Assembly (NCBI GenBank): GCA_037189785.1
Contig: JBBCIP010000173.1
Location: 1 to 51,815, forward strand
Length of the DNA stretch: 51,815 bases
Source of the DNA: Alphaproteobacteria bacterium
Lineage (GTDB): Bacteria > Pseudomonadota > Alphaproteobacteria > Sphingomonadales > Govanellaceae
Reading direction: 5' to 3'
The notes below the pieces were generated by a model. That model was not told the DNA's origin, did no database searches, and worked only from the letters and a program-made list of their open reading frames with translations. Of this stretch, positions 1 to 51,815 are shown in pieces. The translations under genes and the position numbers were made by a program. Each line of letters opens with the position of its first letter. The stretch's first letter is position 1.

Positions 1-2
1 AG

Positions 3-890
3 ATATCGATTCTAAAGGCCCTGCAAGACAAAGGCTATTCTGACGAAGCCTTGCGGTTGATGAACCGCTGGTTCGACGGCGTTGGTATGGATAACATGTC
101 GGCCTTGTTTGCCTATCGCAAAGATATGGTCGTCAAAGCCGGACGCGATGGCGGATGGTTCCGGATCAAAGGGGGAAGTTCACGCCTGACCGATGCCATG
201 GCAAAGGCTTTGCAGAATGAAGTTCATCTTGGCAAAGATGTGCGGGCCTTGACCACCAATGACGATGGCATAGAAGCACATTGTGCGGACGGCAGCGTTT
301 ATCGCGCCAAATATGCGATTGTCTCGATTCCCTATTCGGTGTTGCGGCATGTGAAGATCACGCCGGATCTTCCCCCGCTGCAAAAAGAAATCGTCAACAC
401 TTTGCCGTATAATCAAACCATCTTGATTAAATTCGGCATCAAAGCTCCGTTCTGGGAAAGCGATGGTCTGCCGCCCGGGCTTTACTCCGATACTTTTATC
501 GAACGGATCGTTGCAACAGCCGGACAAGATGGCCAGGTTCATATGTTGGATTGTTGGATCAAAGGCAGCGGCGCCGTGGCATTGGAACGCTATGATCTAA
601 AAACCGTTGGTCAAATGGCCTTGGCGGAAATGGAGCGTGCCCGCCCTGCGACCAAGGGTAAGCTTGAGGTTCTTGATGTCACCTCGTGGGGACAAAATCC
701 GTTTTCGCGCGGGTCGTACCATTTCTGGGGTGTGGGGCAATACAACCGCTATCGTGATCACTGGATCAAACCCCATGGCCGCCTGCGTTTTGTCGGCGAA
801 CATGCGGCGCAAATGTCCATGGGGATGGAAGGGGCCTGTGAATCTGCGGAACGCGAAGCACTGAATCTTGCGGACGTGATGGGAGCTTAA
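3..890 (+). CDS. Flavin monoamine oxidase / L-amino-acid-oxidase family FAD-dependent oxidoreductase (5' partial)
   Basis: Frame is open from position 3. Amino_oxidase-type motifs [14 protein letters not shown]-x-x-x-PFSRGSY, and C-terminal FAD motif GRLRFVGEH...[10 protein letters not shown]. Confidence 0.85.
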
Positions 891-891
891 C

Positions 892-1383
892 ATGGCTGAT
901 TCCGGCATGCTGACGCTGACTATAAACGGCAAGGATTATCAGGTCGAAGCCGACCCGGAAATGCCGTTGTTGTGGGCCGTTCGTGACTTGGTACAACTGA
1001 CCGGCACGAAATTCGGCTGCGGTGTCGGTCTCTGTGGGGCGTGCAGTTTATATGTGGATGGGGAATTGATCCGGTCGTGCTCGTTTGCTGTCGGTGATGC
1101 CGTAGGAACAGCCGTCACAACGATCGAAGGGTTATCAAAAGATCTCACGCATCCGGTCCAGCAAGCCTGGATCGCGGAACAAGTGCCGCAATGCGGGTAT
1201 TGTCAGTCGGGAATGGTCATGGCAGCGGCCAAGCTGCTGGAAGAAAATCCGGATCCAAGCGACGACGATATCGATGCGGCCATGACCAATATATGCCGGT
1301 GCGGGACTTATCCGCGGATTCGCAAAGGTATCAAAACGGCAGCGCGTCAAATCGCTGCATCCAATATTAAAAAGGCCTCCTAA
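892..1383 (+). CDS. (2Fe-2S)-binding small subunit of molybdenum hydroxylase type (IorA/CoxS-like)
   Basis: [14 protein letters not shown]...C and QCGYCQSG...NICRCGTY, the two 2Fe-2S motifs of the IorA/CoxS/XdhC family. Starts 1 nt after the upstream stop. Confidence 0.92.
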
Positions 1384-1399
1384 CTAGAAGGAAGACGTC

Positions 1400-2521
1400 A
1401 TGGTGTATCACCTCCAACACGAAATCATGCCACGCCAGACAAGTGACGAAGCGGCACGCTCTCGTTACGTTCTTTCGCTCAAGCGTCATTTGATGAAAAA
1501 TGTCCGCCCGGGCAATGTGCCGTCTTATGAGCATGTTGGCCGCGCGTTGTATCGTGAAAAATACGGTCGTGATCCGCAATCACGAAACGAAGTCCAAGAA
1601 GCTATGTTGATGACACCGCATTTTCAATTGTGGTCATCCTTGAACAGATCGTCGCAAGAGTTGATGTGGCGGACTGTCGGCGAAGCGATCTACCGCGACC
1701 TTGATCGTATGTCTGCGGCTGCGGAACGTCTGACCGGTGACCCGGCGAAAAAAGGATCGCTGACGCTTAACCCCGGTTTCGATCCTGTGGCGGATTATCC
1801 ACAGCATCATATTCACCTGCAACCCGAAGGCTATTTGCCGGAAGATGATGGTACCAGTATTGTTGCCGGTGCTTTTTATGAAGCCGGTGGTCGCATTTAT
1901 TCCATGGGCCGCGGGATGGAAGCGAAAGATAGCAAAGCCGGTGCGGTGATTGCATATTTGAATGAAACCCGCCCGGGTTGGCAACCGCGCCGGATGGTGG
2001 ATATCGGCTGTTCCGCCGGTGGCGGGTCGACCTGCTATCCCGAAGCGTTCCCGGATACCGAAGTGCACGCAGTCGATCTTGGGTCCAGCATGTTGCGCTA
2101 TGCCCATGCCCGGGCTGAAGCCATGGGCGCTCCGGTTCATTTTCATCAGGCCGATGGCGGCGCCACGCCGTTTCCGGACGGGTATTTCGATTTCATCATT
2201 TCTCATAACTTACTGCATGAAATTTCCGACGAAAAACGCAAACAGATCGCGCGTGAAACGTTCCGTTTGCTGGCGCCCGGCGGCATCGCCATTCACCAAG
2301 ATGTCGATATCCTAAACCGGCAACGGACGGTCGCCGAAGAAGCCGAGCGTGGCTGGGATTTGTTATTCAATAACGAACCCTATTGGGAAATGTATGCTGA
2401 TTGTGATTTGGCATCGGAATTGATTGCCGGTGGGTTCGATCCGGCCAACGTCAAAGAACAACGTATCAAGAAAACCGATGGTCCGGGGTTCTGGTATGCC
2501 TGGATTGCCGAAAAGAAATAA
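1400..2521 (+). CDS. Class I SAM-dependent methyltransferase with long N-terminal extension (paralog A)
   Basis: Motif I VDIGCSAGGG, VHAVDLG, PFPDGYFDFIISH, RLLAPGG. RBS GAAGGAAG upstream. Confidence 0.85.
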   Translation: MVYHLQHEIMPRQTSDEAARSRYVLSLKRHLMKNVRPGNVPSYEHVGRALYREKYGRDPQSRNEVQEAMLMTPHFQLWSSLNRSSQELMWRTVGEAIYRDLDRMSAAAERLTGDPAKKGSLTLNPGFDPVADYPQHHIHLQPEGYLPEDDGTSIVAGAFYEAGGRIYSMGRGMEAKDSKAGAVIAYLNETRPGWQPRRMVDIGCSAGGGSTCYPEAFPDTEVHAVDLGSSMLRYAHARAEAMGAPVHFHQADGGATPFPDGYFDFIISHNLLHEISDEKRKQIARETFRLLAPGGIAIHQDVDILNRQRTVAEEAERGWDLLFNNEPYWEMYADCDLASELIAGGFDPANVKEQRIKKTDGPGFWYAWIAEKK

Positions 2522-2524
2522 GCT

Positions 2525-4078
2525 CTAGCGGCGTTTCGATTGTGCCGATCGCGTCATGGTAATGAGTTCATACTCCGGGACGCGATTGGCAAGCCGCGTT
2601 CCGGAAATATCGGCGCGGTAACTGAAAAAGTCCAGCTGTTCGACCAGATAAATAGCCGGCGCACGATCGTGGAATTCGGCGGCAAGCGTGGCCAGAATTT
2701 CAGCCCGCTCCGGTTCGGGGGTTTCGGCCGCTTTTTCCATCAACGGTGTTAAATCTTCATCGCAATAAAACGGATTGCGCTTCAGGCACGAGAAATTTTC
2801 CATCGGTCGTAACACATCGTTATATGGTGCCGCAGACCACGACAAACTGAACGCGTCACTTTCCCATATGTTCGATAAGTAATTCCGCAAGAAGGTTGGG
2901 AACGGCATGGCGCGCATATCGACCTGAATACCGACTTGGCGCAAATCATAGGCCATGGCTTGGAAAATTTGCCCGTCCGCGGGCAGCGAATCGATCACAA
3001 CTTCGATACTGAGCGGCAGACCATTGGGATATCCCGCTTCTTTCAAAAGCGCGCGGGCTTTATTCGGATCGTAGGGGTAGGGTTTGATGGCCGGGTTATA
3101 GCCGTATGTGGTTTTTGACGCCGGTTGGCCCGAGGACACGGTAAACCCACGCAGCAATATTTCCGCCAATTGGTCTTTGTTGATGGCGTAATTCAGGGCT
3201 TGGCGCACGCGCTTGTCTTTAAGTGGAGAATCATCGGCGCGTTCGGTGCGCAACGCCAGCGCCATCACTTGCATCGATGGCTGGATCACGCTCGGGATGC
3301 CGCGCGCGTCCAACAGATCCATTTCATCAACGCCGGTTTTGGCCAAATCAACGTCGCCGGAAATCAACGCTTGCACGCGTGCCGCCGTTTCGGCCAGTTC
3401 GATGAATTCAAGCTTTTCGATAATCGGTTTGCGCCAACTTCTGGTGTTTGCGCTTAAGTAAGCGCGTCGGCGTTGTTCGCTCCATCGATCGAGATGATAG
3501 GAGCCGGTTCCCGATGGTTGGCGGGCAAATTCTTGGGGTCCCAACTCCGCCCAGGCTTTCGGTGCAACGATCGGCACCGATGTCATGCGTTTATCAAGAA
3601 TGGCATCCGGTGTTTTGGTGGTGATGACCAGGGTATGATCATTCTCGACAATGATCTGATCGAAATGGCGTAAGCGTGCGCCGATGACGGTGATTCTTCC
3701 CGCGGGCGATTGTAGCCAGCGTATGGTCGCGGCCACGGCGTCTGCATTAAACGGTTCACCGTTTGAGAAGCCGACATTTTTCCGAAGCTCAAAACGCCAA
3801 CTTAACGGCGTTGTTTGTTCCCATTTGGTGGCGAGCGCTGTGGTCACAGTGCCGTCGCTATCAAGCCGCGTCAGTCCGTCAAAAAGCGCCATCCACACAT
3901 AGCTGCTCGGCGTGCCGTCGGCCATGAACGGATTGCCCCAGCTTGGCGGCAGCGACGTGATGGCGACGCGCAGTTGCTCGGCTGAAACTGGAGCCATGCT
4001 TGAAAAACTGAACGTTGCAGCCAAAACCAAGCTTGGCCATTTGAATGCGGAGCCAAAGCGGCGCAGTGTGCGGATCAT
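2525..4078 (-). CDS. ABC transporter substrate-binding protein, family 5 (DppA/OppA-like)
   Basis: LFDGLTRLD...LATKW...WRFELRKNVGFSNGEPFNADAV signature and DKRVRQALNYAINK. Start reassigned to ATG 4078 (ATGA overlap with upstream stop; signal peptide MIRTLRR...VSA). Confidence 0.9.
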   Translation of the reverse strand: MIRTLRRFGSAFKWPSLVLAATFSFSSMAPVSAEQLRVAITSLPPSWGNPFMADGTPSSYVWMALFDGLTRLDSDGTVTTALATKWEQTTPLSWRFELRKNVGFSNGEPFNADAVAATIRWLQSPAGRITVIGARLRHFDQIIVENDHTLVITTKTPDAILDKRMTSVPIVAPKAWAELGPQEFARQPSGTGSYHLDRWSEQRRRAYLSANTRSWRKPIIEKLEFIELAETAARVQALISGDVDLAKTGVDEMDLLDARGIPSVIQPSMQVMALALRTERADDSPLKDKRVRQALNYAINKDQLAEILLRGFTVSSGQPASKTTYGYNPAIKPYPYDPNKARALLKEAGYPNGLPLSIEVVIDSLPADGQIFQAMAYDLRQVGIQVDMRAMPFPTFLRNYLSNIWESDAFSLSWSAAPYNDVLRPMENFSCLKRNPFYCDEDLTPLMEKAAETPEPERAEILATLAAEFHDRAPAIYLVEQLDFFSYRADISGTRLANRVPEYELITMTRSAQSKRR

Positions 4079-5076
4079 GATAAAAGACCCTTGGACTTGA
4101 GCGCGTCCGGGTAAAGACACGCGGATTTTTGCGTCGGTGTTGTTTGTCGTAAACTGGTTGGCGTTGTTGTGCAGTCCGGGGCTGCGACCGGGCAACGGCT
4201 GTAGAACGGGCAACCGACCGGTGGGTCAAATGGCGATGGCGGCTCCCCGGCGATGGCGCGAAATCCGTCTTCGGCAAAGGCGCTCGGGACCGGCTCCGGC
4301 GACGATTTGATTAAAGAAAATGTATAAGGATGTTGCGGATTGGCAATCACATCCTTGGTCGGGCCTTCCTCGACGACTTGGCCCGCATACATCACCACAA
4401 GCCGGTTGGCGAGATGATATAAAAGCGCCAAATCATGGGCGATGATCAACAAGCCGATGCCGCGTCGGGCGATCACGTCTTTAAAAACGGTAACGATTTG
4501 TGCCTGTACCGACACATCAAGCGCTGAGACGGGTTCGTCGGCAATCAAAAGATCCGGCGCGGTCGCAAGGGCGCGGGCAATGGCGATCCGCTGTCTTTGG
4601 CCACCCGAAAATTGATTAGGATATCGGTTCAGGGTCTCGGCCGGTAAACTGACATCGGCGACCAATTCGGCGGTACGGGCGCGAATGGCGTCGCGCGTGC
4701 CCATGCGATGCGCTTCCAACGGCTCCGCCAAAATTTCGCCAATAGTCAGGCGTGGGTTGAGGCTGCTGTAGGGGTCCTGGAAAATCAGTTGCATCCGCTT
4801 CCAGATTTCGCGGCGCGCGCGCAGACCCATATGGGTAATATCTTGATCTGCGAATTTGATGGTGCCGTCCGTGGGCGGATAAAGTCCCATGGCGGCTTTG
4901 GCGACGGTGGATTTGCCGGATCCGGATTCGCCGACCAGCCCGACGATTTCGCCGTTGTCGACATGAAGGCTGACCTTGCGTAGAGCATGCAGATCACGCC
5001 CGCCCACAGAAAAACGCACCGAAATATTTTCGATATCCAGAAGTCGGGTGGGTGTGGCGGTTACAGATGACGTCAT
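4075..5076 (-). CDS. Oligopeptide/dipeptide ABC transporter ATP-binding protein (OppF/DppF-like)
   Basis: Walker A GESGSGKS, FSGGQRQR, ADEPVSALD, HPYT and C-terminal GCPFYSRCP. Start at ATG 5076 (ATGA overlap). Confidence 0.93.
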   Translation of the reverse strand: MTSSVTATPTRLLDIENISVRFSVGGRDLHALRKVSLHVDNGEIVGLVGESGSGKSTVAKAAMGLYPPTDGTIKFADQDITHMGLRARREIWKRMQLIFQDPYSSLNPRLTIGEILAEPLEAHRMGTRDAIRARTAELVADVSLPAETLNRYPNQFSGGQRQRIAIARALATAPDLLIADEPVSALDVSVQAQIVTVFKDVIARRGIGLLIIAHDLALLYHLANRLVVMYAGQVVEEGPTKDVIANPQHPYTFSLIKSSPEPVPSAFAEDGFRAIAGEPPSPFDPPVGCPFYSRCPVAAPDCTTTPTSLRQTTPTQKSACLYPDALKSKGLLS

Positions 5077-6062
5077 GATGGAAGGCCTGGTTGCGTCGCG
5101 CGCCAACACGCAATGGAATGACCGCCGACATCCGTAAGCGGCGGAATACTCCGGCAGTCATCGGCTGCTGCAGGACAGCGCGGGCGATAAGAACAGCCAT
5201 CAAACCGTTCCGTCGGTTTGGGTGGGTCGCCGGGAATGGGGGCAAAGGCATGTTCGGTGCTGAAGCGCGGTACCGCCGCCATCAAAGCCTTGGTATAGGG
5301 ATGAACGGGGGCGGTCAGAATCTGTTCCGCAGTGCCTGTTTCAACAACGCGGCCATAATACATCACGGCAATACGGTTGCATATTTGCGCCGCAGCGCCA
5401 AAGTCGTGGGTGACCAAGATCACCGATCGTTTCGTTGCCGCCTTTTTGATAAGCGCCAACACTTGCATGCGCACGGTCGGGTCCAACGCCGTTGTCGGTT
5501 CATCGGCAATCAACAAGGACGGATTGTTGATCCCGGCCAAGGCGATCACCACGCGCTGTCTTTGGCCGCCGGATAATTGATGCGGATAATTGTCGATGCG
5601 TTCGGCAGGCGCGGGCAGGGCCACATCGGCCAAGGCTTTGATGGCAATATCTCGGGCGACTGCTTTGCTGACCTTTTGATGACGCAAAACTGATTCCGTC
5701 AACAAATCGCCGATCCGCCGCACCGGATTTAAGCTGCTGAACGGATCTTGAAAAATCATGCCGATATCACGGCCGCGAATCCGGCGCATGTCGTTTTCTG
5801 TGGCGTGCACCAGATCCTGACCCAAGAAATTGATCTTGCCGCTTTTAATACGGGCATTGGGCGGCAATAGCTTCATCAGACTAAGAACGCTCAGCGATTT
5901 GCCCGACCCGGATTCGCCGACTAGGCCCAGCACATCGCCTTCGTGCAAGGTGAACGAAATATTGTCGAGCACCGCGCGATCGCCGTCTTTGGTCGGGAAC
6001 GCCACGCTCAGATTTTGCAGCGCAAGTATCGGGCCGGTGTTTGTCATAGCGGTGTTGTTCAT
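5073..6062 (-). CDS. Oligopeptide/dipeptide ABC transporter ATP-binding protein (OppD/DppD-like)
   Basis: GESGSGKS, YPHQLSGGQRQR, ADEPTTALD, HPYT, Cys-rich tail. ATGA overlap with the upstream gene. Confidence 0.93.
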   Translation of the reverse strand: MNNTAMTNTGPILALQNLSVAFPTKDGDRAVLDNISFTLHEGDVLGLVGESGSGKSLSVLSLMKLLPPNARIKSGKINFLGQDLVHATENDMRRIRGRDIGMIFQDPFSSLNPVRRIGDLLTESVLRHQKVSKAVARDIAIKALADVALPAPAERIDNYPHQLSGGQRQRVVIALAGINNPSLLIADEPTTALDPTVRMQVLALIKKAATKRSVILVTHDFGAAAQICNRIAVMYYGRVVETGTAEQILTAPVHPYTKALMAAVPRFSTEHAFAPIPGDPPKPTERFDGCSYRPRCPAAADDCRSIPPLTDVGGHSIACWRATQPGLPS

Positions 6063-6916
6063 AGCGATCTTTGGCTCCGGCCTCTGAGCAGGGTGGATAT
6101 GCCATCACCAATCAAGTTTGCCGATACGACCACCAGCACAATGGCGCCCGCCGGGACCAGCATCATCCACGGAGCTTGGAACAAGAACGACCGGCTATCG
6201 GCCAGCATGTTGCCCCAGGTCGACGAATCGATGGGCGCGCCGATGCCGAGGAACGACAACGCACTTTCCGCGATCAGCATGTCGGCAAAATGAAACGCGG
6301 TTGTGGCAAGCAAGGAGGGACGCAGTGCCGGTAACACATGACGGAACAGAATACGCCATTGCTTCACGCCCATAAAACGCGCGGCGATGACGTAATCTTT
6401 CTCAAGAATCGCCAAGCTTTCCGCATAGACGATCCGGGCAAACACCGGCCAGGTCAGAAGCCCCAGCACCAACACCAGTGACATGAAGCCTTGACCAATG
6501 ATCGCAATCAAGCAGATTGCGGCGACAAGGCTTGGGAACGACATCGTGAGGTTGATGATTTGTAAAATAACGCGGCGCGGCCAGCCGGATTGATCGGCGG
6601 CAAGAAGTCCCAAGGGGGCGCCGATCGCCAGTGACAGCGCGGTCGATAAAATGGCTGCGGCGAACGACCATTTGAATCCGACAGCCATGCGCGCCAAAAG
6701 ATCGCGGCCAAGGTGATCGGATCCGAGCAGATGAGATAGTGAGCCCGGTTTTTCAAAACGGTCATAAAGATTGATGACATCGGCCCCCGGCGCGCCAAGC
6801 AGCGGCAGCACAAACGGCAGAAGTCCCATGATCACCAGAATACCAAGCCCGATCACCAAGCCTGTGGGCAATGCTGTCCGATCTTTGCGGCGGGATGCGG
6901 TTACGGTCGCGCTCAT
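6059..6916 (-). CDS. ABC transporter permease (OppC/DppC-like)
   Basis: HLLGSDHLGRDLLAR, EAA-loop YVIAARFMG, AESALSFLGIG, WGNML. Confidence 0.93.
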   Translation of the reverse strand: MSATVTASRRKDRTALPTGLVIGLGILVIMGLLPFVLPLLGAPGADVINLYDRFEKPGSLSHLLGSDHLGRDLLARMAVGFKWSFAAAILSTALSLAIGAPLGLLAADQSGWPRRVILQIINLTMSFPSLVAAICLIAIIGQGFMSLVLVLGLLTWPVFARIVYAESLAILEKDYVIAARFMGVKQWRILFRHVLPALRPSLLATTAFHFADMLIAESALSFLGIGAPIDSSTWGNMLADSRSFLFQAPWMMLVPAGAIVLVVVSANLIGDGISTLLRGRSQRSL

Positions 6917-7866
6917 GACGATACCCGGATGCGCGGATCAAGGAAGGCGATGGCGATATCGGTCAAGGCGTTCACGATGAATACGAAGATCGAGATGACG
7001 ACGGCCAAGGCCTGAACCACGGGAAAATCGAGCGTAAGGGTCGATTGGATCAACAAGCGCCCCAGCCCGGGCCAGGCGAAAATGCTTTCGATCACCACGA
7101 CGCCTGAAATCAAAAACGAAAATTGTGCGCCGACCAAAGCGATCGAGCCCAGCAAGGCGTTCGGCAAAACGTGGCGCCATAAAATGAATTGTGGTCCGGC
7201 GCCGATAGCGCGGGCGGTGCGTACGTAATCTTCGTTCATGGCTTCGGCGACGTTGGCCGCCGTGATGCGAGTCAGTTTTGGGACCAAGAATGATCCCAAG
7301 GCAATCGTCGGCAAAACCCAGTTGGACAGGCGATCATATCCCAACGCCGGCAACCACCCGAGATCGACCGCAAAAATCTGTACCAGCACCAAGGCGACCA
7401 CAAATCCGGGCACCCCTTGCATGATAAAGACGGACCAAGAAAACACTTGGCGTGACGACCGCTGCGGATCTGCGCCCCACCAGGCGCCAAGCGGCACGGA
7501 TACAAGGATGGTGAAGCCCATGGCCAGGAAGGTCATCAGCAGCGTCGCTGGGACTGCGCCGACAACAACGGTCAACGCATCGCGTCCTGTGGCTAGGGAT
7601 GTGCCGAAATCCAGATGCAGCACGTTGTACAGATAGATCCCGAACTGCGTCAGTAACGGTTTATCCAAACCATGAAAGGCGCGAATCTCGGCCAGCATTT
7701 CAGGTGTCGCGTCTTGCCCGGCAAGAACAACGGCTGGATCTCCCGTGAGGCGTAAAAGGAAAAAAAGCAACGTCAGCAAAGCCAGGATCAAGACCAAAAG
7801 ATCAAATCCGCGCTTACCGACGATGCTTCCAACCTTACCGAGCTTTTTGGCGTAAGTGCTGTGCAT
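6913..7866 (-). CDS. ABC transporter permease (OppB/DppB-like)
   Basis: GLDKPLLTQF, DFGTSL, EDYVRTARAIG, ESIFAWPGLGRL, DFPVVQ. Confidence 0.93.
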   Translation of the reverse strand: MHSTYAKKLGKVGSIVGKRGFDLLVLILALLTLLFFLLRLTGDPAVVLAGQDATPEMLAEIRAFHGLDKPLLTQFGIYLYNVLHLDFGTSLATGRDALTVVVGAVPATLLMTFLAMGFTILVSVPLGAWWGADPQRSSRQVFSWSVFIMQGVPGFVVALVLVQIFAVDLGWLPALGYDRLSNWVLPTIALGSFLVPKLTRITAANVAEAMNEDYVRTARAIGAGPQFILWRHVLPNALLGSIALVGAQFSFLISGVVVIESIFAWPGLGRLLIQSTLTLDFPVVQALAVVISIFVFIVNALTDIAIAFLDPRIRVSS

Positions 7867-7872
7867 AGCTTA

Positions 7873-7892
7873 TTGTATCATTATAGATACAA
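7873..7892. promoter_or_regulatory. Palindromic operator-like site TTGTATC-ATTATA-GATACAA just upstream of the ABC operon
   Basis: Perfect 7-bp arms with a 6-bp spacer, 6 bp from the oppB-like start. A related palindrome lies at 15654-15671. Confidence 0.55.
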
Positions 7893-7921
7893 ATATCCAC
7901 TTGTTTGTGATGGGGGCGATG

Positions 7922-7959
7922 GCAGGGACGACCGACGGCATTCTGTCCGCCGTCCCTAC
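7922..7959 (-). terminator. GC-rich hairpin just after the nitrilase-family stop (terminator or mRNA stabiliser)
   Basis: Minus-strand arms GTAGGGACGGC / GTCGTCCCTGC (11 bp including 2 G-U). No clear U-tract. Confidence 0.35.
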
Positions 7960-7966
7960 AAGGGAT

Positions 7967-9100
7967 CTAGTCCATCCAGTAGCTGGTCCAGCGCATTTTG
8001 TCTTTCAGATAACGCGCGGCTTCCACCTTGGTCTCGGGCACGTGGGCGCTCCACAGATTCGGGTCATAGCGTTCGCGATATTGATCAAATACATGAGAAT
8101 AAAGCGAAAAATGAACATCAGGGATGCGGTGACGCTTGCGATAGCTGGCCATGTCGATGGCGGCGCGGCGTTTGGTCTCGAACGGGCCGGCTTCGGCCAG
8201 AACCGTCCCCCGTGGCCCGAAAATGGCTGATTTTCCAACCCAATCGTTCTTTGGCGCCTGTTCGGCGAAGTAGTATTTGCTCGGTTCCTGGAAATCCATG
8301 CTGTTGTTGACGATGGTGGTGAACACATCATGGTGGTAGGAGGTGAGCCGCATATCATGCCATTCGCAGCCGCCGGTGGCGGTCCGAACGATGATTTCTG
8401 CCCCTTTCAAAGCCATGGCCCGGAATAGTTCCGGCTCGAACTGAACCGATGACATGGAGATATTGCCGATATCGGTGCGTGCCACCGGGACGACGGCATC
8501 CCAGCCATACATTTCCACATAGCGGTCAAAAACGTCATAAATGGTGGTTGTGAATTGCTCGACACCGGGCCACATACCGCGCATGTTGCGTTGCTTCCAG
8601 TGACGGGCAACGATCTTGCCGTCTGGTCCGACCAAAACCTGGGTATTCATGGTGTGACCGGCCCAATCGTCGTCGAGCATTTGGCAGCCAAGAGCGATGT
8701 AGCAATTGTATTGCTTGGCTTTTTTGCCGATTTCTTGAAATTCCGGACCGTCCGGATGGCGCGACACACGCAGGTATTGCTTGAGATCCCATGGGGCAAA
8801 GCCATGCAGCGGGAATTCATGATAGCACAACAGATCGCAGCGGCCGCCGACGGCTTGGGCTTTGTCAATGGTTTCAAGCAAGTAGTCGAGATTGCGCCTA
8901 ATCCCGGGCTCGGGATTGTCGCCGTCCACGCCGCGCACCGGTGTTTGCACGATGCCGATGGAAATGCGGTCGGACCTGAGCGGCACAGTCCCATAGGTGC
9001 CGTCGTGTGATACCATTTTAGGGATTGCTGAGTCGGTGGACGCGGTATCGCCGCTGGCGGTTTGTGCTGCGGGCCGATTGTCTTCTGTGGTCATTCCCAT
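7967..9100 (-). CDS. Carbon-nitrogen hydrolase (nitrilase superfamily) protein lacking the canonical nucleophile Cys
   Basis: IGIVQ, LLCYHEFPLHG (catalytic Glu), NTQVLVGPDGKIVARHWK (catalytic Lys), PELFRAMALKGAEII, GKSAIFGPRGTVLAEA. The nucleophile segment reads GNISMSSVQFEPE. Confidence 0.85.
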   Translation of the reverse strand: MGMTTEDNRPAAQTASGDTASTDSAIPKMVSHDGTYGTVPLRSDRISIGIVQTPVRGVDGDNPEPGIRRNLDYLLETIDKAQAVGGRCDLLCYHEFPLHGFAPWDLKQYLRVSRHPDGPEFQEIGKKAKQYNCYIALGCQMLDDDWAGHTMNTQVLVGPDGKIVARHWKQRNMRGMWPGVEQFTTTIYDVFDRYVEMYGWDAVVPVARTDIGNISMSSVQFEPELFRAMALKGAEIIVRTATGGCEWHDMRLTSYHHDVFTTIVNNSMDFQEPSKYYFAEQAPKNDWVGKSAIFGPRGTVLAEAGPFETKRRAAIDMASYRKRHRIPDVHFSLYSHVFDQYRERYDPNLWSAHVPETKVEAARYLKDKMRWTSYWMD

Positions 9101-9192
9101 GCTCCCGAATGAAAGGCGAGTGGTTGGCTGAAATCAGATTAAATGGCTTTACGGCCATTTTTTAGGGTTTCTGTCTTCCGCAAACCATATTG

Positions 9193-9208
9193 CATTATTG
9201 TTATAATG
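9193..9208. promoter_or_regulatory. Palindrome CATTAT-TGTT-ATAATG in the divergent nitrilase/Rieske promoter region
   Basis: Perfect 6-bp arms in an AT-rich patch. Contains TGTTATAATG, related to sites at 15646 and 17678. Confidence 0.45.
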
Positions 9209-9379
9209 TTAATATGATTTATCGCAAGGTGGTCATCAAACGATCACGCCCGGGATGCTGCGTTCAACGTCTTTGGGGCCGTGCCGTTATGGTGCTGAAA
9301 AGGGTGCGTCTTCGCCATCCATTCGCCATTTTCCCCACCTTCTATATGATAATCCCTTAAACGGTTGGGAGACGGGATA

Positions 9380-10528
9380 ATGTTGATAAACAACTGGTAT
9401 GTCGCGGCATTTTCAAAAGACGTGGTCAAGGGCGTGCCCCATGGCGTGAAGATGCTTGGATGCGACTTCGTGCTCTATCGCCAGGAGGACGGAACAGCTG
9501 TTTGTCTGAGTGACGTGTGCTGCCACCGTGGCGCGTCGTTATCACGTGGTAAAGTTGTGGGGGAAGGCGAGGCTGTTGCTTGCCCATTCCACGGCTGGCA
9601 ATTCAATGGCCAAGGCGCTTGTGTCAAAATCCCCTCCATGGGCGACGTGAAAATTGCCAAGCGGGCCCGGATCGATAGCTATCCGGTTGTTGAAAAATAT
9701 GACTGGGTGTGGGTGTTCTTGGGCGATCTGCCCGAAGACAAGCGCCCGCCGGTGCCTGATTTGCTGCCGGAATATTATGACACCGAAACATGGCGTTCGA
9801 CCCATCTTTGCACGAACGTTCCCGTGAACTGGACCAAGATTGAAGAAAATTCTATCGATACCGCGCATCTAAGCTTTGTGCATGCGGTGTTCGGGAGTCG
9901 TGAAGATGCCAAGGCGACACTGGTTCCTTTAGAAAAGAAACCTTATGGCGCGCGCGTCTATCGTGAACGGACGGCGCCGAAAGCTGCGCAAAAATCTGGT
10001 GTGCTTGGACAAATGCTGTCTGAAGAACGGACCAAGACATCGGTGAGTTTGGAGTTTTGCATTGTCGGTATCTCCCACCGCATTCATCCGGAATTCCGCC
10101 CCGGCATGGCGCATATCGTGTTTTCGGCCACGACGCCGGTTGATCTTTACAACAGCCGGGTGTTCAGCATTCAAGCACGGAATTATGCAACTGCTCCCGA
10201 GCTTGACCAGGAACGGATTGATGGCCGTAAATATGCAATCGGCGAAGATATTGCCGTGGTCGGCCATGTCCGGCCAAAAGTCGGGCCGACACCGTTGACC
10301 GATGAATTCTTGGTTGAAGCGGATGCGATGGAAGTGGCGTTCCGGAAAGCGGTGACCCAACTGATCAAGAAAGGTTGGGAAATCGACAGCACAAAAGTGG
10401 CCGAAGAATACGACCGCAAGGTTTATGTCATCCCAAGCCCAGCGCGTCATGAAGATCCGAAAAATTGGGTCCATAGTGCGGTTCCGACAACGCAGCCGCG
10501 CGGTGACGATGATTTTGTTCTGAACTGA
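9380..10528 (+). CDS. Rieske non-heme iron oxygenase alpha subunit (VanA/phthalate-dioxygenase-like alpha3 type)
   Basis: Rieske CCHRG...CPFHGW, mononuclear Fe motif ENSIDTAHLSFVH, distal ED, N-terminal NNWYV. Start moved to ATG 9380. Confidence 0.92.
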   Translation: MLINNWYVAAFSKDVVKGVPHGVKMLGCDFVLYRQEDGTAVCLSDVCCHRGASLSRGKVVGEGEAVACPFHGWQFNGQGACVKIPSMGDVKIAKRARIDSYPVVEKYDWVWVFLGDLPEDKRPPVPDLLPEYYDTETWRSTHLCTNVPVNWTKIEENSIDTAHLSFVHAVFGSREDAKATLVPLEKKPYGARVYRERTAPKAAQKSGVLGQMLSEERTKTSVSLEFCIVGISHRIHPEFRPGMAHIVFSATTPVDLYNSRVFSIQARNYATAPELDQERIDGRKYAIGEDIAVVGHVRPKVGPTPLTDEFLVEADAMEVAFRKAVTQLIKKGWEIDSTKVAEEYDRKVYVIPSPARHEDPKNWVHSAVPTTQPRGDDDFVLN

Positions 10529-10546
10529 TTTCCGAGGTTCCTCATA

Positions 10547-11698
10547 ATGACGAGCATGGATAAAAAGCGGGATAGTGAACGCGGCGTCCATGCCGTTATG
10601 CCGCGGCAAACAGCAGCAGAAGAAGCGCGCTTCGAATTTTCCAAAGCGCTTAAAACGGCGCTTCGAAACGACTTCAAGTCACGTCTGCGCGCTCGCTATG
10701 ACGACATCCATAAACCGGCATTTGAGGCAGAGGCGGGTCACGCGCCGGAAACAGCCGATGATGTCGATGCGTTGATGAGCGAAGATACGCTTTATCAATG
10801 GTGGAGTGCGCTGCTCCGGGCGCAGCAAGAAGGCTATGTTCAAAACACGACGCTCTGTGTGGAACGCCAACTTGATGAGCTCAATGAGAAGTGTCGGACT
10901 ATTGCGAAAAACCCGCAGTTCGGCAGCCTGCGCTTGGATCGGTCTGTCGCTGTTCCCTACTATCAGAAAGACGTCGATATCCATTGCGTTCCTGGCTCTT
11001 ACTTCTTTGAACGCAGCGCCGACGATGTCGGCCAAGGGGCGCGGTCTGATCTTGGGGCCTTTATTTTTTCCTTAGGACGTCATGGCCCCTATAACGAAGA
11101 CAAGGGACTCTGCGGCGTTAAATTCATCGAAGATAGATTTCCGGATCTCAAGCCGCGCCGCATTTTGGATATGGGCTGCACCGTCGGGCAATCGACCTTG
11201 CCCTATGTCACGGCATTTCCAGATGCCGAAGTGCATGCCATAGATTTGGCCGCGCCCTGTTTGCGGTATGGTCACGCCCGCGCAGAATCATTGGGCAAGG
11301 CCGTGCATTTTTCACAAGCCAATGCCGAGCAGACAACATTCCCTGACGGCAGTTTCGATCTTGTGGTGTCGCATATTATGCTGCACGAAATTTCCCTGAA
11401 CGCGCTGAATAATATTCTGCGTGAATGTCACCGCTTGTTGCGTCCGGGCGGGGTGATGCTGCATGTGGAGGTTCCGATCCGACCGCAAGGTGTTTACGAG
11501 CGCTTCATGGCCAATTGGGATAGCGCCAATAACAACGAGCCGTTTTGGCGCACATTGGCCGAATTGGATCTGATCACGGCAGCCGAGAATGCCGGTTTCC
11601 CGCGTGAAGCAGTATTTGAAACAATCACCGACACCGCGTTCGCAAAAGCCGGCGGATGGTTGGTATTCGGTGCGCGTAAAATGGATGCAGCATCATGA
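10547..11698 (+). CDS. Class I SAM-dependent methyltransferase with long N-terminal extension (paralog B)
   Basis: ILDMGCTVGQS, VHAIDL, FPDGSFDLVVSH, RLLRPGG. Aligns end to end with 1400..2521. Confidence 0.87.
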   Translation: MTSMDKKRDSERGVHAVMPRQTAAEEARFEFSKALKTALRNDFKSRLRARYDDIHKPAFEAEAGHAPETADDVDALMSEDTLYQWWSALLRAQQEGYVQNTTLCVERQLDELNEKCRTIAKNPQFGSLRLDRSVAVPYYQKDVDIHCVPGSYFFERSADDVGQGARSDLGAFIFSLGRHGPYNEDKGLCGVKFIEDRFPDLKPRRILDMGCTVGQSTLPYVTAFPDAEVHAIDLAAPCLRYGHARAESLGKAVHFSQANAEQTTFPDGSFDLVVSHIMLHEISLNALNNILRECHRLLRPGGVMLHVEVPIRPQGVYERFMANWDSANNNEPFWRTLAELDLITAAENAGFPREAVFETITDTAFAKAGGWLVFGARKMDAAS

Positions 11699-12048
11699 GC
11701 GATCTGAAAAAAGCGCCCGCGGTGCCGCTCGGCGCACGTCCTGTTTTTCTGAAAAATGCGGATGATGAGCGATTGCTGGCGATGATTATGGCGGTCGCAT
11801 CGGAAGTTTCGGTCCTTTATGATCGCATTGATCGCTTGGAACGTGTGGCGGCGGAAAAGCCAAGCTTCAGTTTGGATGATCTTGCGGCTTATGAATTGAC
11901 GCCGGACGCCCGGGCGGCCCGCGCCGAATGGATGCAAGGATATGTGACGCGGCTGCTCAGAATTTTTCAGGAAACTCTTGATGATGCGGATGGCGGTGCA
12001 AGAACTGCGGCCTATAAAGACTTAATGGAACGTATGGCCAAGCCATGA
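11695..12048 (+). CDS. Small helical hypothetical protein (paralog of 15751..16068)
   Basis: ATGA-coupled to methyltransferase B. Ungapped similarity to the 15751 ORF supports coding status. Confidence 0.8.
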   Translation: MSDLKKAPAVPLGARPVFLKNADDERLLAMIMAVASEVSVLYDRIDRLERVAAEKPSFSLDDLAAYELTPDARAARAEWMQGYVTRLLRIFQETLDDADGGARTAAYKDLMERMAKP

Positions 12049-12101
12049 TGGCGGTTAAGAATAATTTGGCATGTACGTAACGAGATGGAACACAACAGAC
12101 G

Positions 12102-12998
12102 ATGTTTACAGTAGACGGTGATCCGCAACCCTTTGCCAAAGGCGATATCTTGATCGCAGCGACGGCGATCGACGATAGCAATATCGATTTTCGCAATTTG
12201 CGTGGGCCCGGTCGTATTCTTCATTTTGATAAAGAGTTCAATCGTAAATCGGTGTTGTGGACCGATCATGATGGCTTGGTTGTCAATCTTGCGGTTGATC
12301 CCCGGACGGATATTTTATATTCCGTCGATCCGACCGGACGTCATGTGGTGCCGTTCGGTCCTGATGCTGCACGCTTGCCAGATGTTGACTATTTGCCTGC
12401 GCGCCCGCTTGGGGCTTTGGTTTTTACGGGCAACGGCGACGCTTATATCGGTGTCCATTCCGCGCGCGGCCCGGTACCCGATGATAAATATGGTGCCGCA
12501 AAGTTATTCCGCTTTTCAACTGCGGATCAATCGGTCACCGCTATTGACGTCGATGTTGACGGCGGGCACACGGGTTGGCTCGGGGTTAATTACATGGCGC
12601 TCCATCCCAATGGGCGCGTGTTGTACATGGCATCCGAAGGTGGTCATCGTATTCTGCGATATGATCTGGACGCGGCAAAAATGCTGCCGGATTATGTCGC
12701 TTATGGAGACCAAGATCGGGACCGCACGTTTGGTTTTGCGTTCCTTGACGATCAAAATGTCGTGATGGTGACGGGCGCCGATCTGGTCATCCGTGATGAA
12801 GCGGCACAAGAAACAGTGCGCATACACTTGGGCGATAAGGGCTGGACCCGGGTTATTCCTGCTCACGATAAAAAAACGGCCTTTGTAATCAATTTCCTCG
12901 AAGGGAGATTGCAACGCAGACGTATTAATGACGGAGCGTTATTGTTCGAATATAATCTGGGCCGTAAATGTTCGATGTGTGGCTTGGTTGAGTATTGA
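12102..12998 (+). CDS. Hypothetical beta-propeller-like protein
   Basis: Repeating ~45-aa blade-like units (LAVDPRTDILYSVD, LVFTGNGDAYIG, MALHPNGRVLYMASEGGHRILRYDL, FAFLDDQNVVMV). Co-oriented within the operon. Confidence 0.65.
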   Translation: MFTVDGDPQPFAKGDILIAATAIDDSNIDFRNLRGPGRILHFDKEFNRKSVLWTDHDGLVVNLAVDPRTDILYSVDPTGRHVVPFGPDAARLPDVDYLPARPLGALVFTGNGDAYIGVHSARGPVPDDKYGAAKLFRFSTADQSVTAIDVDVDGGHTGWLGVNYMALHPNGRVLYMASEGGHRILRYDLDAAKMLPDYVAYGDQDRDRTFGFAFLDDQNVVMVTGADLVIRDEAAQETVRIHLGDKGWTRVIPAHDKKTAFVINFLEGRLQRRRINDGALLFEYNLGRKCSMCGLVEY

Positions 12999-13060
12999 TG
13001 GAGCAGAACGGCTCAATTGGTATTGGGAATGACAGTCTTCTCAGATGTTTGGAGAACAAG

Positions 13061-14653
13061 ATGACAGGATTCTTTAAAACCGCTGCTGTGGCGCTTGGTC
13101 TTGCCGTGGTCGGTTTTTCGACGCCGATGATGACGGTATCTGCCGATGCCCAATCATATTTGCGGCGTGGTACGGCGAGTGAACCGCCCTCTATCGATCC
13201 GCATTTGGCCGCGGGTGATTCGTCGTCTGTCATTATTGATGACTTGTTCGTTGGGTTGATGTCGTCCGGCAAAAACGGCGAGCTTATTTATGCGGTAGCC
13301 AAGAGCCATGAACTCAAGAAAGACGGCGTTACCTATGTGTTCCAAATTCGCCCCGGCTTAAAATGGTCCGACGGCAAAAAATTGGACGCGGCCGACGTGG
13401 TTTATTCTTTCCAACGGTTGATGAACCCGGCCACGGCAGCGCGCTATGCCGGTAACCTTTATATGATCAAGAACGCTATGGACGTTAATACCGGAAAGCT
13501 TCCGTTAGATAAGCTTGGTGTCCGTGCCGTTGACCCATTGACCGTTGAAATTACGTTGGAACAACGTACGCCTTATTTCCTTGAAGTGTTGCGGTCCAAC
13601 GCGGCAGTGATGGTGCCGCAACATGCAATTGCCACCCACAACACGACCTGGACCCGGGCCGGACGCATGGTCAGCAATGGGGCCTATAAATTGACGGAAT
13701 GGGTGCCGAATACGCAATTACGCATGACCCGCAACGAGAATTATTACAACGCGTCGTCCGTTGCGATTGGCGAAGTGGTTTATTATCCTGCGTCCGATCT
13801 CGGCACGATGTTGAAACGGTATCAGGCCAATGAACTGGATATCATTTTCAACTTCCCACCAGAACAGGTTGAAACTGTGCAGAAGCAGTTCAAGGCTGAC
13901 CTGCGGGAAGTCCCGGATTACGGGTTGTTCTATTGGCTTTTGAACGGAAAGAACGGTGCTCTCAAAGATCCACGCGTGCGCAAGGCCTTGGCGATTTCGC
14001 TTGATAAAAAAGCGATCACGCAGCGTCTTTTGAAGGGGGCTGTTGAACCGGCTTGGGGTGTTGTTCCGTCCGGGTTTGATCAATATCCGTCCAAAGTCAC
14101 GGATTATGACAAAGTACCCTTGAAGACACGGCAAGATGAAGCCCGCAAACTTTTAGCCGCTGCGGGCTATAGCAAAGCCAAGCCGTTGGAAGTTGAGATT
14201 CGTTTTGACAGCCGCGAAGAGCCGCGACAAATCGCCGTAGCTATGGGATCCATGTGGTCGGCCATTGGTGTCAAAGCAAAAATGCGGACCAGCGATTTCC
14301 GCTCGTTGTCGGCAGATGTGGCCAAGGGTGCTTTCGAGGTCGCCCGATATCAGTGGTTTGCGCCGTATCCGGATCCGGTGACCTTCGCCAACTTGTTGCG
14401 CGGTGGATCACGGACCAATCACTCAGGCTATAGCAATGCCAAAGTAAATGCTTTGTTGCTGCAAGCGGACGAAGAAACCGATCAAAAGAAACGTATGGAT
14501 CTTATGAGCCAAGCCGAAGCCCTGGCGATGGAAGATCATGCCGTTATTCCAATCTATTATACCGTAGCGCGGCGTTTGGTGAAACCACGGGTTCAGGGAT
14601 GGAACGACTTCCCGGGTGGTAAAGTGAAGTCGGAATATCTGTCGCTGAAGTAA
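13061..14653 (+). CDS. Peptide ABC transporter substrate-binding protein (OppA-like)
   Basis: EPPSIDP, DGVTYVFQIRPGLKWSDGKKLDAADVVYSFQRL, VSNGAYKLTEW, DPRVRKAL. Start ATG 13061 with GGAG RBS and a signal peptide. Confidence 0.92.
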   Translation: MTGFFKTAAVALGLAVVGFSTPMMTVSADAQSYLRRGTASEPPSIDPHLAAGDSSSVIIDDLFVGLMSSGKNGELIYAVAKSHELKKDGVTYVFQIRPGLKWSDGKKLDAADVVYSFQRLMNPATAARYAGNLYMIKNAMDVNTGKLPLDKLGVRAVDPLTVEITLEQRTPYFLEVLRSNAAVMVPQHAIATHNTTWTRAGRMVSNGAYKLTEWVPNTQLRMTRNENYYNASSVAIGEVVYYPASDLGTMLKRYQANELDIIFNFPPEQVETVQKQFKADLREVPDYGLFYWLLNGKNGALKDPRVRKALAISLDKKAITQRLLKGAVEPAWGVVPSGFDQYPSKVTDYDKVPLKTRQDEARKLLAAAGYSKAKPLEVEIRFDSREEPRQIAVAMGSMWSAIGVKAKMRTSDFRSLSADVAKGAFEVARYQWFAPYPDPVTFANLLRGGSRTNHSGYSNAKVNALLLQADEETDQKKRMDLMSQAEALAMEDHAVIPIYYTVARRLVKPRVQGWNDFPGGKVKSEYLSLK

Positions 14654-14674
14654 GTGATTTCCGTACGACATGAA

Positions 14675-14707
14675 AAAGGGCTATCCGAGATGATCGGATA
14701 GCCCTTT
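14675..14707. terminator. Probable bidirectional intrinsic terminator
   Basis: Perfect 14-bp stem AAAGGGCTATCCGA / TCGGATAGCCCTTT with a 5-nt loop, between convergent genes. Confidence 0.85.
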
Positions 14708-14740
14708 GATTTATGGCGATTTGCTCAAAGCGATTTGAGG

Positions 14741-15490
14741 CTAAGAACGGTTTAAGAATGTGTGGTGCTCGTAATGATCGGCGCGATAAAAGGTTTCAAG
14801 TCGTTCTATGGGACGATGTTGTTTATCAAACACCAGCATGCGGATGCGCATCAACGGAACCCCGACCTGGACCTTCAGGCGTGTTGCTAGGTTACTGTCG
14901 GCCAGTGTGGCGCCAATAACTTGGTCCGCTCCCAGAATATCAAACCCTTTTTCTTCCAGAATGGTGATGGTGGGGCTGGTGGTCAAGTCTTCGGGCTTAA
15001 TGTCTTTCACTAAGCTTGGCGGAAAGTAAAGTTCAGTAAAGCCGATTGGCGATCCATCCATCACGCGGGTGAACGAGGCGCGGATGACAGGACTATCGAC
15101 CGGCACGCGCAAATCTTTGGCCACCGCAGCGTCGGCAATGGTGTTGGATACCACGACATTTTCGAGTGTGGATCTGGCGCTCAACCGCTGCAATTTACGG
15201 ATCAGCTGATCCATATCGCCAACATTCGGAGCCGCCGCCAAGTCTTCGACCACGAATGTGCCGCGGCCCTGAATACGATCGATCAACCCTTCGCGCACCA
15301 GCATATCAACCGCATTCCTGAGCGTGATGCGGGACACCTCGAACATGGTGCACAGGCTGCTTTCGGATGGTAGGCGGGCGCCCGGTTGATAAACCCCGGT
15401 TTGTATCCAATGGCGCATGATGGAATAGACTTGCGCATAGCGCGGGACATGCAGGTCGGGGTTAAGGGTGGATACGCTCGCGTCGCCCAT
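14741..15490 (-). CDS. GntR-family transcriptional regulator (HutC/UTRA subfamily)
   Basis: PRYAQV...YQPGARLPSESSLCTMFEVSRITLRNAV...GRGTFV wHTH, plus UTRA-like C-terminus (PIERLETFYRADHY). Start placed at ATG 15490. Confidence 0.92.
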   Translation of the reverse strand: MGDASVSTLNPDLHVPRYAQVYSIMRHWIQTGVYQPGARLPSESSLCTMFEVSRITLRNAVDMLVREGLIDRIQGRGTFVVEDLAAAPNVGDMDQLIRKLQRLSARSTLENVVVSNTIADAAVAKDLRVPVDSPVIRASFTRVMDGSPIGFTELYFPPSLVKDIKPEDLTTSPTITILEEKGFDILGADQVIGATLADSNLATRLKVQVGVPLMRIRMLVFDKQHRPIERLETFYRADHYEHHTFLNRS

Positions 15491-15642
15491 CTGGTCTGCC
15501 TGTATCTTGAGTTTTGACTGGATATAGAATGGGCTGATTAGTCCTATTCTGATACGTTTTATTGCCTTTTTGACACCCAAAAAAGCACCGCAATAATAGC
15601 GCAAGGCCTTGTTTAAGCATAGACCTTATTATACGATGCGGA

Positions 15643-15671
15643 TATCATTATAATGTATTAATTATAATACA
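15643..15671. promoter_or_regulatory. Overlapping palindromes CATTATAATG and TGTATT-AATTAT-AATACA (candidate GntR autoregulatory operator)
   Basis: In the divergent gntR / small-protein intergenic region. TATCATTATA is identical to 7876-7885. Confidence 0.5.
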
Positions 15672-15750
15672 AAATACTCATGGGCATAGCCTGGGCTTGG
15701 ATGTATCATCCGGTTCATACCTGCCAGTTCCTATCTGAAGGAGTCGTGAC

Positions 15751-16068
15751 GTGGATAAATTGGATGCGGTAAAGAAGGTTCTTGCCACTCTGCCTGGCCC
15801 TAGACCTCAATTCTTCCAAGATCCGTCCATGGACCAGGTGATCGATATGACCGTGGCTTTGGCCGGGGAAGTTGCGGTTTTGTATGAACGCTTGGATAGT
15901 CTCGAGCGGTTGATCGAAGCGGCCGGTATCGTCAAACAGTCTGATTTGAATACATTTCAGCCGGATCAACACGCCTTGGCCGAGCGCATGAAATGGAACG
16001 AAGCCTATGTGCTGCGTGTCTTCCACAGCGCCTCCGCTAAGGACTTTGGCGAAGGCCAAACGGAATAG
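15751..16068 (+). CDS. Small helical hypothetical protein (paralog of 11695..12048)
   Basis: GTG start with AAGGAG RBS. Shares G-x-RP-x-F...M-x-x-A-x-A-x-EV-x-VLY-x-R-x-D-x-LER...R-x-x-W-x-x-x-YV-x-R with the 11695 ORF. Confidence 0.8.
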   Translation: MDKLDAVKKVLATLPGPRPQFFQDPSMDQVIDMTVALAGEVAVLYERLDSLERLIEAAGIVKQSDLNTFQPDQHALAERMKWNEAYVLRVFHSASAKDFGEGQTE

Positions 16069-16092
16069 CCTTCGTCCCATATTACGAGCCCC

Positions 16093-17442
16093 TTATATTG
16101 TGGAAGTTGGTTTTTTACGCTCCGCAGATCGATACGTTGCTGCAGACTGATGCAGCGATAGTCCAGCGGTTTCTTTTAAGAAAAACAAAGCAACAGCACC
16201 GACGGCGCAGGCGACCATCATGGAATAGGCCGGCATCAACGGATCGCCGGTTACGCGGATCAACACGCTGTTAAAGGCCGGTGCCGTGCCGCCAAATAGC
16301 GATGTGGCAATATTATAGGAAATCGCAAAGCCTGCGAACCGCACATAAGTTGGAAACATGGCTGGAAACGTAGCCGAAATTGTTGCGAGCTGAGGTGCAT
16401 ACAAAGCCCCCAACAAAACGAAACCGATTACTGCCCCGATGAAGCCTGTGGACATCAGCATGTAAAGCGGGACGACAAAAACAAACAAGCCCACGAGCGA
16501 AAATGCCCACAACGGTTTGCGACCGCATTTGTCCGATAGCGCACCGGCAACAGGCAGCAAGATCATCATGAACATCATGCCGATGATCGGTACCATCAAT
16601 GCTTGATCCGGTGTTAGATTAAGACGCCGCTGAAAATATGTCGGCATATAACTCAGCAATGTGTAATTGACCACATTCAGGGCAGTGACAAGGCCGCCCA
16701 TGATCAACAATGGCTGCCAATAGTTTTTACATATATAAATTAAAGACGGCGACCGGCGCGGCTGTTGGGGACTATGGGCAAAGTTTTCCAAGAACACAGG
16801 TGTGTCGTCCATGCGAGCGCGCAAATATAATCCGATCAATCCCATCGGCCCGGCAATTAAAAAAGGAACTCGCCATCCCCAGTCGTGCATAGCCTCGTGA
16901 CCAAGCCATAAGGAGAAACTCAGCATCAACAATGCGCCTAATGAAAATCCGGCGAGGGTGCCGACTTCAAGAAAACTGCCGTAAAATCCGCGTTTCTTAT
17001 CGGGTGCATATTCTGCCATGAAGGTGGCGGCGCCGCCGTATTCCCCGCCGGTGGAGAACCCTTGGATCATCCGCAAGATCACCAGTATAATTGGCGCTGC
17101 GATCCCAATGCTGTTATAGGATGGGATAAGGCCGACGCAAAACGTTGCCCCAGCCATCAATAAAATCGTCATCCCGAGCACAGATTTGCGGCCCAGGCGA
17201 TCACCCAATGGCCCCCAAAAAATTCCCCCCAATGGTCGGATCAGAAAAGAAACGGCAAAGGTTCCAAGCGCGAAAAAGACCGCTTGATCCAGATCGCCCG
17301 GAAATAAAGCGGCCGAGATATAGGTGACACCATAAGCATAGATGCCGTAATCAAACCACTCTGTAGCATTGCCGATGGCTGATGCAAGAATAGCGCGTTT
17401 TATAAGGGGTTTCGGAATTTCTGTATGTTCAGGCATAGACAT
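16093..17442 (-). CDS. MFS transporter, metabolite:H+ symporter family (ProP-like)
   Basis: IGNATEWFDYGIY, RPLGG...GDRLGRK, RMIQGFSTGGEYGGA, WGWRVPFL; about 12 hydrophobic segments. Confidence 0.92.
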   Translation of the reverse strand: MSMPEHTEIPKPLIKRAILASAIGNATEWFDYGIYAYGVTYISAALFPGDLDQAVFFALGTFAVSFLIRPLGGIFWGPLGDRLGRKSVLGMTILLMAGATFCVGLIPSYNSIGIAAPIILVILRMIQGFSTGGEYGGAATFMAEYAPDKKRGFYGSFLEVGTLAGFSLGALLMLSFSLWLGHEAMHDWGWRVPFLIAGPMGLIGLYLRARMDDTPVFLENFAHSPQQPRRSPSLIYICKNYWQPLLIMGGLVTALNVVNYTLLSYMPTYFQRRLNLTPDQALMVPIIGMMFMMILLPVAGALSDKCGRKPLWAFSLVGLFVFVVPLYMLMSTGFIGAVIGFVLLGALYAPQLATISATFPAMFPTYVRFAGFAISYNIATSLFGGTAPAFNSVLIRVTGDPLMPAYSMMVACAVGAVALFFLKETAGLSLHQSAATYRSAERKKPTSTI

Positions 17443-17741
17443 GAATTCCCATTGTCCTCGTGCTATTCAAAGCGGATTTTGGGGGCTTTTCTAAAATCGG
17501 CATAACTTGGGTTTTCCTTAATTATAGAATTCCGTTGTTTGTTGCGTATGAATGCGGTGATTCAAAAACAACAGTTTATGGCGGGTTGAATGCCATATAA
17601 CGAGAGCCATGGTGATCGGTAGCCCAGGGGTGAAGGGGAAACTATAAGCATAGCTGAGCATATTTCAACCCAGTCTTCATTATGACATGCTTGACAATGA
17701 TATTGAGATGCCGAAATCATAAGGCGGATGCTTTGTAAAAG

Positions 17742-18497
17742 ATGGGGGAAACAGTGATTTCACGGCGGGAGTTTAATACTTTAACGGGGCTTGGGTTGGG
17801 CGGACTTGTGACCGGCGCGGCCACGGATTTGATCGCCGCGGAACGTCCGATAGGCAAGCTGGCTAAAGGCAAACCGGTGCTTGATCATATCGTTTGGGCC
17901 GTGCCTGACTTGGAACAAGGCCGTGCGTATTTTGAAGATCTTACGGGTGTGGCTTCGGTATCTGGGGGCAAGGCACCGGGCCGGGATAAAAGCCACAATG
18001 CTTTGGCGGCTTTAGGGAATGGCGCATATTTTGAGATTTTCTCACCTGTTATCGGTATGAAGGGCGATAATTGGCATCACTTGGTCCAAGACGGTAAGCC
18101 GAAACTTGTCAGTTATTGTTTGCGTGTGGAAGATGAATTCGATGCCTTGCAACGCAATGCTGTAAACGCAGGGTTTAAGCATGACACACCCTATGCTATG
18201 GGCCGTGTACGACCAGACGGCAATCAGCTCAACTGGAAATTGTTGAATATTTCGGGATCTGGGGTCGATAATAGCTTACCGTTTTTTATCGATTGGCTCG
18301 GATCGAAACCGCATCCATCGGAAGATTCACCCGCCGGTGTGACCTTGACGCGGTTTGAAGTTGGTCATCCCAATGCGGCGGAGGTGACGCGTGTTTTTAA
18401 AGCGCTCGATATCGACCTGCCTGTTGTCTCAGCCAAGACACTGTCATTCGCCGCACATCTTGAAACACCTAAGGGAACGGTGGTTCTTACAAGTTGA
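17742..18497 (+). CDS. VOC (glyoxalase-like) protein with twin-arginine signal peptide
   Basis: LDHIVWAVPDL...HNAL...YFEI...LPFFIDW...HPS (Glyoxalase_3-like). N-terminal SRREF followed by a hydrophobic stretch. Confidence 0.8.
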   Translation: MGETVISRREFNTLTGLGLGGLVTGAATDLIAAERPIGKLAKGKPVLDHIVWAVPDLEQGRAYFEDLTGVASVSGGKAPGRDKSHNALAALGNGAYFEIFSPVIGMKGDNWHHLVQDGKPKLVSYCLRVEDEFDALQRNAVNAGFKHDTPYAMGRVRPDGNQLNWKLLNISGSGVDNSLPFFIDWLGSKPHPSEDSPAGVTLTRFEVGHPNAAEVTRVFKALDIDLPVVSAKTLSFAAHLETPKGTVVLTS

Positions 18498-18567
18498 ATA
18501 CTATGGCGCGCTTTAATGTATAGCTTGGGTCATTCATAAGCGGCAGTTGCGCTATCGGTGCTTGTCT

Positions 18568-19008
18568 TTACGACAAATCCATCAACGCTGTGCGCAGATC
18601 ATCCGCTGATATGGTGCGAAGTTTTTGTTCAAGCGCTTGGTGCGTTTGGCGCCATATGGGTGTGGCTTTGACCAACAGTTTCATGCCTTTTGGGGTCAGG
18701 GTCAGCAAACGATTGCGGCGATCGTTGGGGCTCGGGGTGATCGTCAGCAAGCCATCTCGTTCCAACGGTTTTAGGGCGGCGGTCAGGGTGGTGCGGTCCA
18801 TGGCCAACAGGGTAGCGACCGGGCCCATGCTGGGTGGCTCGGGCCGGTTCAACGACATAAGCAACGAAAACTGTCCATTGGTCAGGCCAACCGGTCGTAA
18901 GGCGTCGTCGAACAGCCGCGCCAAGGCCCGTGCCGCCCGCTGGGTATAAAGGCAGAGACAGCTGTCGCGCACTTCGAGGGTTGTGGTGAAGGGAATAGTC
19001 TTTGACAT
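18568..19008 (-). CDS. MarR-family transcriptional regulator
   Basis: CLC...RAARALARLFDDALRPVGLTNGQFSLL, MDRTTLT, DRR...LTPKG. Confidence 0.93.
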   Translation of the reverse strand: MSKTIPFTTTLEVRDSCLCLYTQRAARALARLFDDALRPVGLTNGQFSLLMSLNRPEPPSMGPVATLLAMDRTTLTAALKPLERDGLLTITPSPNDRRNRLLTLTPKGMKLLVKATPIWRQTHQALEQKLRTISADDLRTALMDLS

Positions 19009-19020
19009 TCTTTAAATATG

Positions 19021-19042
19021 TTGATATCAATCTATTTGTCAA
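19021..19042 (-). promoter_or_regulatory. Candidate marR promoter/operator: palindrome TTGATATCAA plus minus-strand TTGACA
   Basis: Perfect 10-bp palindrome at 19021-19030, 12 bp upstream of the marR ATG. Minus-strand TTGACA at 19042-19037. Confidence 0.5.
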
Positions 19043-19225
19043 GTCGAATCGGAAAAACACAACAAAAAAGCAACTGTTTTGTAACAGTGCTGTAACCGTT
19101 TCATCGCGGCGTACTTTAGATTTTTGTGATGGAACGATGTGGTGGTGCAAGCCGTTATCGTGCGGACAATCACAATAGTCGCTTGTGACGTTTTTCTTTG
19201 CACTTTTTTGAAAAAGGATCCAGAC

Positions 19226-19579
19226 ATGAAATATACAGAAGGTTTCGTTGCAGCCGTTCCTCTTGCAAATAAAGAAGCTTATCGGAAGCATGCGGCAGAA
19301 GCGGCGCCAATTTTTAAAGAGTTTGGTGCGACACGCGTTGTTGAATGTTGGGGCGATGATGTGCCCGACGGCAAGGTCACAGACTTTCGTGGTGCTGTGA
19401 AAGCCAAAGATGACGAAGTCGTTGTGTTTAGCTGGATAGAATTTCCATCAAAAGACGTGCGTGATAGCGCGATGAAAAAGATGATGGAAGATCCCCGTAT
19501 GAAAGACATGGGGCCGACGATGCCGTTTGACGGGAAGCGCATGATATATGGCGGTTTCTCGACACTTCTGGACGTGTAG
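19226..19579 (+). CDS. DUF1428 (YbaA-like) family protein
   Basis: GFVAAVP...ECWGDDVPDGKVTDF...VVFSWI...MPFDGKRMIYGGF. Start ATG 19226 with AAGGA RBS. Confidence 0.9.
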   Translation: MKYTEGFVAAVPLANKEAYRKHAAEAAPIFKEFGATRVVECWGDDVPDGKVTDFRGAVKAKDDEVVVFSWIEFPSKDVRDSAMKKMMEDPRMKDMGPTMPFDGKRMIYGGFSTLLDV

Positions 19580-19618
19580 AATTTTAGTCTGATTTCATTT
19601 TGGTGGAGACTTGCGATT

Positions 19619-20395
19619 ATGACCAATCGTCATGGCGATTTTATTTGGTATGAGTTGTTAACATCCGATCCGTCTGCCGCCGCGGACTTTTATGGGGCGG
19701 TGTTCGGTTGGGCGGCAACCCCATTTGACGGCGGCAATCACGAGTACCACGTTCTGTCGATAGAAGGAGAAGGGATCGGAGGTCTTATGAAGGTCGATCC
19801 GTCCATGGGCTGTGGTGATGGTAAAGCGGCATGGTTCGGATATATCGGTGTCGATGATGTCGATAAATCTGCCGCGGCTATTGTCAAAGCCGGTGGTGCG
19901 CAACATGTACCGCCGACCGATATTCCGAATGTTGGTCGGTTCGCCATGATGGCTGATCCGCAAGGGGTTAAGTTTTATGTCATGCGAGGGGCCGTTGAGG
20001 GAACAAGCGCGGCTTTTAAAACGATGGCGCCCGGCCATTGCAATTGGAATGAATTGACGACAAGCGATCAAATCGCTGCGTTGCAATTTTATTCCGATCA
20101 ATTCGGTTGGCAAAAAGGCGACGCCATGTCGATGGGCGAAGTTGGGGATTATCAATTCATTGTGCAAGGTCCGGATGTGATCGGCGCAATCATGAATGCC
20201 ATGCCCGGATCCCCGGCATTGACCTGGACATTTTATTTCGGTGTCAACGATATCGATGCCGCAGCAAAAACGGTGCATGATAAAGGCGGGGTCGTTCACT
20301 ATGGCCCGACCGAGGTTCCGGGCGGAAGTTTTATCATTGTCGCCAGCGATCCCAGTGGCGCTATGTTTGGAGCCGTCGGGCAACGCCATATGTAA
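19619..20395 (+). CDS. Two-domain VOC/glyoxalase family protein
   Basis: GDFIWYELLTSD...FYGAVFGW and WNELTTSD...FYSDQFGW repeats; VDDVD, GRFAMMADPQG. Confidence 0.9.
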   Translation: MTNRHGDFIWYELLTSDPSAAADFYGAVFGWAATPFDGGNHEYHVLSIEGEGIGGLMKVDPSMGCGDGKAAWFGYIGVDDVDKSAAAIVKAGGAQHVPPTDIPNVGRFAMMADPQGVKFYVMRGAVEGTSAAFKTMAPGHCNWNELTTSDQIAALQFYSDQFGWQKGDAMSMGEVGDYQFIVQGPDVIGAIMNAMPGSPALTWTFYFGVNDIDAAAKTVHDKGGVVHYGPTEVPGGSFIIVASDPSGAMFGAVGQRHM

Positions 20396-20412
20396 TAATG
20401 ACGAATTTTATC

Positions 20413-20449
20413 CATATTGACAAAAATAGTACAATTTAGTACATCGGTA
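20413..20449 (+). promoter_or_regulatory. sigma70-type promoter/operator box upstream of the LDI-like gene
   Basis: CATATTGACAAAAATAGTACAATTTAGTACATCGGTA; TTGACA at 20417-20422; 29/37 identical to 22764-22800. Confidence 0.7.
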
Positions 20450-20479
20450 TGTGACCCTTAAAACAAAAAGTGATGGGCA

Positions 20480-22051
20480 ATGGTCACAGTGAACAGTGAG
20501 TTTCCGTATTCTTCCTCGGCTACCGCTTCCGGTCTTGCGCTCTCAAACTTGGCGCTGGACGACAAGCAGGCGGGACATGTAAGGCGCATTTTTAATCTGG
20601 CCAATCAACTCCCCGACGATTGGTCGGGAATGATGGCGCGCTCGACCATGCAGGAAGACTTCGGCGCTTTACGGTTTCAACTGGCGTATATGGCGTTTGC
20701 CTTGGGCCTGACTCATGTCCATCGTCTGCCTGCGGCACCCGGGTATTTCAAAAAGCCGTTTGATCAGTTGATTCAAAAAATGTTGTCGCCGGATGTGTGG
20801 ACCTATTGGCATTATGTCAGCACCGGCAATTCCCCGCGATTGAATGCATCATTGGGTGAGTTGCCGGCGCAATGGGATCCTGTCATCAAAGATAACATCA
20901 TGTACAGTGCCTATGTGCAAGCCATGGCGCTTTTGTATCATTATCTTTTTCGCGATGGAAAATATGCTGAACCGGGCGCGTTGACGTTTAGATTACGGCC
21001 GTTGTATTGGGGCCAGACGAAAAATTTCGTTTATGATGAAAAGTCACTCAATGACCATATTTATTGGAGTATGGTTGAAAATGGATATTTGGGTGTTGCT
21101 TGCGAACCCAATTGTATTTTTCAGATTTGTAATCAAGTGCCCCTTCTCGGGTTCCGGTTTCATGATCTGGTCTATGGCACGACATTAGCCAAAGAAGCGA
21201 CCGCGGGATATCTGAAGGCATGGGCGGATTTCGGTATCACAACCGATCAAGGCCATTTCAATATGATGGTTCAGGAACACGAACGCGTGGTTCTGACGCC
21301 CGATGAACAGCCGTGGGTTGATTTCTGGCTTGGATCGTTGATGCATGCCTGGAACCCGGATTTCATCAAACAATATTATCCACGGCAAATGGCGCGGTGG
21401 TCGAAACCGGGGCCTGAAGGATCGTTGTGGATCAGACCGCAGACAATTTTTGAACCCGATTTGCAGTATTTAATGTCGGCGCGCGATTTCGGCTGGGGTG
21501 CGATTTATGCGTCGGAAGTGGGTGATACGGATACCCTGGTGCGGCTGCTTGATTACGCCGATGACTATTTAAATCCGCAATGGCAGGATGGGGCGTATTA
21601 TTTTGCGCGGCAAGATCAAGCCTATGATGGCGATGGCCGGTTTACCGTGATGGACCCGCATACCGGCAACGCATTGCTTGCCTATGCTCGCCTGAACGTT
21701 CCGGATGGCTTGCGTAAACTGTATGAAACCCCGTTGACCAATGCGCATTTCAATGCCCCCACCATTGCCGAACTTGATTACCGTGTGGATCTTAGGGCGG
21801 CGCGTTATGACGCGGATGCAAATTGCTTGACGATCGCTTTAAAAGCGGCTGATGCCCATACGCCAATAGTGCTGAGCAATGTTTGGGGGCGTGGGGCATG
21901 GCGGCTGGAGCTCGATGGTCAAACGGTCGCGTCCGGCGATACGGGTAAAGTGCAAACAGCCGGAACCATTGACGCCCGCCGGGATGGCGATCAGATGCTG
22001 TTTAACTTCCCGTCGTCGCGCTTGACGACGGCCAAACTGTATTGGCTCTGA
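20480..22051 (+). CDS. Linalool dehydratase/isomerase (LinD/Ldi)-like protein
   Basis: DPVIKDNIMYSAY and GVACEPNCIFQICNQ match the LinD segments DP..KENIMYKGH and GIVCEPDNYFVQCN as I recall them, with both catalytic Cys at the same spacing. Aromatic-rich helical core; no signal peptide. Confidence 0.8.
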   Translation: MVTVNSEFPYSSSATASGLALSNLALDDKQAGHVRRIFNLANQLPDDWSGMMARSTMQEDFGALRFQLAYMAFALGLTHVHRLPAAPGYFKKPFDQLIQKMLSPDVWTYWHYVSTGNSPRLNASLGELPAQWDPVIKDNIMYSAYVQAMALLYHYLFRDGKYAEPGALTFRLRPLYWGQTKNFVYDEKSLNDHIYWSMVENGYLGVACEPNCIFQICNQVPLLGFRFHDLVYGTTLAKEATAGYLKAWADFGITTDQGHFNMMVQEHERVVLTPDEQPWVDFWLGSLMHAWNPDFIKQYYPRQMARWSKPGPEGSLWIRPQTIFEPDLQYLMSARDFGWGAIYASEVGDTDTLVRLLDYADDYLNPQWQDGAYYFARQDQAYDGDGRFTVMDPHTGNALLAYARLNVPDGLRKLYETPLTNAHFNAPTIAELDYRVDLRAARYDADANCLTIALKAADAHTPIVLSNVWGRGAWRLELDGQTVASGDTGKVQTAGTIDARRDGDQMLFNFPSSRLTTAKLYWL

Positions 22052-22054
22052 CGT

Positions 22055-22705
22055 TTATTTTTCTTTATCCCGTTTTGGCAGCGACGGTAGTTTTTGTGTG
22101 GCAATACGGGTTGCTTCTTCGTGGTCGACGCCGATGGCTTTCAGCAACATGATCGACAACGATTGCGGATAATCATCCGACCGTCCTTCGCTCAAGGTAG
22201 CCCGCAAGGCAGCGCGGACCGCACCGACGATCATGTCGCCTGCGCTGGCCAGATCATTAAACTTAAAACGGCCGCTGCGCCACCCGGCTTCAAGATCCGG
22301 TCGCGGATAGCTGAGCAAATCGTCATTGGTGGTTTCCGCATCCGCCGACAAGGCGTAAACCAGCCAACCCCAGGCTTCGTTCGTCGCGGCGGATTGCAGC
22401 ACCAAGCGTGTTTCGGCAATAAGACGTTCCGCGGGGTCTGCAATGGTCTTGCAGGCTTTTTGGATATCAAGGAACGGGTTCTTGCCGATCTGCTTCCAGA
22501 GGTCGTCCAGCAGTTCATCGCGTGTCGCATAGTAATTTTAGAACTTACCGCGAGCGACTCCGGCGGCTTGGATGAAATCGTCGATGGTTGATTTCTTTTC
22601 GCCAAGTTCTGCAACGACGCGCGCCGCGGCCATCAGCAACTTCTGACGTGTCCGTTCGCGGCGCTCCAATCCGATCTCCTGTCTTCGCACAGGCCCTCCG
22701 ATCAT
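22055..22705 (-). pseudogene. TetR/AcrR-family regulator interrupted by an in-frame TAA (codon 56)
   Basis: Manual translation from ATG 22705: ...RRERTRQKLLMAAARVVAELGEKKSTIDDFIQAAGVARGKF*NYYATRDELL..., continuing in frame into the 22055..22405 ORF. Stop at 22540-22538. Confidence 0.85.
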
Positions 22706-22751
22706 TGGTTTTTTGATCCTTTTCTTATAACTGATTTTTCAGTTTAATATA

Positions 22752-22800
22752 GACATAAAATGTCATATTGACATTATTTGTACATTTTAGTAGAGAGGTA
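22752..22800 (+). promoter_or_regulatory. Promoter/operator box of the SCO-ADH operon (second copy of the 20413 box)
   Basis: CATATTGACATTATTTGTACATTTTAGTAGAGAGGTA (22764-22800), preceded by the GACA-TAAAA-TGTC inverted repeat. Confidence 0.7.
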
Positions 22801-22890
22801 GTGTTGACGCAGCCTAAGCAGACAAGACCTTTTTCAAGTTTGATCGGTTATACTGTAGTCCGCGATAAGCTGCCAGCGAACACCTAAAAG

Positions 22891-22934
22891 AACACTCGAC
22901 AATAATGCTCGAAAATAACACTCGAAAATAACAC
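22891..22934 (+). repeat. 13-bp tandem repeat (about 3.4 copies of AACACTCGAAAAT)
   Basis: AACACTCGACAAT AATGCTCGAAAAT AACACTCGAAAAT AACAC. Confidence 0.8.
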
Positions 22935-22984
22935 CGGCAAACGAAGATCTGGAAAACCAGGCTTAAGAGTTACGGGGAATTTGA

Positions 22985-23512
22985 ATGACACCTCTGTCTT
23001 TGGCAGAAGGCTTTGATCTGACCGATCATACAGGCCGCTTGGTCACCGACCGTGATTATCGCGGGCGGTTCATGGTGGTGTTTTTCGGCTTTACCCATTG
23101 TCGTGTGGTTTGCCCGCGGGCGTTGGGTCGTTTGAATCGGCTGCTGACGCGTCTTGATGATGCGGTCGATGGCGCGGCGGATGCGATAACACCGTTGTAT
23201 ATTACGGTTGATCCATCCCGTGATACGCCGGATGTGATGAAAGCGTTTCTGGAATCAAATTATCCGCGTTTTATTGGCCTGACCGGAACACCCGATCAAA
23301 TTGATCATGCGAAAAAACTGTTTCGGGTGTTCGCGCATAAAAAAGCCGATCCCGATGATCCCGATGGTTATGCCGTGCCGCATTCGGCCATAACCTATGT
23401 CATTGGACCTGACGGAAAATATTGTGCGCATTTTGCGGATCATCTGGATGAAGACGACGTGTTTGAAAGCCTAAAAACCATTCTAACAGACGGAAATCAT
23501 CGACATGCATAA
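22985..23512 (+). CDS. SCO1/SenC family thioredoxin-fold protein without N-terminal anchor
   Basis: FDLTDHTG, FFGFTHCRVVCP (CxxxC), ITVDPSRDTP, GLTGT, YAVPHSAITYVIGPDG. Confidence 0.9.
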   Translation: MTPLSLAEGFDLTDHTGRLVTDRDYRGRFMVVFFGFTHCRVVCPRALGRLNRLLTRLDDAVDGAADAITPLYITVDPSRDTPDVMKAFLESNYPRFIGLTGTPDQIDHAKKLFRVFAHKKADPDDPDGYAVPHSAITYVIGPDGKYCAHFADHLDEDDVFESLKTILTDGNHRHA

Positions 23513-24629
23513 TATCAAAGCCGCAGTCGTTCGTGAGCAGGGCGGTCCTTTTCTGATCGAGGATATTCGTCTGGACGATCCGCGTGGAGATGAAGTTCTG
23601 GTGCGTATTGCCGGCGTCGGAGTGTGCCATACCGATTTGGTTGTGCGCGATCAATATTTTCCGGTGCCGTTGCCTGCGGTTCTTGGCCACGAAGGGGCCG
23701 GTGTTGTTGAAAAAGTCGGCTCTGCCGTCACCAAAGTGGCGGTTGGCGATCATGTTGTGTTGAGCTACGCCAGTTGCGGGCAATGCAAAAATTGTTTGCA
23801 AGGGTTATATGGATATTGCAGCGATCTTTATGAGCGTAATTTTAGCGGTGCCCGGCCCGATGGTTCTACACCCTGTTGCGGGGCCCATGGTGAAACGTTG
23901 AGCGCCTATTTCTTCGCGCAATCATCGTTTGGTGATTAAGCCATCGCGCCCGAACGAACCGTTGTAAAAATTCGCAAAGATGTGCCCGTTGAACTGATGG
24001 GGCCATTGGGCTGTGGCATTCAAACGGGTGCTGGGGCCGTTATCAATGCTTTGAAACCGGAAGCGGGATCAAGCATCGCTATATTCGGTGCGGGGTCGGT
24101 TGGGCTCGCTGCGGTGATGGCCGCGAAAGTTGTCGGCTGCACAACTATTATTGCGATCGATTTAAACGACAGCCGTTTGGATCTGGCCCGTCAATTTGGT
24201 GCGACCCATACCATTCATGCCGGAACACAAGATGTGATTGCCTCGATCCAGGCCGCCAATGGCGGCGACGGTGTGCAATATTCTTTGGAATGTACCGGTA
24301 TCCCGCAGGTGGTACGGCAGGCGGTTGATTCGCTGCGCCTCACTGGAACGTGCGGCATCATCGGTGTCTCGCCTCTGGGCACAGAAATTTCCTTGGATAT
24401 GAACGGTATTTTGTTTGGGCGTACAGTTCGGGGCATCATCGAAGGCGATAGCGTGCCCGACATTTTCATCCCGCAATTGGTGGAACTGTGGCGCCAAGGC
24501 AGGTTTCCGTTCGATCAGTTGATCAAGACATATGATTTAGCCGATATTGAGACAGCGGTTCATGAGTCTGAATCTGGCGCCGTGTTGAAGGCCGTGCTGT
24601 TGCCGCATCGCCAAGCGAGGGCGACATGA
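23505..24629 (+). pseudogene. Zn-dependent aryl/allylic alcohol dehydrogenase (XylB/AreB/GeoA-like) interrupted by an in-frame TAA (codon 145)
   Basis: GVCHTD, GHEGAG, structural Zn CGQCKNC...C, QSSFGD*AIAPERTVVK, PLGCGIQTGAGAV, GAGSVG. The two ORF-track pieces share one frame; stop at 23937-23939. Confidence 0.9.
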
Positions 24630-26128
24630 GCGTGAAGTCGGCTCCCACACTCGCGACCTTGGCGTCGACGGCGGCAAAAAAATTCGGCGATCAAACGGCG
24701 CTGATCTTTCCCGACGAGCGGACTTTGTCCTTTGTCGAAATCGACCGCTTGGCGGGATCAGCAGCAGTGTTCTTAGCACGCTTGGGTGTTGCCCAAGGTG
24801 ATCGTGTTGTTTTGCATTTACCGAACAGTTGGCAATGGGTGGTGGCTTATCATGCCATTCTGCGTTTGGGAGCTGTGGTAATCCCCGCGAATATCCTGCT
24901 GACGGCCAAAGAAGTGGCGTTCCTCGCGGCGGATTCGGGTGCAATTTTGGTGATTGCACCAGCCACGCGTCGTGCGCCATTGGCTGATGCACTCGCGGCG
25001 GAATCCGCGATCCTGACGATGATTGATGACCAAAGCTTCGCAACACTCAATAAGGACGATTATCAGGAGCCTTGCGCGGTCAGCCCGGCCGATCTTTGTG
25101 CCATTTGCTATACGTCCGGCACCACCGGCAAACCCAAAGGCGCGATGCTGAGCCATTCCAATGTTTATGCCAGTGCGGCGGCGACCGCGACGATCCACGT
25201 GCGGACCAAAGCTGATCGGGTTTTCTCGGCGCTGCCGTTTCCCCATGTCTATGGCAATATTGTGATGAACTGCGTGTTTCTGACCGGGGCCAGTTTGATT
25301 GCAGCTGTGAAATTTGACGCGGACGAGGCCTTGCAAATCATAGAGCGTGATCAGGTGACACTGTTTGAAGGCGTGCCGACGATGTATTATCAAATGTTGG
25401 CAAGCCCGCTGATCGATCACGTTGATCTGTCCAGCCTGGACCGCTGTACGGTCGGCGGGCAGACCATGCCCGTTGCTAAAATTGATCAAGTCGTCGCCCG
25501 CTTTGGCTGCCCGTTATTGGAACTTTGGGGCATGACCGAAGTGGCCGGACCGGCGTTATCGCATTCCCCGTATATGCCGCCGCGTCATGGATCGATCGGA
25601 ATACCATTTCCGGGTGTCGACGTGCGTATTTTGGATCTGGACCAGTCCGACACGATTGCAGCACCCGGCCAGCCCGGAGAATTGGCCGTTCGTGGTAATC
25701 TGGTGATGCAGGGGTACTGGAAAAAATCGCCCGATCATTTGAACAACGATGGATGGTTCGCCACGGGCGACATCGCATATCAAGATGACGACGGCTATGT
25801 TTTTATCGTCGATCGTAAGAAAGATATGATCATCACGGCCGGTTATAATATTTATCCGGCGGAACTGGAACAAGTCATCGCTATGCATCCGGCGGTCACC
25901 ATGGTTGCCGTGACGGCTGTGCCGGATCCGGAAAAGGGTGAGATTCCCGAAGCCTTTGTCGTGCTCCGATCCGGCAGCACCGTGGCCGACCATGATCTTC
26001 TAAAGCATTGTCGCGATCATTTGGCGGCTTACAAAATACCGCGCAAGATTTCGTTTGTGTCCGATCTTCCCAAAACCAGTACCGGTAAGATATTGCGGCG
26101 GGCGTTGCGCGAAACCGTTTCTCTTTAA
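24626..26128 (+). CDS. AMP-forming acyl-CoA synthetase / CoA ligase
   Basis: YTSGTTGKPKG, LPFPHVYG, WGMTE, GWFATGD, IVDRKKDMIITAGYNIYPAELE, LPKTSTGKI. ATGA overlap with the ADH. Confidence 0.93.
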   Translation: MSVKSAPTLATLASTAAKKFGDQTALIFPDERTLSFVEIDRLAGSAAVFLARLGVAQGDRVVLHLPNSWQWVVAYHAILRLGAVVIPANILLTAKEVAFLAADSGAILVIAPATRRAPLADALAAESAILTMIDDQSFATLNKDDYQEPCAVSPADLCAICYTSGTTGKPKGAMLSHSNVYASAAATATIHVRTKADRVFSALPFPHVYGNIVMNCVFLTGASLIAAVKFDADEALQIIERDQVTLFEGVPTMYYQMLASPLIDHVDLSSLDRCTVGGQTMPVAKIDQVVARFGCPLLELWGMTEVAGPALSHSPYMPPRHGSIGIPFPGVDVRILDLDQSDTIAAPGQPGELAVRGNLVMQGYWKKSPDHLNNDGWFATGDIAYQDDDGYVFIVDRKKDMIITAGYNIYPAELEQVIAMHPAVTMVAVTAVPDPEKGEIPEAFVVLRSGSTVADHDLLKHCRDHLAAYKIPRKISFVSDLPKTSTGKILRRALRETVSL

Positions 26129-26140
26129 AGGATCAGATAG

Positions 26141-27568
26141 ATGTCTATTGATTTTGATCACACATACAGCATGACCATCAATGGCAAATCTGTTGATGCG
26201 ACGCATAGCTTTGATGCGTATAATCCAGCGACCGAGGACGTGATTGCCGCTGTTCCCGACGCCAGCCGCGATCAATTGAATGCGGCAGTTGCAGCGGCCA
26301 AAGCGGCGTTCCCAAACTGGAGCACACGGCCGATCGCGGAACGCCAGGCGTTGGTTGCGAAAATAGGCGACGTCATCGAAACGCATGCCGAAGAACTCAT
26401 GCGATTACTGACGCGCGAACAGGGCAAACCCCGCGCCGGCGCCGAATGGGAAATCATGGGGTCGGTGATCTGGTGTCGGGAGATCGCGACACAATCCTTG
26501 CCGGTTCATGTGGTGGAACAACAACCCGGTCGGGTGGTGGAAACCAGCCGCGTGCCTTTGGGGGTTGTCGGTGCCATCACGCCGTGGAATTTCCCCGTGC
26601 TATTGGCGATCTGGAAAATCGCCCCGGCGTTGGTGGCGGGCAACACGATGGTGTTGAAACCATCACCGTTTACGTCGCTGTGCACGTTGAAGCTTGGCGA
26701 ATTGTTGCGCGATGTTTTGCCGCCCGGGGTTTTAAATGTTGTCTCCGGCGGCAATGATCTTGGGGCGTGGATCACGCAACACCCGGACATTCGCAAAATC
26801 AGTTTCACCGGATCAACGGCCACAGGCCGCAAAATCATGGAATCAGCATCGGGTAATCTGAAACGCATCACGCTCGAACTTGGCGGCAATGATCCGGCCA
26901 TTGTATTGCCCGATGTGGATGTGGAGCAAACAGCGGAAAAACTATTTTGGGCCGCGTTTCAAAATAGTGCGCAATTCTGTGTCGCGGCGAAACGCATTTA
27001 TGTTCATGAGTCTATTTATGATCAGCTTTCGGCGGCGCTGGTGGCGTTTGCGAAAACGGTCAAGGTTGGTGATGGTGCGCATCAGGGCACCGGCTTAGGG
27101 CCCATTCAGAATAAAATGCAGTTCGAAAAACTGCGCGATCTGTTGCAAGACGCCAAAGACAACGATCAAAAATTCTTCTTGGGTGGTGATATTCCGGATG
27201 GGCGCGGCTATTTTGTGCCGATCACCATTCTTGATAATCCTCCGGAAGACAGCCGTGTTGTTAAGGAAGAAGCGTTCGGTCCGGTGCTGCCGTTGCTACG
27301 CTACACTGATATTGACGAGGTGATTGCCCGCGCCAATGACTCGGAATACGGGTTGGCGGCGTCGGTGTGGGCCAAAGACATCGACAAAGCCCGCAAGATC
27401 GCCAGCCGTATCGAAGCGGGCACGGTTTGGATCAATGAAGTTCATAGTTTTTCCCCGCACGTCGCGTTTGGGGGCCATAAACAATCGGGAATAGGGATTG
27501 AAAATGCACTGGAAGGATTGGCGGAATATACCAATGCACAAACAGTGGTGGTGAACGAGGGGCTATAA
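26141..27568 (+). CDS. NAD(P)-dependent aldehyde dehydrogenase
   Basis: ITPWNFP, FTGSTATG, LELGGND, catalytic Cys in NSAQFCVA, EEAFGP, YGLAASVW. Confidence 0.95.
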   Translation: MSIDFDHTYSMTINGKSVDATHSFDAYNPATEDVIAAVPDASRDQLNAAVAAAKAAFPNWSTRPIAERQALVAKIGDVIETHAEELMRLLTREQGKPRAGAEWEIMGSVIWCREIATQSLPVHVVEQQPGRVVETSRVPLGVVGAITPWNFPVLLAIWKIAPALVAGNTMVLKPSPFTSLCTLKLGELLRDVLPPGVLNVVSGGNDLGAWITQHPDIRKISFTGSTATGRKIMESASGNLKRITLELGGNDPAIVLPDVDVEQTAEKLFWAAFQNSAQFCVAAKRIYVHESIYDQLSAALVAFAKTVKVGDGAHQGTGLGPIQNKMQFEKLRDLLQDAKDNDQKFFLGGDIPDGRGYFVPITILDNPPEDSRVVKEEAFGPVLPLLRYTDIDEVIARANDSEYGLAASVWAKDIDKARKIASRIEAGTVWINEVHSFSPHVAFGGHKQSGIGIENALEGLAEYTNAQTVVVNEGL

Positions 27569-27668
27569 AGGCCACTCAAGCGGTTGAGCTAAAACATGAA
27601 ACGAAGACATGAGTGCAGTTTGTATAAACTGCAAACGGGCGGCTTTTTCCAAATTTTGGGAGGTAAAT

Positions 27669-29864
27669 ATGCAAACGGATAATCACAAAATAAAAATGAC
27701 GGCTTCTGTGTTAGGCGCGACAGCGATCGTGCTTATGTCGGCGCATGCTTTCGCGCAAGGAACTGGCGGCGACGTTATCGAGGAAATCGTCATCACGGCG
27801 TTGAAACGCAGCACCACAGTTCAAGATATCCCGACGACTGTTCAAGTGATCAGCGGCGACAGCATGCGCAACGCGGCGATTGTCTCGATCGATCAAATTA
27901 CGCAAGTTGTGCCTGGTGTGCGTATTCAAACGGCACCGGCCGGTTTGGTAAACCCAACCATGCGCGGGTTGGGGTCGAGCCCATCCAACAATTCGTTTGA
28001 ACAAACGGTTGGTCTGTTCATCGATGGTGTATTCTTGGGCCATCCCCGCGATTACACCCTGGCGCTTTTTGATATCGAGCGGATCGAGCTTTTGAAAGGC
28101 ACGCAATCGGCGGTTCTTGGTAAGAACACCAGTGTCGGCGCCATCAGTGTGGTGACAAAAAAGCCCGGCAATGAACTGGCCGCAGAAGCCAGTTACACCC
28201 ACGAATTTGAACTGGGCGGCCATATTCTGGATGCGGCCGTCAATCTGCCGATCAGCGATACATTGGCGTTACGCGTGGCCGGTCAATTAAATCGTCAAGA
28301 CGGCCATCTTGAAAACAGTGTCGCTGGGCGTGATGAACCGAAAACCAAAAGCGGCGGCGTGCGGGCAACCCTGCGCTGGACCCCGACCGACGATTTAACC
28401 TGGACCGTCTCGGCCCAGCATTCGGAATACCGCCAAATCGGGTATCCGTTCTATGCCGGGCGCGATAGCGGCGGTTTGTTGCGGCAAACGGCGGCGCTCT
28501 ATGGTGATCCGAATTTCATCGCGGCGGTCAATGACATGCCGCGTCAAACGGGACGTGCGGGCGACGTCGATCTCGGCATCGACACCAAGGGTCAGCGCTA
28601 TACCTCGGATATCGTCTGGAGCCTTGGTGACTATACGATCACGGCGCTGACCGGCTATTCGAAATACGATGACTTCCAAATGGTGAGCTTGACCGGAACA
28701 ATCAATAATCCCGGTTTACGTAGTGGGCGTGAAGCCAATAAATCCTTTTCGCAAGAACTGCGTATTGTATCGCCTGATACCGGGCGGTTCACATGGTTGG
28801 CCGGTGTTTACTATTACCATGACAAATGGGATTTTGATGATACGTTCGATATTCTGCCGATGGCCGGGACCCCGATCAGTGGCGCCACCAGAACTTATTA
28901 TCGCCAAAAAACCGAAACGATTTCCGGCTTTGCTCAAGGCACATTGGAGCTTGTCGACGATTTGAAAGCGACGATCGGGATCCGCTATGATGATGCCAAA
29001 AAGCACGGTGATTATCGCCGGGATATTTTGCGCCCGGGATTGTTCACAAGTTTGGTGTATCGCCCCTTTGATCCAACGGCTTTGAAACGCAGTGAGTCGT
29101 TCTTCGATTATTCCGGTAGCTTGCAATACACGGTGTTCGACAACACCATGCTCTATGCAAGCTACGCAACTGGATCGAAGGGCGGCGGGTTCCAAGTCGA
29201 TCCGACGACGATCGATCAAGCCGAATTCCCGGATGAAACGGCGAAAACCATCGAAGTCGGTGCAAAAATCGATCTTGGTCAAGGCAGCCGTTTGAACCTT
29301 GCCGTGTTCAACACCAAAGTGAAAGATTATCAAATCGCGTTCTTCCAAGGCACGAATTTCGTCGTCCGCGCCGATCAAGTGCGGTCGCGCGGCGCCGAGG
29401 CGGAGATTTTCTTAAATTTGACCGAAGGTCTATCGGCATCAGCCAACGTGACCTATGCGGACGCGAAAAAGACCGTACCCATTGCCAATTCAATTGATGG
29501 CTTGCCGTTTGCCCCGAAATGGAGCGGTGTCGCCAAAATCAATTACAACACCAGTATAAGTGATAGCCTGACCTTCGCCGGGGAGGTCATGGCCGAGTTT
29601 CGATCAAAGCAACATTTGAATGATGTGTTGAGTCTTGTCGAAGCCAATCCGGATCTTTTGGTTGCTGACGGATATGCAAAATTCAATGCGCGTCTTGCCA
29701 TTGCTCATGAACAGCATGGTCTGGAGGTTGCGTTCATTGCCAAGAATATTTTTGACAAAGCCGTTGTCAATTACGCTTTTCCGGCCATTTTCCAAACCGG
29801 CGGCATGATGATCAATACCGATCAGCCGCGCACATTGGCGGTGCAGCTTTCAGTTAAATACTAA
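27669..29864 (+). CDS. TonB-dependent receptor
   Basis: Signal peptide ...AHAFA, TonB box IEEIVITA, plug DIERIELLKGTQSAVLGKNTSVGAI, C-terminal PRTLAVQLSVKY. Start ATG 27669 with GGGAGG RBS. Confidence 0.95.
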   Translation: MQTDNHKIKMTASVLGATAIVLMSAHAFAQGTGGDVIEEIVITALKRSTTVQDIPTTVQVISGDSMRNAAIVSIDQITQVVPGVRIQTAPAGLVNPTMRGLGSSPSNNSFEQTVGLFIDGVFLGHPRDYTLALFDIERIELLKGTQSAVLGKNTSVGAISVVTKKPGNELAAEASYTHEFELGGHILDAAVNLPISDTLALRVAGQLNRQDGHLENSVAGRDEPKTKSGGVRATLRWTPTDDLTWTVSAQHSEYRQIGYPFYAGRDSGGLLRQTAALYGDPNFIAAVNDMPRQTGRAGDVDLGIDTKGQRYTSDIVWSLGDYTITALTGYSKYDDFQMVSLTGTINNPGLRSGREANKSFSQELRIVSPDTGRFTWLAGVYYYHDKWDFDDTFDILPMAGTPISGATRTYYRQKTETISGFAQGTLELVDDLKATIGIRYDDAKKHGDYRRDILRPGLFTSLVYRPFDPTALKRSESFFDYSGSLQYTVFDNTMLYASYATGSKGGGFQVDPTTIDQAEFPDETAKTIEVGAKIDLGQGSRLNLAVFNTKVKDYQIAFFQGTNFVVRADQVRSRGAEAEIFLNLTEGLSASANVTYADAKKTVPIANSIDGLPFAPKWSGVAKINYNTSISDSLTFAGEVMAEFRSKQHLNDVLSLVEANPDLLVADGYAKFNARLAIAHEQHGLEVAFIAKNIFDKAVVNYAFPAIFQTGGMMINTDQPRTLAVQLSVKY

Positions 29865-29880
29865 CCGCTCGACTATAATC

Positions 29881-29917
29881 AGTCCGCATCGGTGCTGTGC
29901 CGGTGCGGGCTTTTTTT
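29881..29917 (+). terminator. Intrinsic terminator
   Basis: Stem AGTCCGCATCGGT / GCCGGTGCGGGCT (with G-U pairs) followed by T7. Confidence 0.85.
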
Positions 29918-29925
29918 ATGGGCGA

Positions 29926-30378
29926 TTAGCGTGATGCAACGTTGCGTAAGGTGAAGCTCGAATGAATGCGCGATACACCGGGCAGATTGGATAAGACTTC
30001 GGTGTGGATTCGTTCGTAATCTGCGGTGTTGATGGCGACCACGCGCAATAAATAATCAGCGCTGCCGGTCATCAAATAACATTCGCGAATTTCCGGGTAT
30101 TTGCGCACCGACATTTCGAATTTTCGCATATAGGCTTCGGTTTGGCGGTCGAGCGTGATTTGCACGATGACGACGGCGGTGTTTTCCTGTGGGTGCTCGT
30201 CAATGATGGCGGTATAGCCGCGAATGACGCCGCTTTGTTCCAGCAGCCGCAACCGCCGCAAGCAGGCGGATGGGGACAGCCCCACTTCCTCGGCCAGTTT
30301 GGCATTGCTGATCCGACCATCGACCCGCAATGTTTGCAAAATTTTGTTATCGGTCGCGTCCAGATCAGATATGCGCAT
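29926..30378 (-). CDS. Lrp/AsnC-family regulator, divergent from alr-dadA
   Basis: LDATDNKILQTLRVDGRISNAKLAEEVGLSPSACLRR, ECYLMTGSADY. Very AT-rich divergent promoter at 30380-30480. Confidence 0.95.
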   Translation of the reverse strand: MRISDLDATDNKILQTLRVDGRISNAKLAEEVGLSPSACLRRLRLLEQSGVIRGYTAIIDEHPQENTAVVIVQITLDRQTEAYMRKFEMSVRKYPEIRECYLMTGSADYLLRVVAINTADYERIHTEVLSNLPGVSRIHSSFTLRNVASR

Positions 30379-30507
30379 AAACCACCAAATATGTGATATA
30401 ATATTCTAATATTTTATATATATGAAATTATATGTGAATAATATCAAAAAAATTCTAATAATTTATCAGTATGATAGAGCGTCCTATGGGTTGCTGAGGT
30501 GGGCTCT

Positions 30508-31671
30508 ATGCGCGGTCAAACACATTGTCTGATGAACGAGGATGTTGCCGTTATTGGCTCTCAGTCGTCCGCTACGGCATGGGGGCGATTGACGATCGAT
30601 TTGGCGGCGCTCGCACAGAATTATCGTTTGCTGCGGGATCGTGCCGCGCCTGCGGCCTGTGCTGGGGTTGTGAAGGCGGACGCCTATGGTCTTGGCGCGC
30701 GCCCGGTATCGGCGGCGCTTTATGCCGAAGGCTGCCGCCATTTTTTCGTCGCGCATTTGAGCGAAGGCTTGGATTTGCGGGCGCATCTGCCGACCGATGC
30801 CGCGATCTATGTTTTAAATGGTTTATTGCCGGGCACAGAACAGGACTGTGCCGCCTCCAACATCATCCCGGTCGTCAACAGTGTCGCGCAATTTTATGCC
30901 TGGACCGATTTGGCCATGCAATTGGGCCAGAAATTGGGCCAGAAATTGCCGACGGTGATTCAAGTCGATACTGGGATGTCACGGCTCGGTTTGGCGTCTG
31001 AGGACGCCGCGCGCGTCGCCAAAGAGACGGATCGTCTGGGCGCCATCGATCTTCGCTATGTGATGAGCCACTTGGCCTGTGCCGAGCAAATCCACAAACC
31101 GGCCAATGACCAACAACTGGCGGCTTTCCGCCGGTTGAAGGCGTTGTTCCCACAGGCCGGTGGATCGTTGGCCAATTCATCCGGGATATTCTTGGGCGCT
31201 GATTACCATTTTGATTTGGTGCGCCCGGGCGCGGCCCTATACGGGTTATCGCCGGTCGAAGACGGCCCCAATCCCATGGCCGCTGTGGTGCAGTTGGAGG
31301 TGCAGGTTATCCAAACCCGGCACATTCAAGCGGGCCAATCGGTCGGTTATGGCTACACCGCGACCGCTCCCGGCCCGATGCGGCTCGCGACGGTGTCTGT
31401 CGGTTATGCCGATGGTTGGCTGCGGAGTTTAAGCAGCCGCGGCGCCGCTTATTACAACGACCTGCGCCTGCCGATTGTCGGGCGCGTCTCCATGGACAGC
31501 ATGACCATCGACATCGGTGCATTGCCCGAAGATATGCCCGATGCTTTTCGGGTTGATCTGATCGGTCCTTATCAAACAGCCGATGACGTAGCGCGTGACA
31601 GCGGCACCATTGGTTACGAAATTCTGACAAGTCTGGGGCAACGCTATGCCCGCCGGTATGTCGGTGGATGA
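30508..31671 (+). CDS. alr: Alanine racemase
   Basis: VVKADAYG (PLP Lys), VDTGMSRLG, MSHLACA, VRPG, VGYG, VGYADG, GRVSMD, TIGYEILTSL. Start ATG 30508 after GAGG (30532 also possible). Confidence 0.95.
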   Translation: MRGQTHCLMNEDVAVIGSQSSATAWGRLTIDLAALAQNYRLLRDRAAPAACAGVVKADAYGLGARPVSAALYAEGCRHFFVAHLSEGLDLRAHLPTDAAIYVLNGLLPGTEQDCAASNIIPVVNSVAQFYAWTDLAMQLGQKLGQKLPTVIQVDTGMSRLGLASEDAARVAKETDRLGAIDLRYVMSHLACAEQIHKPANDQQLAAFRRLKALFPQAGGSLANSSGIFLGADYHFDLVRPGAALYGLSPVEDGPNPMAAVVQLEVQVIQTRHIQAGQSVGYGYTATAPGPMRLATVSVGYADGWLRSLSSRGAAYYNDLRLPIVGRVSMDSMTIDIGALPEDMPDAFRVDLIGPYQTADDVARDSGTIGYEILTSLGQRYARRYVGG

Positions 31672-31727
31672 TGACGTGATGTCATCACTACAATCAGTCT
31701 CATTTTAAATTTCACGGAAGATCGATC

Positions 31728-32981
31728 GTGCATATCATTATTCTCGGCAGTGGCGTTATCGGGGTGACATCGGCGTATTACCTGGCGAAGGCCGGTCATA
31801 AAGTCACGGTTATTGATCGTCAGCCCGGTCCGGCGCTGGAAACAAGTTTTGCCAACGCCGGGGAGATATCACCGGGGTATGCGTCGCCCTGGGCTGGGCC
31901 GGATGTGCCGTTGAAAGCGTTTAAATGGCTGACCATGAAACATTCGCCGTTGGTGGTGCGCCCCAGCCTTGATCCGGCGCAGTGGTCGTGGATGCTGAGC
32001 ATGCTGCGCAATTGCACGTCCGAACGCTATGCGCTGAATAAAAGCCGCATGGTGCGGATTGCGGAATATAGCCGTGATTGTTTGCGGGCGCTGCGGGCCG
32101 ACATCGGCATTGACTACGATCATCGCAGCCAAGGCACATTGCAATTGTTCAGGACACAAAAACAAGTCGATGGTGCGGCCAAGGATGTCGAGGTCTTGCA
32201 AGCCTATGGTGTTCCGTTCAACGTGCTGGATCGCGACGGCTGTGTTGCGGCCGAACCGGCTTTGGCCGCTGTGCGTGACAAAATTGCCGGTGGTTTGCAA
32301 TTGCCGGATGATGAAACCGGCGACTGTTTTATCTTCACCAACAAACTTGCGGAACACGCGACGGCGTTGGGGGTGACATTCGAGTACGGTGTCACCATCA
32401 AAAAAATTGAAACAGCAGGTGGGCAGGTGACAGGGATTGTCACCGATCGCCAGCACTATCATGGTGACGCGTATGTGGTGGCGATGGGCAGCTATTCGCC
32501 GCTGTTGTTGAAGACGATCGGCATTTCCATTCCGGTTTATCCGGTCAAGGGGTATTCCATCACCGTGCCGATCACCAATGCCGATGCGGCGCCGGTATCG
32601 ACGGTCATGGATGAAACCTATAAAATTGCGATCACGCGATTGGGGGACCGGATCCGGGTCGGCGGCACGGCGGAGATTGCTGGATTTAATGCGGATCTGC
32701 CGCGGTCTCGGCGCGAAACATTGGAATATTCGGTGTGTGATTTATTCCCCAACGGCGGCAATGTAACGGCGGCGACATTCTGGGCCGGACATCGTCCGAT
32801 GACGCCGGACGGTACACCGATTATCGGGCCGACGCGGTACAACAATCTTTATCTGAATACCGGTCACGGCACCTTGGGCTGGACCATGGCATGCGGGAGC
32901 GGCAAAGTATTCGCCGATCAATTATCCGGCTTACGTCCGGACATCGATACCGATGATTACGCAATGACCCGCTACGCCTGA
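31728..32981 (+). CDS. dadA: D-amino acid dehydrogenase
   Basis: [55 protein letters not shown]. Confidence 0.96.
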
Positions 32982-32990
32982 CTTTAGAAA

Positions 32991-33021
32991 ACTGGGTGAC
33001 ACCCTGTGGCCGTCACCCAGT
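32991..33021. terminator. Inverted repeat between convergent dadA and peroxiredoxin genes
   Basis: ACTGGGTGAC / GTCACCCAGT, a perfect 10-bp stem with an 11-nt loop. Confidence 0.6.
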
Positions 33022-33035
33022 CTCAACGATGTCGC

Positions 33036-33587
33036 TTATTGGTGTTGTTGTTCCCAGGCGGTCACAGCTTCCAATGTTTTTTCAATATGCGGACGTGGGG
33101 GCAAACCCTTGTGCACATATAAGATCGTGCTATCCGGCGCGATGACATAGGAAATGCGGTCGGCATAATCCGGTTTTACTTTCATCACGGCATCATAGGC
33201 TTCGGTCACGGATTTTGTGGGGTCAGCGGCCACGGCGAATTTGCTGCGACATTCGGATACCGAAAATTTATGCAGGGTTTCGAGATTGTCGGTCGATACG
33301 CCGATTACCGTCGCGCCATGTTTTGCGAAGTCATCGGTGGCTTCTGCGAATTCATTGGCTTCAACTGTGCAGCCGGGGGTGAAGGCTGCCGGATAGAAAT
33401 AAAGCACCACCGGTCCTTTGGTTAAGGCTTCGTCCAGTTTGAACGTAAATGGCTTGCCGGCCAACGATGCCTCCAGGGCAAAATTCGGGGCTTTATCACC
33501 GGCCTTCAATCCGGCGGACGCTGGGGCAAACCACAAGGCAACGGCCCCCAGTACAAAAAACACCACCACTCCAGCTATGTATCTCAT
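33036..33587 (-). CDS. Peroxiredoxin (BCP/PrxQ-like) with signal peptide
   Basis: VVLYFYPAAFTPGCTVEA (PxxxTxxC), IGVSTD, R-x-SYVI; hydrophobic N-terminus ending ASA. Confidence 0.9.
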   Translation of the reverse strand: MRYIAGVVVFFVLGAVALWFAPASAGLKAGDKAPNFALEASLAGKPFTFKLDEALTKGPVVLYFYPAAFTPGCTVEANEFAEATDDFAKHGATVIGVSTDNLETLHKFSVSECRSKFAVAADPTKSVTEAYDAVMKVKPDYADRISYVIAPDSTILYVHKGLPPRPHIEKTLEAVTAWEQQHQ

Positions 33588-33796
33588 CGCTATGGGATCC
33601 TTGGTTAGACTGTTATGGAGATGACTATAATACGCTCGCCGCGCGATGACAGGCTATTTTGTCGGGCTGTGGTCCTGGCTATGGGCTTGGCCGCCTGTTT
33701 GACCCGAGGCCGTCAACGCTTGCGCCACTTTGGGCGAACGCCTATGATGGCCGCCATAGCTAGCTAACGCATTGTAATCATATAGAAAGAAATGCC

Positions 33797-34408
33797 ATGA
33801 CCGTCCATTTCCATGTTCGCGATCTGCCGGATGGCTTGTCGTTTCAAGGGGCCGTTGCGGTCGATAGCGAAACCATGGGCCTACAACCGCTGCGCGACCG
33901 GTTGTGCTTGGTGCAGTTATCTGCAGGCGATGGTATTTCGCATCTGGTGCAAATTCTGCCCGGGCAGACGGAAGCGCCCAATCTGAAGCGGTTGATGGAA
34001 GATCCGGCGGTTCTCAAGATTTTCCATTATGCGCGCTTTGATATCGCAGTGTTGCATCATGCTTTGGGGATCAGGACGGCGCCGCTTTATTGCACCAAAA
34101 TCGTCTCAAAATTGGTGCGCACCTATACCGATCGTCATGGCTTGAAAGATCTGTGTCGCGAATTGCTCGGGATCGAGCTTTCTAAGCTACAACAATCTTC
34201 AGATTGGGGGGCGGCCCAACTCAGTGAAGCGCAATTGGCCTATGCCGCCTCAGATGTGCTCTATCTCCACCAGCTTAAGGAAAAGCTTGATCTGATGCTG
34301 GAACGGGCCGGACGCCGTCACCTTGCCGAAGCGGCCTTTGCTTTCCTGCCGAGCCGGGCCGAGCTCGATTTGCTGGGCTGGGATGCCGACGACATCTTTG
34401 CCCATTAG
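33797..34408 (+). CDS. rnd: Ribonuclease D-like 3'-5' exonuclease (short form)
   Basis: AVDSETMGL...RDRLCLVQLS, KIFHYARFD, RTYTDRHGLKDL, QQSSDW, YAASDV. Confidence 0.92.
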   Translation: MTVHFHVRDLPDGLSFQGAVAVDSETMGLQPLRDRLCLVQLSAGDGISHLVQILPGQTEAPNLKRLMEDPAVLKIFHYARFDIAVLHHALGIRTAPLYCTKIVSKLVRTYTDRHGLKDLCRELLGIELSKLQQSSDWGAAQLSEAQLAYAASDVLYLHQLKEKLDLMLERAGRRHLAEAAFAFLPSRAELDLLGWDADDIFAH

Positions 34409-34594
34409 ACCTTGGCAGCGGCCAAGGCGGGGGGTGGCGCGGCCATTCCAGGACAAAGGTCTCAAGGCTGTTGATATTTTTGTAAAACTTTTCGAATATC
34501 TAAGGTAGTGTCCGGCATGAGTTTTGCTTGTCGGCGGAATTCGGCGTGTTTACTTGGTTTTCGTGCGTTTGTTAGGAAGGTTTGCGCGACTCTC

Positions 34595-35353
34595 ATGGCT
34601 GCTCGGGATGGACATAACGGTAATGAGCCTGGATCGGGTCGTAAGATTGGGCGTGGCGCCAACCAGGACCAATCGCGCCCAGATGTGTTCGCACAACGGA
34701 CAGTGACGTCCGATAGCGACTCAGCCGCCCGTAGCCGCCTTTTGAAGCGGGTGCTGCCGATTACGACCGGAATTTTGGTGGTCGTGATGCTGGCCTGGCC
34801 GCTTTTGAGCAAGCGGGCCGATAATGTCAGCCTGTCGTTTAAGGAAATCGCCCGCCGCGGCGAGCAGGTGCGGGTGGTGGGTGCCCATTACATGGGGACA
34901 GACGTCCTGAATCGTCCGTTTGAAATCAGTGCCGAAACCGCAGTTCAAGACGGGGTCGATGCCGAAGAAGCCAATCTGACCGGGATCAAGGCCAGTATTG
35001 AAATCAGCCCCGACGAAACCGTAACGGTCACCGGTGGCGAAGGTATTTATGCCCGGCGCAAGGATCATTTATCCCTGACACGCGGGATCGTATTTTCAAC
35101 CGATAGCGGCTATCGGATCGACTCGGAAAAGGCCGATATCGACCTGGCCGCGGGTGTTGCAACCAGTAAATCCGCCGTCAAAGGGGCGGCCTCGTTCGGC
35201 TCGTTCTCGGCCAATGGGTTTACCTTGGATGCGAAAAAGCAGTCCTTGGTCCTGGATGGGGGCGTCAAAGTGCGCCTTGAACCGGGCAAAGACAGTGATC
35301 GGGCCGCCGGTGTCGGGGCTGTAGACCCTGCCACAGAGCCAGCGGCGGAATAA
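34595..35353 (+). CDS. lptC: LPS export protein LptC
   Basis: Single TM after RSRLLKRVLP, beta-jellyroll-like G-D...RPFEISA..A.Q; lies before lptA/lptB. Start uncertain. Confidence 0.8.
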   Translation: MAARDGHNGNEPGSGRKIGRGANQDQSRPDVFAQRTVTSDSDSAARSRLLKRVLPITTGILVVVMLAWPLLSKRADNVSLSFKEIARRGEQVRVVGAHYMGTDVLNRPFEISAETAVQDGVDAEEANLTGIKASIEISPDETVTVTGGEGIYARRKDHLSLTRGIVFSTDSGYRIDSEKADIDLAAGVATSKSAVKGAASFGSFSANGFTLDAKKQSLVLDGGVKVRLEPGKDSDRAAGVGAVDPATEPAAE

Positions 35354-35366
35354 GGACAGGAGTGAC

Positions 35367-35981
35367 GTGGTGAATAAAAGGATTTCTATGTCCCACTATA
35401 AATTGACCCAAGATGCCGTGCGGGCTGTTTCCCCGCTCTGGTTGGTGGCTGTGTTGATGATCGGGGTGGTTCCTGAGGCCCCGGCGGCGACAAGTGGTGT
35501 TTCCGCGCTGAAAAGCCACGACACCGAACAACCGATCGATATATCCGCGGATCGCCTTGAGGTACGTTCCAAGGACGATGTGGCGGTGTTCGAAGGTCGG
35601 GTGGAAGCCGTGCAAAAGGATCTGACCCTCAAATCCGACCGGGTCACGGTCTATTATCAGACCAAATCCGGCAAAACCAAGCCGAGCGGCACACCATCGA
35701 CCATTTCTCGAATTGATGCGGCCGGGAATGTCCAGCTCGAGACGCCAAGTGAGCAAGCGACCGCCAATTGGGGCGTTTACGACATGGAAAAGAGGATTTT
35801 GACCCTGGGCGGATCGGTGGTGCTGAACCGTGGCGACGTGGTGGTGCGCGGTGACCGGTTGCAGGTTGATCTGGATAGCGGCGTCACCAAGCTTGATACC
35901 GCAGATGCCGGAACCGGCGGCGGCCAGGGCCGAGTCCGCGGGCGATTCGTACCGGCCGAGAAGACCGGCGGTGGGTCCTAG
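35367..35981 (+). CDS. lptA: LPS transport periplasmic protein LptA
   Basis: PIDISADRLEV...AVFEGRVEAVQ...RIDAAGNV...GDRL.VDL..G...GRVRGRF (OstA-like). Confidence 0.9.
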   Translation: MVNKRISMSHYKLTQDAVRAVSPLWLVAVLMIGVVPEAPAATSGVSALKSHDTEQPIDISADRLEVRSKDDVAVFEGRVEAVQKDLTLKSDRVTVYYQTKSGKTKPSGTPSTISRIDAAGNVQLETPSEQATANWGVYDMEKRILTLGGSVVLNRGDVVVRGDRLQVDLDSGVTKLDTADAGTGGGQGRVRGRFVPAEKTGGGS

Positions 35982-36104
35982 GACTGCTGAGCGACCCAGA
36001 AAACTGCCGATTTCTGAGGTTAGGATCAAGCGGTCTGCAAAAAATGGGCCGATTTTGGTCAAATGTTAAAAATGCACACTCTTTTTTAAGGCGTTGAGCG
36101 TTCA

Positions 36105-36935
36105 ATGGACAAAGAACTGGTAACAGAAGCAGGGCAAAATCCCAAGGATCAGAGGACCAGCGATCAGAGGGCTCGCGCAACGATGGCTTCGGCAAGCGAA
36201 AGTACAGACACGACGACCGGATTATCCGTTCGCAATGTCGCCAAAGGCTATAAGAAGCGGCCGGTTTTGCGGAGTGTGAGTTTGCATGTGAAGCGTGGTG
36301 AGGTGGTCGGTCTGTTGGGGCCGAACGGAGCGGGTAAGACGACCTGCTTTTACACCATCACCGGGCTGATTGCGCCGGATCAAGGGGAGATCGCGCTCGA
36401 TGGGCAAGTGATCACCACCTTGCCGATGTATCGGCGGGCGCAGATGGGAATTGGATATTTGCCGCAGGAAGCATCGATCTTCCGGGGCTTGACGGTTGAG
36501 GGAAATATTTTGGCTGTGTTGGAAGTGGTTGAAAAGGATAAGGAAGCACGGGAGGTCATGTTGGATGATCTTTTGGGTGAATTTTCCATTTCACATCTTC
36601 GGCGCACCCCGGCGATTGCGTTGTCGGGTGGTGAACGGCGGCGGGTTGAAATTGCCCGATGCTTGGCGGCGCGTCCGAGCATTATTCTGCTTGATGAACC
36701 GTTTGCCGGGATCGATCCGATCGCCATCAACGACATTCGCGATCTCGTAGCCCATCTGAAAGATCGCGGCTTGGGCGTGTTGATTACCGATCACAATGTT
36801 CGAGAGACATTGGATATCATTGATCGCGCCTACATCATTCACGACGGCAAAGTTCTGACCGAGGGAGCGCCTAACGAAATCGTTGCGAACGAGGACGTGC
36901 GGCGGGTTTACCTTGGTGAGCGGTTTAGTATGTAG
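36105..36935 (+). CDS. lptB: LPS export ABC transporter ATP-binding protein LptB
   Basis: GPNGAGKTT, GYLPQEASIFRGL, LSGGERRRVEIAR, DEPFAGIDP, ITDHNVRETL, VRRVYLG. Confidence 0.97.
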   Translation: MDKELVTEAGQNPKDQRTSDQRARATMASASESTDTTTGLSVRNVAKGYKKRPVLRSVSLHVKRGEVVGLLGPNGAGKTTCFYTITGLIAPDQGEIALDGQVITTLPMYRRAQMGIGYLPQEASIFRGLTVEGNILAVLEVVEKDKEAREVMLDDLLGEFSISHLRRTPAIALSGGERRRVEIARCLAARPSIILLDEPFAGIDPIAINDIRDLVAHLKDRGLGVLITDHNVRETLDIIDRAYIIHDGKVLTEGAPNEIVANEDVRRVYLGERFSM

Positions 36936-36944
36936 GATAATGGT

Positions 36945-38456
36945 ATGGCGCTGACGCCCAGACTGGAGCTTAAACATAGCCAGACACTGGTCATGACGCC
37001 ACAGTTGCAGCAGGCGATCAAACTGCTGCAATACACCAACCTTGAACTGGCCGATTATATCAATCAAGAAATTGAAAAAAACCCGCTGCTGGAACATGGC
37101 GAAGGTGATGGCGGCGGCGGTGATGATGGCGGATCAGATGGTGGTGACGCGCCAGCAACCGATGGCGCGCTGGCGGCGGCGGATACGAAAATACAAGATC
37201 CTGTCGGTGCGGATTCTGACGCACTCGATGCTGATTTTTCCAATGTCTATAATAACGACAGTGTCAGTGATGATGTTCCCGGCGGTGGCAATCAAAATCT
37301 GAGCGGTGCGGCTTCGCGCAATAACAGTTTCGATGACGGCAATGTAGATTTCGAACAAAATCTTGTTGCCGATCTTAGTCTGAAGGATCATTTGGAATCA
37401 CAATTGCGGCACGTGCAATTCACGCCGTCCGAACAGATGATCGCGCATTTCCTGATCGATATGGTCGATGAATCCGGCTATATCCGCGATAGTTTCGAGC
37501 CAATCGCCGAAAAACTGGATTGCAGTTTGGAAGAAGTCGAAACCGTGCTCGAACGATTACAGAGTTTCGAGCCGGTCGGTGTTTTTGCGCGGTCGCTCAG
37601 TGAGTGTTTGGCGTTACAATTGCGGGATCGTGATCGCTTTGATCCAGCGATGGCGGCGTTGATCGCTAATCTTGATTTACTAGCCAGGCGTGATTTGCCG
37701 GCGCTGCGCCGTTTATGCGGTGTCGACCAAGAAGATCTGGCCGATATGATTGCGGAAATCCAAACACTCAATCCCAAACCGGGCTTGATTTATTCGTCCG
37801 ATGCCGCTCAACCTGTGGTGCCCGATGTTTTCGTCCGCGAAGGCCGCAAAGGCAATTGGGTCATCGAATTAAATGCCGATACATTGCCGCGTGTGTTGTT
37901 GAACAACAATTATCACACGGAAATCTCGACACGGGTGCAAAACAAAGAAGAAAAGGCCTTTATTTCGGAATGTTTCGCCACCGCGAATTGGTTGGTCAAG
38001 GCGTTGGATCAACGGGCAAAAACCATTCTAAAAGTGGCGACTGAAATTGTCCGCCAACAAGAAGGTTTCTTCCTGCATGGCGTTAAACATTTGCGGCCCC
38101 TGAATTTGCGGATGATCGCTGACGCGATTTCGATGCACGAAAGTACGGTTAGCCGGGTGACCACGAATAAATATATCGCAACCGACCGCGGTATATTTGA
38201 GATGAAGTATTTCTTCAACTCAGCGATTCAAGCATCGGGCGATGGGGAGGCTCATGCGGCCGAGTCTGTGAAGCAGCGGATCAAAGAGCTGATCGATGCG
38301 GAAAATCCCAGTCATATTCTCTCAGATGACCGGATTGTCGAGATTTTAGGCGAAGAAAAAATCGATATTGCCCGTCGGACGGTAGCTAAGTACCGTGAAG
38401 CATTGCGGATTCCGTCATCCGTGCAACGCCGTCGATTAAAAGCGGTTGTGGCCTAA
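36945..38456 (+). CDS. rpoN: RNA polymerase sigma-54 factor
   Basis: MTPQLQQAIKLLQ, HESTVSRVT, RpoN box ARRTVAKYRE. Confidence 0.98.
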   Translation: MALTPRLELKHSQTLVMTPQLQQAIKLLQYTNLELADYINQEIEKNPLLEHGEGDGGGGDDGGSDGGDAPATDGALAAADTKIQDPVGADSDALDADFSNVYNNDSVSDDVPGGGNQNLSGAASRNNSFDDGNVDFEQNLVADLSLKDHLESQLRHVQFTPSEQMIAHFLIDMVDESGYIRDSFEPIAEKLDCSLEEVETVLERLQSFEPVGVFARSLSECLALQLRDRDRFDPAMAALIANLDLLARRDLPALRRLCGVDQEDLADMIAEIQTLNPKPGLIYSSDAAQPVVPDVFVREGRKGNWVIELNADTLPRVLLNNNYHTEISTRVQNKEEKAFISECFATANWLVKALDQRAKTILKVATEIVRQQEGFFLHGVKHLRPLNLRMIADAISMHESTVSRVTTNKYIATDRGIFEMKYFFNSAIQASGDGEAHAAESVKQRIKELIDAENPSHILSDDRIVEILGEEKIDIARRTVAKYREALRIPSSVQRRRLKAVVA

Positions 38457-38677
38457 TTTTATTGCTATAACCTATTGTAAAATAAAGCGTAACTGTTGGT
38501 TGTGGTGATGTTGGTCGCCACTTTTATAGTGAAGATTATTCTTGCTTATGGGCAATCTGTGCTATTCTAAAGGTTGACATGTCCGGGGCTGGACAATACG
38601 TTCCCGCGAACTTAACGGCACCGGCAGTCAGAGTAGTATCGAGCAACCACACCTTTCACGGGGAAATCGACACCATC

Positions 38678-39277
38678 ATGAAAGTCGTAGTGACGGGCAA
38701 GCAAATCGACGTTGGCGACGCTCTGCGGAGCCATGTATCAGACAGATTAACCTCCAGCCTTGGTAAGTATTTCAACGGAAGCAAGCTAGAAGCTGCCGTG
38801 ACCTTCTCTCGCGATGGCCACTTACTGCGAGCTGATTGTAATGTTCATGCGGGTCATGACATGCATTTGCAAAGTCATGGCGATGCACCGGATATTTATG
38901 CGGCTTTTGACAGTGCGGCGGATCGCATTGAAAAAAGATTACGGCGTTATAAACGCCGGGTGCAGGATCATCACAAGCGCCGTTTGGAAAGCGCGGCGAT
39001 GGACTGGAACGCAGCCTCGTATGTTTTGGCTGCGAATGACACAGAAGAAGAACAAGAACACGAGGTTGCGGACGGCTGGCAGCCGCTGATCGTAGCGGAA
39101 ACAACGACAGCCATTCCTGAGCTGAGTGTCGGGGAGGCTGTCATGCGGATGGATCTCGGCGATGCGCCGGCGATCATGTTCCGCAATCGTGCTAACGGAC
39201 AGTTCAATGTCGTCTTCCGCCGAAAAGATGGAAACATCGGCTGGATCGACCCGGCGAACAGCAAGACGGGAACGTAA
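38678..39277 (+). CDS. hpf: Ribosome hibernation promoting factor (long HPF/RaiA)
   Basis: GKQIDVGDALRSHV, EKRLRRYKRR, LSVGEAVMRMDL, VVFRRKDGNIGWIDP. Start ATG 38678. Confidence 0.95.
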   Translation: MKVVVTGKQIDVGDALRSHVSDRLTSSLGKYFNGSKLEAAVTFSRDGHLLRADCNVHAGHDMHLQSHGDAPDIYAAFDSAADRIEKRLRRYKRRVQDHHKRRLESAAMDWNAASYVLAANDTEEEQEHEVADGWQPLIVAETTTAIPELSVGEAVMRMDLGDAPAIMFRNRANGQFNVVFRRKDGNIGWIDPANSKTGT

Positions 39278-39283
39278 GAGTCT

Positions 39284-39748
39284 ATGGAAATATCCGATCT
39301 AATCAGCCTGGAAGCGATCATCCCTCGCTTGAAAGTTTCCAGCAAGAAACAGGCATTACAAGAATTAGCCGAGCATGCGTCAAAGCTTATTGGCCAGCCG
39401 AAGGCTTTGATCTTTGATGTGCTGCTTGAACGCGAACGGCTCGGTACCACGGGGGTTGGTCAAGGTGTGGCTATCCCCCATGGAAAACTGCCTACATTAG
39501 ATCGGCCATGTGGTGTTTTCGCGCAATTGTCTGCCCCCATCGATTTTGATTCCATCGATGAGCAGCCTGTTGATCTGATCTTCTTACTGCTGGCACCCGA
39601 AGCTGCGGGTGCTGATCATCTAAAGGCTTTGGCTAAAGTGTCGCGACTTTTACGGAACAAACAGACCTGCGAAAAAATTCGCGGGTCCGATAATGCCGAT
39701 GCGATCTATGCTTTGCTGATTGAACCGGCAGCGTCGCACGCTGCGTGA
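39284..39748 (+). CDS. ptsN: PTS IIA-like nitrogen regulatory protein
   Basis: ERERLGTTGVGQGVAIPHGK, PVDLIFLLLAPE, HLKALA. Confidence 0.97.
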   Translation: MEISDLISLEAIIPRLKVSSKKQALQELAEHASKLIGQPKALIFDVLLERERLGTTGVGQGVAIPHGKLPTLDRPCGVFAQLSAPIDFDSIDEQPVDLIFLLLAPEAAGADHLKALAKVSRLLRNKQTCEKIRGSDNADAIYALLIEPAASHAA

Positions 39749-39921
39749 CACATTTTTTATATATTGTTCTGGTTTTATGAATTGTTCTGAGTGAAAAACT
39801 CGACCATCTATTTGGCCCCCGATCACGTGATGCGTCCAGCATGATGAAGATTTGGGGGCCGTTTCTTTGCTGCGGAACTGTTAAAAGCAAGATGGTGTTG
39901 AACGATATGAGTGCGCCCTGT

Positions 39922-40030
39922 GCATTGCCGGGTCGAGCCTGGCAATGCCCCCGGCAATGACTCCGGCAAGGACATCGTTAGGAAATTGCTCAGCTGTCTA
40001 GATTGTCACCACCGGGCTTGACCCGGTGGT
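39922..40030. repeat. Two inverted REP-like palindromes plus 12-bp partial repeats
   Basis: GCATTGCCGGG-TCGAG-CCTGGCAATGC (39922-39948) and ACCACCGGG-CTTGA-CCCGGTGGT (40008-40030). Shared core CCGGGTC(A/G)AGCC(C/T)GG in opposite orientations; extra CCGGCAA(T/G)GA copies at 39951 and 39963. Confidence 0.65.
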
Positions 40031-40110
40031 CCTTGTGATGTGCATCCGCGCGCCACAGTGCTTTGCTTTACAGTGTTCTGCTGTCGCGGCGGCTTTAACG
40101 GCACTAGATC

Positions 40111-40329
40111 CTAGTGCAGATAAGCCGCATGCATGTTGTTTTGGAGCGCGGTCGTCAACGCGGTCTCCCAGCTATCAAACACGGCCAATTCGCGGCCCGT
40201 CGCTGCATAAAGCGCGAAATTGCTTTCGCCATGACGCGTAACGGGTTTGATGTAGACGACATCGCCTTCCCCAAGATTGGCAAAGGTTTCGGGTGTCATG
40301 TCTTTTAACATCTGCTCAACGTTGGTCAT
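40111..40329 (-). CDS. DUF1150 family small protein
   Basis: MTPETFANLGEGDVVYIKPV...FALYAATGRELA...LH; lies downstream of a small HSP, the usual context. ATG 40329 with GGGAG RBS. Confidence 0.8.
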   Translation of the reverse strand: MTNVEQMLKDMTPETFANLGEGDVVYIKPVTRHGESNFALYAATGRELAVFDSWETALTTALQNNMHAAYLH

Positions 40330-40381
40330 TCTCTGTACTCCCACCAATGACTTGCCGTTAGCCAATTACACTTCCCAATTG

Positions 40382-40816
40382 CTACTCAACGTCTTCACTC
40401 TCGATCGCGATCTCGCGGATTGTTGCCGCTGGTTGCGGCTGTGCGAGAACAATCTCAAGAAGGCCGTTTGTCAGACGAGCCTTTGTTACTTCTACACCCC
40501 GTTCCAAAACAAAACGGCGTTGGAACTGCCGAGTTGCGATGCCGCGATGTAGAAAAAGACGGTTACCTCCTTCAGCCTGTGACTCATCGGGTTGTTTACC
40601 GCGAATAGTCAAAACATTATCTTCAAGCAGCACAGAAAGATCACTTTTGCGAAAGCCGGCGACTGCCACGCTTATCAGCAATTCGTTCTCACTCACATGC
40701 TCGATATTGAAGGGAGGATAGCCATCATTGCCTGATTTGGCGATCCGTTCGACAATACGTTCTACGTAGTCAAAACCGACGACAAACGGCGTGTTAAAGA
40801 CAGTTGAACGTGGAAT
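40382..40816 (-). CDS. Small heat-shock protein (Hsp20/IbpA-like), probable ATT start
   Basis: GFD, GYPPFNIE, VAVAGF, FLHRGIATRQFQRRFVL, A.L.NGLLEI.L. The only in-frame start correctly spaced from GAGGAG is ATT at 40816; the ORF-track TTG at 40831 overlaps the SD. Confidence 0.9.
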   Translation of the reverse strand: MPRSTVFNTPFVVGFDYVERIVERIAKSGNDGYPPFNIEHVSENELLISVAVAGFRKSDLSVLLEDNVLTIRGKQPDESQAEGGNRLFLHRGIATRQFQRRFVLERGVEVTKARLTNGLLEIVLAQPQPAATIREIAIESEDVE

Positions 40817-40823
40817 GTGCCAT

Positions 40824-40842
40824 CTCCTCAAGTTTGAGCAAG
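40824..40842 (-). promoter_or_regulatory. ROSE-like RNA thermometer hairpin sequestering the SD
   Basis: mRNA CUUGCUCAAACUUGAGGAG: the UUGCU motif pairs with GAGGAG, leaving a bulged G. Confidence 0.7.
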
Positions 40843-40923
40843 TCTGACAACAGCCTACGATCGGACCTTATCCAAAGCGTCCTCCGCGTAGACAGACCGT
40901 CACTATGACCGATCCACCCCATT

Positions 40924-40951
40924 ATTTGGGGTGTTTGATGGAGATATCAAG
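40924..40951 (-). promoter_or_regulatory. sigma32 (RpoH)-type promoter
   Basis: CTTGAT-N14-CCCCAAAT on the minus strand, versus consensus CTTGAA-N13/14-CCCCATNT. Confidence 0.7.
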
Positions 40952-41022
40952 CCCTTTCCTTACCTTAGCCCCGCCAAAGTAAGGTTTAGGGTTTTACACG
41001 GCGGTAGAGTGTAGGGCTAAAT

Positions 41023-42450
41023 TTAGGAGGCCGTATCGGAGGGTTCAACCGCCGTTACCGCCTGTTCCGGGGCCTGTTCCGCAACCTGGTGGGAGGCTGG
41101 AGCCACTGTTTCGGCCGTTTTCGGCAGACGGCCTTCCTTCACGTCCGGTGGTCGCACCCAACAGGCGGCGCCACGGGCGACCAGTTTTGCGCATAACGCG
41201 TCAGCTTCGGCTTTATCGGTCAAAGGACCGGCGTTTAAGCGGTAATAGAAGCCCTTGGGCGTGGCCTCAGGGCCAAAGTTGATTTCTGTGCGGCGTGGAG
41301 GCAAGTGCCCGATAATGTCCCCGTACGAGGCTTTGAGCTGCTCCCAGCCGTCTTTCAATTGGCTGGCTTTGCGATAGGCCGCCAATTGTAGGGCCCAACC
41401 TTCTTGCTCCAGCAACGGGATATCGCTGAGGTCGGCATCAGCCTGGGCGGCCGGGGCGGCGGTCGGGGCGGCGGTCGGGGTGATGGTTACCGGCTCAGGC
41501 AAAGCCGGAGCTTCGGCGATAACCGGTGCGCCGGTGCCAATGATCCGCAAGGCCGTTGTGTGGGCTGCCGCAGCATCCTGATCAAACATGCGGTTCGCCG
41601 GTGCAAGTGTGGTGTGCTTGGGGGCCGCATTGCCATAGAACAAGGCTGCAAGTCGTGCGCTTGGCTCCAACGCGGCCACGCTGCGCAGCTGAGCCAGCTG
41701 ATCGGGAAGGCTCCCCAGATCGTGGTCGATGGCTAACAGGCGCTCCGCTTGGTTGCTGTGGCCGGTCAGAACATAGGCCAGGGCCAGATTTTTGCGGACG
41801 GCAGCGGTGGCGGCAGGTGCGCGCGTGGCTTGTTCTAAGCTGGCGATTCCGGTGCTGGTGTCGCCGTGGACAGTCAGCGATAAGCCGTAGTTATTCAGCA
41901 CCCGGATGTCATCGGGGCTGCTGCTCAGGGCTTGGGCGTAGCTATCCAACGCGGCGGCGTGATTGCCCAGGAGGTCTTCGGCCAAGGCTTTGTTGAGCAA
42001 GGCGTCGTGGTTCGTGGGCGACAGGCGGAGGGCGTTGTTCAAAAACGGCAGCGCCAGTTCCGGCTGGCCGGTTTGGATCAGGGTTTGGCCTAGGCCGGTG
42101 AGCGCTGCGACATTTTCGCTGCTGCGCCCGGCAGCCAGTCGATAGGCTTTCTCCGCTTCGGCAAATTGACCGAGCGCAGCCAGGGAGCGACCAAGCCCAA
42201 TCAAGGGCCGAACATCGCCGTGCATTGAGCCATGAGCGCTGCGATACAGTGGGATGGCGGCGGCATGATCGCCGGTGGCCGCCAAACGGTCGGCCATGGA
42301 CAATAACGAACTTTGGCCTTGGGCTTTTGTTTCGGCAGAAGCTGCCATAGAGGCAGTCTTTGCCCCCGGTGTCGTGGTGCATGCCGCCAGGGATGCCATA
42401 ATGATCGTGGCCAAAGCTGTTCGGCTCATGACGCCCGAAAACCGTATCAT
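41023..42450 (-). CDS. TPR-repeat lipoprotein with C-terminal SPOR domain
   Basis: Lipobox LAAC, several TPRs (NNYGLSL...VRKNLALAY, TadD-like), Pro/Ala linker, SPOR WALQLAAY...FYYRLNAGPL...ALCAKL...CWV. Start may be ATG 42429. Confidence 0.85.
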   Translation of the reverse strand: MIRFSGVMSRTALATIIMASLAACTTTPGAKTASMAASAETKAQGQSSLLSMADRLAATGDHAAAIPLYRSAHGSMHGDVRPLIGLGRSLAALGQFAEAEKAYRLAAGRSSENVAALTGLGQTLIQTGQPELALPFLNNALRLSPTNHDALLNKALAEDLLGNHAAALDSYAQALSSSPDDIRVLNNYGLSLTVHGDTSTGIASLEQATRAPAATAAVRKNLALAYVLTGHSNQAERLLAIDHDLGSLPDQLAQLRSVAALEPSARLAALFYGNAAPKHTTLAPANRMFDQDAAAAHTTALRIIGTGAPVIAEAPALPEPVTITPTAAPTAAPAAQADADLSDIPLLEQEGWALQLAAYRKASQLKDGWEQLKASYGDIIGHLPPRRTEINFGPEATPKGFYYRLNAGPLTDKAEADALCAKLVARGAACWVRPPDVKEGRLPKTAETVAPASHQVAEQAPEQAVTAVEPSDTAS

Positions 42451-42563
42451 AACCTTAGGTCCATTCTTTTTTAGGTACCGTTGCGCGTCTTTAGAGACTA
42501 ACCCGCAAATCCTTTCCAGGGATTTAAAGCCGGTTAGTAAATACCGGAGCCGGGCTATCAGCG

Positions 42564-43151
42564 CTAACGCGCGCTAGCATGAAGGCAATCACAATGTCTG
42601 AGATCGGCTGTGCTGGCTTCACGGCTGAGATACTCATCAAGGGCTGCGGTCAGAATTTCTTGGCTGCTCATATTGGCGTGAGCAGATAGGACCCGCAATT
42701 TGAGATGGCGATCGGAATCCAGGCGCAAGGTCATGGCGACGCGTTTGCCGGTATGGTCGGCCATCGCAGTCTTGTGCTTGCAATCGGTGCCGCTGTCGCA
42801 ACCTGTTTTGGCCTGTGGATCACTATTCTTGCTGACGATGGTGTTGGTCTTGCTGACGATGGTGCTGGTAGATTTGGCCGCGGGGGACGGCGATGTCGCG
42901 GGTTTTGGCTTCGCCACCACGGTTTCAGAAACTGGACGACGGACCGTGTCCGCAATCGGCTCCCGAGCTTCGGAAATCGGCGCGAGCGGGTGTTCCGATG
43001 GCAGACGAAAATCGGCGTGAGGCTGAGCTGCTTTGGGCTGAGCCGATTTATTGAGAGCTGCATCCTGTAAGGCATAAACGCTTTCCGGCGATGGAGAGGC
43101 AAAGCCTTTACGGGCGAGTAACGAGCTCGTTAAACGCGCGGCCTGTTTCAT
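42564..43151 (-). CDS. Hypothetical protein with low-complexity linker and C-terminal ribbon-helix-helix-like domain
   Basis: N-terminal LTSSLLARKG.A.P, Pro/Ser/Thr-rich middle, KRVAMTLRLDSDRHLKLRVLSAHANMSSQEILTAALDEYL. Directly downstream of parA. Confidence 0.7.
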   Translation of the reverse strand: MKQAARLTSSLLARKGFASPSPESVYALQDAALNKSAQPKAAQPHADFRLPSEHPLAPISEAREPIADTVRRPVSETVVAKPKPATSPSPAAKSTSTIVSKTNTIVSKNSDPQAKTGCDSGTDCKHKTAMADHTGKRVAMTLRLDSDRHLKLRVLSAHANMSSQEILTAALDEYLSREASTADLRHCDCLHASAR

Positions 43152-43162
43152 CGGGTTGTCTC

Positions 43163-43885
43163 CTAAGATGCAGTCAGTTGCTGCCGCCGGCCGAAACCGG
43201 GGGTATGACGGGTCAAAGCCTCACGACGGTTTGAGGCGCTGGATTGGAACACCGTGCGCCGGAAATTCTTTTCCAAACGGTCGCTAACATATTGCCATAA
43301 TTCATCAATTTCCCGAGCGGAGGCGCCTTTTGGATTAACCTCCTGCACCGTGCGGCCGTCGATCATGCTGGACGCGAAGTCGGTGCGGTGATGGATCGTG
43401 ATCGGGGCGACGGTGCCATGTTGCGATAGGGCAATGGCGGCGTCGGCGGTGATGCGGGCCCGTGGGGTGGCCGCATTGACAACGAACAGCAATGGCTTGT
43501 TGGAGCGTTCGGCCAGTTCCACTGTTGCACCGGCGGCGCGCAAGTCATGGGGGCTCGGACGGGTCGGAATAATGACCAATTCCGACACCGCGATCACGCT
43601 TTGGATGGCCAAGGTGATGGCGGGTGGCGTGTCGATGATCGCCAGCTTGAAGCCACGGCTGCGCAGATCATCGAGATCGGTGATAAGCCGGGAAATGGTG
43701 GTTTGCGCAAAAGCCAAGGTTTCCGATTGGCGGGCGTTCCACCACTCCGACAAGCTGCCTTGAGGGTCCGTATCCAGGATCACGACCGGGCCAGCGCCCG
43801 ACCGTTCCGCCTGCACTGCAAGATGTCCGCTAAGGGTCGTTTTCCCCGATCCGCCTTTTTGCGAAGCCAATGCTATGACGCGCAT
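43163..43885 (-). CDS. ParA-family ATPase (short, type Ib/ParF-like)
   Basis: Deviant Walker A QKGGSGKTT, LDTDPQGSL, IIDTPP, IPTRPSPHDL. ATG 43885 with GGAGG RBS. Confidence 0.92.
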   Translation of the reverse strand: MRVIALASQKGGSGKTTLSGHLAVQAERSGAGPVVILDTDPQGSLSEWWNARQSETLAFAQTTISRLITDLDDLRSRGFKLAIIDTPPAITLAIQSVIAVSELVIIPTRPSPHDLRAAGATVELAERSNKPLLFVVNAATPRARITADAAIALSQHGTVAPITIHHRTDFASSMIDGRTVQEVNPKGASAREIDELWQYVSDRLEKNFRRTVFQSSASNRREALTRHTPGFGRRQQLTAS

Positions 43886-44120
43886 TTGAATGCACCCTCC
43901 GTAAATTCCGTCGCCGGATAAGCACAATACCCCAGACTATTGGAGCTTGGGCCTATCCACCTTTTTGGTTCTTTAGCAGAGTAAGTTGGGGGTGTTAAAA
44001 AATGGTAAAACCAATAGAAGGTCTAGTAATAAAGATTAATTTTCGAAGGACGTTGCGTCGCGGCGGTGGGGACGGCACAATGGCACACGTTCGAGTTAAC
44101 CATAAAAAGCCAAAGAAATT

Positions 44121-45233
44121 ATGACCACGCGAAAAAAAATCTGTGCTTCGGTGTTGCTTAGAGTGGTGTTAGGTGTGTTTGTGCTGGGGGCGACCCCGTC
44201 GGCTGGTTTCGCCGATATGCGGGAAGGCATTGAGGCCTATAAGCGTGGCGATTATGGAACGGCGTTGAAATCTTGGCTGCCTTTGGCGGAACAGGGCAAT
44301 GCCAATGCGTTGTTTAACGTGGCGCAGCTTTATCGCAGCGGCAAGGGGGTTGAAAAAGATATTCCGACCGCCGAACGCTTTTACATCGAAGCGGCTGAGC
44401 GAGGCCATGTGGCGGCCCAAGGAAACCTGGGGACGCTTTATTATTTTGCCTTTCCGGACTCACCCCGGATCGCCGACGCCATGAAATGGTGGACCGAGGC
44501 CGCGACGCGTGGCGACGCGCGATCACAGCATATGTTGGGGGTGTTATTATTTAACGGCAGCCAAGCGCCGCGAGATCCAGTCAAGGCCTATGCCTGGACC
44601 CGACTGGCAGCCGAAGCCGGGTTACCGGAAGCGGTGAAAGCCGAGCAATTGATGATACAGTCATTAAGTCCGCAAGAAATTTCCGACGGCTATGCGATGG
44701 CGCAAACCTTGGTCACCAACCCACCGCCGATGACCTCTGCGGCCGCGAAAACTGCGCCAGGGCAATCTGTTTCGGCGCAGACGCCGGCAGTTCAGCCAGC
44801 GCAAGTGTCGCCGCCGCCGTCATCACCATCGACACCGACACCGTCATCAAGGAGTTCGGCGCCGACGCCAGTGAAGCGGCCTGAGGCGCCTGCCGTCGCA
44901 ACACCAGCACCAGCCCGGGCCCCAGCTGTTTCTGCTCCGGCTCCGAGTGTTGCGGCAAGTCAAGTTGCGGCAAGTCAAGGCGATGGCAGTTTCTATGTAC
45001 AAATTTCCGCGTCGACATCGGAACCCGATGCGGTGAAATTGAAAGAGCGTATCGAAAAAAATCGCCAAAATGTCCCAACAGGCACGGCGATGCGGATTGA
45101 TCGTGGCAGCCGGGCCGACGGCAGCGATTTGTTCAAAGTGCAAATCGGTCCGTTCGGGACTAAGAAGGCTGCGGATAATCATTGCAGCGCATTGAAGAAG
45201 CGCAAGCAAAGTTGTTTCGTGGTGAGCGGGTGA
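44121..45233 (+). CDS. Sel1-repeat protein with C-terminal SPOR domain, exported
   Basis: Signal peptide, Sel1 repeats (AEQGNANALFNVAQLYRSGKGV, AERGHVAAQGNLG), Pro-rich linker, SPOR FYVQISA...FKVQIGPF...C..LK...CFVV. Confidence 0.88.
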   Translation: MTTRKKICASVLLRVVLGVFVLGATPSAGFADMREGIEAYKRGDYGTALKSWLPLAEQGNANALFNVAQLYRSGKGVEKDIPTAERFYIEAAERGHVAAQGNLGTLYYFAFPDSPRIADAMKWWTEAATRGDARSQHMLGVLLFNGSQAPRDPVKAYAWTRLAAEAGLPEAVKAEQLMIQSLSPQEISDGYAMAQTLVTNPPPMTSAAAKTAPGQSVSAQTPAVQPAQVSPPPSSPSTPTPSSRSSAPTPVKRPEAPAVATPAPARAPAVSAPAPSVAASQVAASQGDGSFYVQISASTSEPDAVKLKERIEKNRQNVPTGTAMRIDRGSRADGSDLFKVQIGPFGTKKAADNHCSALKKRKQSCFVVSG

Positions 45234-45240
45234 TTGGGGA

Positions 45241-47130
45241 TTAATCCGCAACAACACGCACGGCGATAAGCCCGCGTAAGCTGTTGCCCAAATAAACACG
45301 ATCGGCAGCGTATAAATCGGCAGGTGTCAAGCGCGCTTCCTGGGCGCGACCGCTGGCCAATAATTCAGCGCGCAACACCCCCGGCAACACGCCGGTACTG
45401 AGCGGCGGGGTCAGCAATAGGCCGTCGCGTTCCACAAACACGGATGTAAAACTGCCTTCGGTGACCTCGCCATGGATATTGGTGAGAATAGCGTCGAAGC
45501 AAGGGCCTTTGGCTTGCGCCTGCTTGAGTGCGGCTTGATAAAACCCACGGGCCGATGTCTTGTGATAGAGCAAAGGATTGCTCGGCTCGACCACGATGGA
45601 GCTGAGCCGCGCGATAGGGAGATCTGACCCGGCGACGACAGCGGGGAGTGCTGCGGCTGTGATTGTTGTGTTCCCGGCCATGTCACACAGAATACGAATG
45701 CGCTGTGGGGTGTGCGGTAGATCGCGGGCAAAGTCATCGAGCTTGTGTTCTAGCCCCGTGCGGTCAAGGCGAAAGCCAAAAAATGCAGCCGATGCCGCAA
45801 GGCGTGTCAGATGCGCGTCGCGCCGCTGGTAGCCGTTGTCCTTCGACCACAGCAAAGTTTCGATCAAATCAAACTCAGGCACTGGATGCGTGAGAAACCG
45901 CGCTTTCAACAGGCATTCGGCATATTCATCTGCGGCCACGGAATCAACAACGATACCGCTGCCGATGCCGAGCTGCCCGTGCCATCGGCGCGGCCGATCC
46001 TGAGTCAGCGTCATGGTGCGGATCGGCACACTGAAGCAAAAGTCACGATCCGGTGTGACATAGCCGATGGTGCCGGTGTAGACGCCGCGCGGCTGCTGTT
46101 CGAGCGCGCGGATGATTTCCATGGCGCGAATTTTTGGCGCCCCGGTGACCGAGCCGCATGGATATAAGCTTTGAAAGAAATCAACAAGCGGTAAATCCGG
46201 GGCGACCTCGGCGGTCACGGTCGAGGTCATTTGCAGCAAGCTGCGATAGCGTTCGACGGTAAACAGGTGTGGTGTTTCGACACTGGCCGGTGCGGCGATG
46301 CGGCTGAGATCATTGCGCAACAAATCGACGATCATGACATTTTCCGCCCGCTGTTTGGGGTCGGTCATGAGTGTGCGCGCCGCGTCATCATCGCTGGCCT
46401 GGTCGCGGCCGCGTGGGGCGGTGCCCTTCATCGGGCGCGCGGTCAGGGTGGTGCCGCGTTTTTCGATGAACAGTTCCGGCGACAACGAAATGATGTCGCC
46501 CGTAGCGTCGTGGATCCACGCGCCATAGGCGACCGGTTGACTGCGGCGCAGGCGGCGAAACAACGCTTCCGTTGTGCCATCCATGGTGAAGGTCAGGGGA
46601 AATGTAAAATTGGCCTGATAAATATCCCCGGCGTTCAAATAGTCATGAATGCGCCCGATGGCGGCGGCATAGGCGCTGGCGTCCAGGCTTGGGCGCAGGT
46701 CGCGGACGACACAGGGATCGAGCGCGTTGTGGCGGATAGGATCGAGCCGTTCGCTGACCGCACGCGCCGTCAACCGTTCGAGTGCCGGAAAGATGCCGAA
46801 CCACAGCAACGGTCGCGGTGACGGCGGCAAAAGACCGCGCAGTTTGGGTTCGAACACATAGCCAAGCTCATAGGCGCACCAACCGGCAATATGATGGCCC
46901 TGGGCCAGCGCTGCTTCGAGCGTGGCGAAGGCGTGCGGGACGGCATCAGGATCGCTGCAGCTGACAATCTCGATGGCATTCTGGAACAGCAGCGATCCGT
47001 GATCGTCAGCCTCGACATTGCCCTTGCCTTCGCCTTTGCCTTGGCTTTGGCCATTCGTTCCGATTTCGATGCGGCTATTATCGAGCAGGACGAACGGTGA
47101 TGAAGAAGAGGGGACGATCATAATATCCAA
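45241..47130 (-). CDS. pabB: Aminodeoxychorismate synthase component I fused to a class-IV aminotransferase-fold ADC lyase (PabB-PabC)
   Basis: GDIYQANFT, SPELF, PMKGT, AENVMIVDLLRNDL, PCGSVTGAPK, then LIETL...HL.RL...HKT..R...EGS...GVLPGV.R. Start may be ATG 47121. Confidence 0.92.
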   Translation of the reverse strand: MDIMIVPSSSSPFVLLDNSRIEIGTNGQSQGKGEGKGNVEADDHGSLLFQNAIEIVSCSDPDAVPHAFATLEAALAQGHHIAGWCAYELGYVFEPKLRGLLPPSPRPLLWFGIFPALERLTARAVSERLDPIRHNALDPCVVRDLRPSLDASAYAAAIGRIHDYLNAGDIYQANFTFPLTFTMDGTTEALFRRLRRSQPVAYGAWIHDATGDIISLSPELFIEKRGTTLTARPMKGTAPRGRDQASDDDAARTLMTDPKQRAENVMIVDLLRNDLSRIAAPASVETPHLFTVERYRSLLQMTSTVTAEVAPDLPLVDFFQSLYPCGSVTGAPKIRAMEIIRALEQQPRGVYTGTIGYVTPDRDFCFSVPIRTMTLTQDRPRRWHGQLGIGSGIVVDSVAADEYAECLLKARFLTHPVPEFDLIETLLWSKDNGYQRRDAHLTRLAASAAFFGFRLDRTGLEHKLDDFARDLPHTPQRIRILCDMAGNTTITAAALPAVVAGSDLPIARLSSIVVEPSNPLLYHKTSARGFYQAALKQAQAKGPCFDAILTNIHGEVTEGSFTSVFVERDGLLLTPPLSTGVLPGVLRAELLASGRAQEARLTPADLYAADRVYLGNSLRGLIAVRVVAD

Positions 47131-47203
47131 ACTGTGTTGCGCTTGGTTGCAGCATAGGGCTGCGGCATAGGGAAGTTTCAGGGGTACGTCAAGATTAGGC
47201 TGT

Positions 47204-47671
47204 TTAAACCGGCAGGCTGGTGGTGTAACTGACCTGTTTCAGGGCGAAGCTTGAGCGAATGCTGGCGACGCCCGGAATCCGGGTCAGGGTTGATTTCAGG
47301 AAACTTTCATAGGACTCGAGATTCGGCACCACGACCCGGATTTGGTAATCGACTTCCCCGGTCATCAAATAACACTCCATGATCTCGGGGCAGCGTTTGA
47401 TGGCGGCTTCGAACCGGTCGAGATAATCTTCGGTTTGGCGTTCGAGGCTGACGCGGACGAAGACGGTCAGGGTCATGCCGACCGCTTCGGGGTTTACGAG
47501 CGCCACATAATCGCCGATAACTCCGTTGACTTCCAGGGCCCGGACCCGACGCAGGCACGGCGACGGCGACAAGCCGACCGCGTCCGCCAACTCGATATTG
47601 GTCATCCGACCATTCTTCTGGAGTGTTTGCAGAATTCGGCGGTCAATTTGGTCTAATTCGACCTTTGGCAT
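47204..47671 (-). CDS. Lrp/AsnC-family regulator, divergent from the 2-oxoacid dehydrogenase genes
   Basis: LDQIDRRILQTLQKNGRMTNIELADAVGLSPSPCLRRV, ECYLMTGEVDY. Start ATG 47671. Confidence 0.95.
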   Translation of the reverse strand: MPKVELDQIDRRILQTLQKNGRMTNIELADAVGLSPSPCLRRVRALEVNGVIGDYVALVNPEAVGMTLTVFVRVSLERQTEDYLDRFEAAIKRCPEIMECYLMTGEVDYQIRVVVPNLESYESFLKSTLTRIPGVASIRSSFALKQVSYTTSLPV

Positions 47672-47821
47672 TTCAGAATACCTTCTTTGTATATTGCGCA
47701 ATATAGTTGCTATAAATGGTCTTTCTGTGCACAAATTAGCAAGCACATGCGGCCTCGTCCACGCTAAAAGAATAGTGGCTTTCGTATAAAGGGCATTTTT
47801 CTTGAGCGGGAGGGACATCCA

Positions 47822-50230
47822 ATGGCCAAATCCGAAGCAAAGGCAGCACCAAACAAACCTAATCGGGCGCCAATTACCAATCAGGCGCCAATTAATCGTG
47901 TGCCGGGTGTAGACTTAGACCAGTTAGAGTTGATTGAGCTTCTGGATAAGAAGGTGCAATGGCTGTCGGCCTGGACCATCCATCATGCCAATCATGTGCG
48001 GCCGAGCCGGGATGGCCTAAAGGTCGGCGGGCATCAGGCCTCGAGCGCGTCCTTGGCCCAGGTCATGGCCGCCCTCTATTTCAGTGTGCTGAAGCCCGAG
48101 GATCGGATCGCCGTTAAGCCCCATGCCAGCCCGGTGTTCCATGCCATCCAATATTTGTTCGGCAATCAGTCCCGCGATCAGTTGGAATTGTTTCGTGGGT
48201 TGGGTGGGGCGCAGTCTTATCCATCGCGCAGCAAAGACAAGGACGATGTGGATTTTTCCACGGGTTCGGTCGGCTTGGGCGTGGCGATCACTGCGTTTGC
48301 CTCGATCGCCCAAGATTACTTGCAGTCCAAAGGCTGGCTGGCCGATGAAAAAGTCGGTCGCATGATCGCGCTGATGGGTGATGCCGAATTGGATGAAGGC
48401 AATATTTATGAAGCCTTGATCGAAGGGGTGAAGCACGAATTGCGCAACACCTGGTGGATCATCGATTACAATCGCCAATCGTTGGACTCGGTCACGTCCG
48501 ATCGTATGTTCACGCGCTACGACGATATTTTCCGCACCGCCGGATGGAAAGTTGAAATCCTGAAATACGGAAAATTGCAGCAAGCCGCGTTTGAGAAACC
48601 CGGTGGCCAGCATTTGCGGGAGTGGATCGACAATGCACCGAATTCGCTGTACTCGGCCTTGACCTATAAAGGCGGCGCAGCATTTCGCGAGCGCATTTTG
48701 GAAGACATCGGATCGCAGCCGAAAGTCAAAGATCTGTTGGCGAGCTATGATGACGAGGCGCTGCTGGAGGTGATGACCAATTTGGGTGGTCATGATCTCG
48801 AGCTGCTGTTGGAAACATTCCACAATGTCGATGACGATCAGCCACGCTGCTTTATTGCCTATACCGTTAAAGGCCGCGGCCTGCCGTTCCAAGGCCATAA
48901 AGATAATCACGCTGGCCTGATGAATCCGACGCAGATGGAAGAACTGCGCAAACGGATGGGCATTGAGCCCGGTCAGGAATGGGAACCGTTCGCCGGGATG
49001 GAATCCCGGGCGGAAGAGCTCGGAAAATTTTTAGAGACAGTGCCGTTCGTCAACAAACGTAATCGTCGTCATGATGCGCCACGCTATGCCGTGCCGGATG
49101 ATTTCCCGTGCCCGGCGGGCGACGTGCAAGCGACCCAAGTGGCGTTCGGGAAGATCATGCATGATCTGGCCAAAGGCGACAGCGAATTGGCGGCGCGGAT
49201 CGTGACGACATCGCCGGATGTGACGGTGTCGACCAACCTGGGCGGTTGGGTCAATCAGCGTGGCATTTTCAATCGTCGTCCGGTCAGCGATGTGTTCAAA
49301 GATGAAAACGTGATCTCGCCGCAACGCTGGGTGATGACGCCCAATGGGCAGCATGTGGAACTTGGTATTGCCGAAAATAATTTGTTCTTGGTGCTGGGGG
49401 CGCTCGGCATGACCGGATCTTTGTTCGGCGAACGGTTGCTGCCGGTCGGAACATTATATGATCCGTTCATCTGTCGCGGTTTGGACGCGTTGAATTATGC
49501 GTGTTACCAAGATGCGCGGTTTATGATGGTGGCAACACCGGCCGGAATTACCTTGGCCCCTGAAGGCGGCGCGCATCAATCGATCAATACGCCGGTCATT
49601 GGGATGGCCCAGGATAAACTGGTGACGTTCGAGCCGGCTTATGTAGATGAGCTCAGCGCGATCATGCGCTGGGGCTTCGATTACATGCAACAAGACGATG
49701 GTGGGTCGGTGTATTTGCGATTGTCGACGCGGGCTATTCCGCAAATCAACCGTGATCGGGATGATTGGGCCGATGATGTGCTGGCCGGTGCCTATTGGCA
49801 GGTTGAGCCGAGCGACGATGCCGAGGTCGCCATCGTGTACAGCGGTGTGTTGGCGCCCGAAGCGTTGCGGGCGTTGGCGGTGTTGCGGGACGATGTGCCC
49901 GGCGCCGGATTGTTGGCGGTGCCGTCGGCCGACTTGTGCCACGCCGGATGGAGCAAAAGTTTGCGCCATCGCCAAACGCACGGCGGTCGCGAGGTTAGCC
50001 ATATTGAACGCTTGCTGAGCAAACTCGCGCCCGGCAGCGCGTTGGTCACGGTGACCGATGGATCACCGTTGTCGTTATCATGGCTCGGTTCGGTGCGGGG
50101 ACATCGTGTTGTGCCGCTCGGGGTCGAGCATTTCGGTCAGTCCGGTGATATTCTGGATTTGTATCGCGTCTATCGCTTGGATGACGAGGCGATCTTGGAT
50201 GCTTGCGCCACGGCATTGTTGAAGTACTGA
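47822..50230 (+). CDS. Homodimeric (AceE/MdeB-type) pyruvate/2-oxoacid dehydrogenase E1 component
   Basis: KVGGHQASSAS, FSTGSVGLG, ThDP motif GDAELDEG...N, ELGIAENN, EGGAHQS, FGQSG. Confidence 0.9.
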   Translation: MAKSEAKAAPNKPNRAPITNQAPINRVPGVDLDQLELIELLDKKVQWLSAWTIHHANHVRPSRDGLKVGGHQASSASLAQVMAALYFSVLKPEDRIAVKPHASPVFHAIQYLFGNQSRDQLELFRGLGGAQSYPSRSKDKDDVDFSTGSVGLGVAITAFASIAQDYLQSKGWLADEKVGRMIALMGDAELDEGNIYEALIEGVKHELRNTWWIIDYNRQSLDSVTSDRMFTRYDDIFRTAGWKVEILKYGKLQQAAFEKPGGQHLREWIDNAPNSLYSALTYKGGAAFRERILEDIGSQPKVKDLLASYDDEALLEVMTNLGGHDLELLLETFHNVDDDQPRCFIAYTVKGRGLPFQGHKDNHAGLMNPTQMEELRKRMGIEPGQEWEPFAGMESRAEELGKFLETVPFVNKRNRRHDAPRYAVPDDFPCPAGDVQATQVAFGKIMHDLAKGDSELAARIVTTSPDVTVSTNLGGWVNQRGIFNRRPVSDVFKDENVISPQRWVMTPNGQHVELGIAENNLFLVLGALGMTGSLFGERLLPVGTLYDPFICRGLDALNYACYQDARFMMVATPAGITLAPEGGAHQSINTPVIGMAQDKLVTFEPAYVDELSAIMRWGFDYMQQDDGGSVYLRLSTRAIPQINRDRDDWADDVLAGAYWQVEPSDDAEVAIVYSGVLAPEALRALAVLRDDVPGAGLLAVPSADLCHAGWSKSLRHRQTHGGREVSHIERLLSKLAPGSALVTVTDGSPLSLSWLGSVRGHRVVPLGVEHFGQSGDILDLYRVYRLDDEAILDACATALLKY

Positions 50231-50244
50231 GGGGGAGGTTTGTT

Positions 50245-51492
50245 ATGTCCATAGAAATTCGCATGCCCGCTTTGTCGCCGACAATGGAAAAAGGCAACTT
50301 GGCAAAATGGTTGATCAAGCAAGGGGACAGCATCAAATCCGGTGACATCATCGCCGAGATCGAAACCGATAAAGCGACGATGGAAGTGGAAGCGGCCGAT
50401 GATGGGACGGTCGGGCAGCTTGTCGTTGATGCAGGGACCGCCGATGTGCCGGTCGGCACGGTGATTGCGGTGTTGCTGGGTGACGGTGAAGCTCCAGCTC
50501 CAGCTCCAGCACCTACAAAAACGGAAACTGCGCAATCAACATCCGCAAAAACGGCGGCGAAAAGCAACGGATCATCCTCGCCCGCAGTCACAAACGATGT
50601 TTCCCACGATCGGTCATTAATTTCTCCGTTGGCCCTGCGGATTGCGCAGCAAAGCGGCATTGAAATTTCCAGCATCCAAGGCAGCGGTCCGGGTGGTCGG
50701 ATCATCAAGCGTGATTTGCATGGCGCTGCGCCGGTGATTACGCCACAGACGATAACGGCAACAGCACAGGCCCCCACGCGCCATGCCGCGCCGGTGTTCA
50801 CTGCGCCGGATATGCCGCATGAGGAGATGAAACTATCCGGCATGCGGCGGGTGATCGCTGAGCGGCTGACGGACTCCAAACAAAATATTCCGCATTTTTA
50901 CATGACAGTCGATGTGCGGATGGACAAGCTGTTGACGCTTCGCAAAGACTTGAACGATGATGGCGGCGTTAAGCTGTCGGTCAATGATTTGATCATCAAA
51001 GCTTTGGCGGTGGCGTTGCAAAAGACCCCCGATGCCAATGTGCAATTCGGTGGCGACAAACTGTATCGCCTGAAGCGTGTAGATGTGTCGGTCGCGGTGG
51101 CGATCGAAGGCGGTTTGGTGACGCCGGTGGTGCGTGATGCGGCGGCGAAAGGCTTGGCGGCTATTTCCAACGACATGCGCGACATGGTGGAAAAAGCGAA
51201 AAGCGGCAAACTGCTGCCTGAAGATTACAAAGGCGGCGGTATTTCCTTATCCAACCTCGGCATGTTCGGGATCAAACAATTCGAGGCCGTGATCAATCCA
51301 CCCCAGGCGGCAATCCTGGCCGTCGGCGCGTCGGACCAACGTGCCGTGGTCACGGATGGTACCATTCAAATCGCAACGATCATGGAGGCGACTTTATCCT
51401 GCGATCACCGCGCCATTGATGGTGCAGTTGGGGCCGCGTTGCTGTGCGCCTTTAAAGCGATTGTGGAAGACCCGTTGAAGCTGATGCTGTGA
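50245..51492 (+). CDS. pdhC: Dihydrolipoamide acetyltransferase (E2)
   Basis: Lipoyl domain MPALSPTMEKG...EIETDKATME, E3-binding GSGPGGRIIKRD, catalytic DHRAIDGA. ATG 50245 with GGAGG RBS. Confidence 0.93.
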   Translation: MSIEIRMPALSPTMEKGNLAKWLIKQGDSIKSGDIIAEIETDKATMEVEAADDGTVGQLVVDAGTADVPVGTVIAVLLGDGEAPAPAPAPTKTETAQSTSAKTAAKSNGSSSPAVTNDVSHDRSLISPLALRIAQQSGIEISSIQGSGPGGRIIKRDLHGAAPVITPQTITATAQAPTRHAAPVFTAPDMPHEEMKLSGMRRVIAERLTDSKQNIPHFYMTVDVRMDKLLTLRKDLNDDGGVKLSVNDLIIKALAVALQKTPDANVQFGGDKLYRLKRVDVSVAVAIEGGLVTPVVRDAAAKGLAAISNDMRDMVEKAKSGKLLPEDYKGGGISLSNLGMFGIKQFEAVINPPQAAILAVGASDQRAVVTDGTIQIATIMEATLSCDHRAIDGAVGAALLCAFKAIVEDPLKLML

Positions 51493-51500
51493 CACACCAG

Positions 51501-51815
51501 TCACAGTAGTTTCAGCAGACCGCTCACCGCCGCAATTACGATCAGTGTCATGGTGCCGATGATGCCGATCGCCCGCGGTGGGTTTGGGGCTTTGCGCATC
51601 AACAGGCCGATGACATGGGATAAACGACAGACCACGAATGCGCCGCCCAAGATGTAAAGAAACTGGGCCGATTGCCCGGCTGCTTCCAATAAAGCTAAGA
51701 GAATCAAGAATATGGGTGTGTATTCGGCGAAATTCCCGTGAATTCTGATCCAGGTTTCGAGGGTTTTGTCGTTGCCGTGACCGATGCTGACCCGATTCTT
51801 GAACCGCGCGCGGAT
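51501..51815 (-). CDS. MAPEG family membrane protein (5' partial)
   Basis: Frame is open to the window end: ...RVSIGHGNDKTLETWIRIHGNFAEYTPIFLILLALLE...RLSHVIG. Confidence 0.85.
   Translation of the reverse strand: MRARFKNRVSIGHGNDKTLETWIRIHGNFAEYTPIFLILLALLEAAGQSAQFLYILGGAFVVCRLSHVIGLLMRKAPNPPRAIGIIGTMTLIVIAAVSGLLKLL

What the first reader, a model, noticed from the sequence alone, without database searches (positions are those of the whole stretch)
1..18497. Uncharacterised island built around duplicated methyltransferase and small-protein genes, a Rieske oxygenase and a Cys-less nitrilase
Seen: two paralogous SAM methyltransferases, two paralogous ~110-aa unknown proteins, an alpha3-type Rieske oxygenase, a flavin amine oxidase, a lone 2Fe-2S subunit, a nitrilase-fold protein without Cys, a beta-propeller, a complete Opp/Dpp system plus a second binding protein, a Tat-signal VOC protein and one GntR(UTRA), with a shared upstream motif. 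I cannot match this set to a named pathway. Inference: uptake and modification or breakdown of a large N-containing or heterocyclic compound (alkaloid-like or tetrapyrrole-derived are guesses). Methyltransferases inside an apparently catabolic, transporter-rich locus are unusual.
Basis: partly seen in the sequence, partly recalled or inferred. Interest (0 to 1): 0.75.

Follow-up and report, generated by a model that had tools for sequence, protein, structure and literature searches.

The report
Pigment-breakdown cluster with partnered methyltransferases
This is the end of a conserved, undescribed gene cluster of about 52 kb that likely lets a bacterium import and digest chlorophyll- or haem-type pigment fragments; it contains a methyltransferase family that nearly always travels one-to-one with an unknown small protein, and an amidase-like protein with serine where its studied relatives have a catalytic cysteine.

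Summary
The genes are real. Window 1-16068 is the right-hand 16 kb of a ~52-kb cluster, syntenic in two relatives (G001, G004) and rearranged in Gammaproteobacteria and metagenomes. The rest lies on five other contigs. It includes the large molybdenum subunit (so the 2Fe-2S gene is not lone) and a predicted imide-to-alkylmaleate-to-pyruvate pathway. The MFS and Tat-VOC genes lie outside it.

Two results are firm. (1) The methyltransferase and the small protein form a fixed pair: the same 7 of 401 genomes, identical copy numbers, and adjacent in 78 of 85 cases. (2) The nitrilase-fold protein has Ser at the Cys position in 121 of 121 sequences.

The substrate is inferred. The cluster's aldehyde dehydrogenase subfamily and a second Ser-nitrilase form operons with red chlorophyll catabolite reductase (RCCR) in cyanobacteria, and RCCR is enriched in methyltransferase-bearing genomes. 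Tetrapyrrole catabolism is most likely (0.55); alkaloid catabolism is the main rival. This genome has no RCCR match.

The scan noted similar pigment-breakdown clusters and a Ser-nitrilase before, on other DNA.

The parts
3..890 (+). C-terminal 295 aa of a flavin amine oxidase (cut by the contig start; the full-length G001 orthologue is 473 aa with a twin-arginine signal)
   Evidence: PF01593; 68% to the orthologue; RR motif; best PDB hits putrescine/L-amino-acid/monoamine oxidases at E~1e-30 only
892..1383 (+). 2x[2Fe-2S] small subunit of a molybdenum hydroxylase/oxidoreductase whose large subunit is on contig C403
   Evidence: PF00111+PF01799; both Cys motifs intact; large subunit MoCoBD_1/2 upstream in G001/G004 and at C403:252-2540
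1400..2521 (+). Methyltransferase MT1 (no adjacent small gene; likely partner is S2)
2525..4075 (-). Opp/Dpp-type binding protein SBP1 (likely start 4075)
   Evidence: PF00496; only distant PDB relatives (AccA, YliB, NikA, HbpA, DppA)
4075..7866 (-). Two ABC ATPases and two permeases of the Opp/Dpp importer
   Evidence: 72-83% to orthologues in G001/G004
7874..7891 (.). Palindrome TGTAT-N8-ATACA upstream of the permease genes; candidate regulator site
   Evidence: conserved in G001 and G004; 1 of 6 perfect genome-wide matches
7967..9100 (-). Nitrilase-superfamily protein with Glu95-Lys169-Ser217 (Ser codon 8450-8452) in place of Glu-Lys-Cys
   Evidence: PF00795; Ser, Glu, Lys and His94 invariant in 121/121; register with the AmiE 'NYPE' segment; fold Z 31.0, rmsd 2.6 A, 274 aligned to 2uxy
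9188..9220 (.). Conserved footprint in the divergent Nit/Rieske promoter, with the shared motif TGTnnTAATRWTAW at 9199
   Evidence: near-identical in G001 and G004; 3 of 7 genome-wide hits lie in cluster contigs that make up 0.9% of the genome (motif defined after seeing the sites)
9380..10528 (+). Rieske non-haem-iron oxygenase (VanA_C type), no PaO domain
   Evidence: Rieske CxH...CxxH and DxxHxxxxH motifs
10547..11698 (+). Methyltransferase MT2: class I SAM fold plus a ~135-aa N-terminal helical region barely covered by solved structures
   Evidence: model pLDDT 91; structural hits span residues 135-381, best Z 17.6; D208-x-G-C-x-x-G and D233 conserved
11695..12048 (+). Small partner protein S1 (4-bp overlap with MT2); unnamed family
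   Evidence: no Pfam/NCBIfam/PDB match; 1,779 representatives at E<=0.001; pairing counts
12102..12998 (+). SGL/lactonase-like beta-propeller
   Evidence: on the G001 orthologue
13061..14653 (+). Second binding protein SBP2 (OppA-like; likely start 13061); likely serves the second Opp permease set on C403, which has no binding-protein gene of its own
   Evidence: adjacent to that Opp set in L068/L094
14741..15490 (-). GntR-UTRA (HutC-type) regulator
15647..15671 (.). AT-rich footprint in the GntR/S2 divergent promoter (ATAATGTA core conserved; the perfect palindrome at 15654 only in this genome)
15751..16068 (+). Small partner protein S2; right-hand end of the conserved cluster

Best explanation
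The window holds the right-hand end of a conserved ~52-kb gene cluster that likely imports and degrades tetrapyrrole-derived compounds (bilins, chlorophyll catabolites or their pyrrole fragments), in which each methyltransferase likely works as a complex with its own small partner protein and the nitrilase-fold protein is predicted to be a serine-type amidase. Predicted route, all steps inferred: TonB-dependent receptors take up the compound. A Tat-exported flavin oxidase and a molybdenum oxidoreductase oxidise it in the periplasm. Two Opp/Dpp systems import it. The Rieske oxygenase cleaves a bridge between rings, as plant PAO does, leaving formyl and lactam ends. The aldehyde dehydrogenase oxidises the formyl group and the Glu-Lys-Ser enzyme hydrolyses an amide or formamide. 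MT1:S2 and MT2:S1 methylate intermediates; this is the weakest step, and the acceptor atom is unknown. PuuE-like imidases open the resulting alkyl-maleimide, an isochorismatase-family amidase releases ammonia, a LeuCD-like hydratase makes an alkylmalate, and a class III CoA transferase plus an HMG-CoA-lyase-like enzyme split it to pyruvate and an acyl-CoA. Shown: gene content, synteny, the one-to-one MT/S pairing, the invariant Ser, conserved promoter footprints. Inferred: substrate, every reaction, physical binding of MT and S.
For: Synteny of all 16 genes in G001 and G004, 64-89% identity. Left arm in both: GntR, aldehyde dehydrogenase, FAD monooxygenase, Amdase-like protein, TonB receptors, 2 PuuE-like proteins, isochorismatase, HMGL-like lyase, CoA transferase III, LeuCD-like pair; found here on C434, C105, C110, C455, C403, beside a separate leuC on C98. 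Rearranged copies in Steroidobacteraceae L068/L094 and metagenome loci L215, L216, L218, L220, L223. PuuE-fold proteins act as cyclic imidases (PMC11424739 and PMC9304392, passages; best PDB hit PuuE 3cl6). Maleimides and hematinic acid are known chlorophyll/haem breakdown products (PMC7318184, passages). The cluster's aldehyde dehydrogenase is 50-52% identical to those directly downstream of RCCR in cyanobacteria, against <=37% for dehydrogenases outside that subfamily. The order RCCR, Ser-nitrilase, that dehydrogenase occurs in 5 of 10 cyanobacterial RCCR loci inspected, and a sixth has RCCR plus dehydrogenase. In Limnoraphis L078 the same genes surround MT+S. RCCR is in 4 of 51 MT-bearing Pseudomonadota genomes against 0 of 401 sampled evenly, and in 3 of 6 MT-bearing against 5 of 194 other cyanobacteria (kin not independent). 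MT and S match in the same 7 of 401 genomes with identical copy numbers; 78 of 85 MT genes have S adjacent; MT2 and S1 are missing together in L216 and L217.
Against: No RCCR match in this genome (94% complete), in G001, or in the genome of L052; 56 of 62 MT-bearing genomes tested lack it. In three of the four proteobacterial RCCR loci the flanks showed little of this gene set. The Rieske protein has no PaO domain. No ferredoxin or reductase gene for it was recognised in the cluster. The window's Ser-nitrilase is only ~27% identical to the RCCR-linked one, which also has Arg for Lys, and the tree does not join the two Ser clades. A member of the same dehydrogenase subfamily sits in an unrelated context on C47. 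In Nostoc, MT+S stands alone among housekeeping genes. Only 6 of 43 metagenome loci of >=6 kb seeded with the Rieske gene carry an MT. Neither SBP1 nor the one receptor of the right arm tested is especially close to haem-binding families. A maleamate/maleate-type lower pathway is also how pyridines are degraded. Methylation has no established role in such a route. No substrate, expression or binding data.
Confidence: 0.55

Rival explanations
1. The cluster degrades a non-tetrapyrrole N-heterocycle (a pyridine, pyrrolidine or indole alkaloid, or similar) through a substituted maleamate, like the nicotine/nicotinate routes; the MT:S pair caps or detoxifies an intermediate.
For: The functional set resembles recalled nicotine pathways: Tat flavin amine oxidase, Mo hydroxylase, FAD monooxygenase, aldehyde dehydrogenases, isochorismatase-family amidase (PDB hits 26st, 4l07, 3ot4; that 4l07 and 3ot4 are maleamate amidases is recalled) and an Amdase/isomerase-like protein. 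No RCCR here.
Against: The amine oxidase is no closer to nicotine-pathway oxidases (E 1e-13 to 1e-19) than to putrescine or L-amino-acid oxidases. No 2,5-dihydroxypyridine dioxygenase was recognised among the annotated genes. It does not explain the RCCR-linked dehydrogenase subfamily, the RCCR enrichment, or the same gene set in cyanobacteria.
Confidence: 0.2
2. The cluster is a mosaic: a maleimide/imide lower pathway, uptake genes and an MT+S cassette with its own function (for example methylation-based detoxification) are co-regulated neighbours rather than one pathway.
For: MT+S stands alone in about 20 Nostoc loci and appears with varied neighbours elsewhere. MT2+S1 is absent from some cluster copies (L216, L217). 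Genomes hold up to 8 MT paralogues in different contexts. Two GntR regulators and two motif types.
Against: 28 of 56 non-cyanobacterial MT loci have a ring-opening or lower-pathway gene within 10 kb. One motif precedes genes in both arms in three genomes. The core block recurs across classes.
Confidence: 0.13
3. The cluster makes and exports a methylated metabolite or metallophore that is then re-imported.
For: Methyltransferases, a haem-oxygenase-like diiron enzyme, a PvdO-like FGE-domain protein and an ABC-2/DUF3526 exporter are typical of biosynthetic clusters.
Against: No scaffold-building enzyme (NRPS, PKS, ligase) was recognised. Three TonB receptors, two Opp importers and a deamination/hydration/CoA-lyase set point to catabolism.
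Confidence: 0.06
4. The pathway reading holds but the unusual parts are not what they seem: the 'methyltransferases' use SAM without methyl transfer (RdmB-like), and/or the Ser protein is a non-catalytic binding protein.
For: Invariant H146, H280, E281, N329, E331, W334 beyond the SAM motifs. Methylation is odd in catabolism. Engineered Cys-to-Ser mutants of nitrilase-family enzymes are used as inactivated forms (for example 5h8k/5h8l; inactivity recalled). Another paralogue in this genome has Ala at that position.
Against: SAM motif I and the beta-2 acid are intact in 54-55 of 55 sequences. Glu and Lys are invariant with Ser, and where Ser varies it becomes Thr, another hydroxyl residue (2 of 27 read).
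Confidence: 0.2

Closest known systems
Plant PAO/RCCR (phyllobilin) chlorophyll breakdown; cyanobacterial RCCR-like genes (PF06405; PMC2716323, passages)
   Same: Rieske oxygenase without a beta-subunit gene; relatives of two cluster genes form operons with RCCR in cyanobacteria.
   Different: No PaO domain and no RCCR in this cluster or genome. Has importers and a predicted route to pyruvate and ammonia, whereas plants only detoxify and store the products.
Aliphatic amidase AmiE / formamidase AmiF (nitrilase superfamily; PDB 2uxy, 2plq, 2e2k, 5g3o)
   Same: Same fold (Z 29-31); catalytic Glu and Lys; same spacing to the downstream PE motif.
   Different: Ser replaces the Cys nucleophile family-wide; an invariant His precedes the Glu (HEFP instead of xPE); 16-18% identity.
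Cyclic-imide and maleamate catabolism (PuuE-fold imidases BpIH and HxnM; maleamate amidase, maleate hydratase and citramalyl-CoA lyase chemistry, the last three recalled)
   Same: PuuE-like, isochorismatase, Amdase-like, LeuCD-like, CoA transferase III and HMGL-like genes together in the left arm.
   Different: Joined here to TonB receptors, a Rieske oxygenase, MT+S pairs and a Ser-nitrilase; substrate not established.
Class I SAM methyltransferases with a partner subunit (Trm112-activated enzymes, e.g. PDB 6f5z)
   Same: A methyltransferase that appears to need a ~110-120-aa partner.
   Different: S has no detectable sequence similarity to Trm112 or any Pfam/PDB family and is encoded beside one MT family in a one-to-one ratio; MT has a ~135-aa N-terminal helical extension.

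Membership tests
Nitrilase superfamily | alpha-beta-beta-alpha CN-hydrolase fold | tested here: met
   PF00795; model pLDDT 88, Z 31.0, rmsd 2.6 A, 274 aligned to 2uxy
Nitrilase superfamily | catalytic Glu and Lys | tested here: met
   E95 and K169 in 121/121; aligned to DCase and AmiE
Nitrilase superfamily (canonical enzymes) | Cys nucleophile six residues before the PE motif | tested here: not met
   Ser217 in 121/121; the same count gives Cys in three paralogues of this genome
Nitrilase superfamily | C-N hydrolase activity | not testable with these tools
   needs an assay
Class I SAM methyltransferase | Rossmann-like fold with motif I and an acidic residue after beta-2 | tested here: met
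Class I SAM methyltransferase | methyl transfer to a substrate | not testable with these tools
   no NCBIfam model reached its cut-off
Trm112-type activator | sequence family membership of the small protein | tested here: not met
   no Pfam match for S1/S2; no PDB match below E 0.65 with a 55-sequence profile
Trm112-type activator | physical complex with the methyltransferase | not tested
PAO/RCCR pathway | Rieske centre and mononuclear iron motifs | tested here: met
PAO/RCCR pathway | PaO domain (PF08417) in the oxygenase | tested here: not met
   only Rieske and VanA_C at E<=0.001
PAO/RCCR pathway | RCCR gene in the cluster or genome | tested here: not met
   none in G000 (94% complete), G001 or the genome of L052; the same search finds RCCR in other genomes
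PAO/RCCR pathway | tetrapyrrole substrate | not testable with these tools
   association only
Maleamate (nicotinate/nicotine) pathway | isochorismatase-family amidase and isomerase-like protein | tested here: met
   left arm, (family level only)
Maleamate (nicotinate/nicotine) pathway | 2,5-dihydroxypyridine dioxygenase and deformylase | tested here: inconclusive
   none recognised among the cluster genes scanned; no dedicated genome search
Mobile genomic island | integrase, tRNA site or composition shift | tested here: not met
   same gene order in two relatives

The most novel reading that the evidence does not exclude
This cluster encodes a complete, undescribed bacterial route that mineralises chlorophyll- and haem-derived tetrapyrroles to pyruvate, acyl-CoA and ammonia, using two new kinds of enzyme: an obligate two-subunit methyltransferase (MT plus an unnamed small protein) and a natural Glu-Lys-Ser branch of the nitrilase superfamily.
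Probability: 0.35. Interest if true: 0.9.

Novelty: new variant of a known kind. Interest (0 to 1): 0.68.

Why it matters
Chlorophyll is made and destroyed at about 10^12 kg a year (PMC7318184, passage), yet I found no described bacterial genes for consuming the ring-opened products. This cluster, present also in a cultured relative, makes that question directly testable. Whatever the substrate, it yields two clean biochemical targets: a large unnamed protein family (1,779 clusters at 50% identity) tied one-to-one to a methyltransferase family across Proteobacteria, Cyanobacteria and others, and a family of over 1,000 nitrilase-fold proteins that have replaced the textbook catalytic cysteine with serine.

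Tried and rejected
Complex prediction of MT2 with S1 was not available; binding is untested. A search for MT-S fusions among longer proteins found none (weak evidence). Atlas search with S1 gave only unnamed clusters; the top automatic label ('PglX') has no Pfam support and was ignored. No RNA holder was listed for the stretch. No Rfam or tRNA match. The nitrilase tree had long branches and does not show whether the two Ser clades share an origin. MT and S distances correlate (Spearman 0.71), but linked genes do that anyway, so this was not counted as co-evolution. My first adjacency count (69 of 85) was too low because of over-long ORF starts and was redone on domain coordinates. My recollection that Anabaena alr5007/all5024 lie in the cyanobacterial cluster could not be verified: PMC4788461 only labels alr5007 as Lls1-like. 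Three papers asked for by recalled id were not held, so the nitrilase triad definition, the nic pathway and citramalyl-CoA lyase chemistry are recalled. Paper searches that found nothing on this system: 0 papers each; listings read; none describes the cluster. An earlier scan note cites a bioRxiv preprint on predicted bacterial PAO/RCCR homologues with a truncated DOI; I could not read it, and it may lower the novelty of the pathway claim. Fisher tests across genomes overstate significance because of kinship. L052 duplicates the G004 locus and is not an independent case.

Full report
1. What is in the window. Sixteen co-conserved genes fill 1-16068: the tail of a flavin amine oxidase, a 2x[2Fe-2S] subunit, methyltransferase MT1, a five-gene Opp/Dpp importer, a nitrilase-fold gene (Nit), a Rieske oxygenase, MT2, small protein S1, a beta-propeller, a second binding protein, GntR-UTRA and small protein S2. 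MT1 and MT2 are 35% identical, S1 and S2 34%. Each family has exactly two members in the genome. The closest named homologues are from Govanella unica.

2. Extent. All sixteen genes are in the same order in G001 (same genus) and G004 (same family, another genus) at 64-89% identity; both loci diverge after S2. The MFS and Tat-VOC genes to the right were not found with these queries in either genome and have lower GC. Leftwards, both relatives continue with an FGE-domain protein, a Tat-signal Mo-cofactor large subunit, an MFS, a second Opp set, an SDR, a haem-oxygenase-like diiron protein, an aldehyde dehydrogenase, a DUF3526 ABC exporter, a TonB receptor, a LeuCD-like pair, CoA transferase III, an HMGL-like lyase, an isochorismatase, two PuuE-like proteins, two more TonB receptors, an Amdase-like protein, an FAD monooxygenase, a second dehydrogenase and a second GntR-UTRA. 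That is about 52 kb in G001. Orthologues of these lie on contigs C434, C105, C110, C455 and C403 of this fragmented genome; a separate leuC lies on C98 beside a gene I recognise as rplS (label recalled). Rearranged copies occur in two Steroidobacteraceae (L068, L094) and partly in L053 and L054. Of 80 metagenome loci seeded with the Rieske gene, the seven full-length ones at >=60% identity all lie in this context except one contig too short to tell; L218 also carries the lower-pathway genes. More distant Rieske relatives mostly lack MT (6 of 43 loci of >=6 kb have one) but often sit by DUF1838 (10), Ser-nitrilases or the FAD oxidoreductase that also flank MT loci.

3. Regulation. Five promoter regions, plus the Nit-permease gap, show strong footprints across the three genomes. 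A motif TGTnnTAATRWTAW, written after seeing the sites, has 3 of its 7 genome-wide hits in cluster contigs (0.9% of the genome) and 4 hits in each relative's cluster. A palindrome TGTAT-N8-ATACA has 3 of 6 perfect hits in cluster contigs (7874, 15654 and C105). That the two GntR-UTRA proteins bind them is inference.

4. The MT+S pair. In an even sample of 401 Pseudomonadota genomes, MT and S profiles hit the same 7 genomes with the same copy numbers (2,1,1,1,1,3,2). Among the best 80 of at least 566 GTDB loci, 78 of 85 MT genes have S next to them on the same strand, 2 are cut by contig ends and 5 have none adjacent; one of those is an MT1 with an orphan S2 at the far end of the cluster, as in the window, and one has S 1.5 kb away. 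Gaps are mostly under 50 bp and often overlapping. MT2 and S1 are missing together in L216 and L217. S has 1,779 representatives at 50% identity and no Pfam, NCBIfam or PDB match. The MT model (pLDDT 91) has a SAM fold, with ~135 N-terminal helical residues barely covered by solved structures. A dedicated complex is the simplest reading but was not tested. In Nostoc the pair stands alone, so it can function without the rest.

5. The serine nitrilase. Glu95, Lys169, His94 and Ser217 are invariant in the window protein and the best 120 of 1,039 homologues. Ser217 lies six residues before the PE motif, where AmiE and DCase have their Cys; the same count returns Cys in three ordinary paralogues of this genome and Ala in one. 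The fold is closest to aliphatic amidases and formamidases. In 30 further loci the residue is Ser in 25, Thr in 2 and unread in 3. A second subfamily ('ASEEILYPE', Arg for Lys) also has Ser; the tree does not join the two. Among 40 relatives, the profile hits 7 of 7 MT genomes and 4 of 33 others; 26 of 40 further MT genomes also match. Two searches found no paper on such a triad. The scan noted a Cys-to-Ser nitrilase before (e1-3868884).

6. Substrate. (a) The left arm reads as imide ring opening, deamidation, hydration and CoA-dependent cleavage. PuuE-fold proteins are documented cyclic imidases (PMC11424739, PMC9304392; passages read). The hydratase, CoA transferase and lyase chemistry on alkyl-maleates is recalled, not read. 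28 of 56 non-cyanobacterial MT loci have at least one such gene or a hydantoinase within 10 kb. Alkyl-maleimides and hematinic acid are breakdown products of chlorophyll and haem (PMC7318184; passages). (b) The cluster's dehydrogenase belongs to a distinct subfamily (49-61% identity, then a gap to <=37%) whose cyanobacterial members follow RCCR and a Ser-nitrilase in 5 of 10 RCCR loci inspected; one more has RCCR plus dehydrogenase and four have neither. In Limnoraphis these genes flank MT+S. (c) RCCR occurs in 4 of 51 MT-bearing Pseudomonadota (my phylum assignment of the 62 genomes; 2 of 7 cyanobacteria, 0 of 4 others) against 0 of 401 sampled evenly, and in 3 of 6 against 5 of 194 cyanobacteria, leaving out the genome the sample was centred on. 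Against this: no RCCR here or in the two closest loci's genomes tested, no PaO domain, no recognised electron donor for the Rieske enzyme, SBP1 not close to haem binders, and a gene set that also resembles nicotine/pyridine catabolism. I put tetrapyrrole-derived substrates at 0.55, another N-heterocycle at 0.2, a mosaic at 0.13 and biosynthesis at 0.06. The rival about non-methylating or non-catalytic parts (0.2) is compatible with any of these.

7. Novelty. The cluster's architecture is of a known kind (receptor, importer, oxygenase, lower pathway), but it matches no named pathway among the profiles and papers searched. I reached the tetrapyrrole and maleimide reading before seeing the scan's earlier notes; several of them, on other genomes, propose the same thing, and they are leads rather than support. 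One cites a preprint on bacterial PAO/RCCR homologues that I could not read. The one-to-one MT+S pair did not appear in sequence look-ups of the scan's notes. Supplements were not consulted; bioRxiv supplements could list these families without my seeing them.

Noticed in passing
window 20480-29864: A separate catabolic run: linalool dehydratase/isomerase-like protein (PF18566, with a paralogue on C317), SCO1, a zinc alcohol dehydrogenase split into two ORFs (23505-23939 and 23982-24629), acyl-CoA ligase, aldehyde dehydrogenase and TonB receptor.
   Followed up: no
window 16093-18497: ProP-like MFS and a twin-arginine Glyoxalase_3 protein, lower in GC and absent from the relatives' loci; probably a later insertion.
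   Followed up: partly
G000 C370:3018-4088: Nitrilase-family paralogue with Ala at the nucleophile position.
   Followed up: no
P0200, P0146, P0144, P0249: Some S-family proteins carry long Lys/Ala-rich, histone-H1-like tails; P0185 has a ~125-aa unrelated N-terminal extension.
   Followed up: no
L162:9745-16210; L169:4704-10723: Cyanobacterial RCCR genes lie near genes I recognise from their starts as tetrapyrrole genes (acsF, haem oxygenase, hemN in L162; hemE in L169; labels recalled) and beside ICL-family lyases in L162/L163.
   Followed up: partly
G028, G034, G456: Paralogue expansions: 5 and 8 MT matches in G028 and G034; 14 matches to the nitrilase profile in G456, several with twin-arginine signals in related loci.
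   Followed up: partly
L055-L088 (Nostoc loci): MT+S is a stand-alone two-gene unit between a trpB-like gene (recalled) and CAP-domain and rhodanese genes.
   Followed up: partly
L035, L147, L149, L151: HapK/RedY-like proteins (PF11639), DUF1838, DUF3598 and an unnamed ~225-aa membrane protein recur beside MT+S and the Rieske subfamily.
   Followed up: partly
G000 C47:9121-12470: A second member of the RCCR-linked dehydrogenase subfamily follows a UbiD/UbiX-like pair (labels recalled).
   Followed up: no
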